NCBI GenBank assembly: GCA_965242965.1
Contig: OZ251518.1
Location: 1,472,001 to 1,536,000 of the forward strand
Length of the DNA: 64,000 nt
Reading direction: 5' to 3'
Source of the DNA: Candidatus Poribacteria bacterium
Lineage (GTDB): Bacteria > Poribacteria > WGA-4E > WGA-3G
A model generated the notes under the pieces. It was not told the origin of the DNA. It saw nothing but the letters and a program-made list of their open reading frames with translations, and searched no databases. How positions within the stretch are numbered: the first letter of the stretch is position 1; every line of letters begins with the position of its first letter. Both the position numbers and the translations under genes were made by a program. Positions 1 to 64,000 of the stretch are shown here, one piece after another.

Positions 1-632
1 ATGAGGCGTGACATGTCCCACACCCGTTCGCCGATGGGTGTCCTACCGATGAGCATGCTATGCACCAGTTCCTCGCGGCAGGAGTTGGTGCGGTTGTTGC
101 GTTTCGCTGCTTCCGTGCGGGTTTCACCGAATGCGCGCGTCGTCGGCGCGATGGCGATATATCCTTCCTCAGCCGCCGCCTGCCTTGCGATGTCGCGCTC
201 GCCTTCCAGCATCTCCTTCTCCTCGCTTTCGTTATGCGCGATGCCGGCGTAGATATGCGGATGGTTATGTCCGTGCGGCGCGAGAATCAATGGCAGTTTG
301 TCCTCTTCCTCTGCTTCCCGGCGCGATGCCTTTTGCGCTGTCTTCGGCAGGAGCAGATAAAACGGCAGCGGCACCGTCGGTTCTACCCACAGATGCCAAC
401 TTTCACGGATGTGGTTGCCCATGTCCAGCGATTCGGTGCGTTCTGCTTTTGGCACGTAGCCAGCCAAATCGGATTCCATGTGATGCAAACCGAGTGCCTC
501 ACGCAGTTTCGGGCGAAAAGCGGTTTGCCATGCCAGCCATCCTTCTTGCGAGGTAACCCGAAATTCGTAGTCCCTCGGCACGGAGGCGTATAAGGATTCA
601 AAGTGTTTCGCGGCGTTATAGGGGGTTTCCAT
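1..632 (-). CDS. Alpha/beta hydrolase (dienelactone hydrolase / Abhydrolase_7-like), runs off the left edge
   Basis: Not in the ORF track. Hand translation from ATG 632 (AGGAGA RBS upstream) is open to base 1: METPYNAAKHF...KLPLILAPHGH...EEGYIAIAPTTRAFGE...MLIGRTPIGERVWDMSRL. Confidence 0.8.
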   Translation of the reverse strand, partial: METPYNAAKHFESLYASVPRDYEFRVTSQEGWLAWQTAFRPKLREALGLHHMESDLAGYVPKAERTESLDMGNHIRESWHLWVEPTVPLPFYLLLPKTAQKASRREAEEEDKLPLILAPHGHNHPHIYAGIAHNESEEKEMLEGERDIARQAAAEEGYIAIAPTTRAFGETRTEAAKRNNRTNSCREELVHSMLIGRTPIGERVWDMSRL

Positions 633-751
633 GATGCAATTCTCCTAAAATTCCAAACTTTTCCTTGACAACGCTCAGAATTTTATGATGATCTATTGAT
701 ATGCAGTATACACGAACGCTGAATATAGGGCAAATTGCGCGTAAAATGAAA

Positions 752-786
752 AAAGAGTGGACAGTTTGACGATTTTGGTCGACATT
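752..786 (+). promoter_or_regulatory. Candidate alternative-sigma promoter TGGACA-N16-CGACAT, copy 1
   Basis: AAAGAGTGGACA-N8-TTTTGGTCGACATT-type motif repeated with identical TGGACA-to-CGACAT spacing at 4571-4605. Confidence 0.4.
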
Positions 787-1255
787 AAGAGAATAGCGAA
801 TTTTCGGTAAGGAAAGAGGTGCGCAACAAGCGAAACGCGAAACCAGACGAAACTGGCAAGCAGATGGTGAGGAACTGTTCAGCACCCTCTGCATCGCGAT
901 AGCGCGAACCCTCGTTCCAAGGTTGGCGGAGTGGGGGCACATTTTGCAGCATTTTGCAGTATTTTTGGAAATTATCGGGGAAAAAGTAAAAAAAAGACCG
1001 GTTTTTCCAAAAAAAAGTGAAAAAAAAGCAAAATCACCCTAAATCTTCTGCCGAAAATACCTATACTTAAGTACAAAGGAGAGAGGACCGCAACAAGCGA
1101 AACGAAAAACCAGCGGGAATTGAACATATTCGATGTTTGAGTTTCGCTGGATGCATCACGGTGATGCAAGGCTTGATGAGATTTCTTTCCGGTTGTGACG
1201 AGTTATCCGATGTGAAGGTTGTCAATCTGCATTCAACCAAAAGGGAGGTGCAAAG

Positions 1256-2044
1256 ATGTTACGCGAAGTGTTTGCAAACAAAAGTCTTATCGCCGCATTG
1301 ATAGGTTGTGGGCTCGTGATTGTCGGCATCCACTTTTGGAGCCAACACGAACACAGCAAACTCCGACAGGAGGAAGCGGAGACGCGGCGATTCATCCAAC
1401 AAGTGGCGGCGGAGAAGAAAGCGGCCACCACACGCGTGGAAGAACTATCTGTCGTCTCACAACCACACGAGGTGAAGCACGACGCGCAGGCGGCGCACGA
1501 TAACTTCGCGGGGGATACCGATAATGGGATACCGGAGGTAGACACCGCAACGAAAGCGATAGAAGTTGAGACCCTCGTTGAGGACGAACTCGTCGCGCAC
1601 GAGGAACCGCCAGAACCGCAGCGCATGTCCCTCTTTGGCTTCGGTGCTTATCCCGAACTCCCGCCGGATTACCGAGAACCAGACGTGTGGGAGCGGATAG
1701 AAGAACTCTACCATTCTGACGCGGAATTGGCAGAGAGTTGTGAACTGATGGCGCGCGTTCAAATCAAACTCTGGAAACAAGGACGCCATTCTGTCGGTGC
1801 TTCCCGCGACAGGCAAACGGGGCTCATCTATCCACATTATCCCAACACGGCGTATGTCCGATGGGCATGGGACGTGGACGAAAATGGGCACCCGGTTCGC
1901 TATGCCGCTGGTGTAAAAGGTGGTGCAGATCTCGCGCAGTATAACCACTATTTCGCTGAGGGAGAAATTCCGCCGCACATCACCGTGATTGACTACGAGG
2001 ATGCGGGCATCGATCCCTATCAATTCTTGGACTTCCAACACTAA
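1256..2044 (+). CDS. Hypothetical protein with N-terminal membrane anchor
   Basis: 262 aa, GGGAGG RBS, hydrophobic N-terminus, acidic linker, FGFGAYPELPPDY motif. Confidence 0.8.
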   Translation: MLREVFANKSLIAALIGCGLVIVGIHFWSQHEHSKLRQEEAETRRFIQQVAAEKKAATTRVEELSVVSQPHEVKHDAQAAHDNFAGDTDNGIPEVDTATKAIEVETLVEDELVAHEEPPEPQRMSLFGFGAYPELPPDYREPDVWERIEELYHSDAELAESCELMARVQIKLWKQGRHSVGASRDRQTGLIYPHYPNTAYVRWAWDVDENGHPVRYAAGVKGGADLAQYNHYFAEGEIPPHITVIDYEDAGIDPYQFLDFQH

Positions 2045-2179
2045 AAAGGATTTATTCTTGAATTCGGCGAATGACTGATAACAGGGACACTACGCCGAAG
2101 GAGTCGTCTATAAGAGCAAAACTGGGTTAATTTACCCACTCTATCCTAACACCGCTTACATCAAGTATTGAGGTGCATC

Positions 2180-2872
2180 ATGCAGAAACTTGCCTATGCT
2201 GCTATCGTCGTCCTGCTCGTCGTCGGTGGCATCATCATCTATGCCGAATGGGAGAAAAAGAACTTCACCGAGAGGCTCCCGAAACCCCCGGAAGTCGTGG
2301 AGGCACCCGCCGCGTCGCCAGCAGAGAAGCCGTTGTCTCTTGTTGAGAGAGCCCCCACGCTGGAACATCATGACGCGACAGAACAGGCGGATCCGGATAG
2401 CGAGATAACTGGCGGACAATCTTCTATCGAACATTACGATTGGCAAACCGAACCTCATCCGGATAACCACAAACACGCACGGAAATCTGATCCGTGGCGA
2501 AACAACGACGCTGCAACGCAGGAATCTTTGCCCCCGGAAGCGATGAGTGATGACGAACTTGGGGAGCAGACCCTGAATCAACTCATCGAACGGTTCGGCG
2601 ATATTCCAGAGGTGCATGCCTATATGGAATACGACCGGCGTGTCAAAACCGGACAGGATATTCCGCTTGAAGAGGATATCGCTTACCTTGAGGCCATGCA
2701 GTTTCTGTTTCCCAATGAGGCGACGCGCAAAACAATCGTCCTTAAAAAATGGGAGTTGAAAAATGGTTTCATCTTGCCAACGGCAGCGGATTTGGAGTAT
2801 TTCAAGAGTGAGGGCATCACGGTTCTCTATCATAAGGACGGTTCTCTCAAGAAAATCACGACGAAGTATTAA
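2180..2872 (+). CDS. Membrane-anchored hypothetical protein, FGDIPEV family paralog 1
   Basis: MQKLAY start after GAGGT; one TM helix; QLIERFGDIPEVHAY domain shared with three neighbours. Confidence 0.8.
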   Translation: MQKLAYAAIVVLLVVGGIIIYAEWEKKNFTERLPKPPEVVEAPAASPAEKPLSLVERAPTLEHHDATEQADPDSEITGGQSSIEHYDWQTEPHPDNHKHARKSDPWRNNDAATQESLPPEAMSDDELGEQTLNQLIERFGDIPEVHAYMEYDRRVKTGQDIPLEEDIAYLEAMQFLFPNEATRKTIVLKKWELKNGFILPTAADLEYFKSEGITVLYHKDGSLKKITTKY

Positions 2873-2924
2873 CGGGAAGGAGAGGAACTGCGGTTTCCCC
2901 CTCTCTTCCACACCGCGGCGGCAG

Positions 2925-3446
2925 GTAGGAGGGACATCCCTGTCCCGATGGGTTTTTGGGTAGGAGGGACATCCCTGTCCCGATGCAAGCGATGCTTCCG
3001 GTAGGAGAGACCTCCCGGTCTCGATGCAATAGGGCGGCGCGCCTACCGGGGGCGCGGCGGCAGAAAGCCCCCCCCTTCATCGTAGGGCGAGGGCCTGTCC
3101 CTCGCCAGCGTCCGCGCAATCCAACGCATGCGGGGGACAGGCCCCCGCACTACGATAAAAACGGCACTTCACCGTAGGGCGAGGGCCTGTCCCTCGCCAT
3201 GCCTCGCGCTACGGGAAAAACGTCGCTTGTTCTCTTCAGGTCCGTAGGACCTAAAGAGGCATCGGGACGATAGAGATCGCGGGGGACAGGCCCCCGCGCT
3301 ACGAAAAAAAAAACGGTTCTTGAGCCATCGCGGGGGAAACCCGCTCGGATGCGCGTATGGCATCCGAGGGCCCCCGCGCTACGGGTGCATCGAGACCGGG
3401 AGGTCTCTCCTACCGGGAAAAATCGAGACCAGGAGGTCTCTCCTAC
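2925..3446. repeat. REP-like mosaic hairpin array
   Basis: GTAGGAGGGACATCCCTGTCCCGAT, GTAGGAGAGACCTCCCGGTCTCGAT, GTAGGGCGAGGGCCTGTCCCTCGCC and reverse CGCGGGGGACAGGCCCCCGCGCTAC units. Confidence 0.9.
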
Positions 3447-3670
3447 AAGGAATTTAGTTAAGGACATTGTCCACTTTAATCCTGAAATGGCATCCATACT
3501 TGGCGATGCCGCTCAACCTATTAACCGGCGCGCGTTGGAAACGGCGCATGCCAAACCGAATTTAGGAAGTCAAACGTAATGATTCAACAGGTGAATGTCA
3601 ACATGAAGTGCAGGTAGAGGCGGTGCATCTCTGATGCGCGCCTTTGCTAATTCCCAAAAGGAGCGCGATC

Positions 3671-4498
3671 ATGATGTCCGAACATTTTGATATCCCACAC
3701 CTGAGCCCTGCTATTGAGCGGCTCATTTCAAGTTATCCCTTGTTGTCTGCCGAGGAAGAACGTTCCCTCGCGCGCGACGGTTCCGAAGCCGCGCGCGAGG
3801 AGCTCATCCTTTGCAATCTGCGGCTTGTCAAGTCCATCGCCCTCCAATTTTCAGGCTGTGGGCTAGAGCTCGATGACCTCTTCTCGGAAGGAGAGGTGGC
3901 ACTCATCCAAGCCGTTGATAAATTCAATCCCTCCCGTGGCCGACTCGCCACTTATGCCAGCTACCGTATCCGTGGCAGAATCATGGATTACATCGACAAG
4001 CACCGGACGCTCGTCCACGTGCCGAAACCGCTGCGGCAGCAGGTGAACCGGTTTCGCCGCATGCTTGATAGCCTCGGCGGTTCTGTCTCCGATGAAATGA
4101 TGGCATCCGTGTTGGACTGTTCTCTCAAAGAGGTGCAAGAGATTCGTCGCTGCTCGGCGCAGGGCACAGAGAGTCTTGATGCCCCGGTGGGGACAGATGC
4201 TGACGAAGAAGACATAACGCTCGCCGAGTGCGTCGGCACCCACGATGCCGACATCGCGGCTGTTGAAGCGCGGCAGGACTTAGACTTCTTCCTCGCGCGC
4301 CTTAAACCCGAGGAAGCCGAGGTGATTCGGCTTCAGTGGGGCATCGGTGGCGCCCCTCCAATGAGCGTTCGCGAGATTGCAGCAGTCGTTGGCTACGGCA
4401 AATCCTGGGTCTCGGAGACCTCGTCTGCCGCAATGAAGAAACTGAAGCAGCTCGCGAGGGAAATGAGGGAACAGGAGGATGATCCAGGTTCTCATTGA
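3671..4498 (+). CDS. RNA polymerase sigma-70 family factor (alternative, group 3-like)
   Basis: Region 2 NLRLVKSIA...DDLFSEG...AVDKFNPSRG...TYA, region 3 SLDAPV, region 4 HTH MSVREIAAVVG; AAGGAG RBS before ATG 3671. Confidence 0.92.
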   Translation: MMSEHFDIPHLSPAIERLISSYPLLSAEEERSLARDGSEAAREELILCNLRLVKSIALQFSGCGLELDDLFSEGEVALIQAVDKFNPSRGRLATYASYRIRGRIMDYIDKHRTLVHVPKPLRQQVNRFRRMLDSLGGSVSDEMMASVLDCSLKEVQEIRRCSAQGTESLDAPVGTDADEEDITLAECVGTHDADIAAVEARQDLDFFLARLKPEEAEVIRLQWGIGGAPPMSVREIAAVVGYGKSWVSETSSAAMKKLKQLAREMREQEDDPGSH

Positions 4499-4570
4499 CA
4501 AGGCGCGTCGATGCGCCTGTCTTTGGCATGCGCACGACGCAAAACATACGGAAGTACGCGTGTCGTAAAA

Positions 4571-4605
4571 AAAGAGTGGACACTTCCAGCTTTTTGGTCG
4601 ACATT
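4571..4605 (+). promoter_or_regulatory. Candidate alternative-sigma promoter TGGACA-N16-CGACAT, copy 2
   Basis: Matches 752-786 in both boxes and in spacing; the first half of the spacer differs. Confidence 0.4.
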
Positions 4606-4617
4606 GGAGGTAGAACT

Positions 4618-5158
4618 GAGGTTGTTTCATAACTCGTTGTTGTCAAAATGGTTTCGTGAGACCTTGAACGATTCCGTTTCCTCGGTAGGAGAGACCTCCT
4701 GGTCTCGATGCAATAGGGCAGCGCGCCTCTCGGGGCAGCGGCGGCAGAAGGTCCCCCTTCATCGTAGGGCGAGGGACAGGCCCTCGCCATGCCTCGCGCT
4801 ACGGGAAAAACGTCTCTTGTTCTCTTCAGGTCCGTAGGACCTTAATGTCTATAGACCCGCGTAGACGCGAAGAATGCTAAGGTCCTTTAGGTCCTTAATA
4901 GACTTTGAGATGCCGCGTGTTTTTTATTAAGGTCCTAAAGGACCTTGCCGTTGTCTGGCACGTTTTTCTATAGATATGGTCCTAAAGGACCTAAAACGCC
5001 ACTCTTGACGACGGAGATCGCGGGGGACAGGCCCCCGCGCTACGATAAAAAAAACGGTTCTTGAGCCATCGCGCGGGACAGGTCCCCGCGTTACGGGAAC
5101 ATCGAGACCGGGAGGTCTCTCCTACGGGGAGGCATCGAGACCGGGAGGTCTCTCCTAC
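4618..5158. repeat. REP-like mosaic array with left cap
   Basis: GAGGTTGTTTCATA cap, then GTAG hairpins and an AGGTCCTAAAGGACCT block. Confidence 0.9.
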
Positions 5159-5187
5159 CCGGAGGGCATTGATAAAGGAGTTTTCCA

Positions 5188-5841
5188 ATGAAAAAACTCA
5201 CCTTCATAGGGATAGGCTGCCTGCTTTTGATAACTCTCGGTGTTCTCTACACCTATCGAGAGACGACAAATTTTGTAGACAGCCTGCCGAAGCCGCCTGC
5301 AGCGGCACCAACTGTTGAGGAAGAAACGCAGCCGGGCCCCACCGAAGAAACACAAGAAAGGGGCTCGGATGACATCGGCAGAAAAGCTGTGTCTCCCGAA
5401 GTATCCGAGAGTGCCGAGGGTGAGGCTGAAATCCAAACGGAAGCAAACCCAGAAGCACCACGCGAGGCCGATTATGATTGGCGAGAGGGCTCGGCACATT
5501 CGCATGAACCTCTGCACCAGCCAAAGCTGTGGCATCAGGTAGAAACTGCCGTAGAACGCCCGGTAAATGTGAGGGACGTTACTGCAGAAGCACTCCGGCA
5601 TCAACTGATTCAAAGGTTTGGAGACATTCCCGAAGTTCACACCTTTGTTGAGATGGGGGAGCGGGTCGAAAACGGTGAGCAGCTTACCCCTGAGGAATCT
5701 ATTGCGTATATTGAGAGTATGCTCCACTTGTTCCCGAGTAAACAGACGGAGCATGCGCTTGAAGAAATCAAGCGAATACTGCGGCTGTATCAAGTGAAAG
5801 GGGCCCCCGGGGGCATCCGTATACAGGAACTCCCGGAGTGA
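5188..5841 (+). CDS. Membrane-anchored hypothetical protein, FGDIPEV family paralog 2
   Basis: AAGGAG RBS; shares NF..LPKPP, YDW and QLIQRFGDIPEVH with 2180-2872. Confidence 0.82.
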   Translation: MKKLTFIGIGCLLLITLGVLYTYRETTNFVDSLPKPPAAAPTVEEETQPGPTEETQERGSDDIGRKAVSPEVSESAEGEAEIQTEANPEAPREADYDWREGSAHSHEPLHQPKLWHQVETAVERPVNVRDVTAEALRHQLIQRFGDIPEVHTFVEMGERVENGEQLTPEESIAYIESMLHLFPSKQTEHALEEIKRILRLYQVKGAPGGIRIQELPE

Positions 5842-5856
5842 CAGGAGGATAAACCG

Positions 5857-6303
5857 ATGCAATTTCAGAACCCGCTCCTGCTAGCCCTGGCGATGCTCGT
5901 CCTGACAGCCTGCCTTTACGGCTGTAGTAGCAGACACGCCAGCGAGACAACGGCGGACACCTTTCCGCTCGGCTGGCAGGAATCCAAGGCACATTTTCGG
6001 GAAACGCGGAACTTCAGTGCTGACAACCCGCTTCCCGGAATGTTCAATCCCGGCGCAAATGATGAGTCATTCATCAAGAAGTTTGGAGACACCCCGCAGG
6101 TGCGGAACTATCTCTCCCTGAGAAAACAGTTTCTGCGGGGTGAATCCCTTAATATTGACGAGGCGATAGCACTCCTGTCCGCCGAATCCATGCTCTCGCC
6201 AACTGAAATTACAGCGAAGCTGCTAAATCAACTCTTGGCGATAAAAAGACAGTTGGATACGGAGGGCACCTCTGACTTTGAATACAGATATGAACGAAAG
6301 TAA
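5857..6303 (+). CDS. Putative lipoprotein, FGDIPEV family paralog 3
   Basis: AGGAGG RBS, lipobox LYGC, IKKFGDTPQVRNY. Confidence 0.8.
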   Translation: MQFQNPLLLALAMLVLTACLYGCSSRHASETTADTFPLGWQESKAHFRETRNFSADNPLPGMFNPGANDESFIKKFGDTPQVRNYLSLRKQFLRGESLNIDEAIALLSAESMLSPTEITAKLLNQLLAIKRQLDTEGTSDFEYRYERK

Positions 6304-6427
6304 GCGTGTTGTGAGTGTCAATGCGTTTGTCTACGGGCTGACGCTCGGCGACTTCGTTCGGTATAAGAGGTAATCCAACCCTCACGTTATCTGAAAGTTT
6401 TTAGCCAAAAAACGGAGAATTAACGTT

Positions 6428-6970
6428 ATGAAATGCCAAAAGGGAATGTTAATCGGGATGCTTGTTTTGACGGTTTGCCTTTACGGGTGCGGTGGTAAAC
6501 ACGTCAGCGAGCCCTCCCCCAACGGAACACCGAGTCAGTTGCAAGTCTCCGACGAATCTTTTGTCCTTTGCAACCCACTAACGGATAGTCCTCACAACCC
6601 CCTGGTCAGGAAGTTTGGGGACATCCCACAGGTGCGCACCTATATGACGCTTCAGCGCAAGTTCTTGACAGGGACATCGCTCACCATTGATGAGGCGATT
6701 GCTCTCACGGCAGCCGACTTGCATTTGTACCCGTCTGAAATGATGGCGAAAAGACTCAAAAGGCTCAAAGAGGTAAAGAATCGACTGGAAACAGGAAGTT
6801 CCTCCGGCTTTGAGTATAGATATAGTGGCGGCACCGTATTCGATCTTCGGACCGGCGACAGCATCGTGGTTTACCATCCAGACGGGAGCAAAACGGTGAA
6901 TGACTTCCGGAACCCTGATGGAAAACCGATAGTGGTTCCTCCACCGAAACGGCCTAGCGAGACACGTTAA
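6428..6970 (+). CDS. Putative lipoprotein, FGDIPEV family paralog 4
   Basis: Lipobox LYGC, VRKFGDIPQVRTY; FEYRY shared with paralog 3. Confidence 0.8.
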   Translation: MKCQKGMLIGMLVLTVCLYGCGGKHVSEPSPNGTPSQLQVSDESFVLCNPLTDSPHNPLVRKFGDIPQVRTYMTLQRKFLTGTSLTIDEAIALTAADLHLYPSEMMAKRLKRLKEVKNRLETGSSSGFEYRYSGGTVFDLRTGDSIVVYHPDGSKTVNDFRNPDGKPIVVPPPKRPSETR

Positions 6971-7020
6971 CGGGGATTCTAAACAACCCGCGCGCTTTTC
7001 AGTGGCACGCTTTCAAAGGG

Positions 7021-7400
7021 AAGTGTTGATAGGCGCGCCGGGTCTTGATGGCTTCCCGGTAGGAGAGACCTCCTGGTCTCGATGCAATAGGGCGGCGCGC
7101 CTACCGGGGGCGCGGCGGCAGAAGGTCTCCCTTCATCGTAGGGCGAGGGCCTGTCCCTCGCCATCGTTCGCGCACTCCAACGATCGCGGGGGACAGGCCC
7201 CCGCGCTACGATAAAAAAACGGTTTTTGAGCCATCGCGGGGGACAGGCCCCCGCGCTACGATAAAAAAAACGGTTTTTGAGCCATCGCGGGGGAAACCCG
7301 CTCGGATGCGCGTGTGGCATCCGAGGGCCCCCGCGCTACGGGAGAATCGAGACCGGGAGGTCTCTCCTACGGGGAGGGCATTGATATATGAAACACTCGC
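7021..7400. repeat. REP-like mosaic array with right cap
   Basis: Close relative of 2999-3446; ends in TATGAAACACTCGC. Confidence 0.9.
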
Positions 7401-7459
7401 AGAGAATCTAGCAGGCCCTAACAAGGAATTCGCAATCATCTATAAGAGGAGAATGAACC

Positions 7460-8530
7460 ATGAACGCGAAACGATTCGCTCCCTTTTACGTAGGTATCGG
7501 CGGGCTCCTCCTCGCCGTGCTCGGGACAGGGCTCTTTATGTGGCTGTCCCCCTCAAAGACAGCGACAGTCAGAAAAATCTATAGTGCAGCACCGGCACCT
7601 GCTCAGAAAGAGGGTATCGATGCAGCGCAATTTCTCTCTACGCTTAGGGAGGAGTTAGCCGACGATACCCGGCCAGAAACGCAACAATACCTCGCGTTTC
7701 TGGCATCCGATGAGGGACAAGCGTTCCTAAAAAGCGGTCCCACCCTTGCGGAGATAAACGAGGTAATGGAACGCTATATTCCACCCACTGATTTGCATCT
7801 ACAGCGAATCGATGAGTGGTACCGGCTTTACTTTCCTACTGGAACGCTAGAGGAGAGTGAGCAAGAGATCCTCGCTTTGATCCAGCGGTGCATCCAAGCG
7901 AAAGGGTATCTACCGTCCGAACTCAGGGACGCACACTACATCTTTGAAGTCAAGAGTGAACTGCATCAAGATGAAAGGTTAGCCCCCTTTTTATATAAAA
8001 AGTTTGATGGCGACGTATGGCGTGCAGCCAAATGGTTTAATGCCACGGTGACGCGCCATTTCGCCAGCGAGGCAGACCGGCGGATGCATGAACTAAATGC
8101 AAGAGGCGATACAGCGCAGCCAGCCCCGGCAAACGTGACGGTGCATGTCAATGTCGACAACTATCGAAAACCGGCCTCAGTGCTGCCTCGCGATGATGTG
8201 AAAGCCTTCGTCGATTTCATCGATGCAACTCCGGCGCGGGATGTTGACAACCCTGAACCACTTTTGCCGCAAACAACCGTTTCGCCGCTTGAAATGCCGC
8301 TGTGGGACTTCACAAAAGCAGTTATGTCAGAACTTGTTGACATCTCTGCGCGCGAACAGTGGACACCGGAACGCTTTGAAAAGGCGAGGGAATTTTTCAA
8401 GTACGCGACAGCACCACTAGATCGATACGGAGAGGAAGAGGGGCTCCGGCACCTCAAGGCATCAGACCCGGGAGCTGCCCTGCATATTGAACGTCTTCTC
8501 CAGAAATACCAAGAGCAAAAGCCTGATTAA
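7460..8530 (+). CDS. Membrane-anchored hypothetical protein
   Basis: 356 aa, GAGGAG RBS, N-terminal TM helix, C-terminal LDRYGEEEGLRHLKASDP motif. Confidence 0.8.
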   Translation: MNAKRFAPFYVGIGGLLLAVLGTGLFMWLSPSKTATVRKIYSAAPAPAQKEGIDAAQFLSTLREELADDTRPETQQYLAFLASDEGQAFLKSGPTLAEINEVMERYIPPTDLHLQRIDEWYRLYFPTGTLEESEQEILALIQRCIQAKGYLPSELRDAHYIFEVKSELHQDERLAPFLYKKFDGDVWRAAKWFNATVTRHFASEADRRMHELNARGDTAQPAPANVTVHVNVDNYRKPASVLPRDDVKAFVDFIDATPARDVDNPEPLLPQTTVSPLEMPLWDFTKAVMSELVDISAREQWTPERFEKAREFFKYATAPLDRYGEEEGLRHLKASDPGAALHIERLLQKYQEQKPD

Positions 8531-8562
8531 GGGTTTGTGGCTCGCGAGGACAACAAGAAGGA

Positions 8563-9093
8563 ATCGAGACTGGTGGGAAAACCTGTCCCTCGCCATCGTC
8601 GTGCACGCGCACCCCAACGATCGCGGGGGCCTGTCCCCCGCGCTACGATGAAAAAACGCCTCCTCTTCACGTAGGGCGAGGGCCTGTCCCTCGCCGTGCT
8701 TCGATCTACCGGACATTCGCGGGGGACAGGCCCCCGCGCTACGGTATCCAGAACGGCCGCTCTTACCGTAGGGCGAGGGCCTGTCCCTCGCCATGCAACG
8801 ATCGCGAGGATAGCATCCGAGGGGTGCCCGCGCCACGGGGCCTAAAACGATCGCGGGGGACAGGCCCCCGCGCTACGGTAAAACGGCGGTGTTCATTCGC
8901 AGCGGCGAAACCGCTGTTGAAAAAACGGCTCTTCAGGTCCTTTAGGTCCTGCATGTCTATAGACAAACGTGCCCTTCATCGTTTTCAAGGTCCGCTAGGA
9001 CCTTAATAGGCGGCTAGCCACGCGGTGCAGATGTATATTAAGGTCCTACAGACCTTAAGAGGCTTCGCGACGCAAGGAACTATAGACATTAAG
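8563..9093. repeat. REP-like mosaic array
   Basis: Alternating inverted GTAG hairpins, then an AGGTCC/CTATAGACA block. Confidence 0.88.
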
Positions 9094-9202
9094 GCAGCAG
9101 AAATCTTCGCATCAGTTGCGACGTTGAGCAAGTTAAGGATGTCCCTCCTATTGATTTTATCGCTGCTTTATGCTATGCTATTTCCAAGGAGGCGAAAACG
9201 CT

Positions 9203-10084
9203 ATGAAAGTATTGATAACCGGGGCAAGCGGCAGACTCGGCGCGTTTGTCATCAGGGAATTGGCAGAACAGCATACACTGACGCTCATGTCACGCCGGCA
9301 ACCACCGGCCGAATTCTCACATCTCCCGTTTATTCAGGGAGATCTGAACACTTTTGAGGATTGCCAGCGCGCCGTTGAAGGCGTAGACGCAATCCAACAC
9401 CTCGGCGCGCAGCCGGGGCCCGTAGATCATCCCGATATGCGGGAAAACGCCGCAGCGCAAGGCATCCCTTTCGATGCCACCTTCAAAACGAACATGCTCG
9501 GCACCTATTACCTGATGCAGGCGGCGATTGAAGCAGGCGTGCAAACGGTGGTGATGTCCGGCAGCAATTGCGCATTAGGCCACGGCTTCCGCATCAGCAA
9601 AACCGACATGCCGCTCGATTACCTGCCTTTAGACGAGGAGCATCCGTGCTATCCGGAGGATTCCTATAGTTTCTCTAAACTGCACGGCGAGGCGTTGCTG
9701 GAGAGTTATACCCGCGCCTACGGCATCCGAACCTACGTCACGCGCCCAGCAGGCATCTGTCCGGAAGAACGGCGGCAGCAGATGGCAGAAAATGCGAAAC
9801 CGACTGCCGGGTGGACACCGTGGCTGTGGTGTTGGGTAGGCAGCGAAGATGTCGCCAGCGCGCACCGATTACTGATGGAAAAGGCGGAGACGCTCCCGCC
9901 GCACGATGTCTATTTCCTCAACGGAGACGACACCACGGCGTTGGAACCTTCACAAGAATTGGTGGCGCGGTTCAAACCGGAACTGCTGCCGAAAGTGCGA
10001 ACGCTCCAAGGGCATCAATCGTTTATCAACTGCGACAAGTTAAAGCGTGCCATCGGCTGGCGACACACTACCTCGTGGAGGTGA
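9203..10084 (+). CDS. NAD-dependent epimerase/dehydratase (extended SDR)
   Basis: MKVLITGASGRLG Rossmann motif, YSFSK catalytic motif, AAGGAGG RBS. Confidence 0.92.
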   Translation: MKVLITGASGRLGAFVIRELAEQHTLTLMSRRQPPAEFSHLPFIQGDLNTFEDCQRAVEGVDAIQHLGAQPGPVDHPDMRENAAAQGIPFDATFKTNMLGTYYLMQAAIEAGVQTVVMSGSNCALGHGFRISKTDMPLDYLPLDEEHPCYPEDSYSFSKLHGEALLESYTRAYGIRTYVTRPAGICPEERRQQMAENAKPTAGWTPWLWCWVGSEDVASAHRLLMEKAETLPPHDVYFLNGDDTTALEPSQELVARFKPELLPKVRTLQGHQSFINCDKLKRAIGWRHTTSWR

Positions 10085-10103
10085 CGTAAAACCGTCCGAA
10101 GCA

Positions 10104-10760
10104 CGTAGCGCGAGGGCCTGTCCCTCGCATGGTTTCGGTTGGAAAAACGCCATCCGCAGTGCCCGTAGCGCGAGGGCCTGTCCCTCGCGTGTTTTCGGTT
10201 GGAAAAACGCCGTCCGTAGTGACCGTAGCGCGAGGGCCTGTCCCTCGCGTGTTTTCGGTTGAAAAAAAGCCATCCGTAGTGACCGTAGGGCGAGGGCCTG
10301 TCCCTCGCGTGGCTTCGCCGAAAAAACGCTATCCGTAGTGCCCGTAGCGCGAGGGCCTGTCCCTCGCGAACTTTCCATTTCATTGAGGGTGTTTGATATC
10401 TTGATGGCTCCCCGGTAGGAGAGACCTCCCGGTCTCGATGCATCGCGCATGCGAGAGACTATAGTTCGGGAGTGCCTGCTCCCGAACGGGTCAAGATCGC
10501 TTGGCAAACATGCCAGAGCTTCAGACGATCTTGACCTACAGAGGGGGATGCCTCGTCTTACCGTAGGGCGAGGGTCTGTCCCTCGCCATCGTTCGCACAT
10601 CCCAACGCTCGCGGGGGACAGGCCCCCGCGCTACGGTGTCAGCAGCATTTCTCGCACCGATCTCGGAAGAAACCCGCCCGGATGCGCGTGTGGCATCCGA
10701 GGGGCCCCGCGCTACGGGGAAAAAAACAGCCCCTTGTTGAGCGATTTATGAAACACCCAC
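10104..10760. repeat. Five ~60-bp tandem REP units followed by a capped element (10385-10760)
   Basis: CGTAGCGCGAGGGCCTGTCCCTCGC (one copy CGTAGGGC...) at 10104, 10164, 10224, 10284, 10343; caps GAGGGTGTTTGATA and TATGAAACACCCAC. Confidence 0.92.
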
Positions 10761-10790
10761 ATTTCATTAGGGATTCTTTTGGAGGAAAAA

Positions 10791-11867
10791 ATGAACAACA
10801 GAGTTCGCATCGGAGTCGTCGGTGTCGGGAGTATCTCCGTGCGCGGCATTCTCCCGCACCTCACACAAGACGATGTTCAAGATAGACTACAGGTAACCGC
10901 TGTCTGCGATCCGGTTCCCGGCAGAGCCCAAGCCGCGTCCGAGAAATTCAACGTCCCGCACACGTATGAAACCTACGAGGCGTTGTTGGCAGACAGACAA
11001 GTGGATGCAGTAAGCATCGCATCGCCGATCGGGTTGCATTATGAACAGGGAAAACTCGCCATTGAGCACGGCGTGCATGCACACTTCAACAAGACGATGA
11101 CAACCAGCGTTGCGGAAGCGGATGCGTTAATCGCCGCCGCAGCGGAAAAGGAGGTCAAATTAGTAGCTTCGCCTGGGCAGATGTTGCGTCCAATCAACAG
11201 AGAGATTCGTCGGCTTGTTAGTGAAGGCGCGCTCGGAACGCTGACATGGGCGGCGACCGGGGCTGCTTTCGGCAGATACCACGAAAACGAATCGGTACGG
11301 CACGGCGATGATCTGCTATCCAATATCAACCCGGCGTGGTATTTCCGAAAACCGGGCGGCGGACCGCTTTACGACATGACAGTCTATGGCTTGCACACGC
11401 TGACAGGCATTCTCGGACCCGCGAAGCGCGTAACGGCGTTCTCCGGCGTGCGCATCAAGGAACGTGAATTCCGCGGCGAAATGCTCCCGTGCGACATGGA
11501 CGATAACACCTTCATCTTGCTAGACTTCGGCGAGGCGTTTTTCGGGTTTGTCTACGGTGCCGCCGCAGGATACCAGGTCCGCGGCGGATTAGCGATTCAC
11601 GGGACAGCCGGGACAATTGAGGGCGGTTCCTTCAACGGCAAACCAATTGACGCGCCGGACATGGCACTCCCGCACGTGGTGGGAGTGCATCGGGACATTC
11701 AGGAATCGCATGTCTATGAGGACATTATGCAACTAGTAGACTGGATTCGTGAGGGTATCCCCACTATCGTCACGGCGGAACATGCGCGGCACGTAATCGA
11801 AATTTTTGATGCCGGTTACCGTTCTGCTCAAACCGGGCAAGCGCAAACCTTGCGAACCACTTTTTAG
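10791..11867 (+). CDS. Gfo/Idh/MocA family oxidoreductase
   Basis: RIGVVGVGSIS, VDAVSIASPIGLH, GGGPLYDMTVY; the usual EKP motif reads NKT. Confidence 0.92.
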   Translation: MNNRVRIGVVGVGSISVRGILPHLTQDDVQDRLQVTAVCDPVPGRAQAASEKFNVPHTYETYEALLADRQVDAVSIASPIGLHYEQGKLAIEHGVHAHFNKTMTTSVAEADALIAAAAEKEVKLVASPGQMLRPINREIRRLVSEGALGTLTWAATGAAFGRYHENESVRHGDDLLSNINPAWYFRKPGGGPLYDMTVYGLHTLTGILGPAKRVTAFSGVRIKEREFRGEMLPCDMDDNTFILLDFGEAFFGFVYGAAAGYQVRGGLAIHGTAGTIEGGSFNGKPIDAPDMALPHVVGVHRDIQESHVYEDIMQLVDWIREGIPTIVTAEHARHVIEIFDAGYRSAQTGQAQTLRTTF

Positions 11868-11925
11868 ATGCATCGGCTAAGGCCTGTTTGCCATGCTTAT
11901 TTTAAAACGCGTTGATTGGCCCTTC

Positions 11926-12436
11926 CGTAGGGCTTGGGCCCTCGGATGCCACACGCGCTGGCGAGCGGGTTTCCCTCGCCAGCGTTCATGCACGCGCACT
12001 CCAACGCTCGCGGGGGACAGGCCCCCGCGCTACGATAAAAAACGCCACTCCCTCATCCCGTAGGGCGAGGGACAGGCCCTCGCCAGCGTTTTGCTACCAG
12101 AGCTCCTCACCTCTGTAGGTCAGGAGCGCCTGCTCCTGACCTGTTTGTGATCAGGCGATCACAAACTACAGAGGGGGAAACGCACATCGTGACGATGGAG
12201 ATCGCGGGGGAAACCCGCTCGGATGCGCGTATGGCATCCGAGGGCCCCCGCGCTACGATGAAAAAACGCCCCTCACCGTAGGGCGAGGGCCTGTCCCTCG
12301 CCATCGTTCATGCACGCGCACTCCAACGATCGCGGGGGACAGGCCCCCGCGCTACGATGAAAAAAACGCCACTCCCTCACCGTAGGGCGAGGGCCCTCGC
12401 ATGCCACACGCGCATGCGAGAGGGTTTCCCTCGCCA
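11926..12436. repeat. REP-like mosaic array
   Basis: GTAG hairpins including nested TCGGATGC/TCGCATGC loop variants. Confidence 0.9.
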
Positions 12437-12476
12437 TGCTTGTCTAACAAGAAAATCATCTAAAGGAAAAAACGTC

Positions 12477-13427
12477 ATGCCAAAAGCTTTATGTATCGGT
12501 GAATTGCTCATCGATTTTGTATCCACTACCCCCGATGTAACGCTTGCGGCGGCACCGGGGTTCGTCAAAGCCCCCGGTGGCGCGCCCGCGAACGTTGCTG
12601 TAGGCTTAGCAAAACTCGGTATTGATGCCGGGTTCATCGGCAAAGTCGGCGCGGATGCGTTCGGCGATTTCCTGCGAGAAACGCTGACACAGCACCACGT
12701 CAATACCGACTACCTCATCGCCGATGAGACATCTCGCACGACGTTAGCCTTCGTCGCCACGCGCTCCGATGGCATGAAAGACATCACCTTCTATCGGCAT
12801 CCCGGCGCGGATATCCAACTCTCGCCTGACGAAATCGACGCGGACTATATCCACTCAGCGGCACTTTTTCACTATGGTTCTGTCAGCCTGAGTCATTCGC
12901 CAAGCCGGGAGGCGACGCTGGCAGCGATTCAGGAGGCGAAGGCCGGCGGCGTGCTACTCTCCTATGATGTGAACCTACGGTTGATGCTCTGGGACGATGC
13001 CGACGATGCAAAACGGTGGATTTGGGCTGTCTTGCCCTACGCCGATGTTGTTAAAATATCGGAAGAAGAATGGAATTTCATCATGGGCGATGTGAGTTTT
13101 GCAAGTGGCGCAAAACGCATCCTTGAACAAGGTGCATCCCTCGTCGTTGTCACGCTCGGGGAAAAGGGGTGTTACTACACAAACGGCAGCGCGGAAGGCA
13201 CGGTTGATGGATTCGCTGTCAAGGTGGTGGATACCCTCGGCGCGGGCGATGCCTTCGTCGCGGCGATGCTGTTCCAGCTGCTGCGTCATGAAAATCTTCA
13301 GTCGCTTAACGCGGAACAACTCGGCGCGATAATGCGTTATGCGAACGCCGCGGGGGCATTAGCGACGCAGAAGGTAGGGGTAATCCCTGCCTTGCCAACG
13401 GCTGCAGAGATTGCGGCGTTCCTGTAA
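12477..13427 (+). CDS. PfkB family carbohydrate kinase (fructokinase-like)
   Basis: GGAPANVAVGLAKLG and VDTLGAGDAF signatures; the ORF-track N-terminal extension is repeat-derived. Confidence 0.93.
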   Translation: MPKALCIGELLIDFVSTTPDVTLAAAPGFVKAPGGAPANVAVGLAKLGIDAGFIGKVGADAFGDFLRETLTQHHVNTDYLIADETSRTTLAFVATRSDGMKDITFYRHPGADIQLSPDEIDADYIHSAALFHYGSVSLSHSPSREATLAAIQEAKAGGVLLSYDVNLRLMLWDDADDAKRWIWAVLPYADVVKISEEEWNFIMGDVSFASGAKRILEQGASLVVVTLGEKGCYYTNGSAEGTVDGFAVKVVDTLGAGDAFVAAMLFQLLRHENLQSLNAEQLGAIMRYANAAGALATQKVGVIPALPTAAEIAAFL

Positions 13428-13453
13428 GTCGGGACAACAATGGACTACGGAAG

Positions 13454-13932
13454 GAAGGGGTTTCATAAATTGCTATGCGTTTGGCTGGCAGACCGCCTCA
13501 CCCCTGTAGGTCAGGATCGCCTGATCCTGACCCGTTCGGGAGCGGGCGCTCCCGAACTACAGAAGTGGGCCCGATGCATCCCGGTAGGAGAGACCTCCCG
13601 GTCTCGATGCAATACCCGGTAGGCGAGACCTCCTGGTCTCGATGCGTTTTGTTGGTGTTTTTATCGGGACAAGGATGTCCCTCCTACCTGGCTCGATTTC
13701 TGCCGGTAGGCGAGACCTCCTGGTCTCGATGCTGCAAGGCTCGGGCGCGCCCCACCTATAGTTCAGGAGCGCCTGCTCCTGAACGCTTTGTGCTCAGGCG
13801 ATTGCAAACGACGATGGGCTTCTCAATGTCTTCCCGATACGGACCACGTTGAGACCCGGGCGGCAGAAATCGAGACCGGGAGGTCTCTCCTACGGGGCCA
13901 TCGCGCGCATCGAGACCAGGAGGTCTCTCCTA
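13454..13932. repeat. REP-like mosaic array
   Basis: Degenerate left cap GAAGGGGTTTCATA; many GTAGG(A/C)GAGACCTCC(C/T)GGTCTCGAT units. Confidence 0.9.
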
Positions 13933-14007
13933 CCGGGGAAACGGAATCGTTTCGGGGTATCACGAAACCAGAGCACGGCGGTGAGTGGATTATTGAGTTG
14001 TTCTAAA

Positions 14008-14808
14008 TCAACCCCGCCGCGCCCGAACCGCATACATCGGCCATGAAAAATAGAAATCCTCACCTGCTGGCCGGACGGTGTAATGCTCCTTTGCCTCATC
14101 TGGGGAGAGTTGCGCGAAGGCATCACGGATTGCACGCACCACCGCCGGTGGATTATTCTCCGGCCGCACCCACCACAAAAACGACATCTGCGCATTACGC
14201 ACGTGCGCAGAACGTTCTATCGTAAATCCTGCAGCGGTAATCATCGCATCCCACTGAGACGGTGGGTAGCCATATACATGCGAATTATCTCGCAGCCTCT
14301 CCACGCGATTCTGCCACGCGATGAGTTTCTCCGATTCGGGTGAGACAGAATCCACCATGCAGAAGAGTCCATTCGGGCGTAAAACCCGATGGACTTCTCT
14401 TAAAAACGCAGGCACATCTTCAAAGTGATGCGGCGCGATCCGGCACGTCACCAAATCGTAAGCGGCATTGGCGAACGGCAGTGCCTCCGCAGCGGCGAGC
14501 GAAAAGGCGATGTTCGGTATCGCTTGCTCTTGTGCCAATTCGGCTGCCTTGACAAGCATCTCTTCTGTCAAATCTGTCGCGACGACATTCGCGACGTTGG
14601 GTGCGAACGCGAACGCCGTGAATCCTGTCCCGGTGGCGATGTCTAGCACCTGTTCCGTGCCTTTCGGTTCGGCAAATTCAAGGATGACATCAAGCGTATC
14701 GCCTTTAGCATGTGCAGTGCTTTGCGCGTAGTATTCGGCATGTTGGCTGAACTGTGCTGTGACAGCGTTGTGGATAGATTTCATGTTGTGCTGTGCCTCC
14801 ACGTCCAT
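14008..14808 (-). CDS. Class I SAM-dependent methyltransferase (UbiE/YcgJ-like)
   Basis: VLDIATGTG, AEALPFANAAYDLVTCRIAPHHF, LRPNG. Confidence 0.92.
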   Translation of the reverse strand: MDVEAQHNMKSIHNAVTAQFSQHAEYYAQSTAHAKGDTLDVILEFAEPKGTEQVLDIATGTGFTAFAFAPNVANVVATDLTEEMLVKAAELAQEQAIPNIAFSLAAAEALPFANAAYDLVTCRIAPHHFEDVPAFLREVHRVLRPNGLFCMVDSVSPESEKLIAWQNRVERLRDNSHVYGYPPSQWDAMITAAGFTIERSAHVRNAQMSFLWWVRPENNPPAVVRAIRDAFAQLSPDEAKEHYTVRPAGEDFYFSWPMYAVRARRG

Positions 14809-14810
14809 TT

Positions 14811-15212
14811 TTACTGCAGCGGCGGCGCAGGCGGCATTTGTAACGCGGCGTTCTCCACGGGTGCCGATTCCGTTTCAGATGCAACTGCAGCGGCGGGCAT
14901 CGCCTCGGACAACGGCTCAACCGTCAGACGACAGCCGAGGGCTTTGAGAAGGCACGCGAACGTGTCTAGGGACAGTTCCTCCTCGCCTGAAAGCAGCCGC
15001 GTCACTGTTGCTGCGTCTAACGACATCTGCTGCGCCAACTGCGCAACACCCCCCTGTGAAGCGACGAACGTTCGGAGCCCCAGGAGAAATACAGGCGTGT
15101 CGCCATCCTCTTGATATTCTTCCACTGTCAATTGGAGATAACTCAATGCTCTCTCCCGGTTTTTGGCGAATCTCTCAATGATATATTCGCGCCAGTCTCC
15201 CATTTCTGTCAT
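14811..15212 (-). CDS. Addiction-module antidote (HTH antitoxin, HI1420/HigA-like)
   Basis: YLQLTVEEYQEDGDTPVFLLGLRTFVASQGGVAQLAQQ...LKALGCRL; AAGGAGG RBS. Confidence 0.8.
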   Translation of the reverse strand: MTEMGDWREYIIERFAKNRERALSYLQLTVEEYQEDGDTPVFLLGLRTFVASQGGVAQLAQQMSLDAATVTRLLSGEEELSLDTFACLLKALGCRLTVEPLSEAMPAAAVASETESAPVENAALQMPPAPPLQ

Positions 15213-15331
15213 CGGTGTGCCTCCTTATATGTTTGCCAATACGTCTTGGCACGGCGAATGTCCCGTTGCTGCGATGACTTATCACCACTGCACAGCAATA
15301 GGATAACCGTGTTGCCGATTTCCCCTAGAAA
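15209..15331 (-). pseudogene. C-terminal remnant of addiction-module killer toxin (RelE/HigB, HI1419-like)
   Basis: Hand translation FLGEIGNTVILLLCSGDKSSQQRDIRRAKTYWQTYKEAHR*; its TGA overlaps the antitoxin ATG; the 5' part is missing next to a REP array. Confidence 0.8.
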
Positions 15332-15344
15332 AGCGAGGAGGCGC

Positions 15345-15515
15345 GCATCGGGCCCACCACTGTAGTTCGGGAGCACCCGCTCCCGAACAGGTCAGGAGCA
15401 GGCACTCCTGTCCTACAGGGGTGAGGCGGTCTGCCAGCCAAACGCGGTCTACCGAAAACTCGCGAGGGACAGGCCCTCGCGCTACGGAGTATCGGGACAA
15501 GGATGTCCCTCCTAC
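15345..15515. repeat. REP-like array; first ~101 bp are an inverted copy of 13477-13577
   Basis: Direct sequence comparison. Confidence 0.9.
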
Positions 15516-15516
15516 C

Positions 15517-16350
15517 TCAATAATTCTTAATAAACAACTCCTTCCCTTTCGCCGCTGTAGTTTTCCGATAGTTGTTCATCCCATACTGCAGTGTCCACTC
15601 CTGAATCTCTGCAAAATCGAAGAGCTCCCTGATAACAGGCGAATCATCGTAAGTTATCAGCCATTTATGCGGACACTTCTTCATATTTTCAGCGAATTGC
15701 CCGTGGTCAAACGCCGTATGCAAACTGCCTCTCACGCCATATAGTTTTGACGCAGTCGCCTTCCAATACGGCGGCTCCAAGAAAAGAAAGACATTTTCGC
15801 CTTCGTGGAACAGCACGTCGGCGTAATCCTCGCACGTGATGTTGACATCGCGGAGATACGGCGCAACCTGTCCTACGCGCGCAATGGACGATGCTGTCCA
15901 CCGATTCGCATAGGCGGAAGGCGAATACCCCCCAGAATCTACCACACCCGAAAAGGTGATACGATTCAGGATGAAAAACCGCACGGCGCGTTCAAATTCG
16001 GAAAGCAGGGAGCGGTTTTCGCTGAGTGCATCCTTATCCGATGTTAACTCGGCAAATAAGGCGCGGCCATCGGTTGTGTTTGAGTGCGTTGTCGTCAACG
16101 CTTCTACCAATGCGAGGTTATTGTCGCGCGCTTGCCGCCAAAAACAGACGACATCATAGTTGAAATCATTTATCCAATAGGTTTTGATGCGGCTGTGGAA
16201 GAGGCTGCGGATAGCGAAGAAGACAGAACCGCCTCCGACGAAAGGTTCTCGGAACTCGGCAATGTTCATCGGAATGAGGGGGAGAATCTGTTTCAAGGCG
16301 CGAGATTTCCCACCCGGATATCGTAAGGGACTTTTCGCTAATTTAGGCAT
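15517..16350 (-). CDS. Dam-family (D12 class) DNA adenine methyltransferase with EPPY variant motif
   Basis: SPLRYPGGKS, EPFVGGGSVF, FLEPPY, WLITYDD, ELFIKNY. Confidence 0.9.
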   Translation of the reverse strand: MPKLAKSPLRYPGGKSRALKQILPLIPMNIAEFREPFVGGGSVFFAIRSLFHSRIKTYWINDFNYDVVCFWRQARDNNLALVEALTTTHSNTTDGRALFAELTSDKDALSENRSLLSEFERAVRFFILNRITFSGVVDSGGYSPSAYANRWTASSIARVGQVAPYLRDVNITCEDYADVLFHEGENVFLFLEPPYWKATASKLYGVRGSLHTAFDHGQFAENMKKCPHKWLITYDDSPVIRELFDFAEIQEWTLQYGMNNYRKTTAAKGKELFIKNY

Positions 16351-16485
16351 CGCGTGCAGTTATCCAAATTTGTAATTTGTCGTTTTCACCCGCTTCTCGG
16401 TACCGAACGCATCGAAATATGAAACCCCCTCATCACCCGAAAGCCCCCGTTTCGCGCAAGGAAAAATCGCGCGATGGCCCAAAGG

Positions 16486-17589
16486 CTAATCAAAAACAAT
16501 CACGCCGCGCGCGTTTTCGCCCGCCTCCATGTCCGCAAACGCCTCGTTAATTTGCTCAAGCCGATAGTGACGCGTGATGAGCTCATCTAACTTCAGCTTA
16601 CCCTCTTCGTAAAGCGAGAGGAGTTTCGGCATGTCTACCCGCGGGTTGCACGAACCGTAGAAAGAACCGATGAGCTGCCGCTCAGTGGAAACGAAATGCT
16701 GCGCGGGGATGCTGAATTCCGCCTCATGATGCGCCATCCCGACGATAACCGCTGTGCCTGCCGCCCGAACCATCCGATACGCCTGCACGATAGTCTTTGG
16801 ATTGCCGATTACCTCAAAGGCGTAATCTACGCCGAGCCCGGCGGTGAGTTCACGAACTGCATCAACTGCATCAACTTCGGCGGCATTGACGACATCTGTC
16901 GCGCCGAAACACTCGGCAAAATCCAATTTCTTCTCGGCAATATCGACAGCGATAATCCGTTCCGCTCGCGCCAGCACCGCGCCTTGGATGACGTTCAACC
17001 CCACGCCGCCCGTGCCGATAACCGCCACCGTGCTACCCGGCTCCACCTGCGCGGTATTGAGCACGGCACCGACACCTGTCGTCACACCACACCCGACGAG
17101 CGCGGCTTTCTCTAGGGGATAGTGCGGCGCGATTTTGACGAGGTTCTGTTGCGGAACTACCATGTATTCGGACATCGTCGCCACGCGTGCCATTTGGAGG
17201 ATGCCATCTCCCGATTTGTTGTAGAGGCGATAAGTGCCATCTAACTGAAATCCACGCGGCACATCGTAACTCTCGCAGAGACACACTTTCTCCATCTGGC
17301 ACATCCGACACGTGCCACAATAAGTGACGAACGAGAGAATCACCCGTTCGCCGGGGCTGAAGTCTGTCACGTCATCGCCGATGCGCTCAATTGTGCCAGC
17401 ACCTTCGTGTCCTAGCACGACAGCGGCATCGTAATAGATGGCACCGGTGACGACAGATAAGTCGGAATGGCAGACACCGCTTGCCCCCGTGCGGATGAGC
17501 ACTTCGTTGGCTTTCGGTTCTTCAAGTTCAAGTTCTTCAACGACGACAGGTTGGTTGTGTTGATAAACAACAGCGGCGCGCGTTTTCAT
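16486..17589 (-). CDS. Zn-dependent alcohol dehydrogenase (class III-like)
   Basis: GVCHSD, GHEGAG, C-x2-C-x2-C-x7-C, GCGVTTG, GTGGVG. Confidence 0.95.
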   Translation of the reverse strand: MKTRAAVVYQHNQPVVVEELELEEPKANEVLIRTGASGVCHSDLSVVTGAIYYDAAVVLGHEGAGTIERIGDDVTDFSPGERVILSFVTYCGTCRMCQMEKVCLCESYDVPRGFQLDGTYRLYNKSGDGILQMARVATMSEYMVVPQQNLVKIAPHYPLEKAALVGCGVTTGVGAVLNTAQVEPGSTVAVIGTGGVGLNVIQGAVLARAERIIAVDIAEKKLDFAECFGATDVVNAAEVDAVDAVRELTAGLGVDYAFEVIGNPKTIVQAYRMVRAAGTAVIVGMAHHEAEFSIPAQHFVSTERQLIGSFYGSCNPRVDMPKLLSLYEEGKLKLDELITRHYRLEQINEAFADMEAGENARGVIVFD

Positions 17590-17625
17590 ATTTCTATCTC
17601 CCTGGGGCAGTACGATTTCGCCGTG

Positions 17626-18019
17626 TTTGAGCGCGTTTTGCGTCGTGCGAGAACTTCAGACGCGCTCAAACTACAGTAGGTAATGTGAAGGTGTTTCATA
17701 AATCGCTCAACGTCGCGGGGGACAGGCCCCCGCGCTACGGTGAAAAAATGGAGAATTGCCGGCGGACCCGCCCGAGCTCAATGTCCGCCGGGTAGGAGGG
17801 ACATCCTTGTCCCGATAACAACATCGAGACCGGGACGGCAAGCCGACAGGAAAAAATTGAGACCAGGAGGTCTCTCCTACGGTATTGCATCGAGACCGGG
17901 AGGTCTCTCCTACCGGGGTGTGCATCGTTTCGGGTAGGAGGGACATCCTTGTCCCGATAACAACATCGAGACCGGGAGGTCTCTCCTAACGGGGACATCG
18001 CTTGCTATGAAACACCCTG
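17626..18019. repeat. Long-loop GTAG hairpin plus capped REP element (17687-18019)
   Basis: GTTTGAGCGCGT...ACGCGCTCAAACTAC; caps GAAGGTGTTTCATA and TATGAAACACCCTG. Confidence 0.88.
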
Positions 18020-18020
18020 A

Positions 18021-18821
18021 TTACAAGAGTGACTCCAAATAGTTCCTCGCCTTGCGCATGGCCGCAATAGGCTCGGATTCGCCTTCGTAGACGACAGAGA
18101 GACAGCCGTTATAGCCAACGCCGCGCAAAATATCTAATACGCGCGGATAGTCCAGCCATTGTTCAACCCCACTATCAATCTGGTAAAACTTAGTGCGGAC
18201 ATAGACAGCGTGCGGTGCCGTCTGTTCAATGCTGGCGTAGCAGTCATAATCCGGATGCGATGAACCGCGATGTCCACTCGCACCGGGTGAGCCAGCATAT
18301 TGCCCCGTGTCCAAGATATGCGTGAAATAGGGATGGTTCGTCTCGTTCAAGGCGCGTAAAACGGCATCGCCATCGCGCGTGACGTTGTTGTGGTTGTGAT
18401 TCTGCAACCCGACGAGGATGCCAGCCTGATGCCCGTATTCCGCCACTTCCTGGAACCCCTCAATCATCGGGGGCCACAAGGTTTCCTCGTCTTCGCAGTC
18501 GTCTGGGACATACGCGGCGAAGACCCGCACGAGCGGGCAGCTCATAAACGCCGCTACATCAATCCACTGCTTAATCAGGTTAATCTGCTCGCGGTGCTCG
18601 GCTACGGGGCGGCCGAAATTGTTGCTAACGCCGATGTAGCCGAGTGGCAGACCTTTGCGCATCAGATTCTTCTTTAACTCGCGCAGATACGAGGTATCGG
18701 TGGATTCAAACGCGCTGGCATGCAACTCAATCACGTCAAATCCCAAGTCGTAGACGATTTGCGCGAAGGCAGTAGCCGTAGTATTTCTGACATTGAGGGA
18801 CATTGTGCCGATTTTCATCAT
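18021..18821 (-). CDS. Sugar phosphate isomerase/epimerase (xylose isomerase-like TIM barrel)
   Basis: GFDVIEL, VRVFA, LQNH, ILDTG, GYNGCLSVVYEG. Confidence 0.88.
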   Translation of the reverse strand: MMKIGTMSLNVRNTTATAFAQIVYDLGFDVIELHASAFESTDTSYLRELKKNLMRKGLPLGYIGVSNNFGRPVAEHREQINLIKQWIDVAAFMSCPLVRVFAAYVPDDCEDEETLWPPMIEGFQEVAEYGHQAGILVGLQNHNHNNVTRDGDAVLRALNETNHPYFTHILDTGQYAGSPGASGHRGSSHPDYDCYASIEQTAPHAVYVRTKFYQIDSGVEQWLDYPRVLDILRGVGYNGCLSVVYEGESEPIAAMRKARNYLESLL

Positions 18822-18836
18822 GGGACGGTTCTCCTT

Positions 18837-19670
18837 CTATAAGGCGCGGGATGACTCTTTCAGCAACATATCCGTTTGATGATGCAAAGCCTGGAGGAAC
18901 GTTTCCAAGGTGTTTTGCAATTCACGGATTTGCTGCCGGTCTGCTTCAAGAAGCGTGACGCGTTCGTCAAGGGTTTCCAGTCGGTTAAGATGCTCCAGTA
19001 TCTCCTGCACCATATCTCGGACTTTTCGGTGATGCTGCCGGTCTTCTTCCAACTGTTGGACTTTCTCGACGGTTAAAGCGAGGGTTTTCTGCGCCTCAGT
19101 CAATTCGCGTTGTAAGTTTTGCGTAAAAGCGATTAACTTCTCCAACGTATTCGTCGTTTTGTAAGGCGGTTTCTCCGTTTCCCGTTGCGATGCATAGAGA
19201 GGAGAGCCCGCGGGTTCTTCGTGGCGCGGCACCTCGCTGACTTCGGGGACTTCATGTTCCGGGCCAAAAATGCCGAGCAACTTGATGTGATACAGAAACG
19301 GTGTGTAGTGTCCCTTCCGCTCCGTGTAGGTAATCTGCACCCGGATTTCTTCATCAACTTTCAGCGTATTCAGCCGACTGCGAATGTTCCGAATGACTAC
19401 CTCGTTATACCCGAATGCGTCATTTGACTTCGGATTTAATTGCCGGAGGTAATGAACGAGCTCAAGGCTGTCGGCACTCTCCCGCACCGTGCCTTCGACT
19501 GTTAAAACGCCGATGATGTCCTCATCCGGCGCATTCGGGTCCGGCCGTAATTTCTGTTCCGGTAGGACGACATCCAGCGGCACTTCGCCCTGGACGGCTT
19601 TCATGCCGAGGTTCCAACTGGTGAGGGAACGTCTGTTACAGAATGCGATGAAGTCGTAATGAATTGCCAT
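18837..19670 (-). CDS. Hypothetical protein with C-terminal coiled coil
   Basis: 277 aa ORF within a co-directional run; heptad-rich C-terminus. Confidence 0.7.
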   Translation of the reverse strand: MAIHYDFIAFCNRRSLTSWNLGMKAVQGEVPLDVVLPEQKLRPDPNAPDEDIIGVLTVEGTVRESADSLELVHYLRQLNPKSNDAFGYNEVVIRNIRSRLNTLKVDEEIRVQITYTERKGHYTPFLYHIKLLGIFGPEHEVPEVSEVPRHEEPAGSPLYASQRETEKPPYKTTNTLEKLIAFTQNLQRELTEAQKTLALTVEKVQQLEEDRQHHRKVRDMVQEILEHLNRLETLDERVTLLEADRQQIRELQNTLETFLQALHHQTDMLLKESSRAL

Positions 19671-19716
19671 AGTTGTGTCTGCTGTTTTGATAGCCGCGCC
19701 ACCTTATTTCGGATGC

Positions 19717-20592
19717 CTAACGGTGTGTTAAAGGAACGAATCTTTTTTCGACTTGGGTGAGTGTCGGAATGCAAGAGGTGCCGACACCCTCCACTGCAAA
19801 CGATGCAACGCAGTGTGCGAAGTTAAGTGCATCGGGTGCTGAACGCGTCTGATAGTAGTTGATTAAAAACGCTGTTGCGAACACATCGCCGCCCCCCGTC
19901 GGATCTACTTCGGTAATCGGATATGCGGGGGAATTGAGGATACGCCCGTTTTGGAAAAGTTTTGCGTCCCGCGAGCCGCGCGTCAACACCACAATGGGTG
20001 TCAATTCAATATACTTCTCCAATTCGTCTGGATATGTTCCCAAGTCCTCGTCGCTGAGGATTAGGATGTCAGTGTGCGGCAAAATCTCGTGCGCGTTCTC
20101 CCACCGTTTTGGAAACACCTGTCCGTTGTCGTCCCACTGCCGCATCCACCCCTGCGGCGTTACACCGATTAAGGTTTTGTCGCCGAAGCTGTGAACGAGT
20201 GCCGCCTCAACCTCGCCTGCGATGGGGCACAAGTAGACGACATCCGGCGTTCGCCATTCCGCGGGGATGTGGCGCGCACCGAGACGCAGTGCTACCGCGG
20301 AGAGGAACTGCTGTCGATTTCCGTGCGCATCGTAGCGGTTATCAAAAACTGTTGTCTCCGGTGATGCGTGATACACCGCTTCGATGCCCGCTAAGCGGCG
20401 ATTCCCCCGGTCGAAATTCGCGCCGACGGCTGTGACAGCGCGGACAGGACAGCCGAGGTTCTGCGCCGTCAACGCGGCATACGCAGCGGAACCACCGAGG
20501 ATATACCCATCAGGTGCCACATCATAGCAGAAATGTCCGACAGAGAGAAACGTTGGAGACATTGGAGACATTGAGTTATCCTTACAGTTCAA
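19717..20592 (-). CDS. PfkB family kinase
   Basis: GGSAAYAA, VDPTGGGDVFA; exact start uncertain. Confidence 0.9.
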   Translation of the reverse strand: MNCKDNSMSPMSPTFLSVGHFCYDVAPDGYILGGSAAYAALTAQNLGCPVRAVTAVGANFDRGNRRLAGIEAVYHASPETTVFDNRYDAHGNRQQFLSAVALRLGARHIPAEWRTPDVVYLCPIAGEVEAALVHSFGDKTLIGVTPQGWMRQWDDNGQVFPKRWENAHEILPHTDILILSDEDLGTYPDELEKYIELTPIVVLTRGSRDAKLFQNGRILNSPAYPITEVDPTGGGDVFATAFLINYYQTRSAPDALNFAHCVASFAVEGVGTSCIPTLTQVEKRFVPLTHR

Positions 20593-20914
20593 AAACGGGC
20601 TCCATGCGGGCCCACCATTCGCCGGGCTGCGCCTCCGGTACCGGTTCTTGGAAGGTTCGCATTAATGCGTCCCATTCTTTGCATCGCGGGTGTTGTTCGA
20701 GGTAGCGCGGAAAGTCACGTTCAATATCAAACGTGTCCACCGTTTCCATCGCCATGAAAAGTCGGCGGCCCAGCAGATAGATGTCCATTCGGGTGATGCC
20801 GACTGCTTTCAACGCGGCGACTATTTCGGGCCATGCATCGCGGTGATATGTCTTATACTGCTCAATGATGCCCGGTTCGTTTTTCAGGTTTAGCGTTAAG
20901 CCGAAGTGTTTCAT
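20582..20914 (-). CDS. L-rhamnose/L-fucose mutarotase family protein
   Basis: YKTYHRDAWPEI...GI..MDIY...LFM...W..LM...W..MEPVF. Confidence 0.88.
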   Translation of the reverse strand: MKHFGLTLNLKNEPGIIEQYKTYHRDAWPEIVAALKAVGITRMDIYLLGRRLFMAMETVDTFDIERDFPRYLEQHPRCKEWDALMRTFQEPVPEAQPGEWWARMEPVFEL

Positions 20915-20947
20915 CGATTGTGCTCGGTAACAAAAGTTTCAGTTGCT

Positions 20948-20976
20948 ATCTTACCAAATTTTGACATATTTGTCAA
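20948..20976 (-). promoter_or_regulatory. Sigma70 promoter TTGACA-N17-TAAGAT; -35 box lies in palindrome TTGACA-N4-TGTCAA
   Basis: Consensus boxes and spacing, upstream of the mutarotase gene run. Confidence 0.6.
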
Positions 20977-21132
20977 CAATTTTTTTGAAAATATTTTACG
21001 AAGGCGAATCTGCACTTGCAATAACCGCATATTTCATGCTATAATAGAGACAATCAGACTTACACAGGACAAACGGAGAATAATGACATTTGCGTTCGTC
21101 CTGAAAAAAACAACGCGCAGGGGAAAATTGCT

Positions 21133-22200
21133 ATGAAACGCCGACTTCTGAAAACCAGCTCAAATGCCTTGATTCTGTCTATCGGGCTGCATCTTCTCTT
21201 GTTTCTGATGCTTGGGACGTTGTATCGGCAGCGAGCGATGCAGCCATTGGAACCGTCTACAGCACTTGTGCTAGAGAAAACTCGGCCCCGGGTCCCTCTG
21301 CGGCGTTTGAAGCGGCGGCCGCCTCTCCCGATAGCAGTTGCAACGGCACCACGGAACATGCAACCGACGAAGGTGATAAACGTTCGGCCAACTTCGTTGC
21401 AGCCTGCGGCGAGAGCGGTGCTGCATCGCGAGACGACAATTCACCTTCAAACGCCTGGGCTTCCTACACCTGCGACGGTGGGATACACGGGTGGCGGCGC
21501 GTCACCGGTGCCAGGGTTCAGGGGGAAAATAGGCAACGGCATCGGCACAGGCGTTGCTGTCGGCAGGAGCGCGCCCGGCGGTGCAAAGCGGTTTCTGATA
21601 AGCCCAAACGAAGAACCGGCAGCGGATATAGCGGAACTGACGTTGCCGGCGTTGGCACTCACTAAAATCGGCAGGCATATTGTCGCCAACCGCACTGTGG
21701 ACAAGGTTGACATCGTCTTCGTGATTGACGGTAGCGGGAGCATGAAAAACGACATTAACGCCGTGCGCGAACATCTTAGTCACATGACAGACTTAGTTGA
21801 TGCGGCGCAGATAGACTTCACCCTCGGCATTGTGGCGTTCCGAGCCGGCACCGGGTATACCCTCCTCGGCATGGACTTTGAGGTTATTCCGCAAACCCGT
21901 TCTATCGCGCGGATTCAAAAGATACTCGGCCAACTGCGCTGCAGCGGCGATGAAAAGGCACTAGACGCGCTCGTGCGCGCCGCCGATGAGGTGCGGTTCC
22001 GGCGCGACGCGGATGTCCATTTCATTCTTGTGACAGACGAATACGTGAGCGGCGCGTATTCGTCCATCGACGTGCTGACGAAGATGAAGACAGCGAAGAT
22101 TCGGGTGGATGTCATTGGGCGCGATGAACCTTCGCAAAAGTTTCTGGCGAAAAGCACGGGTGGGTTGTGGTTGCCGATTTCGAGTCTTGCGGTGCATTAG
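21133..22200 (+). CDS. Membrane-anchored VWA-domain protein
   Basis: SIGLHLLLF anchor, Pro/Gly-rich linker, DIVFVIDGSGSM MIDAS motif, ILVTDE. Confidence 0.88.
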   Translation: MKRRLLKTSSNALILSIGLHLLLFLMLGTLYRQRAMQPLEPSTALVLEKTRPRVPLRRLKRRPPLPIAVATAPRNMQPTKVINVRPTSLQPAARAVLHRETTIHLQTPGLPTPATVGYTGGGASPVPGFRGKIGNGIGTGVAVGRSAPGGAKRFLISPNEEPAADIAELTLPALALTKIGRHIVANRTVDKVDIVFVIDGSGSMKNDINAVREHLSHMTDLVDAAQIDFTLGIVAFRAGTGYTLLGMDFEVIPQTRSIARIQKILGQLRCSGDEKALDALVRAADEVRFRRDADVHFILVTDEYVSGAYSSIDVLTKMKTAKIRVDVIGRDEPSQKFLAKSTGGLWLPISSLAVH

Positions 22201-22281
22201 GGAGGTTTCATCAACATTCACGGGCTAGGAAACGGCCCACCTCTGTAGTTCGGGAGCACCCGCTCCCGAACGTGTTTCATA

Positions 22282-23322
22282 CTACTCTGTCTCCGTCCGA
22301 TACCGAATCGTCAGCACCGGCCGCAGCGGCTCATCTGCATGCTCTTTAGCAGCGAACACCACTTCGCCATTTTCATCTTGCACGGCGAAAAGATAGCCGT
22401 AGTTGTAATCAGGGTTTGCCACCCAAAATCGCACCGCTTCCGTAAGCCGCTCCCCTTTCCAAACGTAGCGTTTGGCGGCATCCGCAATTTCAGTTGTGCT
22501 ATCCACGCGATGCGCCACATCTTCCGAACCGTTGTAATCGCTCTCCTTGTCGCCGTTTATTCCCGGTAACATCGCCTGCGCCGGCGGTTTATTCCACGGC
22601 AGGTTCCGATGGAGCGCGCTGTTATAGGTGAGTTCATTCTCCTCGGCCGGCGACGAGGTGCCTCTCCCTTCGCGCCACGGCAGTAGCACGCGCCGAATCA
22701 GCACAGTCTGCGTCCCTTCGCACTGCTGTGCATGGAGACTTAACGTCGCTTCCAAAACCTGCGCCGGTGCCTCAATGCCCATATCGGCGAAGGCATCAAA
22801 CAAATCAAATGAAACGAAAAAGACACCGCCTGTCGCGCTACAACGCAGAAAGGGTTCCGCGCCAGCATTGTGGTTGCGCGTCTTTCTGTCTTTCGCCACG
22901 ATAAGGTTCGTATCCTGCAGCGTCGAAAATGTGACTGTCTGCCCCGCGCCGAAGGTTATCTCGTTTTCCATCGGAAGTGTGAAAACGATTTCTCCTGTTT
23001 CTGCTGTCGCCTTACCCGCTTGCAACCCCGCGCCTTTTTGCAAAAGGGTATACGCTTTTCCCACAGCCAACGGCGTGGTGAACAGCATCACACGAGTCCC
23101 CCGTTTGTCAAGCAACACATCTTCTATCTGGATATCCGGCGTGATGTGATAATTGGCTGCGTTTTCCGCGGTTTCTGCAGCAAGCTGCCCATCGAATTGT
23201 AACTGAATCGCGGTTTGAGAAAGGGGGAATGCCTTCACAACTTTCGGCATTTCTGCCCAACTGTTTAGGGCAAAAATCGAGAAAAATAGCGCGGCGGCAC
23301 CCGCGCCTTTAAAAATTTTCAA
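22282..23322 (-). CDS. Secreted protein with Ig-like and DNRLRE-type domains
   Basis: GGAGG-N6-TTG start at 23322 gives a signal peptide; AENAANY; DTNL..NHNAG..W.EG..WVANPDYNYG..RPVLTIRY. Confidence 0.72.
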   Translation of the reverse strand: MKIFKGAGAAALFFSIFALNSWAEMPKVVKAFPLSQTAIQLQFDGQLAAETAENAANYHITPDIQIEDVLLDKRGTRVMLFTTPLAVGKAYTLLQKGAGLQAGKATAETGEIVFTLPMENEITFGAGQTVTFSTLQDTNLIVAKDRKTRNHNAGAEPFLRCSATGGVFFVSFDLFDAFADMGIEAPAQVLEATLSLHAQQCEGTQTVLIRRVLLPWREGRGTSSPAEENELTYNSALHRNLPWNKPPAQAMLPGINGDKESDYNGSEDVAHRVDSTTEIADAAKRYVWKGERLTEAVRFWVANPDYNYGYLFAVQDENGEVVFAAKEHADEPLRPVLTIRYRTETE

Positions 23323-23407
23323 AATGCACCTCCAAAACGGGCAAAACGGGGGGATAGGGACATCCTCTGACGCACGAGGAATGTCAAGGCACAGATATAG
23401 AAATCCG

Positions 23408-24619
23408 CTAATCCACATCCATCGTAATAAAAACGGCATTCAATACCTCCCGTTCGCTTTGTCCGGAAGGTTTGTTGATAACTGCATCGTTGACGACAAA
23501 GGTGCTAGACGAGCCGCCGTCAAGATTAATCGCTTCAGTCGCGCCGAACTCAATGAGGAGACTGGCGAGTTCATAGAGTGTTAAACCGGTGCTATACTGC
23601 GGCTGTCTCCCATCAGCAACGACGAGGAATAAGGTATCCGCATTGTAGCCGAGGGCAGTGCGCGGTTCATGACTCAGATTTAGCACGGATGTCCGCTTCC
23701 CGGGACGATGTTTCTTCTCGGCTTCGTGCATCTTCACCAGCGTCGGGTTTATCATGCCGTTCGTGAGGAGTCGGAGCCGGCCGCCAATTGCATGCCGCGC
23801 CCGATTCCAACTCGGCGGCGAGAGGGTGAGCGTCACCGTGCCTTCCACGCCTTCATTGAATGCGGAGACAGCAGGCGTTTTCACCCGTGAACTTATCCAG
23901 AGAACAGCACCGTCCCTTGGAATCGCGCTGTTTCCATCTTTCGTCACGCCGTTCACACGGTAAGGTTGCGTATAATGCGGCGTTAGCGGTAGGAGCGAAC
24001 TCCCGGCAAGGACGACTTCTTGTCCACGGCGACGATTCGTGCGGGTGGATGCTCCCATCCGCGGCGTGTAAAGCGTCACCTCACAGCCATCAAGCCGCCG
24101 CTGATTAATGCATCCAAGTGACAGCGTGTGCGTGCCTATCGTCACCGACGCTTGCATCTCAACGGGCCCGGTAAGAAACTCGCCTGTGTCGGTGACACCG
24201 AAACAGGCATCGACATCTGTCGGCTGCGTCATCAATTCGCCATCTTGGATGTGTAAATTTTCCAAGACACCGCCGTAACCGCGCATATCCCCGAGCACGC
24301 CGAAGCCGCCGTTGACAGCGACAAGGACGCGCCTATCCCCCCGTTTTGCGCGACGCTGTGCCATGGAGCGCACGGTTTCTTTCCCCAGAATCTGTGCATT
24401 CGCAAGCGATACCTCAACATGCAACGTCGGTTGATGCCGAGACATCTCGGCGACATACAGCACGCACGTTTCAACATCCCAATCGTAGCGATAGAGCCGG
24501 AGCCCAGAAGACAATTCGGTGGAAAATAAATCCGTTTTTTCACCGCCGGCTTGCGCGAAGAGGGGAGTCAAAAGCAGGAAGCAGAAAAGGCACAGGAATG
24601 GGAAAATATGACGTTTCAT
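23408..24619 (-). CDS. Phosphodiester glycosidase (NAGPA-like) family protein
   Basis: Signal peptide, AVNGGF, PRTALG, VADGR, AINLDGGSSS. Confidence 0.9.
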   Translation of the reverse strand: MKRHIFPFLCLFCFLLLTPLFAQAGGEKTDLFSTELSSGLRLYRYDWDVETCVLYVAEMSRHQPTLHVEVSLANAQILGKETVRSMAQRRAKRGDRRVLVAVNGGFGVLGDMRGYGGVLENLHIQDGELMTQPTDVDACFGVTDTGEFLTGPVEMQASVTIGTHTLSLGCINQRRLDGCEVTLYTPRMGASTRTNRRRGQEVVLAGSSLLPLTPHYTQPYRVNGVTKDGNSAIPRDGAVLWISSRVKTPAVSAFNEGVEGTVTLTLSPPSWNRARHAIGGRLRLLTNGMINPTLVKMHEAEKKHRPGKRTSVLNLSHEPRTALGYNADTLFLVVADGRQPQYSTGLTLYELASLLIEFGATEAINLDGGSSSTFVVNDAVINKPSGQSEREVLNAVFITMDVD

Positions 24620-25011
24620 AGGCTTGGCTGCCCTTGCATTCGTTGATATGTTTCGTCCTTTGTCCGCCGAATCTGAACGGCGAAATAGGCAATCGGATGT
24701 TCGATGGGTGGATGAAGTTTCTTGACGGTGAGATGCACTTCATCCACCGCGAACTGCGCGAGAATCGCTGTCGCTATCGCCTCAGCGAGTGCTTCAATGA
24801 GTTGGAACGACTGCCGCGTGCCGATATCGACGATGAGCGTTACCACTTCGGCGTAGTCAATCGTTTCATCAAGAGCGTCGGTTTTGCCGGCATCGGCAAG
24901 CGAACAGCCTAACGTTGCATCGACTTCATAATGGCCGCCCACCTGCCGTTCTTCTGCGGGCACCCCGTGGTGGCCGTGAAATCGGATGCCTTTGAGGATA
25001 AGTTTATCCAT
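24616..25011 (-). CDS. folB: Dihydroneopterin aldolase
   Basis: MDKLILKGIRFHGHHGV..EER..G, TIDY, LIEALAE, VKKLHPP. Confidence 0.95.
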   Translation of the reverse strand: MDKLILKGIRFHGHHGVPAEERQVGGHYEVDATLGCSLADAGKTDALDETIDYAEVVTLIVDIGTRQSFQLIEALAEAIATAILAQFAVDEVHLTVKKLHPPIEHPIAYFAVQIRRTKDETYQRMQGQPSL

Positions 25012-25066
25012 TTTTTCTCGGCCATTTTTTCTTGAGGCCATTTTTTCTCGCGGCTGCGCGCCGGTT

Positions 25067-25681
25067 TTAGTTGACAATCTTCTCGCCTACCTCATGGCCA
25101 GGCTCAACCAGATCGCGAATCTGTTTGCCGTTCTTCCCGGCGGTGTAGTCAATGGCGCGGATTTTCCACTCGTCCTTCTGCTTTCTGAGCGTGGAATAGA
25201 GGTCACCGCCTTGATTGCCCCACATATATTTGCCGTGCAGAACGGCATCCTTGCCGCGGCTATCAATGGCGATGTAAGCGATATCCACGTTCATTTTCCC
25301 GCCGCGGAGCTGGAAAATCCCTTCCCAGGCTTTATTCACGGCGTTCCAACCGTCATTCCGTTCAAAGGTGCCGGCCCAAAATGTCCACGCCGTAAACACT
25401 TCGTCTTCCTGCTTCTCGCTTTTGAACCAGGTATCGCCTAGGATATCAATATCCTGTTCGCCATGGGCGATGGCATAAACTTCGTAAAGCGCGCGAATCG
25501 CCTCCTCTTCGGCGGCGAAGTCAATGTTCCTCTCAAAGGTTACCGCTGGTTCCGCGGGAGTTGCTGTCGGAGTTTGTGTCGTCGTTGGAGCTTCGGTATC
25601 TGCTGCGTCGTCGCCGCCGCATGCCATCATACCCACGGCGAGTCCGAGGATGAGAAAATAACAAATCGCTTTCGGTTTCAT
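25067..25681 (-). CDS. Lipoprotein with NTF2/SnoaL-like domain
   Basis: Lipobox MMACGG; EEEAIRALY...GWNAV..W...WKI. Confidence 0.75.
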   Translation of the reverse strand: MKPKAICYFLILGLAVGMMACGGDDAADTEAPTTTQTPTATPAEPAVTFERNIDFAAEEEAIRALYEVYAIAHGEQDIDILGDTWFKSEKQEDEVFTAWTFWAGTFERNDGWNAVNKAWEGIFQLRGGKMNVDIAYIAIDSRGKDAVLHGKYMWGNQGGDLYSTLRKQKDEWKIRAIDYTAGKNGKQIRDLVEPGHEVGEKIVN

Positions 25682-25772
25682 AACGATTCTCCTCTTTTGA
25701 AGATAAATAAACTGATATTATTCTAGCATGTCTAGCGAATAAAAGTCAAGGTTAAATTTTGGCGCGGGGTGC

Positions 25773-26313
25773 CAGGATTATCAAGATTCGCCAGAGATGA
25801 GCAGGATTTGCAGGATTATCAAGATTCGCCAGAGATGAGCAGGATTTACACGATTTACAAGATTAGCAAGATAAGACTGTAGTTCGGGAGCACCTTCTCC
25901 CGAACTGCACATGGAGAGGAGGACTTCCTGGCCCGTAGCGCGGGGGCCTGTCCCCCGCGATCGTCAACTTACGCGAAAACCGCACGCCGACAAAGGCCGT
26001 TTCCCCGATCGAGGCACGGCGAGGGACAGGCCCTCGCCCTACGGTAAACGGCACGCTTTTCTTAACCGTAGCGCGGGGGCCTGTCCCCCGCGATCACACC
26101 CGTGAAAAAATTTCTTCAGAAACTCTGCAGCGGTTTATCTCTGTAGAGCAAGAGCACCTGCTCTGGATCCGTTTCGGGAGCGGGTGCTCCCGAACTACAG
26201 ATCTGGGGCAGGTCGGGCGATCGCGGGGGACAGGCCCCCGCGCTACGGGCCAGGACGAAAAAACGCGCGGGCGACAACCTAATAGGCCACCGCCCGCGCG
26301 AGATATGAAACAA
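25773..26313. repeat. CAGGATT/CAAGATT micro-repeat tract plus REP array
   Basis: 37-bp direct repeat at 25773 and 25811, then GTAG hairpins; ends in a degenerate cap TATGAAACAATAC. Confidence 0.88.
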
Positions 26314-26322
26314 TACGCAAGA

Positions 26323-29300
26323 TTACTCCCGCTGCTTGACTTCGCCAAACGTTGTCAACGAACGATTCGCCGGCGAAACGGGACCCGGTAAGTAACGTGT
26401 CCGCAACACTTCCGGCCGACCGCCTAACGAAACCTCTTCGATCTGATAGTAATACTCGACCCCAGGCTTCGCGGACGTATCGGTGAACGTGTAAGTTTGA
26501 CGTTCGCCTGTCGTGCCGGCACCGGCGATGAGCACAGGATTCAAAAGCGTGAATCCACTATCGCGCTTCAGACTGCGACGCAGGTTGAAACCGGCGTTGT
26601 CGACTTCCGACTCGGTTGTCCATGAAACCACAACCGGACCTGCATCGGTGCGCGTGAGGGTGAAACTTGACAACTCCACGGGCAAGGCACCGCCTTGACG
26701 ATACCCCGGCGTGCCGATGTCATCTGCATGGCCGTAGTGCAGCGATTCAACTTTGAATTTATTGAAATGCGCCGCTAATGCCCAATTGGACTTCAGCATG
26801 CCGTCGCGCGCCACCGCGCCTTTATCGTAACGGCGGACAACCGAACTGCGCGCGCCATCCCGACGATTCGTGGGCCACACCCAGACCGGCGCATCATCGG
26901 TGCGACGATTGTCATCGATGTTCCCGACTTCGTCTATCTTCGTCCCGTTTCGATCGGATAACTTCAGATAGAATCCCTCGCCACTCAAGAAGGTATCTCG
27001 CGCGGTTTTGATGCGGAGATTTTTCTCGTGCAACTCGAGCAGGTTGTAAACCCGGTCTTCAGGGAAAACATCTGTCGATGAAGCGCGGGCATCGCCTGCG
27101 ACTATCAAGAGGGTCTGATTCGGTTGAATCACTTTCTCTTGCAGCGTCAAGGTGACAATCGGGCGGCCGACCAAGTCTCCCGAATTCCGATTCTGGATCT
27201 CCAATTGCCAGCGATTCAGATTCAGTGCCTCGGTTTTCGACTTATTATACAACTCAATCCACTGCGGCAATGTGCCACCCTCAGAATCAAACATGATCTC
27301 GCTGATGGTGACTGCCCCTTTCGGCGTAGATGCCTCCGTTTTCACCGCACCATTCGGATAGCCCGGTGTGCCTGCAGTCGCCGGAGACTGCGTCACTTTT
27401 CTATCGTAGCCGATACCAGTAAACGCGGCTTCTGCCCAGGCATCTCGATGATATCCGATGAGATCCGCTTTGGCGCGCTGCCAGACTTTGCCAGAACTCA
27501 GCGCATCTTCGGTGGCATCACCGGGAGATTCTAGCACTTGCAGGGGCCAGACATGCGTATCATAATCGCCTGTCTCGTCACGGACAAACGCATCGGTGTC
27601 ACTGCCGCCGCCACCGGCGACATCGATGAATGCCTCATCCAAGCCGAGTTTCTCTTTGGCATTGCGCAGAATCAATAGGAATTTGCCATCATCGGGAAGC
27701 GAGAGGCCCGCATCCACTAAAGAGGCATGCGATAACCCTTTCTGCGCACCACCTGCGAGTGGCGTTTTGTCCGACGCGCTGTTGGTTATCAATAACAAAC
27801 CATTTGCCGGCACACTCACATCGGGAAAAACGATAAGCGACGTATCCTCTTTCTTGCCATCGGCGACAACGGACAACTCCCAGTCTTTCAGGGAGACATC
27901 TGAACCGGTAACATTGCGGAATTCTAGCCAGTCATTTGTTGCTTCACTGCCATTGCCCAGCTCGTTGAAAACGATGGGACTGCGAGGCACAGTTGATGCA
28001 ACCGCCTTTGAGACAGTGTCATCCTGCGGAATGTAAACCACCGGGGTCACCGCCACATCAAACGTTTTCGTCGGCTGAGAGGGTGAATCCGAGATCGGCG
28101 CAGCCTGACCCGGAGCCATCGCCGGATCGGCGGTACCACGACGCTCAAGCCCTGATGAAGCCTTCAACGTCGTTTCCCGCGGAACAGCCAAACTGTTGAT
28201 ACTGTCAATCTCCACGCTCACCGATGCTGCCGGCGGATCGGTCGCTTGCAAAACATACGCAAACGGCACAATCGTGGAACCCGAACGTTCCTCGCCTTGC
28301 TGCCACACGGCATGCCGGGCATTCGCGGCTTCTCGCGCGCCGAGATAGATTGTCACATACGGCGGATTTTCGCCTTCATAAGTCAACCCATCCTGCGCAA
28401 ACGGCACCTCAACGGTGATCTCGCTACCCGCAAGATACGCACCGCCTTCGGGTTCAACAACCTTAATCTCATCCGCAACTACCTGCACCGTGTCTATCTG
28501 CACCGTGACAGTGTTCGATGCCAAATTGCCGATTGCGGGATCATGGGCAAACACCGTATCTGCTGGCACTTGGAACGTCAACTCCCCTTTAAAGCCGAGC
28601 GCGGGCACCACCCTCACCTGATACCGCAACCACGCATCCGCCGCGCCGAGACGGCTCACCGTCACCGTGCCACCTTCAACACCTGCCGCCAGCGCAGTTT
28701 GCAACGTCGCGAGAAGCTCTTCGCTCGTCGCATCATGATACGCAGCGGTTTGCCCAGCTGCACCGTAGTCCTCCTGGAACCGCAATGTCACCGTAAACGT
28801 CCCAGTTTGTGTCCCCGACGGCACGTCGACTATCTCTGTCATCGCGGCGACAGGGTCCGGCACTATCGTCGGATAGGCGATAGTGCCCTTAGCGGTATCA
28901 TACGTGGGCGGAAAGTGGTGAGGGAACTCCGTCTCCTCATGTAGCGCATAAAAACCCGCCGAGACAGTATAGTGATCTACGCGACCATCTTTGTTTGTCC
29001 TACTCTGCTCCGTTAGCTCTAACAACGTTAACGCGAGAGTGCCGGCGGCAGGGCGGACGGTGGGGGAGACGAAGTTCACTACGTCATCAATTACTGGGAG
29101 GTAGTCAAGAATACCGTCGCCGTTTCTGTCAAAATGCTCTGGCTTGAATTTGAAATCCGCCCCTTTTCTGTAAATAGTACTGCCTCCCCCCAGACGCAGC
29201 CTGTGGTGACGATATTCATCCGCCTTGTCGGGGTCGGGACTATCTGGGTAGGGCTCGAGTTCTACGCCCGCCTCTAAAAGCGCAGACGGGTCGAGAAAAG

Positions 29301-30657
29301 TTGACCATCGCTGACCCGCGTCAAATTCAGCAGAAGTATCACCAAATGGCACGGCGAATCCAAACTCCTGCTCGTGCAGGGCTGTGATGTCCTCGTACGT
29401 GTGACCGTGGGGCTCGGCCTCCCCTTCCCGTTTGGGGTACACGCCATAGAAATCAGCGTATTCGTAATTAAAACCGAAACCCGGCCTGTATGGGACATTG
29501 AACGGGGCCACGGTAGTGCCCATCCCGGCCAACCACTCGCCCAAGGCATTCAAGGACTCATGCGCCTTTGTCACCTTAAATTGGTAGACGATGGTATGGT
29601 AACCATCCACACCCGGATGCCCCCACTCCGTACCGGTAACCGAATGGTCGGCATGGAGGTAGTTGACGCGGCCATTCTGTCGTATCCGTTCCAGTGGATA
29701 ATTGGGATTCAGTATCCCTACCCCCTCAATGCCCACGGCTGCAACTATCATCCCGCCGGCGATTTCCCTGTCGGTGCCGGCATTGCGCGCCCAGACAGTG
29801 TTTACCGGGTTCGCCTTTTCACCGTCATTGAACAATAATGGCAAAAAATTCTCCGTCCAGTCGACGGTCCGGGGCTTGTCAACGTCAACTGGATAGTGAT
29901 TGTTGACATGCAAGAGTGGCGGAAGATTTTTAACCGGATCAGCCATACTCACAGGATCAGGACCAGGCTTAGGCGTTATGAATTCCCTTACCGCTTCACA
30001 GTAACGAAGTTTGACGTTGATGGCAATGGCGACGATATCCCCGGGGACCACCGTATCATTTTGCCCGGGCATGACATGCCCACTGTTGCCGGGTTTGTCC
30101 GGATCTTCTTCCAGTTCGCCGCTCGTCGGATCGATATCAACCCAGAAGTAGGTGTCCGCCTCGCTTGCCAGTTGCGCTGTGCCCTGCCAGAGCGGCTCAT
30201 AGTCCTTCCATAAGGATGGGAACAGCCGCGCGCGCCGATTTGGAAAACCGGGCGGCGTAACAACAGGATTCGTCTCAGGGCCGCCGGGCCCGCGAGTATA
30301 GGTACCAACCTGCTGCAGCTCTCCCAGCTTCGTGAGCTCTCCCACCTTCGTGGTTTTCGGATTTTTATAGACCCGTATCCACTGAATGTCAAAATAATCC
30401 GGCGGGATAGCTGTCAACTCGCCACCAAAGAATTTGTCAATACCAACAGCATGCGAGTGGCCGTGTGGCGAATTATCCGGCAGGTTAAACCCTGTCTTTC
30501 CGATCGCATGGACTGCCAAGGGCCGGTTCAACCACTCAAGACCGAAGTAATCACCGTTATCATCCTCGACATCGCCTCGCGTCCATGTGTCGTGGCTCTC
30601 TCCCGGCGGTGCAAGCACCGTCAGCACACCGAATGTGAGCAGTAGGCAGCCTATCAA
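26323..30657 (-). CDS. Giant secreted protein with Ig-like and two lamin-tail domains; true start may be 30889 across a frameshift
   Basis: 1444 aa; IVFNE..DWLEFRN and TISEIMF..QWIELYN lamin-tail motifs; LPVELSSF..WTTESEVDNAGF domain; LTTFGEVK tail. Confidence 0.88.
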   Translation of the reverse strand: MIGCLLLTFGVLTVLAPPGESHDTWTRGDVEDDNGDYFGLEWLNRPLAVHAIGKTGFNLPDNSPHGHSHAVGIDKFFGGELTAIPPDYFDIQWIRVYKNPKTTKVGELTKLGELQQVGTYTRGPGGPETNPVVTPPGFPNRRARLFPSLWKDYEPLWQGTAQLASEADTYFWVDIDPTSGELEEDPDKPGNSGHVMPGQNDTVVPGDIVAIAINVKLRYCEAVREFITPKPGPDPVSMADPVKNLPPLLHVNNHYPVDVDKPRTVDWTENFLPLLFNDGEKANPVNTVWARNAGTDREIAGGMIVAAVGIEGVGILNPNYPLERIRQNGRVNYLHADHSVTGTEWGHPGVDGYHTIVYQFKVTKAHESLNALGEWLAGMGTTVAPFNVPYRPGFGFNYEYADFYGVYPKREGEAEPHGHTYEDITALHEQEFGFAVPFGDTSAEFDAGQRWSTFLDPSALLEAGVELEPYPDSPDPDKADEYRHHRLRLGGGSTIYRKGADFKFKPEHFDRNGDGILDYLPVIDDVVNFVSPTVRPAAGTLALTLLELTEQSRTNKDGRVDHYTVSAGFYALHEETEFPHHFPPTYDTAKGTIAYPTIVPDPVAAMTEIVDVPSGTQTGTFTVTLRFQEDYGAAGQTAAYHDATSEELLATLQTALAAGVEGGTVTVSRLGAADAWLRYQVRVVPALGFKGELTFQVPADTVFAHDPAIGNLASNTVTVQIDTVQVVADEIKVVEPEGGAYLAGSEITVEVPFAQDGLTYEGENPPYVTIYLGAREAANARHAVWQQGEERSGSTIVPFAYVLQATDPPAASVSVEIDSINSLAVPRETTLKASSGLERRGTADPAMAPGQAAPISDSPSQPTKTFDVAVTPVVYIPQDDTVSKAVASTVPRSPIVFNELGNGSEATNDWLEFRNVTGSDVSLKDWELSVVADGKKEDTSLIVFPDVSVPANGLLLITNSASDKTPLAGGAQKGLSHASLVDAGLSLPDDGKFLLILRNAKEKLGLDEAFIDVAGGGGSDTDAFVRDETGDYDTHVWPLQVLESPGDATEDALSSGKVWQRAKADLIGYHRDAWAEAAFTGIGYDRKVTQSPATAGTPGYPNGAVKTEASTPKGAVTISEIMFDSEGGTLPQWIELYNKSKTEALNLNRWQLEIQNRNSGDLVGRPIVTLTLQEKVIQPNQTLLIVAGDARASSTDVFPEDRVYNLLELHEKNLRIKTARDTFLSGEGFYLKLSDRNGTKIDEVGNIDDNRRTDDAPVWVWPTNRRDGARSSVVRRYDKGAVARDGMLKSNWALAAHFNKFKVESLHYGHADDIGTPGYRQGGALPVELSSFTLTRTDAGPVVVSWTTESEVDNAGFNLRRSLKRDSGFTLLNPVLIAGAGTTGERQTYTFTDTSAKPGVEYYYQIEEVSLGGRPEVLRTRYLPGPVSPANRSLTTFGEVKQRE

Positions 30658-30944
30658 AACGGGATGGATGCGCGCGGCGGACCGCGGGTGTCCCCCGTCC
30701 TTCTGCGCCTTCCTGCTGAGAGCCGCAGGAGTTAACGCGCGTAGATGAGAGGGGGGTCTTCAGGTTGGATGCGTCACCGGCGGGCGCATGCGCGCGGAAT
30801 CTTTGCAGCGGGTGCTGCAATAACGCGGTGACGGTAGGTTTCAGGCGGACAGCAATGCCCGCGAAAATCGAAAACAATAGGAATCTCACTGTTTTATCTC
30901 CTTTAAATTGATGTAAAAATGATTGAAAATTAAACACTGTATTA

Positions 30945-30973
30945 ATTATACCATTTTTTTACGTTTTTGTCAA
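30945..30973 (-). promoter_or_regulatory. Consensus sigma70 promoter TTGACA-N17-TATAAT with extended -10
   Basis: Minus strand reads TTGACAaaaacgtaaaaaaatggTATAAT. Confidence 0.8.
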
Positions 30974-30984
30974 ATTAAAAAATA

Positions 30985-31580
30985 TGAGCAGGATTTTGAG
31001 CAGGATTTACAAGATTAGGCAAGATTAGGAGCAGGATTTACAAGATTTTCAAGATTAGGCAAGATTAGTCCGTAGCGCGGGGGCCTGTCCCCCGCGATCG
31101 TTCACGTGCCCAGAGACCGTAGTTCGGGATCGCCTGATCCCGAACGGACCTTGAGGAGAACCCCTTCCTGGCCCGTAGCGCGGGGGCCTGTCCCCCGCGA
31201 TCACTCGCATAAGAAAACACCTCTTCAGGTCCTTTAGGTCCTGCATGTCTATAGTATCCGCGGATCGAAAAAAGCCCTAAGGTCCTTTAGGTCCTTAATA
31301 TGTAGCACACGCAACGCCGCCGGAAAACATTAAGGTCCTAAAGGACCTTGAGGACGCAGCGGCTTGCGCGTGCTATAGACATTAAGGTCCTAAGGACCTT
31401 GAAGAGACCGTAGTTCGGGATCCCCTGCTCCCGAACGGGTCAAGAGCAGGCACTCTTGCCCTACAGAGGGGATGCGCGCTCGCATGCCCGATGGCACGGC
31501 GAGGGACAGGCCCTCGCGCTACGGTAAAGGGAGACGGCCTCCCCTACCGTAGCGCGGGGGCCTGTCCCCCGCGATCGTTC
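30985..31580. repeat. CAGGATT/CAAGATT micro-repeat tract plus REP array
   Basis: Same architecture and orientation as 25773-26313. Confidence 0.88.
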
Positions 31581-31612
31581 AACCTGCGTGAAAACCGCAC
31601 GCCGCCCAAGGC

Positions 31613-32560
31613 CTATTTTCTTCGCCACCAACCCGTTTTGCCCTGATACGATGCCAGCAGCTTTGAAATCGCCCTGTCCTTTTTCTCCTGCAGCACCGCC
31701 TCGCAAGCACGAATCACCTTTTGCTTTGCCGTTTCATCTTGCGTGCGGGAATAGACGTGATGATAACTCTGCGCAACAACGGCATGATAAGCCGCGCTGT
31801 CTACACCCGCCGGCACTTCATCGGGGAGTTCGGCGAGACACGCCACCGCCTCATCCCACGCCTCGGCGTTCGCATAACATATCACTTTGTGATACAACGG
31901 CGCGGGTTGCGAATCGTCAAGCCAATACGCCTGCTCATAACAGGTTACCGCCTCGGTATAGGCATCGTTGACGGCGTGCAATTGGGCGAGCTCGGTATAG
32001 AAGGCGTAAAGTCCGCGGGTTGTTATCGTGTAAAGTTCCGCGCCTGTCCCGATGAGCCATTCCCTTTCCAACAGGAATTCGATGGCGGAATTCACTTCAT
32101 CCTCGGTAATGCGGATATCGGTGAGGAGGTGCTTCGCTACGGCGGCGTTCGGGAAAATCTTGGTGCGGCTCTTCAGCAGGGGGTAAGCCTGAACAGGTTT
32201 ATCCATCGCCAGCAGTTTGATCCCAGTGGCGATACGGAAGAGGGAGACGATCGCGTCGCTGTTTTTGCGTGACATCTCATCGGCGACGAATTCTCGATGC
32301 TGCGAGAAGTGTTGATTGAGTTCGTCTATCGCGCTACGGATATCGGCGTTCTCCGGTTCAAGCTGATGCGCTTGTGCGAGAAACCGTTGCGCCGCGAAGA
32401 GTTCGTTCCATTCGCGGTAGATAGCACCGAGTCGGAAATTGGCGTGCGCAAGCGTCGCCGTTTCGTCAGTTGTGCCGAGAAGGGTATCGTAAGCACAAAT
32501 CGCTTCGGCGAGGGATCCCTCAGTCTCTAGCGTTTGGGTGTGGTGAATTGCGTTTTGCAT
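31613..32560 (-). CDS. TPR-repeat protein
   Basis: AHANFRLGAIY..AQRFLAQAHQLEPEN; YTEAVTCYEQAYWLD; start MQNAIH. Confidence 0.8.
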   Translation of the reverse strand: MQNAIHHTQTLETEGSLAEAICAYDTLLGTTDETATLAHANFRLGAIYREWNELFAAQRFLAQAHQLEPENADIRSAIDELNQHFSQHREFVADEMSRKNSDAIVSLFRIATGIKLLAMDKPVQAYPLLKSRTKIFPNAAVAKHLLTDIRITEDEVNSAIEFLLEREWLIGTGAELYTITTRGLYAFYTELAQLHAVNDAYTEAVTCYEQAYWLDDSQPAPLYHKVICYANAEAWDEAVACLAELPDEVPAGVDSAAYHAVVAQSYHHVYSRTQDETAKQKVIRACEAVLQEKKDRAISKLLASYQGKTGWWRRK

Positions 32561-32565
32561 ATCGG

Positions 32566-32781
32566 TTATGACAGTTCCGGGGCAGTGAGCCATTCTTCTG
32601 TCGCAGCGGCGAATGCCTCGGAAAGTTCCGTAGAGACGGTCTGCTCCAGCACCTGAACCAGGTCTTCGCGAAATTTCGCCCAATCGCTGCCGCGGCGCGT
32701 ATACCGAAGCCTATCGTCAATTTCGACAAACATGGTGTCGTTTGGTGTGGACATGGATTCAAAATAACGGGTGACATTCAT
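32566..32781 (-). CDS. Small hypothetical protein
   Basis: AAAGGAG RBS, 71 aa, tightly packed in the gene run. Confidence 0.65.
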   Translation of the reverse strand: MNVTRYFESMSTPNDTMFVEIDDRLRYTRRGSDWAKFREDLVQVLEQTVSTELSEAFAAATEEWLTAPELS

Positions 32782-32863
32782 GAATTTTTCTCCTTTAGTC
32801 GGGCGGATATGAACGACATCCGCCTTTACAGTTTGGTGGTTGCATCCTACAACTAACTGCCGC

Positions 32864-33565
32864 TTACCATTCACGCATTTCCCATCCGGCGGCGATTGCT
32901 TTCTCGCGGAGGGATTTTCCCGGGTTCACCACCACGGGATTGCCGACGCATGCTAACATCGGCAGGTCAGACTGACTATCGCCGTAGGCGTAACAATTCT
33001 CTAATGCGATGCCGTGTTCTTCGGCGAAGGCTTTCATCGCTTTCGCCTTCTCCTCACCGATGAGTGGCGGTGTTGTCAGTTCACCGGTGAACCGCCCGGC
33101 TTCTTCGCGGAGCTGCGGTGCTAACACGGAGTCAACGTCAAGGAATTCGGCAAGCGGTTGGATAATAAAATCCAGCGAACCGGTCACGAGGACGATTGCC
33201 GTGCCTTGCTCCTTGTGTTCCTGAATTTGCGATATGGCGGCGGGAAAGATTTTGGCGCGCAGATAGTCCTCAAACATTTCCTGAGATAACGCCTTCACGC
33301 TTTCCGCGTCCATCCCGCGGTAGTTTTGATAGAATACCTCGTTGAACCGCGTTCTGCTAATCCGGTCCAAAATCAGGTAATGAACGATTTTGGGGAGGAA
33401 TGCTGCCAACCACAACGGTTTCAAAAAGCGCGCCAGTTTTGCCGTGCGCAACCAGATGTAGTAATGCACAATCGTGGACTCCAAGAGCGTGCCATCTACG
33501 TCAAAGAACGCTATGGTTTTTTGTCCTTTTGCATTGCTTTCGTTAACTGTGGTTGGTGGAATCAC
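32864..33565 (-). CDS. HAD-IB family hydrolase
   Basis: FFDVDGT, VTGS, GEEK, YGDSQSDLPML. Confidence 0.92.
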   Translation of the reverse strand: MIPPTTVNESNAKGQKTIAFFDVDGTLLESTIVHYYIWLRTAKLARFLKPLWLAAFLPKIVHYLILDRISRTRFNEVFYQNYRGMDAESVKALSQEMFEDYLRAKIFPAAISQIQEHKEQGTAIVLVTGSLDFIIQPLAEFLDVDSVLAPQLREEAGRFTGELTTPPLIGEEKAKAMKAFAEEHGIALENCYAYGDSQSDLPMLACVGNPVVVNPGKSLREKAIAAGWEMREW

Positions 33566-33622
33566 GTCTTCCTCCGTATCTCCGCATGCGCTGTTGTTGC
33601 ATGCTAGGTTCTTGCGTTAATT

Positions 33623-34192
33623 GAGGGTGTTTCATAAATCGCTCAACGTCGCGGTGACAGGCCCTTGCTACGGCGAAAAACGCCGCCCCTTTACGTAGGG
33701 CGAGGGCCTGTCCCTCGCCATCGTCCGCGCAATCCAACGATCGCGGGGGACAGGCCCCCGCGCTACGGTAACGGGACGGTTTCTTCACAAAACGGCCCCT
33801 TTCATCGTAGGGCGAGGGCCTGTCCCTCGCCGTGCCCCGGTCTGCGCAGCAACCATCCGGGGTCTCTGGGCTGCGGCCGTTTTCCGCAGCGGTCGAGAGA
33901 TCGCGGGGGACAGGCCCCCGCGCTACGGGTGGAGAACCCCCCTTCACCGTAGGGCGAGGGCCTGTCCCTCGCCATGCACGATCTGAGCATCAAGCATCCG
34001 TGGTACCTGGGCTGCGGGCGTTTTCCGCGGCGGTTGCGAGATCGCGGGGGACAGGCCCCCGCGCTACGGGCGGAGAAAAGCCCCCCTTCACCGTAGGGCG
34101 AGGGCCTGTCCCTCGCCATCGCTCGCGCTACGGGAACATCGAGACCAGGATAGCTCTCCTACCGGGAAGACATCGAGATATGAAACATCCTC
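33623..34192. mobile_element. Capped REP cassette (MITE-like, non-autonomous)
   Basis: TTAAtt-GAGGGTGTTTCATA ... TATGAAACATCCTC-agTTAA enclosing alternating hairpins. Confidence 0.7.
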
Positions 34193-37100
34193 AGTTAATT
34201 TTTTTCCTATGCGTTGATAGGGTTGCGCCAAGTGCTGCGACTCGGCTTTGAGCCTGTTCAAGAAAAACTTGGTATTTGTCCGCGTCTCTATGCGTTTCGC
34301 GGGTGTGCATATCAAAAGTCAACGGCGCGCCGAAAACTATCCGCACGGGATGCTTTTTTGGCAGATTTTTCCCCTTCGGCAGCGCGCGATAGGTGCCGTC
34401 TATATACGCCGGGATAATCGGCACGTCAGGCGCATAAATCAGCAGACTAAGCACACCCTGTTTGAACGGCTGGAGGTTCCCGTCAAGCGAACGAGTGCCT
34501 TCGGGGAAGACGAGCAGTCCATTGTTTTGCGCCATTACCTCGTTTGCTACGCGCAAATCTTGGAGGAACTCGGTGAAGTTCCCTTCACGTTCGATCGGCA
34601 AAGCGTTGAGACAGGTGCGCGCAAACCAGCCTTGCAGACGGTTGCCGAACCAATAATCGCGCGCCGCAAGTGTCCAGAGCTGATACGCCTTCGGACCGAG
34701 GGCGGTTATCACCGCTAGCGTATCTAAATGACTGGTATGATTCGGCGTGATGATATACGGCTTCCCCTGCGGGATATGCTCCAGCCCGTGGCACTCCAGA
34801 GAGAAATAGTGCTTATAGATGCCGCGGACAATGGCGCGGAAGGCGCGCGCATACCACCGCGGCACCTGCCGAAAATCGAGTGCCTCCACAGGCTCGCGAG
34901 GTTCTGTGCCATTTTCGACATCCGAGGCGTGGAACGTCTGTGTCAATTCAACGACATCGCCGACTGTCTGTAAATTGGCGAGCATCGCGTCGGGGATGGT
35001 GTGGCCGAGGCGCGCCTCAAGCAGAAGCAGCAGATCCAAGCGCATGAGCGAATCTAACCCCAGGTCTGTATCTAAACGGCTTTCTGGGCGAATTTGGTTT
35101 ATGCCGAGGCGCGCCAACCGCGCTAGCGACGTTAAAATTTCTTCCGGAACATCCGCTGAAGGTTCAATTTCGTCATCTGCAGACGCGCTTTCTACGCGGG
35201 CAAGGTGCGCCTGAAGCATCGCCTTGACACGCTGCCTATCCGGAATGCCATCGGCAGTCTTCGGTAGTGCTTCTTCCCACAGATGCGTTTTGTGAAAGTG
35301 TTGATAACTGGGTAGCTGTTTGGCGCGCGCCTGAAGGTGTTGTTGAATTGCCTCTTCGGTTACGCGCGAGGCTGTCTCTGTAGGCACAATCACGGCGTGA
35401 ATGGCGGTATCGCTGCTGTCTTCATAAGGGATGCCGACGACGCACATCTCCGAAATCGCCGAATGATTCCGATAAAGTGCCTCCAATTCAACAGGATACA
35501 CATTTTTGCCGGCGGCCGGGACGATAATATCCTTGCAATGTCCCGTGATATAGAGGTATCCGTCCGCGTCCAGGAACCCCAGGTCTCCCGTATAGAGCCA
35601 TCCATCGCGAATGGATTTCGCCGTAGCGTTCGGATTCTCGTAGTATCCCTTCATCGTGCTGGGGCCTTTGGCGATAATCTCGCCGATGCCGTTGCTGTCA
35701 GGATCGTGGATGTGGAGTTCCACGCCTTCCACCGCCTGTCCGACAGAGCCTCGCTTGCTTTTCAGATACGGATTAACGCTGAGGACCGGGGCGGTTTCTG
35801 TCATTCCATAGCCTTGGTAAAGCGTGAGTCCAAGTGCCTGAAATTCATCGTAGATTGCGTCGGAGAGCGCGGCACCGCCGCTGACAAGCACCCGAATCTC
35901 GCCGCCCATAACGTTGCGTGCCTTCTCAGCCAAAGTTTGCCCCGGCGTTTCTGCCCGCGATGCCTGCCGTTTGATAGTGCTTTGGAGCATCTGAAAGAGG
36001 CGTGGCACGCCGATGAAGGCGGTGATTTTCGCCTCTCGCATCGTCTTGAGGAGCGTAGTCGGACGGAGCGCGTTGACGTAAATCGCCGTGGTGCCGCTAT
36101 AAAGTGCCATCAACAGACTGCACGAGAAACTCAAGGCGTGATACAGCGGGAGCGCGGAGAGGATGCGTTCGTTATCCTTCGGCGGCAGTGCCTTCGCAAC
36201 GGCGCGAACGTTAGAAATAAACCCACCGTGCGTCAACATCGCGCCTTTCGCGTCCACCGTCGTTCCCATCGTGAAAATAATCGAAGCGACGGTATCCGGC
36301 GTAATCTCCACGTTCGGGAAATCGGTAGGCATCTCCGATGTCGTTGTCAGTTCGTTGATGTTCTGCACCTGCGGTTTTGCCGATGCTAATTCGTCGCTGT
36401 ATTTCGCCAAGACGCTATCGGATACCAAAATGGATTTGGCTTCGGTGAATTCAGCGATGGCTAAGATTTCGGATGCCGGCGTTTGCGCGTCAAGTGGGAC
36501 TACTGCCGTACCGAGTTGGACAGCGGCGAGATAGGCGATGCACCACTCCGGCTGGTTCTCCGAAACGAGCAGGGCCCTGTCCCCTTTGCGGAGGCCGCTC
36601 TGCCACAATTGATACGCCGTTTGGCGCGAACGTTCGTAGGTTTCCGCGTAGGTATATTGCTCCCACTCCCCATCGTTTACCATCAGCAGCGCGATGTTGT
36701 TGGGAATGCGCTTTGCCTGTATCTCAACCAAATCGACGATGGTTTTCGGTGAAATCCGCTCGATCGGGTTCTCGGCATCCGTAGGAGAGACATCCCGCTC
36801 TTGATGGCTCCCCCGTGAAATCCTGTCAATGGGGTTTTCGGCATCCGGAGGAACTGTTTCAGTTGTTTCAGTCGATGCTTCCGCTTCATCGTCGGCATCG
36901 GATTGACTCTGTCGCGCCGAGGGAGTTTCACCTGCGGTTGGCTCTTCCAGTTTCAGCACGTGCCGCTTGATGCCGGGAATGTGGATTTCCTGGAAATACT
37001 GCTTCCAGTGGATCTGCGAGACATCAAAGTTAAAGCGTTGCTGTTCAGGCGGGGAGAGTGCCTCCCAGAGTGCCTGCGTTTTCCGCGTCTCGAATTCAAA

Positions 37101-38531
37101 GTTGGTGCGGGTGTAGGGCGCGTAAATACGGATGTAGTGGAGCAGTGCCTTGATACTGCTCTGCTTCACGACAAGTCTGCGGCGGCGGCGTTTTGCGGCG
37201 CGCAACGGCAACCGCGCGAGTGCCTGAATTGCCTTGTCAAGCATCCGCATCCGGCTGTCCAATTTCCGCTGAAATTCCGCTAAACTGGGATACTGCCAGA
37301 CAGGCACCTGAATCGGTTTGCCGTTTTCTAGCATAGGATTTTCGACAAAATAGTCGTAGGTTGCGTCAACGATGCCGCGGAAATAGAGGGGGTTCTGCGT
37401 GCCGGTAGCAACGTGATATACCTCAATCCCGCCGTTCCGCACAGTGGCTTCGGCGGCCGCCAACATGGCGTTCACAACGAAATCAACGGGGATAATATCA
37501 AGGATAATATCCGGTTCTGCCGGAAAATCAGGTAAACGTCCCTTTGCAAAACCGACAATCAGCGGTTCTGACATCCGAAACTTGCCGAGCCATCCCGGCA
37601 CGGGTTCCGCGAGACTGCTCTCAATGATGGAAGGACGGATAATCGCCGTGGGCAGTTCGCCGCGCAATTCTATCACCATCTGTTCGGCGAGGAATTTCAT
37701 GTAGGTATAGGTATCGTTCCACCCGCGCGAACGCGCATGCTTCAACCCTGCCTCTACCAATTCCGCTTCAAGCCATTCGGCTTGTGCCTCGTTAACTCGC
37801 GCTTCAAGTTTCTTGCGGCTGCCCTGTTTATTCTGCTCCGCCTCTCGTTGAAACTGCGCGCGGCGTTCCGGTGAGTCCGCCTCGGCGTGGATTGCCGCGC
37901 TCAAGGCATGCAACTCCTCAACTTCCGCCGAGAGCGTTTGCGGGATGGCAACGCCTGTTTTCTCCTGATGTTGCTTGGCGTAGACTTCATAAGGCGGCGG
38001 GAGCTCCTCCTGCACGCGCCCCGGAGTGTCACCGCAAACATACGCCGTTGAGACATGCAGAAATGCAGCGTTCTGGCAGCCCTTCGCGAAGGTGACGACG
38101 TGCTTGGCGGCCAAAGCGTTGCCCCTTAACGATTCGTCAAACGGCGGATCGAATTGAACAACACCGGCGATGTTAATGAAGAGCTCCACTTCGCCTTGCA
38201 GCCGTTGGTATTCTGCGTCGCCGAGACCGAGGCGTTCGTCCGTGAGCTCGCCTTCAACGGCGAACAACTTCTGCTTCGCCCACGCATCAAAATTTGCGCC
38301 GTGGTGTTGGCGGAGAGACGCAAACACATCCGAGGTTAACAACTCGTTTTCTAACCGTTCTTGTGCCGAGATGCGTCTCCCACTGGCATCGGCGCGGCAT
38401 CGGATGAGCAGATACATTTTATGGACATCGGGAAGCGCGGTCAGAATTTTGGCAACCATCGGCTGACCGAGGAAGGCGGTGCCGCCCGTAATGAAGAGAA
38501 CCTTCCCGCGAAAAAAATCGGCTATTGACAT
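34191..38531 (-). CDS. ElbD-like multidomain enzyme: fatty acyl reductase + adenylation + carrier + acyltransferase
   Basis: TGGTAFLG/HVSTAYV/YTYMK (reductase), YQGYGMTE/TGDLG (AMP-binding), LGLDSL (carrier serine), NHTSHLD/FPEGTRS (PlsC-type acyltransferase). Confidence 0.9.
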   Translation of the reverse strand: MSIADFFRGKVLFITGGTAFLGQPMVAKILTALPDVHKMYLLIRCRADASGRRISAQERLENELLTSDVFASLRQHHGANFDAWAKQKLFAVEGELTDERLGLGDAEYQRLQGEVELFINIAGVVQFDPPFDESLRGNALAAKHVVTFAKGCQNAAFLHVSTAYVCGDTPGRVQEELPPPYEVYAKQHQEKTGVAIPQTLSAEVEELHALSAAIHAEADSPERRAQFQREAEQNKQGSRKKLEARVNEAQAEWLEAELVEAGLKHARSRGWNDTYTYMKFLAEQMVIELRGELPTAIIRPSIIESSLAEPVPGWLGKFRMSEPLIVGFAKGRLPDFPAEPDIILDIIPVDFVVNAMLAAAEATVRNGGIEVYHVATGTQNPLYFRGIVDATYDYFVENPMLENGKPIQVPVWQYPSLAEFQRKLDSRMRMLDKAIQALARLPLRAAKRRRRRLVVKQSSIKALLHYIRIYAPYTRTNFEFETRKTQALWEALSPPEQQRFNFDVSQIHWKQYFQEIHIPGIKRHVLKLEEPTAGETPSARQSQSDADDEAEASTETTETVPPDAENPIDRISRGSHQERDVSPTDAENPIERISPKTIVDLVEIQAKRIPNNIALLMVNDGEWEQYTYAETYERSRQTAYQLWQSGLRKGDRALLVSENQPEWCIAYLAAVQLGTAVVPLDAQTPASEILAIAEFTEAKSILVSDSVLAKYSDELASAKPQVQNINELTTTSEMPTDFPNVEITPDTVASIIFTMGTTVDAKGAMLTHGGFISNVRAVAKALPPKDNERILSALPLYHALSFSCSLLMALYSGTTAIYVNALRPTTLLKTMREAKITAFIGVPRLFQMLQSTIKRQASRAETPGQTLAEKARNVMGGEIRVLVSGGAALSDAIYDEFQALGLTLYQGYGMTETAPVLSVNPYLKSKRGSVGQAVEGVELHIHDPDSNGIGEIIAKGPSTMKGYYENPNATAKSIRDGWLYTGDLGFLDADGYLYITGHCKDIIVPAAGKNVYPVELEALYRNHSAISEMCVVGIPYEDSSDTAIHAVIVPTETASRVTEEAIQQHLQARAKQLPSYQHFHKTHLWEEALPKTADGIPDRQRVKAMLQAHLARVESASADDEIEPSADVPEEILTSLARLARLGINQIRPESRLDTDLGLDSLMRLDLLLLLEARLGHTIPDAMLANLQTVGDVVELTQTFHASDVENGTEPREPVEALDFRQVPRWYARAFRAIVRGIYKHYFSLECHGLEHIPQGKPYIITPNHTSHLDTLAVITALGPKAYQLWTLAARDYWFGNRLQGWFARTCLNALPIEREGNFTEFLQDLRVANEVMAQNNGLLVFPEGTRSLDGNLQPFKQGVLSLLIYAPDVPIIPAYIDGTYRALPKGKNLPKKHPVRIVFGAPLTFDMHTRETHRDADKYQVFLEQAQSRVAALGATLSTHRKKIN

Positions 38532-38835
38532 AATTTCCTTTTCGTGTTATCATTCATAAAAGTGATACGACATGACATGTTGCGCCAGAGCCATTTGTGT
38601 TCTCCTGCGCGGACAGTTATTGACAACTGTCCTGACAGGGACACGTCTCTAGACCCGGCGTGCATCGAGACCGGGAGGTCTCTCCTACGTCCTGACAGGG
38701 ACCCGTCTATAGGACAGAGAGCCATTTAGGTTTTCCTGCAGGCATCGGCGCGCTGAATCGCTCTGTGTTGAATCTGCGTTTTTTGCAAGAATTGTAACGA
38801 ATTTTCTCTAAAAAGTCAAGAGGACTGAATGGACG

Positions 38836-40023
38836 ATGCGAACCGAAGAAGATAAACTCCGATTTTTGCGGGAGACCGCGCTGTTTTCGGCACTCCCCCA
38901 GACAGAATTAAAGTTAATCTGCGATATCGCTCGCGAGGTAACTTACCCCGCCGAGGAAACGCTGTTTGAAGAAGGCGACCAGGGTGATTCGCTTTACCTA
39001 CTCATCAACGGCGAAGTCAGCATCATCAAGGCAGAAACCGAAGTGCTGTCCTTCGATGAAACCGGGTATTGCATCGGCGAGATAGCCCTGATTGATAACC
39101 AGCCGCGGAGTGCCACCGTCAAAACGGTAGTTCCAACGCGGTTCCTACAGATTACCCGGCACGATTTCCTGCAGGCGATGAAACGGGAGACGCTGATCGG
39201 TATCGGCATGTTTCGGGTGCTGAACGACAAAATCCGGCGCGACCTGGAAATTCAGATGGATGCTATCCGCAAGGATAGTGCGCAGGAAGAATCGATGCGC
39301 CTCGCCGCGGAGGTGCAACAATCCATTCTGCCTAACGAAGAAATTGCTACGTCGTGTTTAACCTCCGCCGGGTATTGCAAACCGACGAATAGCGTCGGCG
39401 GCGACTATTACGATTATCTCTATCTACCGCAAGACAGGGTGGCACTCTTCCTCGGCGATGTGATGGGACACGGCTACCACTCGGCGATGGTGGCGGCGAT
39501 GACCAAAAGTTGTTTGCAAACCCAAATCCGCTTTGACGCTTCGGTGCCGGAAGTCATGAAGGCTGTCAACCGCGTCGCAGAGGAAGACGCACAGGCGTTT
39601 ATATACCAGACCTGCTGTTACGTCATCGTTCATCCGGATAATCGGCTGGAGTTCGCCAACGCCGGGCATCCCGCGATGCTCCTCTTCCGTGCCGAACCGC
39701 AGACGGAGCCGCTTGAGTTGAAATCTGCCTTTACGCCGCTTGGCACCTCCAAATTCCTGTTGCAGTCAGAGACAACCTACTGTAGCACGGAGTTGGCGTG
39801 GCATCCGGGTGATTTGCTCGTCCTTTACTCCGATGGCATCACTGAAGCGTTTAACACTGCATCTGAAATGTATGGGCTAGAACGTTTCAAAACCTTGTTA
39901 TCTGAAAAGCGGCATCTATCTGCTGCCGAAATCAAGCAGGAAGTTCTGGCAGACCTGGGGGCGCATCAGCGGGGTGCCGCTGCAAACGATGATATTACGC
40001 TAATTATTGCGAAGTTCCGGTAG
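38836..40023 (+). CDS. cNMP-binding domain + PP2C/SpoIIE (RsbU-like) phosphatase
   Basis: GEIALIDNQPRSATV; VGGDYYD, GDVMGHG, NAGHP, YSDGITE, DDIT. Confidence 0.93.
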   Translation: MRTEEDKLRFLRETALFSALPQTELKLICDIAREVTYPAEETLFEEGDQGDSLYLLINGEVSIIKAETEVLSFDETGYCIGEIALIDNQPRSATVKTVVPTRFLQITRHDFLQAMKRETLIGIGMFRVLNDKIRRDLEIQMDAIRKDSAQEESMRLAAEVQQSILPNEEIATSCLTSAGYCKPTNSVGGDYYDYLYLPQDRVALFLGDVMGHGYHSAMVAAMTKSCLQTQIRFDASVPEVMKAVNRVAEEDAQAFIYQTCCYVIVHPDNRLEFANAGHPAMLLFRAEPQTEPLELKSAFTPLGTSKFLLQSETTYCSTELAWHPGDLLVLYSDGITEAFNTASEMYGLERFKTLLSEKRHLSAAEIKQEVLADLGAHQRGAAANDDITLIIAKFR

Positions 40024-40047
40024 TCATACCGTACGCCGCCGCATTCC

Positions 40048-40260
40048 CGTAGCGCGGGGGCCTGTCCCCCGCGATCGTCCCTTTCACCGTAGCGCGGGGG
40101 CCTGTCCCCCGCGATCGTTGCATGGCGAGGGACAGGCCCTCGCCCTACGGTAAGACGTGGCGTTTTTTAACCGTAGCGCGGGGGCCTGTCCCCCGCGAAC
40201 GTTGGAGGATGCGACGGCTTCCCTACAACCGTAGCGCGGGGGCCTGTCCCCCGCGAACGT
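40048..40260. repeat. REP-like array
   Basis: Four CGTAGCGCGGGGGCCTGTCCCCCGCGA units and one inverted unit, between convergent genes. Confidence 0.9.
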
Positions 40261-40280
40261 TGGAGGATACGACAACTGCC

Positions 40281-41483
40281 CTACATCCGTCCCACCGCAT
40301 AATGCAGCAGATTCTCCATCAACGCCTTATTCATCTTCGTTGTATAATCACTATCGTTGCGGAGACTCGTGATGATATAGTGCCCCTTGCCGTGCTTGCG
40401 CACGCCGACAACGAGTTCTTTCCCCTCCGGTGTCGTCGCCAAGATTTCATCGCGCCGCCCCCAGTCCTGCCATGCATCATCAATAAAGATTGTGCCGGAT
40501 TTAATCTTATTCGGTGTGGAGAAGAGCGAATTGCCCTTTTCTGTCACGGCGAAGTGTTGCGTCGGTGGGCTTTCTACGCCTTTCAGTTTGCCCTGTAGCC
40601 ATCCCGTGCCGCACGGGTGCGTCTCGCTGCTGTCTTGCCCGGTGACGATGACAATGCCGCCTTTCTTCACGAAGTCTCGGATTTTCTTCTCCGTTTCCGG
40701 CGAGAGATGATAGCGTCCGTAACTGGAGAGCTCCTCATATCCTATCCACAAGATATCCGCCTCGTAGAGTTTGACGAGTTGTCTGTCTTGCGTCGGTTCA
40801 TAGAATATGGGACGTTTCGCGGCTTCTTTTGTTGCGCGGAGTGCTTGATACTCATACGTCATCGTGTTGGTGTAAACCGGGACCTGGCTCCACATCGGGT
40901 TCGTGCTATTGCCGGTGAGGACGAGCACCTTCACAGCGTTTTCAGGCGCGCCTACCCACATTTTCCCGGCGAGCATATCCCGCACAATTTTTTGGAACGC
41001 CTTCGTTTTCCCATCAAACGTGCGCGACATCATCGCATCGATGTGCGTAAAACTCCACCACGAACCAGTGGCGCGTCTACTGCTAGAATAACCACGCATT
41101 TGAAACCACGTGTTATCAACAAAACACATGCTATCGATGCCATAATGTTGGCGGTAGAAAACAATGATGGGCATTCCCGGTTTCAGGATATTCGCCAGTT
41201 TCTCCGGCGAGGTGCCGCGTTTGTAGTGTCCGGTGGCGAAGTTCATATTAATTTCCTTCATACCACATTCGCCTTTGACATCTTCCTGAACGGTGACGAT
41301 ACCTCTCAGGCGGCGTTTATCAACGCTTTTGACTTCGCCGAAGACGATGTTAGTGCAGGCATCAACGACTTCGCGAATGGTATATTCCCGTTCAATAAAC
41401 GCGTCCGTTTCCACTGGTGCGAACAGCAGTCCGATGAGACAGAACGCGAGCAGCGCGGCGGTGAGGTTGTGTGTCCAATCCAC
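40281..41483 (-). CDS. Secreted hypothetical protein; C-terminal domain possibly class I glutamine amidotransferase-like
   Basis: GAGGAGG RBS before GTG 41483; signal peptide; IRDFVKKGG, GKGHYII. Confidence 0.72.
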   Translation of the reverse strand: MDWTHNLTAALLAFCLIGLLFAPVETDAFIEREYTIREVVDACTNIVFGEVKSVDKRRLRGIVTVQEDVKGECGMKEINMNFATGHYKRGTSPEKLANILKPGMPIIVFYRQHYGIDSMCFVDNTWFQMRGYSSSRRATGSWWSFTHIDAMMSRTFDGKTKAFQKIVRDMLAGKMWVGAPENAVKVLVLTGNSTNPMWSQVPVYTNTMTYEYQALRATKEAAKRPIFYEPTQDRQLVKLYEADILWIGYEELSSYGRYHLSPETEKKIRDFVKKGGIVIVTGQDSSETHPCGTGWLQGKLKGVESPPTQHFAVTEKGNSLFSTPNKIKSGTIFIDDAWQDWGRRDEILATTPEGKELVVGVRKHGKGHYIITSLRNDSDYTTKMNKALMENLLHYAVGRM

Positions 41484-41575
41484 GGTAAGTTCCTCCTCGT
41501 TACGTAAGTTGGAATTTATTATAGCATATTTTGTCTGAATTTGGCAAGAAAAAAAACGCGCGGGAGCAGGAAAAA

Positions 41576-41604
41576 TTGACACAAAACCGCGCCTATGCTA
41601 ACAT
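41576..41604 (+). promoter_or_regulatory. Sigma70 promoter TTGACA-N17-TAACAT
   Basis: Consensus spacing, extended TG, ~60 nt before the next gene. Confidence 0.5.
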
Positions 41605-41664
41605 ATCCCCAAAATGCTTTTCTAGAAAAAACAGTGTTATGCGTCTTACAAGGAGACTTTCACG

Positions 41665-42771
41665 ATGAAACATTTAACGCTTTTCGCACTATTTTTCGGG
41701 ATAATTACCGTTGGAAACATTGCCGCGCACTGGGACAGCCACCCGGCAATGTCCCCCGTTTTCTTAGCCACCGCGCACGACGAACTCACGACTGATGATA
41801 AAGTCAGCGGACAAGGCGCGCTGAAGTTCAAGGTGCTTTACACCCGCGCTCACTTTCCTCCCGAAGTCGCCGCCGCGATTGACAAGGCGCATGGTGGGTT
41901 TGATGTAGACAGGCGGTCCGGCAAGGGCGAAACTTACTTCGCGCTGCCCGATGTCGGCATCATCCAAATCAGTGCGGATTTGAAAACGACGCGCCTCATT
42001 GAAACGCCGCCGGCACTGAAAGCGGCAAACGCACACTATACCACCGTCTGGACAGCCACTGATGACACGCCTTACCTCTCATTTCCGGCGAACGATGTCG
42101 GAAGAGTGTTCACGACAACGCTAGATGGCGAACTCGTCCACACGCTAGAGGCACCCGACGCGATGACTGATTTTCAAGTGCAGGTGGTAAACACCTATTT
42201 CAGTGAGGGCGGCAAGTTCGTGCCGACAGGCGTAACGCACGTTGATGGCATGCTTTACGTCACCACCGGCTACTCGAAATTGGACTACATTTTAGGGGCA
42301 AAGATTACGAATCTGGAACCGTTTGCGGCGGCGTGGCATCCGTTGGCATTCGGCGGAAAAGGCGATGCACCGGGGCAATTCGGGACAGGACATCACGTTA
42401 CGGTGCCGCATGGGACAAATCGACTGGATATTGCAGACAGGGCGAATGCGGAAGTTGAACGATATTCCCCTGATGGAACGTATCTGGAGACGCTGCCGCT
42501 CATCAAAGGCTCTTTTCCGTGTAGCATTGATTATGAGGCAGGGTATGCCGTCGTTGCGTGCCTCTACGGCCCGGATAGAAACAAAGGCGCGCCGCTCTAT
42601 ATTTTGGAAGGCAACAACCTCGTCTCAACTATTATGCCTAAGGAGGAGCTCGGGGTGGAGACGTTTCAGCATCTGCACGGTGCCGTAATTCGGCAGATTA
42701 ATGACAAGTTCTATATCATCGCGCAATCGTGGAATCCGGGGGATATTGTCATTTTGGAGCAGGTGCAGTAG
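41665..42771 (+). CDS. Secreted beta-propeller (NHL-like) protein
   Basis: Signal peptide; FGGKGDAPGQFGTGHHV...IADRAN...Y..DGTYL. Confidence 0.75.
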   Translation: MKHLTLFALFFGIITVGNIAAHWDSHPAMSPVFLATAHDELTTDDKVSGQGALKFKVLYTRAHFPPEVAAAIDKAHGGFDVDRRSGKGETYFALPDVGIIQISADLKTTRLIETPPALKAANAHYTTVWTATDDTPYLSFPANDVGRVFTTTLDGELVHTLEAPDAMTDFQVQVVNTYFSEGGKFVPTGVTHVDGMLYVTTGYSKLDYILGAKITNLEPFAAAWHPLAFGGKGDAPGQFGTGHHVTVPHGTNRLDIADRANAEVERYSPDGTYLETLPLIKGSFPCSIDYEAGYAVVACLYGPDRNKGAPLYILEGNNLVSTIMPKEELGVETFQHLHGAVIRQINDKFYIIAQSWNPGDIVILEQVQ

Positions 42772-42802
42772 GGAGAATGAAAATGCAAACGCGGGAGACA
42801 GG

Positions 42803-43051
42803 CAGTAGGAGAGACCTCCCGGTTTCGATGCTGCTAGCCCTAACTATACGGTGTGCCTCTCCGAGAGGACAGGCGTGCCTGAGTTTGACCCGTTCGGGTG
42901 CAGGCGCACCCGAACTACAGCGGTGGGCCCGCTGCCTTCCCAGTAGGCGGGACATCCCTGTCCCGATACGAACCACATTGAGACCGGGCGGCAGAAATCG
43001 AGACCAGGAGGTCTCTCCTACGGGGAAGCCATCGAGATATGAAACACCCTC
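42803..43051. repeat. REP-like array with right cap
   Basis: Ends in TATGAAACACCCTCggTTAA. Confidence 0.88.
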
Positions 43052-43302
43052 GGTTAAGAATCCTTCTGATTCGGCGTGAGATAGTTGCCAGTTATCAATC
43101 ACAACAAGCAGCCCACGCAAAGACGTTCTTAATAATCCTGTCTCCCGCGATATCAAACATGCCACCGAATACCGATGTTTGGTTTTGCTTGCGTGCCACA
43201 TAACCGTCCACGGTATCCAGGCGGAAGGCGCATCGGAATTGCTTGCTTTTTCAAACCTCATGTGTGTGCCCGCCCCACCGTCGGGACGGGCAGTTATCAA
43301 GG

Positions 43303-43566
43303 TTAGAGTTTCCACGCGTCAGCTTCGTGTTTGCTCTGTTTAGCATTGTTCAGGGCTTTCTCGTGCTGCTCTTCTATCTTTGAGAGTATAACCTGGGTTA
43401 TCTTCGCGTTAATTATACTTTCAAGAGCCTCTCTGTCACGGCAATGCAATACCTCAAGGTTGGCGTTGATACTCTCAGAGTTGATCTTGAAACGCTTGGC
43501 ACTAGAATCGTCCTTACTGTATGCCTGAGCATTCATGGTTATAGTGAGCTCAATGAATTCAACCAT
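43303..43566 (-). CDS. Small AT-richer hypothetical protein
   Basis: GGAGG RBS before MVEFIEL; no recognisable motif. Confidence 0.45.
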   Translation of the reverse strand: MVEFIELTITMNAQAYSKDDSSAKRFKINSESINANLEVLHCRDREALESIINAKITQVILSKIEEQHEKALNNAKQSKHEADAWKL

Positions 43567-43763
43567 TTTTTTACCTCCATTATGGTGGTGGGCATCGCGC
43601 TCTTTCAAAAATGAACATACATCAGGAAACGAGGTGTTCATTCTTTAATTATGCCACAAAATAAACCGAAATGCAAATTTTTTTGCATTTTCTGAGAATT
43701 ATCTGCGAATTCCATTGAAAACGCAAGTTTTCTCGCGGTTGCCTGAAAATTCAGAGTTAATCA

Positions 43764-44398
43764 GAGAGTGTTTCATAACTCGTTTTCCCGGTAGGAGAGA
43801 CCTCCCGGTCTCGATGTGAGCGGTGCCCCCGTAGGCACCCTCCCGCTCTCAATATCGTCCGCGCAATCCGACACTCGCGGGGGAAACCCGCTCGGATGCG
43901 CGTGTGGCATCCGAGGGCCCTCGCGCTACGGGAAAAAACGGCACTTCACCGTAGGGCGAGGGCCTGTCCCTCGCCATGCGTTTGGCGGGCAGACCTTCTC
44001 ACCTCTGTAGGTCAGGATCGGGCGATCTTGACCCGTTTGTGATCAGGCGATCACAAACTACAGAGAGGGGAGAACGGAAAAAACGTCTCTTGTTCTCTTC
44101 AGGTCTGTAGGACCTGAATGTCTATAGCACGTGCAGACGCGAAGAATCCTAAGGGCCTTTAGGTCCTTAATGTGTTTTACCGTGCCGCGTGTTTTCTTAT
44201 TAAGGACCTAAAGGACCTTGAAAACGGGCCGACACATGCTGCTATAGACATGTAGGACCTAAAGGACCTAAAACGCCTCGGGACGATAGAGTTCGCGAGG
44301 GACAGGCAACCCCGCCCTACGATAAAAATAATGGCTTCTTTTTATCGAGACCAGGAGGTCTCTCCTACTGGGAAGCCATCGAAATATGAAATACCCTC
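43764..44398. mobile_element. Capped REP cassette
   Basis: GAGAGTGTTTCATA ... TATGAAATACCCTC, with TTAA just outside both ends. Confidence 0.7.
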
Positions 44399-44477
44399 AA
44401 TTAATCTCTAGAGTTCAAGCTCGCTGATCCCGAACATCCCGAGGCCTGACGAAATTGGCCTACAGACGCGTGGCCGC

Positions 44478-46157
44478 CTAAAATTCCGGCGATAGACGCA
44501 TCAGACTATTCCGACGCGGCACATACAGATACGCCGCCCTACCCGTGAAATACTGCGAGTAAACCTGTTGCCAATTGCTGTTCGTCAGTTTCCAGTGAGG
44601 GGCAGGCCCCAGTTTAAAATAGACAATGTCCGCCTCTTGCAGGTTCTGAAACGGATAGTCGCCGATCGGCGCGCCGCGGTGCTCCGCAACGAAAATAACG
44701 GCGTTGTGGATATCGCGTTCGGCTACCATCGGCGGCAGTTTCTGATATACGGCACCCCAATTTTGATACACATGCCCGATGCGGACATAACTCCACGCGG
44801 TATTGACGCTGAGTAGGAGAAGCACGACACTCGCCGCTATAATCAACGGCTTCGTCTGTTTGATTCGCTCATAGACGATGAGCATCCCGCGCGCCACCAG
44901 CGGAATGAAGGCGAGCAGCGTCGTTTCAGTGTAATAACGCGCATTAACCGGTGTGAAACCCCACGTTGAACCTTCAAAATAGAAGAAGGCGTAAAGCAAC
45001 AAATTGCCTACGATGAGCGCGAGGCAGAGCCAATCGTATCGGTTGCGCGAGATGCCTTCTTCTGTAAAACGGGGACGCTTGTTCCCGTTGCTGAAAAACG
45101 GCAGCAATGCGAGGCACCACGGGAACAGTAATGGCACGAACGCGACAATGAAACCGAAGAATGAGTATCCCGATTCTCCTGTCAGTAACCGGTGGTGATA
45201 CCCACCCCAACCGAGTGCGTTGAAACTGATGCACGGTAGGATGTGTTTCCACGTCCTCTCAATTGCCCATGCCGGTGTGAAATCGAAAGCGTTTTCGAGG
45301 TTCGGTTCATAACCTTCCATCCGTTTGCCGAACCCGATTTTGTCGTAGGGTTGCGCCACGGTGTGCGTAAACATAAATGCGTCGCCGGTGAAATGCGCGT
45401 TCCACGCCATGCACACACCTACCATGAGAAAAAAGGGAATTAAGAAAACGCCGAGTCGTGTGATGAGTGGGCGAAACTCTTGTGCTTCCGTGCGCGCTTT
45501 TACAAGATGATAGAGTGCCAGCCCTCCTCCCACCACGCCGAACACCACTGCCGAGAGGGGCCGCGTATTGAAAGCGTATCCCAAAGCAAACCCCGACAAG
45601 ATCGGATACCCGAACCCCAGTAGGCGCGCTTTGGAAGTTCGCGTTCCGTTCAACGTCTTAATCAACGCGAACAGATAAAGCGCGAGGAAAAACCGACTCA
45701 CCGGCTCACTAAACCACGTCGCGCCCATCCCTAGTGTTGCCGGCGATATGAGCCCTAGCACTACGGCGATAAGTGCAACCGTTTTTCCAACAGGCGCGCC
45801 CTCCCGTTTTTGATACATCTCTTTCACGAGGAGATACAACAAAAACAGCGCGCCTCCTGTCGCCAGCGCGGGGATAAGCCAAGGCGCATTAAGCAACACG
45901 CCGAATGTCAACATCAACGCATTGCCGAACGGATATTTTGAATACCATTTGCCGTTCAGAATGTTAATGTGTGGCGATGACGAAAATCCGTGTTCTGGCG
46001 GTGCCGGCACCGAAAGTTTCCCTTCCGCGAACAACTTCGCCTGAAATAGATAGGATACGGTGTCCGGCTCAAAGTAGGAGAAATGAAAATAGATGCCGCT
46101 TAAAAGCACCGACAGCAGCACGCCGAGTATGGAAATGATAAGAACAAGTTTGCGCAT
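44478..46157 (-). CDS. Polytopic membrane glycosyltransferase (GT-C, ArnT/PMT-like)
   Basis: EPDTVSYLFQAKLF, SKYPFG, FNTRP, many TM helices; start MRKLVL. Confidence 0.78.
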   Translation of the reverse strand: MRKLVLIISILGVLLSVLLSGIYFHFSYFEPDTVSYLFQAKLFAEGKLSVPAPPEHGFSSSPHINILNGKWYSKYPFGNALMLTFGVLLNAPWLIPALATGGALFLLYLLVKEMYQKREGAPVGKTVALIAVVLGLISPATLGMGATWFSEPVSRFFLALYLFALIKTLNGTRTSKARLLGFGYPILSGFALGYAFNTRPLSAVVFGVVGGGLALYHLVKARTEAQEFRPLITRLGVFLIPFFLMVGVCMAWNAHFTGDAFMFTHTVAQPYDKIGFGKRMEGYEPNLENAFDFTPAWAIERTWKHILPCISFNALGWGGYHHRLLTGESGYSFFGFIVAFVPLLFPWCLALLPFFSNGNKRPRFTEEGISRNRYDWLCLALIVGNLLLYAFFYFEGSTWGFTPVNARYYTETTLLAFIPLVARGMLIVYERIKQTKPLIIAASVVLLLLSVNTAWSYVRIGHVYQNWGAVYQKLPPMVAERDIHNAVIFVAEHRGAPIGDYPFQNLQEADIVYFKLGPAPHWKLTNSNWQQVYSQYFTGRAAYLYVPRRNSLMRLSPEF

Positions 46158-46199
46158 GTTACGTGTCCTCTGACGAAAAAATGCCTCTTCTCTCGGAGC

Positions 46200-46622
46200 A
46201 GTTCGCGGGGGACAGGCCCCCGCGCTACGGTGCGCGGGCCCCTTTGGCCCGTAGGGCGAGGGCCTGTCCCTCGCCATGCTGCGTTCGCGAGGGAGGTACC
46301 TCGCCAAACAACGTTCGCGGGGGACAGGCCCCCGCGCTACGGGACGCGGGCCCCTTTGTATCGTAGGGCGAGGGCCTGTCCCTCGCCATGCTGCGTTCGC
46401 GAGGGAGGTACCTCGCCAAACAACGATCGCGGGGGACAGGCACCCGCGCTACGGTGCGCGGGCCCCTTTGTATCGTAGGGCTTGGGCCCTCGGATGCCAC
46501 ACGCGCATGCGAGCGGGTTCCCCTCGCCATGCAACGATCGCGAGGGAGGTACCTCGCCAAACAACGATCGCGGGGGACAGGCCCCCGCGCTACGGTACGC
46601 GGGCCCCATCTGTCCCTCGCCA
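46200..46622. repeat. BIME-like tandem array, ~123-bp period
   Basis: Three repeats of an inverted hairpin pair plus CGCGAGGGAGGTACCTCGCC spacer hairpin. Confidence 0.92.
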
Positions 46623-46628
46623 TGCTTA

Positions 46629-48233
46629 TCACTTACCCAATTTATCGAACAACGAATCCTGCATGGGTTTGCCTGTCCACGGATTGGACAAGGCAGGCAG
46701 TTGCAATTGCGCGCGGTTTGCATAGAAGTCCGCCACCGAGAAAAACTGCAACCGCGGATATTCGCTTACCCCCATTTTGAGCGGTGCAAGCGATGCCGCC
46801 TCCCGCAAATCTTTCGGCGAGTTGTGCGGTGTCATCGTGATGAAAATGCCCATCGCCGCGTTCACTTTGTCCATCGTCCAGATGAAACTGGTGACATCGT
46901 TAGGGCCGACGCGCCCACTCTTCACCTGAATGACAATGGCGCGCGAGTCGAAATTGTCGGGCGCGTGCGTCAGCAAGCCGAATCCATCAATGCCGCCATC
47001 GCCGGATTTTTTGGCGTTGGAGGCAAACCCTTTGATAAGCGAGATGGCCCAATCCTGGAACTTATAGCGGCTTTCCAGTGCGAGGCGTTTGGCACTCGCC
47101 AGGTCGGTCGGGGTGCCGGTGATTTTCAGGGGTGCGATGCCCTTGTTCTGTGTGAGGCGTTCGGTGTTGATAATATCTAACGCGCTGGGCAACACATCAA
47201 TGCCGATGACATCGCGGCCGAGGGTGCGTGCAGCTTCAATCGTGGTGCCGCAGCCACAAAACGGATCGAGGACGAGGTCACCGGGTTTAGAGGAGGCGTT
47301 GATGATGCGTTCCAGCAATGCCAGCGGCTTCTGCGTCGGGTAGCCGAGGAATTCTTTGCCGCGGCAAGGCGAAATATCTGCCCACAGGTTATCAACCTGT
47401 TTCCCCTTGTCTTCCTCCATGTAACGAATACGATAGGGTGTCCCGGTTTTGCTAAAATAGACGCGCCCCTCTTGGAAAAGCCGCTCAACGTTTTCCTTCG
47501 TTGTCATCCACCCGCTCGGATATGGATTCTCATACCCGCGCCATTCATAACAGAGATTCGGCCGGGCATCGTGAGCCGGACGACACCAGAATGAGGTTAA
47601 CGCAAAACGTCTCCCTTGTTCGTCAATCTTCGGGTAGCGTTTTTCGGCATCCGGGTCTGGTTCATAACTGCCGTTAAATGCATGCTTGGGCATCGCGTAA
47701 AAGAAGATAGTATCCGTGCTTGCACCGAATTTCTTCGGTTTATGCTGACTGCCTTTTCCACCACCGCCGGTGCGGTGCCAGACAATCTCATTCCTGAAGT
47801 TCGCCGCGCCAAAGACGACATCCATCAGGATTTTGAGATAATGCGATGCAGTTGAATCACAGTGGAGGTAAATCGCACCTGTCGGCTTCAGGATGCGATG
47901 CATCTCCATCAACCGTTCTGCCATGTAACTCGTATAGGCGAGCATCTTGCTGTTGGGAATGAACAACTCAAACCCGGCGATGACTTGCGAAATCGGGTTC
48001 GCAATTGCCGAGGTGAGTCGGGCGACGCGGGCGGTGGCGGCTTCATCCCACCGCCACATATCATCAAACGCTTTGATCTGCGCGTCAATGTTCAGCCCAC
48101 TCTTCTTAAAAGGTGAGCTGTATCGTTCATTAGAATTAAACGGCGGATCGAGACAGATGATGTCAACGGTGTTATCGTCCCACTGTTGCATGACATTGAG
48201 GCAATCGCCGTAATAGAGGGTGTTGCGTTCCAT
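46629..48233 (-). CDS. N6/N4 DNA methyltransferase fused to Mrr-like PD-(D/E)xK domain
   Basis: LYYGDCL, LDPPFNS, YPTQKP, DPFCGCGTT; C-terminal GDGGIDG...IQVK. Confidence 0.9.
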   Translation of the reverse strand: MERNTLYYGDCLNVMQQWDDNTVDIICLDPPFNSNERYSSPFKKSGLNIDAQIKAFDDMWRWDEAATARVARLTSAIANPISQVIAGFELFIPNSKMLAYTSYMAERLMEMHRILKPTGAIYLHCDSTASHYLKILMDVVFGAANFRNEIVWHRTGGGGKGSQHKPKKFGASTDTIFFYAMPKHAFNGSYEPDPDAEKRYPKIDEQGRRFALTSFWCRPAHDARPNLCYEWRGYENPYPSGWMTTKENVERLFQEGRVYFSKTGTPYRIRYMEEDKGKQVDNLWADISPCRGKEFLGYPTQKPLALLERIINASSKPGDLVLDPFCGCGTTIEAARTLGRDVIGIDVLPSALDIINTERLTQNKGIAPLKITGTPTDLASAKRLALESRYKFQDWAISLIKGFASNAKKSGDGGIDGFGLLTHAPDNFDSRAIVIQVKSGRVGPNDVTSFIWTMDKVNAAMGIFITMTPHNSPKDLREAASLAPLKMGVSEYPRLQFFSVADFYANRAQLQLPALSNPWTGKPMQDSLFDKLGK

Positions 48234-48295
48234 AGTTTGTCCCAGGTTAGAGTTCCTGTTCTCTAGCAATCTGCAAGAGTTGCCGTAGGTTTAAA

Positions 48296-48673
48296 GAGGG
48301 TGTTTCATAAATCGCTCAACGTCGCGGGGACAGGCCCCCGCGCTACGGTGCGCGGGCCCCTTTGTATCGTAGGGCGAGGGCCTGTCCCTCGCCATGCAAC
48401 GATCGCGGGGGACAGGCCCCCGCGCTACGGTAAAAAACGGCCTCCTTCACCGTAACTGCGGTGAAAAAACGCCGCCCCTTCATCGTAGGGCGAGGGCTTG
48501 TCCCTCGCCATCGTTCGCGCTACGGAAAAACGTCTCTTGTTCTCTTCAGGTCCTAAAAGACCTAAAACGCCACTTCTTGGCGATGGAGCTCGCGGGGGAC
48601 AGGCCCCCGCGCTACGGGAACATCGAAACCCGAGATCTCTCCTACCGAACACATCGAATTATGAAACACTCTC
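48296..48673. mobile_element. Capped REP cassette
   Basis: GAGGGTGTTTCATA ... TATGAAACACTCTC. Confidence 0.7.
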
Positions 48674-48694
48674 AGTTTAACCCTCCCAAGAGCT

Positions 48695-49243
48695 TCATGC
48701 ACTCGGCATTTGGTTCTGTTTGAGAGCCGTCAATTCCTTTTGCATCGCTTCAAGTTGGCGTTGCTGTGCGCTTGCCGCTTCTTGCAGTTCCTTGATTTCG
48801 CGCTGTTGCACCGCAATTTTCTCTGCCTGTTCGCGTTCGTTTTTCCGCTGCTGCAAGTAAGGCAGCCCGAGGATAGCACCGAACAATCCTATCAGTGCCA
48901 GCACCAACAGGAAGTTCCAGTTGAGTTGCTCTTTGACGGCGTTGATACTAATGCCGGTTTTTGCGGTTTCTTGGGCGGGGAACTCGTTGCTCCGTTCTTC
49001 GGATGCAACGATGTCCTTACTCAGCTGTTCTTCGGATGCGACGATTTCTGCCTTCAGTCGCTTTTCGGATGCGATGATTTCCGCCTTCAGTCGCTTTTCG
49101 ACAGCAGCGAGTTCCGTGCGCACTTCTGTTGAGGATTCCTTGATAATCGCGCGGATTTTCTCGAATTCTTCTAGGCTTATCTCCCCGAGCGCCGCTGTGT
49201 TAACAAGCAAAAGTCCGAGGATAAAGAGCAGTCCTAATTTCAT
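48695..49243 (-). CDS. Coiled-coil membrane protein with 11-aa repeats
   Basis: Signal peptide, (EKRLKAEI(I/V)AS)n, TM helix, C-terminal coil. Confidence 0.78.
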   Translation of the reverse strand: MKLGLLFILGLLLVNTAALGEISLEEFEKIRAIIKESSTEVRTELAAVEKRLKAEIIASEKRLKAEIVASEEQLSKDIVASEERSNEFPAQETAKTGISINAVKEQLNWNFLLVLALIGLFGAILGLPYLQQRKNEREQAEKIAVQQREIKELQEAASAQQRQLEAMQKELTALKQNQMPSA

Positions 49244-49357
49244 GATAATCTGACCCTCCAAAAACAAGGCATATCGTTGCCTTGGTTTTCATATCTGTTG
49301 ATTTGATTTGGCTTGCACGGGCGGCTCTAGCCATCCGCCCTTACAAGCCTCGTAACG

Positions 49358-49897
49358 TTACGACGGCGTGGTGTCCGGAGCCGGTTTACCTTGCCCTGTG
49401 ACAATGCCCAATTTGAGACGTTCTATCTCCGCTTGCAGTGCCACAATTGTCTTTTTCTGCGACGTAATCTTTTTGTTATCCTCGCGACGCGCATCCCACT
49501 GCTGCTTGAGCATCCACAGTAGGAACGTCACCAGAAATCCTGCCACAAGCAACAGGGTGTTCGTCTGCGAACTCAGTCGCGATTCCAGAGAGGCAATCCA
49601 ATTTCCCTGATCGGATATCCGGTCTCCTTGGACGCTGACCGCGCCTTTCAATTCGCTTACTTCGTTTTTCACAGCGGCGAGTTCCGTTTTCACCGCTGCG
49701 ACCTCGGTTTTCAACACTTGGACCTCGGTTTTCACCGCTGCGACCTCGGCCGTCAGTTCGTTGAGTTCCTTTATCACCGGTGCCAGGGCGGTGTTCATCA
49801 TTTGTTCCACCCTTTTGAAATCCGCGTCGGAAAGTGCGCCGAACGCCGGTGCCTGTTGGATAGCCAACGCCACGAGCAGAACCACAATGACTTTCAT
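49358..49897 (-). CDS. Coiled-coil membrane protein with 7-aa repeats
   Basis: Signal peptide, (TEVAAVK)n, TM helix, C-terminal coil; AGGAGG RBS. Confidence 0.78.
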   Translation of the reverse strand: MKVIVVLLVALAIQQAPAFGALSDADFKRVEQMMNTALAPVIKELNELTAEVAAVKTEVQVLKTEVAAVKTELAAVKNEVSELKGAVSVQGDRISDQGNWIASLESRLSSQTNTLLLVAGFLVTFLLWMLKQQWDARREDNKKITSQKKTIVALQAEIERLKLGIVTGQGKPAPDTTPS

Positions 49898-50061
49898 GTT
49901 CTCTTCCTCCTTTTGATATAAACGATAACCTTTTCCGCAAACGCAATCGTTTTAGACACTGAAAACTTCGCGCTTGACATTTTTTGTGAATATGATAACA
50001 TATCCACAAAAAATAGGATACCATAATTCGCGTTGGATTTGCAACGCGGGAGGAATAATTC

Positions 50062-51330
50062 ATGAATTTAACACGTCAACCCCCACGCCGCCCGACGAAC
50101 CTCGGCATCGCCGGGATTGTCGGCGCGGCACGAATGACGGATAAGGCACGCGCCGCAAACGAGGAAACCCTCGGCGACTATATCTACGGCGAAAGTTCTG
50201 GCTTGGACCAGCGCGTCTTAAGTTTTCTCGGCATCTCCGCTGATGTCTTCGCTGATGCTGTGAAAGAACACGACGATGCCACCCTCAGCGACTGGGTGCT
50301 GGAGACGAGCGGGAAAACGGCAGCGGAAATCGCGGTATTTAACGAGGAGAGGCTCACTCACATGCCGGATAGCGATGGGCACAAACGGCGACTGCAGGAA
50401 CGCATCGCCCGGTTTGCACCGGGGCGCACCGACGTTAAGACGCTGCTCCAGTCCATGGAATTGGACGATTGGGGTAGTTTCTGGCAGGTAACTCTCACCG
50501 AGCGGCCCCCGCGCAGCGCGCGGGCGAAGGACATCGGCGGTATCTGTGGTGTCGCACGCATGGCAGACAAAGCACGCGCCGAACGCGCCGGCAAAATCGG
50601 TGAGTATATCTACGGCGACGCTTCCGGACAAGATGTCCGCATCTTGAAGTTCCTCGGCATCTCTGCCGCAGATTTTCAGGAAGCCGCCGTTAACAACCCG
50701 AATAACCTTGAACTCGGTGAATGGGTTTTGGAAAACAGTGGGAAATCAGCGGCGGAGATCGACGCGTTCAATCACACGTTAGTCAACTACGCGCCTAACG
50801 ATGAGACGCGCCAACGCTTTGAATCGCGCTGCAGCGAAGTCGGCGTAAGTCCGACGGAGATTACCACCTGGGTCGCGCTTCAAGACGTTGACGATGAACG
50901 TAGTTTCGGCATCGTCGATTTGGAACGCCACGCGCCGCGCAGTCCGTTCAACACCGATATTTGCGGCATCGTTCACGTCGCGCGAATGGTGGACAAAGGG
51001 CGCGCAACGAACTCAGACTCGTTGGGACTTTACTATTACGGCGCGGATTCTGGGATGGACCGGGTCGCGCTAGAATTCCTTGGCCTCACGCCTGATGCCT
51101 TCGCGGACGCACTCAAAACGCTGCCAACCGATGCCGAGGTTGACGCATGGCTGCGGGAAAACTATCCGAAGGACGAGGCAGACATTGCGGCACATAACGA
51201 ACGACTCCTTCAAGCCGGGCCGCGCTCGGAAAGGGAGTGGGCATTTGTCAAGAATATGCTCGGGCACACGGATGCCAAGACGTGGTTTGAATTCGCGGTG
51301 ATTGATGATGAGAGGACCTTCGCGATTTAG
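50062..51330 (+). CDS. Protein with three tandem DUF5069-like domains
   Basis: Three copies of PR..GI...ARM.DK.RA....G.Y.YG..SG.D...L.FLG. Confidence 0.8.
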   Translation: MNLTRQPPRRPTNLGIAGIVGAARMTDKARAANEETLGDYIYGESSGLDQRVLSFLGISADVFADAVKEHDDATLSDWVLETSGKTAAEIAVFNEERLTHMPDSDGHKRRLQERIARFAPGRTDVKTLLQSMELDDWGSFWQVTLTERPPRSARAKDIGGICGVARMADKARAERAGKIGEYIYGDASGQDVRILKFLGISAADFQEAAVNNPNNLELGEWVLENSGKSAAEIDAFNHTLVNYAPNDETRQRFESRCSEVGVSPTEITTWVALQDVDDERSFGIVDLERHAPRSPFNTDICGIVHVARMVDKGRATNSDSLGLYYYGADSGMDRVALEFLGLTPDAFADALKTLPTDAEVDAWLRENYPKDEADIAAHNERLLQAGPRSEREWAFVKNMLGHTDAKTWFEFAVIDDERTFAI

Positions 51331-51336
51331 TGTGAT

Positions 51337-51925
51337 GCTCGCGAGGGACAGACCCGTTTGTGATCAGGCGATCACAAACTACAGAGGGGAGGTCTCCTAC
51401 ATTCGCGGGGGACAGGCCCCCGCGATGCGGTAGGAGAAAGCCATTCCCTTCACCGTAGGGCGAGGGCCCTCGCATGCCACACGCGCATGCGAGAGGGTTC
51501 CCCTCGCCATGCCAACGATCGCGGGGGCCTGTCCCTCGCGCTGCGGCATCCGAAAGCCGCCTCCTTCACCGTAGGGCGAGGGCCTGTCCCTCGCCATGCA
51601 ACGATCGCGGGGGACAGGCCCCCGCGCTACGGGCAACAAAAACGGTTTTCGTTTACGTAGGGCGAGGGCCTGTCCCTCGCCATGCTGACGCGCTACGATG
51701 AAAAACGGCGCGCGGGCTTTTCATGTCCGTAGGACCTAAGAGCCCATCGTGACAATAGCGATCGCGGGGGACAGGCCCCCGCGCTACGGTGAAAGGGCAA
51801 GCTCTGTAGTTTGTGATCGCCTGATCACAAACGGGGGACAGGCCCCCGCGCTACGGTGCTAGGGGGCATCGAGACCGGGAGGTCTCTCCTACCGGGAGCA
51901 ATTGATACCCGGAGGGCTCTCCTAC
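51337..51925. repeat. REP-like mosaic array
   Basis: Alternating GTAG hairpins between convergent genes. Confidence 0.9.
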
Positions 51926-51926
51926 C

Positions 51927-53840
51927 TCAAAACATAAACCGGTACATCGGCCGTTCTAACGCGATTCCAAGAAGCGTCCAGACTGCCCCCACGATGAACT
52001 CCCCAATGACGAGCCCGATGAAAAACGGCATCGCCCGGCGATATGTGCGCAATCCACCCGCCTGAAATAGAATCGCTTTTATCCCCCACGACAAGAAAAT
52101 CGAGAACCAATACCAACTCGTATTCCAAAAGCTGAGCGACAGCGCATAGCCAGCAGGATGAAAGGGCCACCAGATAAACCGCCTGCGCAATACCATTAAA
52201 AGTGTTGTGAGGGCAATCGCGCCACCAGACGCAGAAACCGCGCCGACATCAATGGATTGCGGGTTGATGAGCCATTGCTTCAACTGCTCGTAAGTCCATC
52301 GGCACTGCGCTTGTTCACCGTAAACTGCGCCGCCGTAATGATACCCTTGCGCATAATATGCCCACGCCGAGGAAATCGTCCCTACGATAGTCACCAAAAT
52401 CACGGCTGTAATAAAGCGGTTGTGTGATAACCCGCGCACCTGCGCTACTTTGAAACCCTCCAACATAATCGGCATTGGATGGGAACGGTAAGAGCGGTTG
52501 AACCCGTGGAACATGCTGAACGTCGTCAACCCCGCGGCACCGATGCGTCGCGTGCCAATGAAAGAGACAAGCACTTTATCCGGTCTCCACGGAACGTCGT
52601 GTGCCGGCGGGCCGACTTCTGCGCGGATGCGCGTAATCGCAATTGCCAACGCGAAGAATAGCGTGAAATAGCCGAAGATGCTGAAAATCGGCGTGCCGGT
52701 GCTTTTGAAGAAGAGGAGGATAAAGATGCCCCCTGCTATTAACCCTATGATGGCGTATCGGATGCGGGCGCGTTCTGCAGCGTCACCGTCCCCCGCGCCT
52801 TGAAACGCCGTTTTCACATGCCGCGCGATGAATTTGCGAGTGAGCCAAATCGCCGAAACCCCAAGGCAGAACCACGCGCCGAACGATTGGGCATCGAGGA
52901 ACGGAAAACCCGGCAGATGCCCAATGCCCGCCATCGTCCCCCACACGCGCATCATTTTGTGGAACAGATAGAAAAACCAGATCGAGAACGAGAGTTCCAG
53001 CGGAATAAAGAAACTCATCCCTATCGCGAACGGATAAACGGCGATGGGAAGTCTGCCGATGGCACTGAGCGGTTTCGTCTGGAAATATTGCCCTAAATTG
53101 TAAAGACTCCCGCCTAACCCCGGCACGACAGGGAAGAGGAAGTGGAGCCCATTGAGCAAATTCATCCCGCCTGCCAGCACTGCGCCGAGCAGAAACAGCC
53201 GATTTGTCAATAACACGCGCCCGCCGTTTTCGGTGAGATGCAGCGGAATCTGAATCACCGGATAACTTAACTTCTCGTGTGTTACCCACTGGTGCCGGAT
53301 AAGCAGCGTGAGGCAGAGCATCATGCACGTCAGCACGATGACCAGGGCACTCCACCACAGCACCGGTGTCATCCAGAGTTGCAGATGTTGCGCTGTGTGG
53401 AGTGTGGAGTCGCCTTGGTAGAACGCCGCCAGCGCGCTCCGTTCTTTGATAGAGAGCCACTCCGGGATATGTTGTTGAAAAACTTCACCCCATTCGTTTT
53501 CAGGACTAGCGAACCAGATTGAATAAGTTAGAAGGGGCCACAAGATCTGGAGTGTATCGTGCCCGGCGAGGGAGGAGGCGATGGAGAGAAGCAGGTAGAC
53601 TACCATCAATTCACCATCGCTGAGAGACGCGCTTTTCCGAAACGCGCGGAGCAGCGGGTTAACCCCCATCAGGAGCAACACGATAAAGATGACGTTAAAG
53701 TAGACCGTGGAGACAGTAGGGAAACTCTGGCCCGTGCTGTAACCAGAGGTCCCCCAGTTAATCATGAGCCAATAAGAGTTCGGAATAGTAAAGAGGAGTG
53801 CGAGGAGCACTGCACGCGCGCTAACGTTTTTTCTTGGCAT
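51927..53840 (-). CDS. Polytopic membrane protein (DUF6785/DUF6784-type, putative transporter)
   Basis: Many TM helices; W..HEKLSYP, RIRAEVG, WWPFHPAGY. Confidence 0.78.
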   Translation of the reverse strand: MPRKNVSARAVLLALLFTIPNSYWLMINWGTSGYSTGQSFPTVSTVYFNVIFIVLLLMGVNPLLRAFRKSASLSDGELMVVYLLLSIASSLAGHDTLQILWPLLTYSIWFASPENEWGEVFQQHIPEWLSIKERSALAAFYQGDSTLHTAQHLQLWMTPVLWWSALVIVLTCMMLCLTLLIRHQWVTHEKLSYPVIQIPLHLTENGGRVLLTNRLFLLGAVLAGGMNLLNGLHFLFPVVPGLGGSLYNLGQYFQTKPLSAIGRLPIAVYPFAIGMSFFIPLELSFSIWFFYLFHKMMRVWGTMAGIGHLPGFPFLDAQSFGAWFCLGVSAIWLTRKFIARHVKTAFQGAGDGDAAERARIRYAIIGLIAGGIFILLFFKSTGTPIFSIFGYFTLFFALAIAITRIRAEVGPPAHDVPWRPDKVLVSFIGTRRIGAAGLTTFSMFHGFNRSYRSHPMPIMLEGFKVAQVRGLSHNRFITAVILVTIVGTISSAWAYYAQGYHYGGAVYGEQAQCRWTYEQLKQWLINPQSIDVGAVSASGGAIALTTLLMVLRRRFIWWPFHPAGYALSLSFWNTSWYWFSIFLSWGIKAILFQAGGLRTYRRAMPFFIGLVIGEFIVGAVWTLLGIALERPMYRFMF

Positions 53841-53858
53841 GTTGGTTTTCCTAGGCGT

Positions 53859-53887
53859 ATTCTATAGGAAATCTTGCAAATTGTCAA
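53859..53887 (-). promoter_or_regulatory. Sigma70 promoter TTGACA-N17-TAGAAT
   Basis: Consensus boxes just upstream of ATG 53840. Confidence 0.6.
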
Positions 53888-53916
53888 TGTCGTTTTGAGT
53901 TTTTCTCGAAAAAAGC

Positions 53917-53946
53917 TTGACATTTGCACACAATTTGTGTTAAAAT
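53917..53946 (+). promoter_or_regulatory. Sigma70 promoter TTGACA-N18-TAAAAT
   Basis: Faces the LRR gene across a repeat cassette. Confidence 0.5.
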
Positions 53947-53963
53947 GAGTCTCATAATTGATT

Positions 53964-54646
53964 GAGGGTGTTTCATAAATCGATGCGTTCGGTAGGAGAG
54001 ACCTCGGGTCTCGATTCCCTCGTAGGAGAGACCTCCTGGTCTCGATGTTCCCGTAGCGCGGGGGCCTGTCCCCCGCGATCGTTGCATGGCGAGGGACAGG
54101 CCCTCGCCCTACGGTGAGGGGAGCGTTTTTTATCGTAGCGCGGGGGCCTGTCCCCCGCGAGCGTTGGATTGCGCGAGCGATGGCGAGGGAAACCCTCTCG
54201 CCTGCGCGTGCGGCATCCGAGGGCCCAAGCCCTACGTTAAGAGGGGCCGTTCTGGATACCGTAGCGCGGGGGCCTGTCCCCCGCGATTATCGTCCCGATG
54301 TGTGTTTCCGCCTCTGTAGTTTGTGATCGCCTGATCACAAACGGGTCAGGATCAGGCGATCCTGACCTACAGAACTTACAGGGCCTGGTGCACGAACGAT
54401 GGCGAGGGACAGGCCCTCGCCCTACGATGAAGGGGGCGTTATTTTCCCCGTAGCGCGGGGGCCAGACCCCCGCGATCGTTGGATTGCACGAGCAATGGCG
54501 AGGGACAGGCCCTCGCCCTACGATGAAGGGGGATTTTTGCCGCCGCGCCGCCCTATTGCATCGAGACCAGGAGGTCTCTCCTACGGGGAAAATTGAGACC
54601 AGGAGGTTTCTCCTACGGGGAAACCATTGATATACGAAACACCCTC
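53964..54646. mobile_element. Capped REP cassette
   Basis: GAGGGTGTTTCATA ... TACGAAACACCCTC. Confidence 0.7.
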
Positions 54647-54682
54647 AGGTTAACTTTCAGTCAAAATAGGAGATAAAACCTA

Positions 54683-57088
54683 ATGAAACTTCATCACGCT
54701 ACACTCATTTTCATCTGCGCGTTCATGCTGTGCGCTACGCTACACGCAACCGCACAAGTCGTGAACATTCCCGACGCGAACCTCCGCACCGCCCTCGCCG
54801 AACACCTCGGTAAGGCGGAAGGAGCGCAGATCACGCAAGCAGAATTGGCAACGCTCACCGAATTTCACGCCGATGACCGCGGCATCCGCAACCTGACAGG
54901 TCTGGAATTCGCTGTCAATCTCGTTCGGATAGAACTGCGCCACAACGCGATATCTAACCTCGCGCCGTTTGCCAGCCTCGTCGCTTTGGATAACATCAAA
55001 CTGCGCGGGAACAATATATCCGACATCACGCCGCTCGCGCAACTCGTCAACGTCACATGGCTGGGACTGGAGGAGAACGCCATAACCGACGTATCTCCCC
55101 TCACCCGTTTAGCAAAATTGGACGGGGTAGGGCTGAGCCACAATCCGGTGACAAGCTTAGCACCGCTTTCAGGGTTAGTCCACCTGCGTCGGCTTGATAT
55201 GGAGCACTGCGAGATTTTGGATATCTCACCCCTCGCAGGGTTAATCGGTTTGGAAGAACTCAGGCTTGGTGGCAATTCCATATCGGACATCACGCCGCTC
55301 GCCGGCTTAACCCGATTGGGACATTTGGAGTTGGATGGGAATTTGATATCGGACATCACGCCGCTCGCCGGCTTAACTCGATTATGGCACTTGAGTTTGT
55401 CTGAGAATTTGATATCGGACATTACCCCACTCGCCGGCTTAGTCAACTTAGGAGGGTTAAACTTGAACAATAACGTGATATCCGACATCACGCCGCTCGC
55501 GAATCTAAGGAACCTGAGATGGTTGGCCGCGAGCGAAAACGTCGGATTCAGTCTGGCACCCTTGGCAGGATTGAACCATCTAGATCATTATAACTCGTGG
55601 GGCACCCCGGTATCTGACCTCTTGGGCCTTGCGAACTTGCCCCAACTCAGATACATAGATATCTGCGGTGGCGGGATATCAGACCTCACCCCCTTGGCGG
55701 GGGCAACCGGGTTGAGAGAGCTCTATCTTGTCGGCAATGAGATATCGGACGTTTCACCTCTTGCGGGGTTAGTCAACTTGGAACGCCTCAACCTTCGCAG
55801 CAACAACATCGCTGACATATCACCGTTGGAGGTGTTAGCGGAAAGGATACCTATCACGTGGACTGGCAACCCGGGTTTTGAAGGGGACGCTCTTCATAAC
55901 TACCACGGTTCTCCACCCGCCGGTCCCAAAATTGAGGGACCCTGGTTGTGGGCACTGGTGCCAGCAACCCAACTGGATGACAGGGATTTACTCGCCGAAG
56001 TCACTCGTGGTGCCGCTACGGAAGTGAAGGTGGCAACCTTCGGTGCGACAGAAGGAAAAGCGGTAGGGGGTGGCAAATGGCGCGCCCATACGCTATCTGC
56101 CACGGGGGATGATAACATCAACGAGATGACAGCAGCCCTCGGATGGGGAAGCCGGGACGAAATTTATGACCACGTCGTTTACGGTTCCATCTCCCTGCAG
56201 TCGCCTCGCGAACAGACGACAATGATGCTAGTCGGGAGTGACGATTCTGTCAAAGTCTGGCTCAACGGCGAGTTGGTTCACCAAGCCTTGACGGGCCGGG
56301 GTGCTGACGATTATCAAGACGCGTTCTCTGTCGCCCTGAAGAGAGGAACGAATGTCTTGTTAGTCGCTATTGACAACCACGGGCATGGAGGTTTCAGCGG
56401 CTTTTTTGGGTTTGAGGCAGGGACAGAATATACGGTGAACCGGCCGGACGCGCGCATTGTCGTGCAAGTGCCTGCCTGGGATGTGAACCGTGATGGCCAG
56501 GTGAGCGTGCTGGATCTGATTGTGGTGGGACAAGCATTTGGAAAATCGGCGGCCCTGAACCGGCACACGGATGTCAACCGCGATGGAAAGATTAACGTAG
56601 CAGACTTGGTGCTGATTGCGCAACACATTGATGCGGCATCGGCTGCCGCGCCGAGTCTTCTGGCGATGGACAGCGGGCTGACACCTGCGATGGTTCAGGC
56701 GTGGATAAAACTCGCGCAATTAGAGACCGACGGGTCCGTTGCGTTCCAAGAGGGAATCGCGAAACTTCAACAGATTCTCGCAACCCTGCGCCCGGAGCAG
56801 ACAGTGTTGCTGCCGAACTATCCGAATCCGTTTAACCCGGAGACGTGGATACCTTATCATCTTTCTCAGCCTGCGCAAGTCACGGTGCGTCTCTATGCTG
56901 TCGATGGCACTTTGGTTCGGACGTTAGACCTGGGTTATCAGACCTCCGGTCGTTATGAGGAGCGGAGTCGTGCGGCATATTGGGATGGCAAAAACGCGCT
57001 CGGTGAGCCGGTCGCGAGTGGCATCTATTTCTACACGCTCACCGCGGGCGATTTCACCGCCACGCGGAAGATGCTTATCCTGAAGTAG
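54683..57088 (+). CDS. Secreted internalin-like LRR protein with dockerin-like and FlgD-Ig/T9SS-like C-terminal domains
   Basis: Signal peptide, IPDANLR cap, 22-aa LRRs, GSDDSVKVWLNG domain, DVNRDG x2, NYPNPFNPETWIPY...TRKMLILK. Confidence 0.92.
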   Translation: MKLHHATLIFICAFMLCATLHATAQVVNIPDANLRTALAEHLGKAEGAQITQAELATLTEFHADDRGIRNLTGLEFAVNLVRIELRHNAISNLAPFASLVALDNIKLRGNNISDITPLAQLVNVTWLGLEENAITDVSPLTRLAKLDGVGLSHNPVTSLAPLSGLVHLRRLDMEHCEILDISPLAGLIGLEELRLGGNSISDITPLAGLTRLGHLELDGNLISDITPLAGLTRLWHLSLSENLISDITPLAGLVNLGGLNLNNNVISDITPLANLRNLRWLAASENVGFSLAPLAGLNHLDHYNSWGTPVSDLLGLANLPQLRYIDICGGGISDLTPLAGATGLRELYLVGNEISDVSPLAGLVNLERLNLRSNNIADISPLEVLAERIPITWTGNPGFEGDALHNYHGSPPAGPKIEGPWLWALVPATQLDDRDLLAEVTRGAATEVKVATFGATEGKAVGGGKWRAHTLSATGDDNINEMTAALGWGSRDEIYDHVVYGSISLQSPREQTTMMLVGSDDSVKVWLNGELVHQALTGRGADDYQDAFSVALKRGTNVLLVAIDNHGHGGFSGFFGFEAGTEYTVNRPDARIVVQVPAWDVNRDGQVSVLDLIVVGQAFGKSAALNRHTDVNRDGKINVADLVLIAQHIDAASAAAPSLLAMDSGLTPAMVQAWIKLAQLETDGSVAFQEGIAKLQQILATLRPEQTVLLPNYPNPFNPETWIPYHLSQPAQVTVRLYAVDGTLVRTLDLGYQTSGRYEERSRAAYWDGKNALGEPVASGIYFYTLTAGDFTATRKMLILK

Positions 57089-57099
57089 ATGGCTGTTCG

Positions 57100-57852
57100 G
57101 GTAGGAGAAACCGGGCGGTCTCGATGCATCCCCGTAGGAGAGACCTCCTTGTCTCGATTTTTTCCCGTAGCGCGGGGGCCCTCGGATGCCATCCGCGCAT
57201 CCGAGCGGGTTTCCCCCGCGATCTCCATCGTTCCGATGTGTGTTTCCGCATCTGTAGTTTGTGATCGCCTGATCACAAACAGGTCAGGATCAGGCGATCC
57301 TGACCTACAGAGCCTGGCGTGCTCGGACGCTGGCGAGGGACAGGCGTTTTTTATCGTAGCGCGGGGGACAGGCCCCCGCGAGCGTTGGAGTGCGCGGACG
57401 CTGGCGAGGGACAGGCCCTCGCCCTACGTGAAGGGAAGCGTTTTTTACCGTGGCGCGGGGGCCCCTCGGATGCCATCCGCGCATCCGAGCGGGTTTCCCC
57501 CGCGATCTCCATCGTTCCGATGTGTGTTTCCGCATCTGTAGTTTGTGATCGCCTGATCACAAACAGGTCAGGATCAGGCGATCCTGACCTACAGGGAGGG
57601 GGAAGCGGTCTGAAGCGAGACGCATGGCGAGGGACAGGCCCTCGCCCTACGGTGAAGGGGGATGGCATTTTTTCCCGTAGCGCGGGGGCCTGTCCCCCGC
57701 GAGCTCCATCGTCAAGAGGCCCTCTTTAGGTCCTACGGACCTAAGAACCGTTCTGGATACCGTAGCGCGGGGGCCTGTCCCCCGCGATCGTTGGATTCCG
57801 CGGACGATATCAAGACCGGGAGGGCTCTCCTACACAGATTTATGAAACACTT
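57100..57852. repeat. REP-like mosaic array with internal ~140-bp duplication
   Basis: 57175-57311 recurs at 57460-57594; degenerate right cap. Confidence 0.9.
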
Positions 57853-57892
57853 GACTTATCGCGCAAAATAAGGTATCCTATTCGGTTAGGGC

Positions 57893-58114
57893 ATGGGCAT
57901 TGTTGCGCCGTGTTTGGTGTGGGAGCATATCATGTATTTACGAGAAAAACGCGCGCGGGAGCGTGAACAACGTGCACGCGAGCAGGCGGAAGCTGTCGTC
58001 GTAGAACTCGAAAAAGAGGTTAGCACACTGCGGCACGAAGTCACCTACTTGCGAGGTGAATTAGATCAGTTGAAAGGACAATCGCAGCCACGCCACAACG
58101 GAGGCGAAAACTAA
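57893..58114 (+). CDS. Small coiled-coil hypothetical protein
   Basis: 73 aa between two arrays; start uncertain. Confidence 0.4.
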   Translation: MGIVAPCLVWEHIMYLREKRAREREQRAREQAEAVVVELEKEVSTLRHEVTYLRGELDQLKGQSQPRHNGGEN

Positions 58115-58120
58115 GCCCAA

Positions 58121-58356
58121 AGTAGTTCGGGATCGCCTGATCCCGAACGGTTCAGGATCAGGCGATCCTGAACTACAGGGAGAGGGAAGCGGTCTGACAG
58201 CAAGACGCATGGCGAGGGAAACCCTCTCGGATGCGCGTGTGGCATCCGAGGGCCCTCGCCCTACGTGAAGGGGAAGCGTTTTTTCACCGTAGCGCGAGGG
58301 CCTGTCCCTCGCGACATCCATCTAACCTTAGTCCGTAGGGTTCAATAGGACCCTAC
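58121..58356. repeat. REP-like array
   Basis: GTAGTTCGGGATCGCCTGATCCCGAAC pair and nested hairpin unit. Confidence 0.88.
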
Positions 58357-58384
58357 CTACACGAATGATAAAAGGAATTTTTCA

Positions 58385-61300
58385 ATGAAAAACTTCAACT
58401 ATTGGACACTAACGATTTTGACATTGACATTCATCGCGCTCGGGGTTGGAAATGTGCAGGCGCAACAGAACCTCGCACAGCAGGCGAATGCTATCGTTGA
58501 GCAGAGCTGCGAGACTTGCCACGGCGAAAACCGCGCCTTCTCTGAGATCCTTTCGATTCAGCACCCCGCGTTGATTGCCTCCGGAGCAGTTGTTCCAGGA
58601 AATCCCGACGCATCCGAATTCTATCTCCGACTGCTGCCCAATCAGCCCAATAGAATGCCATTGGGACTCGACCCGCTCACGCCAACGGAGATTGATACCG
58701 TGCGACGCTGGATTGCGGCCGGAGCACCCAGTTGGGAAGTTGCACTCACACAACGCGACTTCATCACCCCCGATGCGATGCTTACCGCGATTCAGCGACA
58801 TGTGAATCAACTCAAGGCGTTTGACCGGCCCTTCGCGCGCTATTTCACCATGACGCATCTTTACAATGCCGGTGAGACAGAAGAGGCACTGGATGCCTAT
58901 CGCCGCGCGCTTTCCAAACTCATTAACAGTCTCTCCTGGGGACCTGATATTATTAAGCCGCAACCCATTGACGCAGCCCAAACGCTCTTCTACATTGATT
59001 TGCGCCGCTATGAATGGGATGTCCCTGACGCGTGGCCCAATATGGAAGCAGTCTATCCCTACGCCGTTGATTACGGAAACTCAGCAACGTATACCACGCT
59101 GCAGCAGGAAACGGAATCCGAGGTGCCGTTCATCGACGTGGATTGGTTCCTGGCGACTGCCTCCTTGCCGCCCCTCTACAACGACATCCTCGGTTTGCCC
59201 GAGACAGACCGGGAGTTGGAAGACCGGTTGGAAGTGGACGTGGCACGCAACATTGAAACCTCACCGGGTGTGCGCGTCTGGCGCGCCGGGTTCAATGAAT
59301 CCCGCGTCTCCGAGAATAACCGAGTCGTTGAACGGCACCGCTCACGATACGGCGCGTATTGGAAATCCTACGACTTTGCCGGGAACGTCGGCAGTCAAAA
59401 TGTCTTTACGCACCCTCTCTCTTTCACGCACGATGGCGGCGAGATTATCTTCAATCTGCCCAACGGTTTGCAAGCATACTTCCTCGTCACGGCGGCGGGA
59501 ACACGGCTAGACGATGCGCCGGTGGACATCGTCTCAAATCCCGCGGCACGCGATCCGGTGGTTCACAATGGGCTCTCCTGTATCGGATGCCACACGGAAG
59601 GAATGAAAGAGTTTAAGGACGGTGTGCGGGCAGTAGTCACCGCGCAAACGAATCATGCCTACGACAAAGACCAGGCATTGCGGCTCTATGTCGAACAAGC
59701 GACGATGGATGCGCTGGTGGCAGAGGATACGCAACGGTTCCGAACGGCATTGGAAGCCGCCGGGGGTATCTTTGGGGGAATTGAGCCAGTGGAACGCTTG
59801 CAACAGCGGTTTGAAGAACCCCTTGATGCGGCGCACGCTGCAGCCGCTGTCGGTTTCAGAACGTCTGCCTTTCAACAAGAAATTCGGAATGGCAAGTTAC
59901 AAACGTTCGGATTGCAGGGGCTGCTGCTGGACAACGGGAGCGTGCAGCGCGATACGTGGACATCGCAATTCAGCAACATAGTTGCCTCGCTGTTCTCCGA
60001 GGATAACATCGTCATTACGCCTGTTGATGATATATCAACACCGCCTGTCTCCGGTGTTCACATTCCAGACTTGCCGCTGCGCACGGCGATTCACCAAACT
60101 CTCGGCAAACCGCAAAATGCGCAACTCACGCGGGAAGACATGCAGCGGTTAACGAATCTGCACGCCGATCGCAAGGGGATTCGCGATTTGACCGGCTTGG
60201 AGTTTGCCACCAATCTTGAACGGTTAGAGCTGCGCCACAACGCGATATCCGACCTGACACCGCTCCGAAACCTCATCAGTTTGGATAACATCAAACTGGA
60301 GGATAATTTGATTGTCGACGTATCCCCACTCGCAAAGTTAATCAACGTGGGATGGTTAGGGTTGGAGGAGAATCGGATAACCGACTTATCCCCGCTCTCC
60401 GGCTTAGTGAAGTTGGATGGGTTAGGGATTAACCACAACCCGGTATCGGATATCTCGCCGCTTTCAGAGATGCTCAGTTTAAGCAACCTGCAAGCGTGGG
60501 TAACCCATATATCCAATCTCTCGCCCTTGGCGAAATTACGGAAACTGCAAACGCTGACAATCAGCGACGTGACTATATCGGATGTCACCCCATTGGCAGG
60601 ATTACCAAATCTGAAATATCTAACCCTTTACCGTTGCGGCATATCGGACATCACGGCTTTCGCTAAATTAACAGGTTTGCGAGAGTTGAGCCTTCAGCAC
60701 AACGACATCACGGACGTGTCCCCACTCGCTGGATTACGCAACTTGGAATATTTGGACCTCCATGACAACGAGATAGTCGACTTTTCTCCGTTGGAAGGGT
60801 TACATGGAGAGACAGAGATGGTTCTCCACGAAAACCCTGGGGTTCAACGACTAGGCTCTCCGAAAATAACGGGGCCGTGGCTATGGATGATTGTCTCAAC
60901 AGGCGAAAGGGGAGGTTCGGGAGCTTCTGCCGCTGGGATAGATTATCTCGCACAAGCCAGTGGCGGCACAGTGACAGAACAGCAGGTGGCTATGGAGGGG
61001 GCGACAGAGGGCGATGCTGTCGGAGATAGGGTCTGGACACCCCGCACCCTTTCTGCAACCGGGTGGAATAACATCAACGTGATTGCAAATGCTATCGGAT
61101 TTGGAAGAGGCGATATAAACAGACACGTTGCATACGGCCTGGTCTCCATTGAGTCGCCGCGAGAGCAGCAGACGCGAGTGTTTGTTGGCAGCGATGACGC
61201 TGTCAAAGTCTGGCTCAACGGCGAGTTGGTGCACGAAGAGCACGTTATTAGAGGCGCAGGCGATTACCAAAGTAATTCTCCCGTTACCCTGAAACAGGGA

Positions 61301-62443
61301 GAAAACCTTTTGTTAGTTGCTGTTTACAATGCGCATGGCGGGTGGAGCGGCTTCTTTGGCTTTGAAGAGGGCACGGACTATTCGGTGCTAACGCCTGGTT
61401 CAAGACTCGCCTATACCCCTTATGCCCCGCGCGTTTCGGTTGGCCAAACTTTCACGCTGCATCTCAGTGCGGAAGAGGTTACCGGTTTGGCAGGGTGGGA
61501 ATTCGATTTGAAATTCGATCCTGCCGCGCTCAGTGCTACGCGAGTTAGCGAAGGCAGTCTCCTGAAAACCGGCGGCACTGCTACTTTCTTCCGGAAAGGC
61601 ACTATTGACAACCAAGCAGGGACCATTACCGGGTTAAGTGGCTCGCGGCAGGCGGCAGGTGGTGTCACAGGTGCCGGCAGGTTGGTGTCGGTGACGTTCC
61701 GGGTGAAAGCAGTCGGTGAGACGCGCGTGCGGGTCCGGAACTTCCAGTTCGGTGATACTACCGGCGCGATTATTCCCACAGCGGCTCCCACTATTACCAT
61801 CAATGTAGGTGGTGCAGTAGCAGCGTACCCGGCTTGGGATGTGAATGAGGATGGCATGACGAACCTGGCAGATCTCGCGCTCGTGTCACAGGCGATGGGC
61901 AAGCCTATTGAGAACCCTCGCACGGATGTGAATGGCGATGGCGTTGTTGATGGCGAAGACTTCGCGCTAGTTGCCGGACACCTCGGTGAGGAAGCGGCGG
62001 CAGCACCATCAAACGTTGCGTTACCTGCAGGGCTGACGCTTGAAACGGTAGAGTGGGCACTGAATATCTTGCATGCAGAAAACACCGGTTCGCCTGCGTT
62101 TCGGCGTGGGATAGCGAAGTTTGAACAACTTCTGGCACTGCTAGTCCCGGATAAGACGCTGCTGCTCGCGAACTATCCGAATCCGTTCAACCCAGAGACG
62201 TGGATACCGTATCAGTTGGCAAAGTCGGCGGATGTGACGGTGTCCATCTATGCATCGGATGGGAAGTTGGTTCGGGAGTTAGACTTCGGGCATCAGTCGG
62301 CGGGAGTTTATCGTATCCGCAGTCGTGCGGCGTATTGGGATGGCAGAAACGCGGTGGGTGAGTCTGTAGCGAGTGGGGTGTATTTCTACACGTTCACCGC
62401 TGGCGATTTTACTGCGACGCGGAAAATGCTCATCCTGAAGTAG
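58385..62443 (+). CDS. Secreted cytochrome c + LRR + cohesin + dockerin + FlgD-Ig/T9SS-like protein
   Basis: CETCH and CIGCH heme motifs, planctomycete-type cytochrome c N-terminus, LRRs, GWEFDLKFDP cohesin, DVNEDG/DVNGDG, TRKMLILK. Confidence 0.92.
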   Translation: MKNFNYWTLTILTLTFIALGVGNVQAQQNLAQQANAIVEQSCETCHGENRAFSEILSIQHPALIASGAVVPGNPDASEFYLRLLPNQPNRMPLGLDPLTPTEIDTVRRWIAAGAPSWEVALTQRDFITPDAMLTAIQRHVNQLKAFDRPFARYFTMTHLYNAGETEEALDAYRRALSKLINSLSWGPDIIKPQPIDAAQTLFYIDLRRYEWDVPDAWPNMEAVYPYAVDYGNSATYTTLQQETESEVPFIDVDWFLATASLPPLYNDILGLPETDRELEDRLEVDVARNIETSPGVRVWRAGFNESRVSENNRVVERHRSRYGAYWKSYDFAGNVGSQNVFTHPLSFTHDGGEIIFNLPNGLQAYFLVTAAGTRLDDAPVDIVSNPAARDPVVHNGLSCIGCHTEGMKEFKDGVRAVVTAQTNHAYDKDQALRLYVEQATMDALVAEDTQRFRTALEAAGGIFGGIEPVERLQQRFEEPLDAAHAAAAVGFRTSAFQQEIRNGKLQTFGLQGLLLDNGSVQRDTWTSQFSNIVASLFSEDNIVITPVDDISTPPVSGVHIPDLPLRTAIHQTLGKPQNAQLTREDMQRLTNLHADRKGIRDLTGLEFATNLERLELRHNAISDLTPLRNLISLDNIKLEDNLIVDVSPLAKLINVGWLGLEENRITDLSPLSGLVKLDGLGINHNPVSDISPLSEMLSLSNLQAWVTHISNLSPLAKLRKLQTLTISDVTISDVTPLAGLPNLKYLTLYRCGISDITAFAKLTGLRELSLQHNDITDVSPLAGLRNLEYLDLHDNEIVDFSPLEGLHGETEMVLHENPGVQRLGSPKITGPWLWMIVSTGERGGSGASAAGIDYLAQASGGTVTEQQVAMEGATEGDAVGDRVWTPRTLSATGWNNINVIANAIGFGRGDINRHVAYGLVSIESPREQQTRVFVGSDDAVKVWLNGELVHEEHVIRGAGDYQSNSPVTLKQGENLLLVAVYNAHGGWSGFFGFEEGTDYSVLTPGSRLAYTPYAPRVSVGQTFTLHLSAEEVTGLAGWEFDLKFDPAALSATRVSEGSLLKTGGTATFFRKGTIDNQAGTITGLSGSRQAAGGVTGAGRLVSVTFRVKAVGETRVRVRNFQFGDTTGAIIPTAAPTITINVGGAVAAYPAWDVNEDGMTNLADLALVSQAMGKPIENPRTDVNGDGVVDGEDFALVAGHLGEEAAAAPSNVALPAGLTLETVEWALNILHAENTGSPAFRRGIAKFEQLLALLVPDKTLLLANYPNPFNPETWIPYQLAKSADVTVSIYASDGKLVRELDFGHQSAGVYRIRSRAAYWDGRNAVGESVASGVYFYTFTAGDFTATRKMLILK

Positions 62444-62453
62444 ATGGCTTTCG

Positions 62454-63341
62454 GGTAGGAGAGACTTCCTGGTCTCGATGCAATATCCCGGTAGGAGAGA
62501 CCTCCTGGTCTCGATGCAATGTCGTATCGGGACAAGGATGTCCCGCCTACCCCGAACCTCCCGGTCTTGATTTCTACCGGTAGGAGAGACCTCCCTGTCT
62601 CGATTTTTCGTATCGGGACAAGGATGTCCCGCCTACCGGCAGGCATTGGGGCCACCTCTGTAGTTCGGGAGCGCCTGCTCCCGAACGGGTCAGGATCAGG
62701 CGATCCTGACCTACAGGGCCTGGTGCGCGAGCAATGGCGAGGGAAACCCTCTCGCATGCGCGTGTGGCATGCGAGGGCCCAAGCCCTCCGGTGAGGGGGT
62801 GGTGTTTTTTTCACCGTAGCGCGGGGGCCTGTCCCCCGCGATCGTTGGATTGCGCGAGCGATGGCGAGGGGGGCGTTTTTATCGTAGCGCGGGGGCCTGT
62901 CCCCCGCGAGCACCATCGTCAAGAGGCCATCTTAGGTCCTTTAGGACCTACATGTCTATAGAAAAACGTGTCGCTACGTTGTCAAGGTCCTTTAGGTCCT
63001 TAATAAAAACACGCGGCCCTGGCAAAACCTATTAAGGACCTAAAGGACCTTAGGGTTCTTCGCGGGCGCGCGGGCTATAGACATTCAGGTCTTACAGACC
63101 TGAAGAGAATAAGAGACGTTTTTTCCGTAGCGCGGACGCTGGCGAGGGACAGGCCCTCGCCCTCCGGTGCGGGGGGGGATTTTTATCGTAGCGCGGGGGC
63201 CTGTCCCCCGCGGTCGTTGGGATGCGCGGACGATGGCGAGGGGAACCCTCTCGCATGCGCGTGTGGCATGCGAGGGCCCAAGCCCTACGGTGAAGAGGGC
63301 TCTCCTAAGGTATTGCATCGAGACCAGGAGGTCTCTCCTAC
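62454..63341. repeat. Largest REP-like mosaic array; contains all hairpin families
   Basis: All unit types present, between convergent genes. Confidence 0.92.
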
Positions 63342-63385
63342 GGGATGTGCCGGGGCGGAAACCATAGGAATCCGCCCTGACAATT

Positions 63386-64000
63386 TTACCGCAACACCTT
63401 CAGATTACCCCATGTCGTTGTCAACTTCCCTTCAGGTTCAACAACGAGGAACGCCGAATTCTCACCGAGGTAGTTGAGGATATTCGTCGTCAGTTTTCTC
63501 AAATTATCTCCCTCCTTAGACTTAGCATCGGTGAAAACGCCGTTGTGATGTCCGAGGGTGATGATTTTTCCATCGCCGACTTCATATTCAACGAAGGGAC
63601 GCTCGCCGCCGCCAGCACCGCCGCCTCGCGTTTTCGTGCCGAGGATAACGCCGCCCGGGTCTGCACCAAAATTGAAGAAATCCGACGTAAACCCGTCCTG
63701 TGCCATGCTGGTGAGAAAAACGGGTTTGGCGGTGTCAAAACCTTCAAAGACAGGATGGTTTTTGCCATCGGCGGTGGGGATAACACCGATTTCGGGCGGG
63801 TCCTTGCCGAGGGGCATAAAGACTCTCGGGTCGCCGCCTTTTTCAACCCCGATTTCGACAACGTAGCGGAGTCCCAAGGCTGAAAGAAACAGCGTGCCGC
63901 CTGCCTCTACATAGTCACGCACTACGTCCTTCGTCGCATCGGCAAGGAATGCGTCTGGCAACGTGTCCGTTTCCGTGTAAAAAAGCCAGAGCACAGCGAA
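63386..64000 (-). CDS. C-terminal part of a secreted protein; starts beyond the window
   Basis: Open frame; DYVEAGG, GDGKII; VEPEGKLTTTWGNLK tail. Confidence 0.78.
   Translation of the reverse strand, partial: FAVLWLFYTETDTLPDAFLADATKDVVRDYVEAGGTLFLSALGLRYVVEIGVEKGGDPRVFMPLGKDPPEIGVIPTADGKNHPVFEGFDTAKPVFLTSMAQDGFTSDFFNFGADPGGVILGTKTRGGGAGGGERPFVEYEVGDGKIITLGHHNGVFTDAKSKEGDNLRKLTTNILNYLGENSAFLVVEPEGKLTTTWGNLKVLR

Follow-up and report, generated by a model that had tools for sequence, protein, structure and literature searches.

The window, the whole stretch of 64,000 nucleotides analysed here, belongs to the chromosome (C1, one contig of 5.66 Mb) of a Poribacteria-like sponge symbiont, termed G000. 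It contains 25 arrays with 173 short hairpin units if mismatches are allowed in the pattern search (Table 1). A preliminary description of this DNA had reported about 24 intergenic arrays between positions 2925 and 63341, and the first unit indeed starts at 2925 and the last ends at 63341. Three of the 25 arrays consist of a single unit; one of them (36781) is a three-mismatch match inside an ORF and may be due to chance. The arrays occupy 15.0% of the window by array span, 14.6% by 16-mers with at least 10 occurrences and 18% by merged blocks. The earlier estimate of one sixth therefore holds for the window, which is richer than the chromosome as a whole (9.1–10.7%). The stems and loops named before for families A, B (GAGACC-TCCY-GGTCTC and GGGACA-TCCY-TGTCCC) and C (GCCT loop) are all present. 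Overlooked were an ATAG-headed family, D, a long-loop variant of A, and MITE shells around a minority of the arrays.

Table 1. Hairpin arrays and MITE shells found in the window.
Position	Strand	Feature	Remarks
2925..3446	.	Array B2+ B2+ B1+ A1+ A2- A1+ A2- Along- B1- B1-	A pairs bracketed by B units
4685..5158	.	Array B1+ A1 D- A2- A2- B1- B1-	MITE left end at 4618
7059..7370	.	Array B1+ A1+ A2- A2- Along- B1-	Module as in 3001-3446; 3-mismatch right MITE end at 7386
8618..8962	.	Array of A1/A2 pairs and D	
10105..10634	.	Tandem A3 run (period ~60), then B1+ C3 A1+ A2-	
10385..10760	.	MITE shell enclosing B1 C3 A1 A2	15-bp inverted ends
11927..12435	.	Array of long-loop A variants, A1/A2 and C2/C1 dimer	
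13506..13933	.	C2+/C3- dimer and B units	Dimer with 3-nt spacer and predicted three-way junction fold (z -7.2); MITE left end at 13454
15362..15515	.	Array C6+ C2- A3- B2-	
17687..18019	.	MITE shell enclosing A2- B2+ B1- B1- B2+ B1-	
22245..22270	+	Lone C unit	
25879..26246	.	Array C3 A2+ A1- A2+ C6- A2-	
31072..31573	.	Array with A, C and D-/D+ module	D heads 31227-31254 and 31373-31399
33623..34192	.	MITE shell enclosing alternating A1+/A2- pairs	
38667..38688	-	Lone B1 unit	
40049..40255	.	A-only array	
42805..43021	.	B/C array	Right MITE end at 43037
43764..44398	.	MITE shell enclosing B1 Along A1 C2 C1 D D B1	All families
46204..46593	.	Alternating A-only array	
48296..48673	.	MITE shell enclosing A1/A2 pairs	
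51357..51925	.	Mixed A/B/C array	
53964..54646	.	MITE shell enclosing 12-unit A/B/C array	
57134..57833	.	Array of two C1+/C2- dimers and A pairs	
58122..58313	.	C dimer, long-loop A, A3	
62455..63341	.	A, B, C and D module	Longest array of the window

Of 427 GTAG sites on both strands of the window, 142 are followed by a perfect stem of at least 6 bp, whereas nine other heads give 0–20 such stems (e.g. GATG 20 of 892, GTGG 0 of 455). Unit patterns read backwards yielded no match across all 41 genomes. The same units occur in two other assemblies, and in contigs of four runs from four studies the bins with arrays are covered as much as several hundredfold deeper than bins with genes. These observations rule out chance or an assembly artefact; the four runs do not confirm the exact array order, because no listed piece spans the whole stretch. 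A search of Rfam gave no match in the window at gathering score.

Units, stems and covariation

Units of families A, B and C measure 22–26 nt and consist of a 5' GTAG and a hairpin, with the head conserved to 96–99% per position. Counted with mismatches, G000 carries 4778 A, 2290 B and 1727 C units. At variable stem positions, Watson-Crick pairs clearly exceed the expectation for independent columns: 4385 versus 2206 at 5:25 and 4595 versus 2315 at 9:21 in A (n=4778), 2232 versus 1548 at 8:21 and 2147 versus 1492 at 12:17 in B (n=2290), and 1706 versus 890 at 8:23, 1691 versus 822 at 9:22 and 1662 versus 944 at 12:19 in C (n=1727). The copies in these counts are not independent; perfectly paired stem variants with at least 5 copies number 11 in A, 3 in B and 17 in C, and an unpaired B variant (C.T at pair 10:19) occurs in 288 copies.

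The stem variants are partner stems, two per family, which alternate in head-outward inverted pairs. Identical stems were found in one of 1,259 inverted pairs of G000, with about 396 expected. As the partner stems differ, each hairpin of an inverted pair can fold separately. The covariation thus largely reflects these two alternating stems per family, amplified by copying. What it points to is constraint at the level of the mobile unit; taken alone, it does not demonstrate host selection on the fold. The compensatory changes described earlier are real.

Family D has an ATAG head in 604 copies and GTAG in none. It is REP-like by layout, but we do not file it as a GTAG family, and a D-flanked nuclease was absent among the RAYT loci examined.

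Genome-wide load and layout

G000 contains about 9,600 units in 1,915 arrays. The 7,892 perfect units on C1 leave no 100-kb bin unoccupied (64 to 253 units each, within a 57–253 range). With a rough gene model, the REP load amounts to about 42% of the non-coding DNA, and 332 of 8,795 A, B and C units lie well inside called genes. Families are mixed in 1,108 of the 1,915 arrays, interleaved with recurring junction lengths, and heads-out neighbours are frequent within each family (AA 951, BB 230, CC 667). The elements almost certainly belong to the GTAG REP/BIME (REPIN) class, in agreement with the first assignment to paired REPs of several co-mingled families; this class of element is already well known. 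No replichore bias was seen in G000, where GC skew yielded no usable origin.

RAYT genes of G000 and its congener

As supposed initially, the window lacks a RAYT: none of 42 ORFs scanned against Pfam matched Y1_Tnp, and a six-frame search of the genome detected none there. The same search located the sole intact RAYT of G000, P0001, 1.6 Mb away (G000:C1:3147502-3147966), so that a nuclease acting from outside the window, as previously suggested, does exist. P0001 scores 120.6 bits against NF047646 (cut-off 80) and 29.8 bits against the IS200 profile (cut-off 55). Its HUH (H66, H68) and Y126-x-x-x-NP motifs are intact, and by fold it matches E. coli TnpA-REP best (4ER8, E 9e-9, TM 0.70). Judged by profile, motifs and fold, P0001 is a single-copy RAYT/TnpA-REP rather than an IS200 transposase, and cleavage and strand transfer on the REPs are predicted activities. 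The gene lies inside a family-C array and is flanked by C only; C does not cluster near it in G000 beyond this array.

No hidden or broken A- or B-type RAYT was detected in G000. A tblastn search with 14 RAYT-like proteins found nothing beyond P0001 and a broken IS200 TnpA, as did an unfiltered 43-sequence HMM in six frames of G000 including contig C2 (next match E 0.6). The IS200/IS605 element carrying this TnpA (L001) was rejected as a driver, its TnpA being interrupted by stops and the TnpB-type IS being separate. Collection scans with P0001 and with P0002 (see below) returned only distant proteins (25–51%).

The congener G002 possesses two candidates. One (127.6 bits, 56% identical to P0001) is B-flanked, and at its orthologous site in G000 no RAYT was found. 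The other, a divergent Y1 protein termed P0002, has A-type units at its flanks, contains HUH and YIENNP, and scores 57.4 bits against NF047646, below the RAYT cut-off of 80; in one source its relatives carry the name RayT. G000 lacks an ortholog of P0002, P0001 being the best match there at 25%, and the P0002 gene occupies the very site of the C-type RAYT of G000. Because the two are only 25% identical, this shared locus reflects replacement or differential loss and not an orthoswitch as described in PMC3686654. Proteins 82–84% identical to P0002 form 4 clusters in public data, mostly on short contigs, so the A-type gene persists in the lineage. As first stated, the idea of one system driving all families is not supported.

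It is very improbable that A- and B-type genes exist in G000 outside the assembly, in a gap, a plasmid or a strain-variable island. The assembly is not proven closed, since C1 lacks an end overlap, and its completeness is 94.7%; close A-type proteins occur mostly on short contigs, and the second congener, G001, has all families and no RAYT match in 210 contigs. Against this, the chromosome is a single contig, other one-contig relatives score 93–99%, both orthologous sites are assembled without the genes, and C2 was included in the six-frame search.

History and maintenance of the families

With moderate confidence we propose a boom driven by several RAYTs, followed by recent loss of the A- and B-type genes. 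Going by known RAYT biochemistry, the enzyme would bind GTAG plus stem on single-stranded DNA, nick a nearby CT and rejoin, seeding and reshuffling units. A, B, C and probably D would each have been amplified by their own nuclease in this lineage, local tandem duplication would have lengthened arrays, and a MITE shell may once have moved some as cargo. The A- and B-type genes would have been lost after the boom, too recently for visible decay, and C would still be the most recently copied family. CT directly precedes GTAG in 782 of 868 exact C units, matching the CT cut site described in PMC3479197. A model in which expansion is followed by loss of the RAYT has been published (PMC3686654; bioRxiv 2021.07.10.451892).

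Exact counts in G000/G001/G002 are 3581/542/361 for A, 1559/78/283 for B and 1318/75/1 for C; D numbers 606/84/0. The orphan families A and B are thus 5–10 times as numerous in G000 as in G002, and the A pattern is present in 4 of 176 genomes of the phylum, the fourth with 2 copies. Most occupied array sites are empty in congeners. Among 98 gaps orthologous to G002, 49 hold units in G000 alone and 8 in G002 alone, in a comparison biased against the proposed history because the G001/G002 stretches used (388 kb of about 9.6 Mb) were chosen as repeat-rich. In samples of 900 units, 52% of the C units, 21% of the A units and 24% of the B units have a distant neighbour whose 20 upstream bases match to within 1 mismatch; only upstream flanks were compared, since the downstream flank of C is its partner unit. 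C therefore looks like the youngest family. C core load rises from 0.5% to 1.1% as MITE target duplications decay and A and B stay flat, a weak trend resting on few mutations.

Some points count against boom and loss. It needs two independent recent losses, three with D, and the orphan families show almost no extra decay (about 1.2% per invariant core site in A and B, 1.0% in C). Exact units make up 3581 of 4157 A-pattern matches within 1 mismatch in G000. In G002, where the A-type gene is present, they make up 361 of 536; this comparison favours G000, as the pattern was built from it. Between species with 83–86% identity in aligned genes, some arrays are orthologous and their cores still near-master, and 721 A1/A2 pairs have 605 distinct spacers, far more varied than the cores. 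Youth alone can therefore not explain core conservation. The score of P0002 below the RAYT cut-off and the unproven closure of the assembly also weigh against the proposed history.

A single resident RAYT might instead have broadened in specificity and now maintain A, B and possibly D in addition to C. We regard this as unlikely, even though orphan cores are nearly as clean as those of C. In P0001 and two orthologs (88%, 84%), the equivalent of E. coli residue 100, which PMC8266576 counts among the GTAG-contact residues and which is acidic in most relatives, is Ala, and the N-terminal LRKGR motif is replaced. Moreover, D co-occurs with C across genomes and both carry CT before the head, cross-activity of the E. 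coli enzyme is published (PMC8266576), and a host switch has been proposed for REPINs 4 nt apart (bioRxiv 2021.07.10.451892). However, the gene is surrounded by C only, C itself keeps its head G1 (1254 GTAG versus 13 ATAG), and the flanks of A and B appear older than those of C. That A hitchhikes with C was rejected, its core load being no lower with C than without (1.25% versus 1.20%), and B cores are slightly cleaner in arrays with C (0.94% versus 1.42%). According to PMC8266576, group 3 enzymes read loop bases strictly, and the three GTAG families here are unlike one another in both stem and loop. The stronger form, that one RAYT with an altered head-reading surface keeps four unrelated families (nearly 10,000 units, a tenth of the chromosome) near-pristine after displacing other RAYTs, one of them at its own locus, is quite unlikely. 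If true, it would represent a broad-range REP nuclease, and REP populations would be inheritable between RAYTs across unrelated stems.

It appears improbable that the cores are maintained without any RAYT while spacers drift, whether through selection by the host (for RNA hairpins downstream of genes or for binding of nucleoid proteins) or through local duplication and conversion. Such maintenance would accommodate the persistence of orthologous arrays with near-master cores, the common stems of tandem neighbours (A 493 of 571, B 329 of 395) and, with the rough gene model, the orientation of the first unit after a stop codon (874 sense, 302 antisense) and the occupancy of gaps (66% of convergent, 57% of divergent, 41% of co-directional). 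The high value for divergent gaps fits a terminator role poorly. Furthermore, the head preserved in A and B is a RAYT signal, the families are genus-restricted with copy numbers varying at least 10-fold between congeners, and most occupied sites are empty there.

MITE shells

Terminal inverted repeats, target duplications and a related autonomous IS in another relative (G022) identify the shells as MITEs. Allowing up to 2 mismatches, 989 ends are present in G000, and REP units lie within 297 of the 299 clean pairs; exact target duplications are 8 bp in 62 and 9 bp in 26 pairs. The ends are nearly specific to G000 (396 exact ends versus 3 in G001 and 1 in G002). A full IS with the same ends occurs in 7 copies in G022, and only a decayed transposase remnant was found in G000. 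The 12 best PF13612 loci of relatives lack MITE ends; the match came from the weaker-scoring G022 element. The shells resemble IS-derived MITEs in their 15-bp inverted ends, 8–9 bp target duplications, absence of coding capacity and a parent IS (PF13612 match) in relatives, but their interior consists of REP arrays of varied layout (241 distinct among 299) rather than a fixed body.

That this DDE-type MITE, and not RAYTs, drove the expansion with arrays as cargo is hardly credible in spite of the many filled shells. Paired shells hold a minority of units (A 614 of 4778, B 349 of 2290, C 448 of 1727), and G001 and G002 contain hundreds of units almost without shells. The MITE is disfavoured as main driver since most arrays lack ends and target duplications.

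Relation to known systems

The GTAG REP superfamily described by Di Nocera in 2013 (PMC3733652) has the same GTAG head, 6–9 bp stems with complementary sub-family changes, head-outward dimers with heterodimer preference, tandem clusters and several families per genome. Hybrid dimers occur in S. maltophilia, and family B has the GTAG-1/2 layout of that paper, with an unpaired dinucleotide behind GTAG and a tail of 3 nt. The phyla enumerated in its first part do not include Poribacteria. On load it states no more than that some families reach thousands, and G000 differs in its mixed arrays and total load. No paper on Poribacteria REPs or intergenic palindromes was found by title and abstract start, in a search outside of which most subscription papers lay.

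In Pseudomonas and Stenotrophomonas (Nunvar 2013, PMC3686654), several REP classes are likewise each tied to a RAYT, with RAYT-less classes and strain-specific booms. The largest class in its tables has 1,417 copies, in a strain whose counts add up to about 2,300, against 3581+1559+1318 exact units here. We do not claim this load, about threefold the fullest row of the Pseudomonas table, as a record; it bears on tolerance in a gene-dense genome. The REPIN-RAYT conflict model (Bertels & Rainey, bioRxiv 2021.07.10.451892) shares doublets, a single-copy RAYT and a boom followed by RAYT elimination, and reports, for P. chlororaphis clade I, an abundant orphan family that lacks an explanation. Its populations number hundreds and its switch spans 4 nt, whereas the orphans of G000 number thousands and are unlike C in stem and loop.

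P0001 corresponds to E. coli TnpA-REP 4ER8 (PMC3479197) and to group 3 (PMC8266576) in fold, HUH/Y-x-x-x-NP motifs, equivalents of W94, Q95, R97 and R104, and CT beside C units. It differs in lacking the C-terminal E161 tail and in having Ala-Gln for E100-H101, and the units here have perfect short stems instead of the bulge of the E. coli system. On motif and length compared by eye, P0001 is like subclass 2.5 (group 3) of PMC6006769 and P0002 like its subclass 2.4, a provisional placement.

The spread and persistence of REPs are still open questions in PMC8266576 and bioRxiv 2021.07.10.451892, as is the capacity of a RAYT to take over the repeats of another. G000 keeps the enzyme for one repeat family only, while its two larger families are nearly intact and their enzymes are found only in the sister species. 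The genus combines three RAYTs and four hairpin families, and its congeners differ in the enzyme held and at least 10-fold in load, which makes it a compact natural test.

Repeat load of the window and the chromosome

The window corresponds to G000:C1:1472001-1536000. Perfect hairpins occur at 142 of the 427 GTAG sites in the window, compared with 0-20 for nine control heads, which shows that the GTAG-headed hairpins are real. The preliminary description had estimated about 24 arrays over one sixth of the window; we found 25 arrays with 173 units and a coverage of 15.0% (mismatches allowed), and repeated 16-mers occupy 14.6-18%. The genome-wide count proposed there yielded 7,892 perfect units on the chromosome contig of G000 (C1) and four on the second contig. 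With mismatches, C1 contains 4,778 A, 2,290 B, 1,727 C and 606 D units and 232 long-loop A units. The 1,915 arrays span 9.1% of the chromosome (10.7% when measured as merged blocks), and the most frequent 16-mer is present in 2,148 copies. In a rough gene model, arrays make up 42% of the non-coding DNA; the model also places 332 units of the genome (182 B, 145 A and 5 C) deep within predicted genes. In contigs from four runs of four studies, the depth at array bins reached up to several hundred times that of gene bins. The repeats of G000 are a genuine and very heavy REP/BIME system. This class of element is already known, and our literature search found no paper on REPs of Poribacteria; what is unusual is the scale and the orphan state.

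Architecture of units and arrays

Stem covariation had been taken as a sign of selection on the fold. Variable positions do covary, but few variants stand behind this (A 11, B 3 and C 17 with at least 5 copies). The stem variants of the families are partner stems: identical stems occur in one of 1,259 heads-out pairs versus ~396 expected, whereas tandem neighbours mostly share identical stems. In C dimers the two units are 3 nt apart, and the predicted fold is a three-way junction (z -7 to -8). A heterodimer preference has been described for REPs, and a link to the avoidance of long perfect hairpins has been suggested (PMC3733652).

Mixed-family arrays account for 1,108 of the 1,915, and their junction lengths recur (A1 to C2, 31 or 21 nt; A2 to B1, 9 nt; A2 to D, 25-27 nt). 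In family D, missing from the preliminary description, 604 copies carry CT-ATAG and not one carries GTAG; its module is head-inward with a spacer of ~114 nt.

RAYTs in G000 and its congener G002

A genome search for Y1 HUH nucleases, as had been proposed, gave PF01797 matches at two places in G000: a broken IS200 TnpA and P0001. P0001 is a RAYT (REP-copying HUH nuclease) by profile, motifs and predicted fold (pLDDT 89; closest structure 4ER8, E. coli TnpA-REP). By analogy, cleavage and strand transfer would be the nuclease steps in G000. As to which family flanks a RAYT in G000, P0001 is flanked by C units only, including stem variants seen nowhere else, and by no A or B. Cross-maintenance of the other families by this surviving enzyme is a doubtful explanation. 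At the positions of E. coli E100-H101, P0001 and its orthologs at 88% and 84% identity have Ala-Gln, and all lack the LRKGR motif of the clade. Since the orthologs share both, the change is more suggestive of a trait of the sub-clade than of a single decaying copy. Members of a RAYT cluster 53% identical to P0001 are named from Candidatus Poribacteria, and P0001 DNA has partial matches in sequences labelled sponge metagenome. G000 is thus likely to belong to the Poribacteria.

G002 has a RAYT with B units on its flanks, and the divergent Y1 protein P0002, which is flanked by A-type units. Ahead of P0002 is the ortholog of the gene preceding P0001 (79.5% DNA identity), and after it comes the ortholog (78%) of a gene 2 kb downstream of P0001, yet the two proteins are 25% identical. 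Either one gene may have replaced the other at this site, or the two genomes may have lost different members of a tandem pair. The searches of G000 revealed neither another RAYT nor a remnant of one. The assembly (5.70 Mb, two contigs) is 94.7% complete, which leaves some room for A- and B-type RAYT genes missing from it; the site of the G002 B-RAYT is assembled in G000, where only A and C units are found, and we consider it very unlikely that such genes are missing.

Location of RAYTs and of further features in the window and the genomes
Feature	Location	Strand	Remarks
P0001 RAYT	C1:3147502-3147966		PF01797 match
IS200/IS605 element	L001 = G000:C1:3123891-3127127		Broken TnpA beside intact 408-aa TnpB; 22 kb from P0001
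Partial gene copies	L064 / G000:C1:3143678-3145313		Downstream of P0001; three tandem partial copies of small gene pair, single in G002
B-type RAYT of G002	L063:2901-3371	minus	
A3 stem (G002)	L062:3160-3540		Beside the A-type gene (P0002); ~50-nt loop insert, unlike G000 long-loop A
ORF cluster	window 1256-8530		Lineage-specific, without Pfam hits; several ORFs with hydrophobic N-termini and common FGD.P.V segment
Sigma-70 gene	window 3644-4498		Surrounded by the ORF cluster
Three arrays	window 3001, 4685, 7059		One common module, which suggests local duplication
D12-class adenine methyltransferase	window 15517-16350		
Fusion protein, 1,446 aa	window 34191-38531		Fatty-acyl reductase, AMP-binding, carrier and acyltransferase domains
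B-like unit	window 36781-36802		3 mismatches; inside the fusion gene
N6/N4 methyltransferase	window 46629-48269		Fused to Mrr-like nuclease
Two LRR proteins	window 54683-57088, 58385-62443		Dockerin and FlgD-type C-termini; second also with cohesin domain
Long, regularly spaced arrays	G000:C1:5474513, 4235099, 4219239, 2468368		No GTAG hairpins; putative CRISPR arrays
Low-complexity repeats, GAGCAGGATT type	G000:C1:5294454, 3079240, 1633727; G001 L118		No GTAG hairpin

Distribution and the MITE layer

Exact copies in G000/G001/G002 number 3581/542/361 for A, 1559/78/283 for B, 1318/75/1 for C and 606/84/0 for D. In the remaining 38 genomes searched, A and C gave no match and B occurred with 1-3 copies in three; across 176 genomes of the phylum, A is confined to the genus except for two copies in one further genome. 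RAYTs above the cut-off are present in 22 of 41 genomes, many flanked by other GTAG stems. One of these stems, GYKCGGTT, defines a family present in 32 of the 41 genomes (up to 792 copies), so that REP-RAYT systems are common across the order. The GYKCGGTT family shows the opposite boom, with 792 copies in G001 versus 48 in G000. For the patterns tested, the load of G000 is conspicuous, the other genomes' own families being counted in part only.

At orthologous gaps, units are exclusive to G000 in 49/98 (versus G002) and 19/46 (versus G001), and present in both genomes in 17/98 and 12/46. Several arrays common to the congeners are homologous and keep near-master cores (nine shared cases aligned, chosen by eye). 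Throughout G000, cores are ~99% constant and spacers highly variable. Maintenance of the cores in place would fit these data, but we regard it as improbable.

Some arrays are enclosed by the IS-derived inverted ends of a MITE. Among 989 such 15-bp ends (within two mismatches), 299 pairs were recognized, 297 of them with REP cargo. The pairs have 241 interior layouts, and the duplications measure 8-9 bp in the register used. Paired shells contain 13% of the A units, 15% of the B units and 26% of the C units; the parent IS persists in the relative G022, with only a remnant in G000. The MITE is a secondary carrier of the arrays, and it is most improbable that it drove the expansion.

History of the families

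Invariant core sites carry a mutation load of 1.23% in A, 1.22% in B and 0.97% in C. Of the C units, 52% have an upstream flank with a near-twin at another place, compared with 21% of the A units and 24% of the B units. With the lowest core load and the most frequently twinned flanks, C is the family copied most recently, which fits its resident enzyme P0001. As the most likely history, favoured with modest confidence, several RAYTs would have driven a lineage-specific boom of the repeats, and two of these RAYTs would have been lost recently.

Published RAYT-less REPIN populations decay (bioRxiv 2021.07.10.451892), in contrast to A and B in G000. A is exact in 86% of units in G000 versus 67% in G002, a comparison biased to G000 because the pattern was built from it. 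Orphan A and B families without the expected decay are the core of the finding.

What the first reader, a model, noticed from the sequence alone, without database searches (positions are those of the whole stretch)
10385..54646. REP arrays packaged between 14-bp terminal inverted repeats: MITE-like shells with variable hairpin cargo
Seen: six arrays are bounded by GAGGGTGTTTCATA...TATGAAACACCCTC or close variants (10385-10760, 17687-18019, 33623-34192, 43764-44398, 48296-48673, 53964-54646), often with TTAA 1-3 nt outside. Solo caps occur at 4618, 7388, 13454, 16418, 26304, 43038 and 57841. The interiors differ in length (330-680 bp) and unit order. Inference: a two-tier element in which DDE-type ends (GAG-starting, reminiscent of IS5-family ends) move the cassette while a separate process shuffles its hairpins. 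I do not know of a described element with this architecture. I could not define a clean target-site duplication.
Basis: partly seen in the sequence, partly recalled or inferred. Interest (0 to 1): 0.85.

Follow-up and report, generated by a model that had tools for sequence, protein, structure and literature searches.

The report
Orphan MITE shells filled with REP hairpins
The 14-base caps are the ends of a very abundant family of small non-autonomous transposons, left by an insertion sequence this genome no longer carries, and their insides are now filled with a second kind of mobile hairpin repeat.

Summary
The cap GAGGGTGTTTCATA (up to 2 mismatches) occurs 18 times in the window against 0.33 expected, and 1026 times in the genome. 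Adjacent inward-facing pairs within 1500 bp outnumber outward-facing ones 301 to 51.

64 of 301 pairs have a perfect 8-bp flank repeat and 27 of 301 a perfect 9-bp one; shuffled partners give 11 of 6020. The target is palindromic, A-N-T-T-A-A-N-T. Related genomes show empty sites.

Near-identical caps end a ~1.1-kb insertion sequence with a 338-347 aa DDE transposase and 8-bp duplications. It was found in 40 of 121 genomes of the same order, but not in this genome, which keeps only six relics of its left end.

The interiors are GTAG-headed REP hairpins. The genome encodes one REP-associated tyrosine transposase flanked by such REPs.

The two-tier reading is largely supported, with one correction: 1432 of 2144 REP arrays have no cap, so caps do not generally package arrays. 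Verdict: a new variant of known kinds (MITE plus REP/RAYT), moderately interesting.

The parts
10385..10760 (.). Complete shell of 376 bp: caps at 10385-10398 (+) and 10747-10760 (-); interior modules D-A-a.
   Evidence: One search places the caps. There is a perfect 8-bp duplication, ATTTCATT, on both sides. Congener G002 has a clean empty site with only one REP between the same two genes.
17687..18019 (.). Shell of 333 bp with two caps; interior a-d-d; no recognisable duplication.
   Evidence: The element is absent from G002, and homology resumes 2 nt outside the right cap.
33623..34192 (.). Shell of 570 bp; interior is seven A-type REPs in alternating orientation.
   Evidence: The flank repeat matches 7 of 8 (CGTTAATT / AGTTAATT). 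The element is absent from G002, which has 47 bp between the same genes. The stop codon of ORF 34191-38531 (-) overlaps the cap.
43764..44398 (.). Shell of 635 bp; interior D-A-C-e-a-d.
   Evidence: The flank repeat matches 7 of 9.
48296..48673 (.). Shell of 378 bp; interior a-A-a-A-a-d.
   Evidence: The flank repeat matches 6 of 8, with core GTTTAA.
53964..54646 (.). Shell of 683 bp; interior of 13 REP modules; no duplication recognisable.
   Evidence: The element is absent from G002, and homology ends 7 nt and 12 nt outside the caps.
4618..4631 (+). Solo cap whose inner sequence is of the kind derived from the insertion sequence's left end (ACTCGTTGTTGTCAAAATGG...).
   Evidence: 45 caps genome-wide carry this inner sequence.
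7387..7400 (-). Solo cap closing the REP array 7059-7370.
13454..13467 (+). Solo cap opening the REP array 13506-13933.
16418..16431 (-). Solo cap.
43038..43051 (-). Solo cap (exact) next to a D-type REP.
57841..57854 (-). Degenerate cap (4 mismatches) closing the REP array 57101-57833.
10105..10384 (.). REPs also grow outside shells.

Best explanation
**What the caps are.** The caps are the terminal inverted repeats of a very large family of non-autonomous transposons (MITEs, or mobile-insertion-cassette-like shells). The conserved end is about 21 nt, GAGGGTGTTTCATAAaTCg.T.

**Where they came from.** The shells derive from a ~1.1-kb insertion sequence with a single 338-347 aa DDE transposase of the DDE_Tnp_1 superfamily. 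That transposase, supplied in trans, inserted them by staggered cuts. The result is 8-bp (less often 9-10-bp) target duplications at the AT-rich palindromic target A-N-T-T-A-A-N-T, mostly just beyond gene ends and starts.

**Their present state.** The parent element is gone from this genome, so the roughly 300 two-capped and 420 one-capped elements are most likely immobile fossils. Caps differ from their consensus by about 5% per site.

**The second tier.** The interiors consist of GTAG-headed REP hairpins, the substrate class of REP-associated tyrosine transposases (RAYT). One RAYT gene flanked by REPs is present. I infer that REPs colonised and reshuffled the unconstrained interior of the shells, by RAYT action and by recombination between REPs. 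This produced the many unique interiors and removed one cap from many elements.

**Shown:** the ends, the duplication, the target, the empty sites, the parent family, the relics, the RAYT, and different interiors at two shared insertions.

**Inferred:** the trans-mobilisation, the present immobility, and which process remodels the cargo.
For: **Numbers and orientation**
- 1026 caps genome-wide, 530 of them exact.
- 301 inward-facing against 51 outward-facing adjacent pairs within 1500 bp; binomial p about 3e-44.

**Target duplication**
- 64 of 301 pairs have a perfect 8-bp repeat and 27 of 301 a perfect 9-bp one. Shuffled partners give 11 of 6020.
- The logo from the 64 perfect duplications is A55 N T52 T54 A55 A47 N T50, and they are 85% A+T.

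**Empty sites**
- G002 is empty at window 10385-10760.
- G001 is empty at G000:C1:3019427-3019888, where the duplication is ATTTCTAT, and at 3020976-3021364.
- In the reverse direction, G000 is empty where G001 has an element.

**Parent insertion sequence**
- Loci L037-L049 are ~1.1-kb units ending in GAGGGTGGTTCATA, GAGGGGTGCTCATA or GAGGGGTGTGCATA. Five of eight checked have perfect 8-bp AT-rich duplications.
- Matches to the transposase occur in 40 of 121 genomes of the order.
- Pfam gives PF13612 at 41 bits and PF01609 at 37 bits, both above their cut-offs.

**Absence from G000, and relics**
- No PF01609, PF00872, PF01610 or PF00665 match.
- tblastn with 9 transposases gives a best E-value of 0.027. 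A protein search also found none.
- Six relics consist of cap, left-end subterminal sequence and the first ~30 transposase codons, all broken at the same point.

**REP tier**
- All five hairpin classes begin with GTAG; 7751 hits genome-wide.
- The RAYT scores 120.6 bits against NF047646 (cut-off 80) and is flanked on both sides by REPs.
- REP coverage is 23-33% just inside caps against 0.5-4% outside, for solo caps as well.

**Remodelled cargo**
- Two insertions shared by G000 and G001 have identical flanks but different interiors. One has lost its cap and the other has a degenerate one.
- The fraction of pairs with a perfect or one-mismatch duplication is the same (0.46-0.48) for the 57-member main family, the small clusters and the 220 unique elements.

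**Not a gene signal**
- Caps face gene starts 529 times and gene ends 496 times.
Against: - No intact insertion sequence with the exact cap was found anywhere. The nearest has 1 mismatch in 14 and lies in another family of the order. Two collection scans for the left-end pattern returned nothing.
- About half of the pairs (157 of 301) show no duplication, even allowing one mismatch.
- Duplications of 10 bp, and apparent repeats of 11-14 bp, occur at some sites. That is a wide range for one transposase.
- 1432 of 2144 REP arrays have no cap. REP coverage inside shells is only about 1.5 times my rough estimate for intergenic DNA overall, so REPs do not need shells.
- The RAYT is flanked by B-like REPs. 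Its action on the much commoner A and D classes is assumed.
- Different interiors at shared sites could arise by excision and re-insertion of another copy into the same preferred target, rather than by in-situ shuffling.
- Gene positions come from my own crude ORF calling.
- Transposase families other than those named above were not searched in G000.
Confidence: 0.8

Rival explanations
1. The shells moved as ready-made composites. Any two inward-facing caps could be mobilised together with whatever lay between them, as in composite transposons or mobile insertion cassettes. On this view the variety of interiors arose before insertion, not by later shuffling in place.
For: - Elements with unique architecture carry duplications as often as the main family (0.48 against 0.47).
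- Inner-end types combine promiscuously: T1/T2 73 pairs, T1/T3 52, T3/T3 20, T1/T1 6.
- A 2902-bp cap pair with a perfect 8-bp flank repeat encloses a protein gene.
- A cap-bounded 2.2-kb unit in G082 carries an extra Toprim-like ORF.
Against: - 220 of 301 architectures occur only once. Composites that transposed should leave copies.
- Two insertions shared with G001 differ inside while the flanks are identical.
- The 2902-bp case is compatible with chance: I estimate about 0.1 expected among the 62 distant adjacent pairs, from the control rate.
Confidence: 0.3
2. The caps are a host regulatory or protein-binding motif (promoter, terminator, operator or array-boundary signal) kept by selection, not transposon ends.
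For: - Caps lie close to genes: the median distance outward is 38-85 nt, and 166 caps lie 0-20 nt from an ORF end.
- 530 of 1026 caps are exact.
- Single caps are conserved at low copy number in other genera.
Against: - There is no orientation preference relative to genes (529 starts, 496 ends).
- Target duplications and empty sites are present.
- The same sequence ends a transposase-bearing insertion sequence.
- At least two of the single caps in other genomes are relics: G018's lies next to a transposase fragment and G002's precedes a broken transposase start.
- Cap divergence (about 5% per site from the consensus) is not far from that of the interior (main family about 85% pairwise identity).
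- No Rfam family matches in the window.
- An exapted role is not excluded by any of this.
Confidence: 0.07
3. Caps and hairpins are one system. On this view the RAYT or another HUH enzyme moves whole capped arrays, and the caps are an outer motif of a BIME-like cluster.
For: - Every cap has REPs on its inner side.
- The only transposase-like genes found in this genome are of the Y1 type.
- The cap-rich genome is also REP-rich: 2.17 REP per kb in the window against 0.28 per kb in 97 kb of G002.
Against: - From established knowledge of the IS200/IS605 and RAYT families, Y1/HUH transposition makes no target duplication and uses no terminal inverted repeats. Here there are 8-9-bp duplications and a palindromic target.
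- The caps are homologous to DDE insertion-sequence ends.
- 67% of arrays lack caps.
- The RAYT gene itself is flanked by REPs, not by caps.
Confidence: 0.03

Closest known systems
Bacterial MITEs derived from insertion sequences (Correia/NEMIS, RUP, Nezha, ERIC; listed in PMC3733652, passages read)
   Same: - Short non-coding elements with 15-30-bp terminal inverted repeats.
- Fixed-length target duplication.
- Hundreds of copies in intergenic DNA next to genes.
- A related transposase-bearing parent with the same ends.
- Here, six copies still retain the parent's left end and its first ~30 codons.
   Different: - Only about 21 nt at each end are shared across the family. 220 of 301 two-capped elements have a unique interior, and that interior is built from a second repeat system.
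- About 420 one-capped elements exist.
- The parent is absent from the host genome.
REP / REPIN / BIME systems with RAYT (PMC2817692 and PMC3116915, search listing and abstracts only; PMC3733652, passages)
   Same: - GTAG-headed G+C-rich hairpins in thousands of copies.
- Clusters with alternating orientation.
- A single RAYT gene flanked by REPs.
   Different: [quoted passage not shown]
- Here about a third of arrays (651 of 2144) end in at least one DDE-type cap.
Mobile insertion cassettes (insertion-sequence ends around passenger DNA, no transposase; recalled from the Bacillus cereus literature, no paper read here)
   Same: Insertion-sequence ends bracket variable cargo that is mobilised in trans.
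   Different: The cargo here is non-coding REP arrays rather than genes. One possible gene-carrying case (G000:C1:54311-57212) is not statistically secure.
MITE containing a minisatellite in Porphyromonas gingivalis (PMC4596501, abstract only)
   Same: A MITE whose length varies because of a repetitive interior.
   Different: There the variation is the copy number of one tandem unit. Here it is a mosaic of at least five hairpin classes in both orientations.
IS982, IS1182 and IS5 families (NCBIfam models)
   Same: - The parent transposase carries the DDE_Tnp_1 / DDE_Tnp_1_3 domains.
- It is about 1.1 kb with one ORF and short inverted repeats.
   Different: - Scores are far below each family's cut-off: IS982 48 against 130, IS1182 28.5 against 270, IS5_4 24.6 against 140.
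- Where a source names any of the 120 listed relatives (of 1390 at E <= 1e-10), the name is 'hypothetical protein'.

Membership tests
MITE (non-autonomous DDE element) | Terminal inverted repeats | tested here: met
   There are 301 inward-facing cap pairs within 1500 bp against 51 outward-facing ones. The conserved end is about 21 nt.
MITE (non-autonomous DDE element) | Target-site duplication of fixed length | tested here: met
   64 of 301 pairs have a perfect 8-bp repeat and 27 of 301 a perfect 9-bp one, against 11 of 6020 in the control. 157 of 301 show none even with one mismatch allowed.
MITE (non-autonomous DDE element) | Small size, no transposase gene, high copy number | tested here: met
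   The size mode is 250-300 bp and most elements are under 800 bp. No transposase lies inside any pair of 900-3200 bp. There are 1026 caps in all.
MITE (non-autonomous DDE element) | Empty sites in relatives, with boundaries at the ends | tested here: met
   Two empty sites are clean, with a perfect 8-bp duplication. Two have repeats of about 10-12 bp. Three more are approximate, and the left edge of 33623 is about 105 nt off.
MITE (non-autonomous DDE element) | A related autonomous element with the same ends and the same duplication length | tested here: met
   ~1.1-kb insertion sequences in the same order have caps with 1-3 mismatches and 8-bp duplications. Six relics of such an element lie in G000. 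No intact copy with the exact cap was found.
REP / RAYT system | GTAG tetranucleotide followed by a G+C-rich palindrome, extragenic, high copy number | tested here: met
   Five classes give 7751 hits. 82% of caps and arrays lie outside my crude genes.
REP / RAYT system | A RAYT gene flanked by REPs | tested here: met
   The protein scores 120.6 bits against NF047646 (cut-off 80). REPs lie on both sides of the gene.
REP / RAYT system | RAYT cleaves or moves these particular REPs | not testable with these tools
   This needs biochemistry or strain comparison.
   IS5_4 scores 24.6 bits and IS5_2 21.5 bits against cut-offs of 140. IS982 scores higher (48 bits) but is also below its cut-off. Only the superfamily domains PF01609 and PF13612 are met.
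Promoter or terminator motif | Fixed orientation and distance relative to genes | tested here: not met
   Caps face 529 gene starts and 496 gene ends.

The most novel reading that the evidence does not exclude
The DDE-type shells and the RAYT-driven REPs form a partnership. The shells carried REP seeds into, and created dispensable DNA within, hundreds of formerly tiny intergenic spacers. REP arrays then expanded and turned over there. On this reading the shell burst drove the roughly eight-fold higher REP load of this genome compared with its shell-free congener, and the caps survive as array boundaries after the loss of their transposase.
Probability: 0.3. Interest if true: 0.7.

Novelty: new variant of a known kind. 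Interest (0 to 1): 0.55.

Why it matters
- **Two transposon systems nested at large scale.** The genome gives a case in which a cut-and-paste DDE system and a single-strand HUH/RAYT system are nested on a very large scale: about 720 capped elements and 7751 REP hits in 5.7 Mb.
- **A datable frame for REP turnover.** Caps and duplications date and delimit each insertion, so the cargo inside is a natural record of how fast REP arrays are gained, lost and reshuffled. That rate is hard to measure for free REPs.
- **Persistence after loss of the parent.** It documents a MITE burst that outlived its parent element, and names the parent family from relatives.
- **Intergenic growth.** It explains why intergenic spacers in this genome are many times longer than in a congener: 646 bp against 22 bp at one locus.
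- **Annotation.** Caps supply TGA or TAA stops and abut many gene ends, so they can shift predicted gene termini.

Tried and rejected
**Transposase inside cap pairs.** I looked for one inside cap pairs of 900-3200 bp. The ORFs read there are a CTP synthase-like protein and a membrane transporter-like protein (both named by eye from the translations, not by a family search) and an ankyrin/dockerin protein (Pfam). None is a transposase.

**The 1.23-kb high-identity repeat ending at the 4618 cap.** It is a duplicated sigma-70-like gene, not an insertion sequence.

**Self-comparison of the genome.** It gave only 14 hits of at least 600 bp at 94% identity or more, so there are essentially no multicopy insertion sequences.

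**Own-genome family searches.** PF01609, PF00872, PF01610 and PF00665 all returned nothing. Other transposase families (IS630, IS66, IS1595, IS110, Tn3 and others) were not searched.

**Cargo-carrying shell.** The pair at G000:C1:54311-57212, and a 3920-bp pair, have perfect 8-bp flank repeats. With about 2000 cap combinations within 20 kb, the control rate predicts a few such matches by chance, so I do not claim them.

**Promoter reading.** Rejected on orientation.

**Naming the organism.** A plasmid search with contig C2 found nothing, and I did not pursue the name further.

**Scans for an intact parent with the exact cap.** One scan of genome contigs and one of metagenome contigs found nothing. 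The tool notes that records of the window's genome, or of one very near it, may be left out.

**Protein names.** The homologue search for the parent transposase returned no informative names.

**Literature.** Two searches and passages of PMC3733652 and PMC3184786 showed no description of REP arrays inside DDE-type shells.

Full report
**1. The observation**

The 14-mer GAGGGTGTTTCATA, allowing 2 mismatches, matches 18 times in the window. Shuffles give 0.33 on average, and 0 of 100 shuffles reached 18.

In the whole genome (G000: 5.66 Mb plus 38 kb; the window is C1:1472001-1536000) there are 1026 matches. Of these, 530 are exact, 370 have one mismatch and 126 have two. Those ratios imply roughly 5% divergence per site from the consensus (my calculation).

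Adjacent caps face each other within 1500 bp in 301 cases and face away in 51 (binomial p about 3e-44). Pair lengths peak at 250-300 bp, with 79 pairs.

Aligned on the cap, the consensus reads a.TTAA.T | GAGGGTGTTTCATA | AaTCg.T. Information content is zero beyond position -8 and low beyond position +20.

**2. A target duplication exists**

With flanks taken directly at the cap edges, 64 of 301 pairs have identical 8-mers on both sides, 27 have identical 9-mers and 36 match at 7 of 8. With shuffled partners only 11 of 6020 are identical.

The 64 perfect duplications give a palindromic target, A-N-T-T-A-A-N-T, at 85% A+T. A palindromic target is the usual signature of a symmetric transposase complex (established knowledge of DDE transposases).

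157 of 301 pairs show no duplication even with one mismatch allowed. Part of that is the decay expected at 5-8% divergence. The rest probably reflects chimeric or rearranged pairs.

In the window, 10385-10760 has ATTTCATT on both sides and 33623-34192 matches 7 of 8. 43764-44398 matches 7 of 9, 48296-48673 matches 6 of 8, and the other two show none.

**3. Empty sites**

A same-genus genome, G002, has one exact cap and is syntenic with much of the window.
- At 10385-10760, G002 has 22 bp between the two alignment blocks, holding a single REP. The G000 sequence minus the shell and one duplication copy lines up with it.
- At 17687-18019, 33623-34192 and 53964-54646 the shells are absent from G002. 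Homology resumes 2-21 nt outside the caps, except left of 33623, where about 105 nt do not align.

A second congener, G001, is a fragmented assembly (86% complete) and carries the same element family.
- G001 is empty where G000 has shells at C1:3019427-3019888 (duplication ATTTCTAT, clean) and at 3020976-3021364.
- G000 is empty where G001 has a shell (L021:3109-3306).

Insertions therefore continued in both lineages after they split. At the last two of these sites the flank repeats are about 10-12 bp rather than 8.

**4. The parent element**

No pair of 900-3200 bp in G000 holds a transposase. G000 has no match to PF01609, PF00872, PF01610 or PF00665.

A mismatch-tolerant search of 121 genomes of the order showed the variant TGAGGGTGGTTCATAA in several genomes. 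In G069 it lies repeatedly about 125 nt from contig ends. One such contig end encodes the C-terminus of a DDE transposase.

Searching with that fragment found matches in 40 of 121 genomes: family f1 28 of 73, f3 12 of 29. None was found in G000 or G002.

The returned loci are ~1.1-kb units with one ORF of 338-347 aa. They are bounded by GAGGGTGGTTCATA, GAGGGGTGCTCATA or GAGGGGTGTGCATA. Perfect 8-bp AT-rich duplications are present in L037, L043, L044, L048 and L049 but not in L041, L046 or L047.

The protein carries DDE_Tnp_1_3 and DDE_Tnp_1 above their cut-offs. It stays far below every curated insertion-sequence family model, with IS982 the best. Where sources name its many relatives at all, they call them hypothetical proteins.

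tblastn with nine of these transposases against G000 gives nothing significant genome-wide. The one recurrent weak hit lies 59 nt inside an exact cap at C1:5629905. Scored against that region alone it reaches E = 7e-6 and covers the first 36 residues of the transposase.

Six G000 caps carry this same left-end sequence and the first ~30 codons, all interrupted at one point by REP sequence. This is an internal-deletion derivative that itself transposed. G002's only cap is a similar relic. The single cap in G018 abuts a transposase fragment.

Small capped elements with 8- or 9-bp duplications also occur in G045, G052 and G069.

Back-to-back caps separated by exactly 8 nt occur four times in G000, with no other spacing up to 52 nt, and also in G010 and G052. 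This is what insertion into the duplication of a resident copy would produce.

**5. The cargo**

All five hairpin classes I defined begin with GTAG and give 7751 hits, covering 3.3% of the genome. GTAG-headed palindromes are the REP class linked to RAYTs (PMC3733652, passages read, which also report such repeats in Planctomycetes).

G000 has two Y1 transposase matches. One is a broken IS605-like TnpA next to a TnpB-like ORF. The other is a 154-aa protein that scores 120.6 bits against the REP-associated tyrosine transposase model, and its gene is flanked on both sides by REPs. G002 has a homologue at 56% identity.

**6. How caps and arrays relate**

REP coverage is 23-33% in the first 200 nt inside caps and 0.5-4% in the 600 nt outside, for paired and solo caps alike.

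Of 2144 REP arrays, however, 1432 have no cap, 484 have one and 167 have two. REPs therefore spread without shells. What is invariant is that shells contain REPs.

Caps lie next to genes with no orientation preference: 529 face starts and 496 face ends. 166 caps lie within 20 nt of an ORF end, as expected for a target that contains TAA and a cap that begins (T)GA (crude gene calls).

**7. Variable interiors**

There are 176 module strings among the 301 pairs. One family of 57 copies measures about 269 bp with about 85% pairwise identity. There are a few small clusters, and 220 elements have no full-length relative. Inner-end types combine freely. The duplication rate is the same in all classes.

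Two insertions are shared by G000 and G001, with the same flanks and the same duplication, but they differ inside.
- At C1:3015002, G000 has an unrelated interior and no left cap, where G001 has a 263-bp main-family copy.
- At C1:3012258-3012735, G000 reads AaCead with a degenerate left cap, where G001 reads DAAaaAAad over 863 bp.

Either the cargo is remodelled in place, or a resident copy is replaced through re-use of the preferred target. I cannot separate the two.

**8. Lineage pattern**

Exact caps number 530 in G000, 5 in G001 and 1 in G002, and 0-1 in each of the 28 other relatives searched. REP hits per kb are 2.17 in the window, 0.28 in 97 kb of mostly syntenic G002 DNA, and 1.22 in 27 kb of G001. 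The G001 loci were chosen because they hold caps, so that figure is biased. Shell expansion and REP expansion coincide, but with only two or three genomes this is a correlation.

**9. Verdict**

I add the target duplication, the target motif, empty sites, the parent insertion-sequence family, relics of that parent, and the RAYT.

I correct three points. The parent is not a curated IS5 member. It is absent from this genome. Caps do not generally package REP arrays.

Each layer belongs to a known kind, namely MITE or mobile insertion cassette on one side and REP/RAYT on the other. Their nesting at this scale appears undescribed in the papers I could search.

Noticed in passing
G000:C1:54311-57212 (locus L001): A cap pair 2902 bp apart with a perfect 8-bp flank repeat (ATTTAAGT) encloses a 588-aa gene with an HExxH motif, ankyrin repeats and a dockerin domain. 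It may be a gene-carrying shell, but chance is not excluded.
   Followed up: partly
window 3452-4681: A 1.23-kb stretch holding a sigma-70-like gene (3644-4498) is 97.8% identical to G000:C1:3717116-3718346. This is a recent gene duplication that ends at the solo cap at 4618.
   Followed up: partly
L038 (G082:C153:6286-8952), 356-2573: A cap-bounded 2.2-kb unit holds a 352-aa Toprim-like ORF in addition to the 347-aa transposase. It may be a passenger gene in the parent insertion-sequence family.
   Followed up: no
G000, e.g. C1:90059-90316 and C1:658576-658871: Some A-type REPs carry a second hairpin of about 36 nt inserted in their loop (nested hairpins).
   Followed up: no
L007 (G000:C1:3123891-3127127): A single IS605-like unit: a Y1 transposase match broken by two TGA stops, next to a 408-aa TnpB-like ORF.
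   Followed up: no
window 4820-5000; also G000:C1:3014640-3014830 and 3019460-3019640: Clusters of a palindromic GGTCCTTTAGGTCC / GGACCTAAAGGACC-type motif lie inside arrays. This is a further repeat class that my five REP patterns do not cover.
   Followed up: no
window 2876-9151: 6.3 kb, including the sigma-70-like gene and three other ORFs, corresponds to only 152 bp in the syntenic region of G002. It is either an insertion in G000 or a deletion in G002.
   Followed up: no
G000:C1:3012258-3012272: At a shared insertion, the first ~11 nt of the left cap are replaced by 12 nt that repeat the sequence following the right-hand duplication. This looks like a conversion or repair scar.
   Followed up: no
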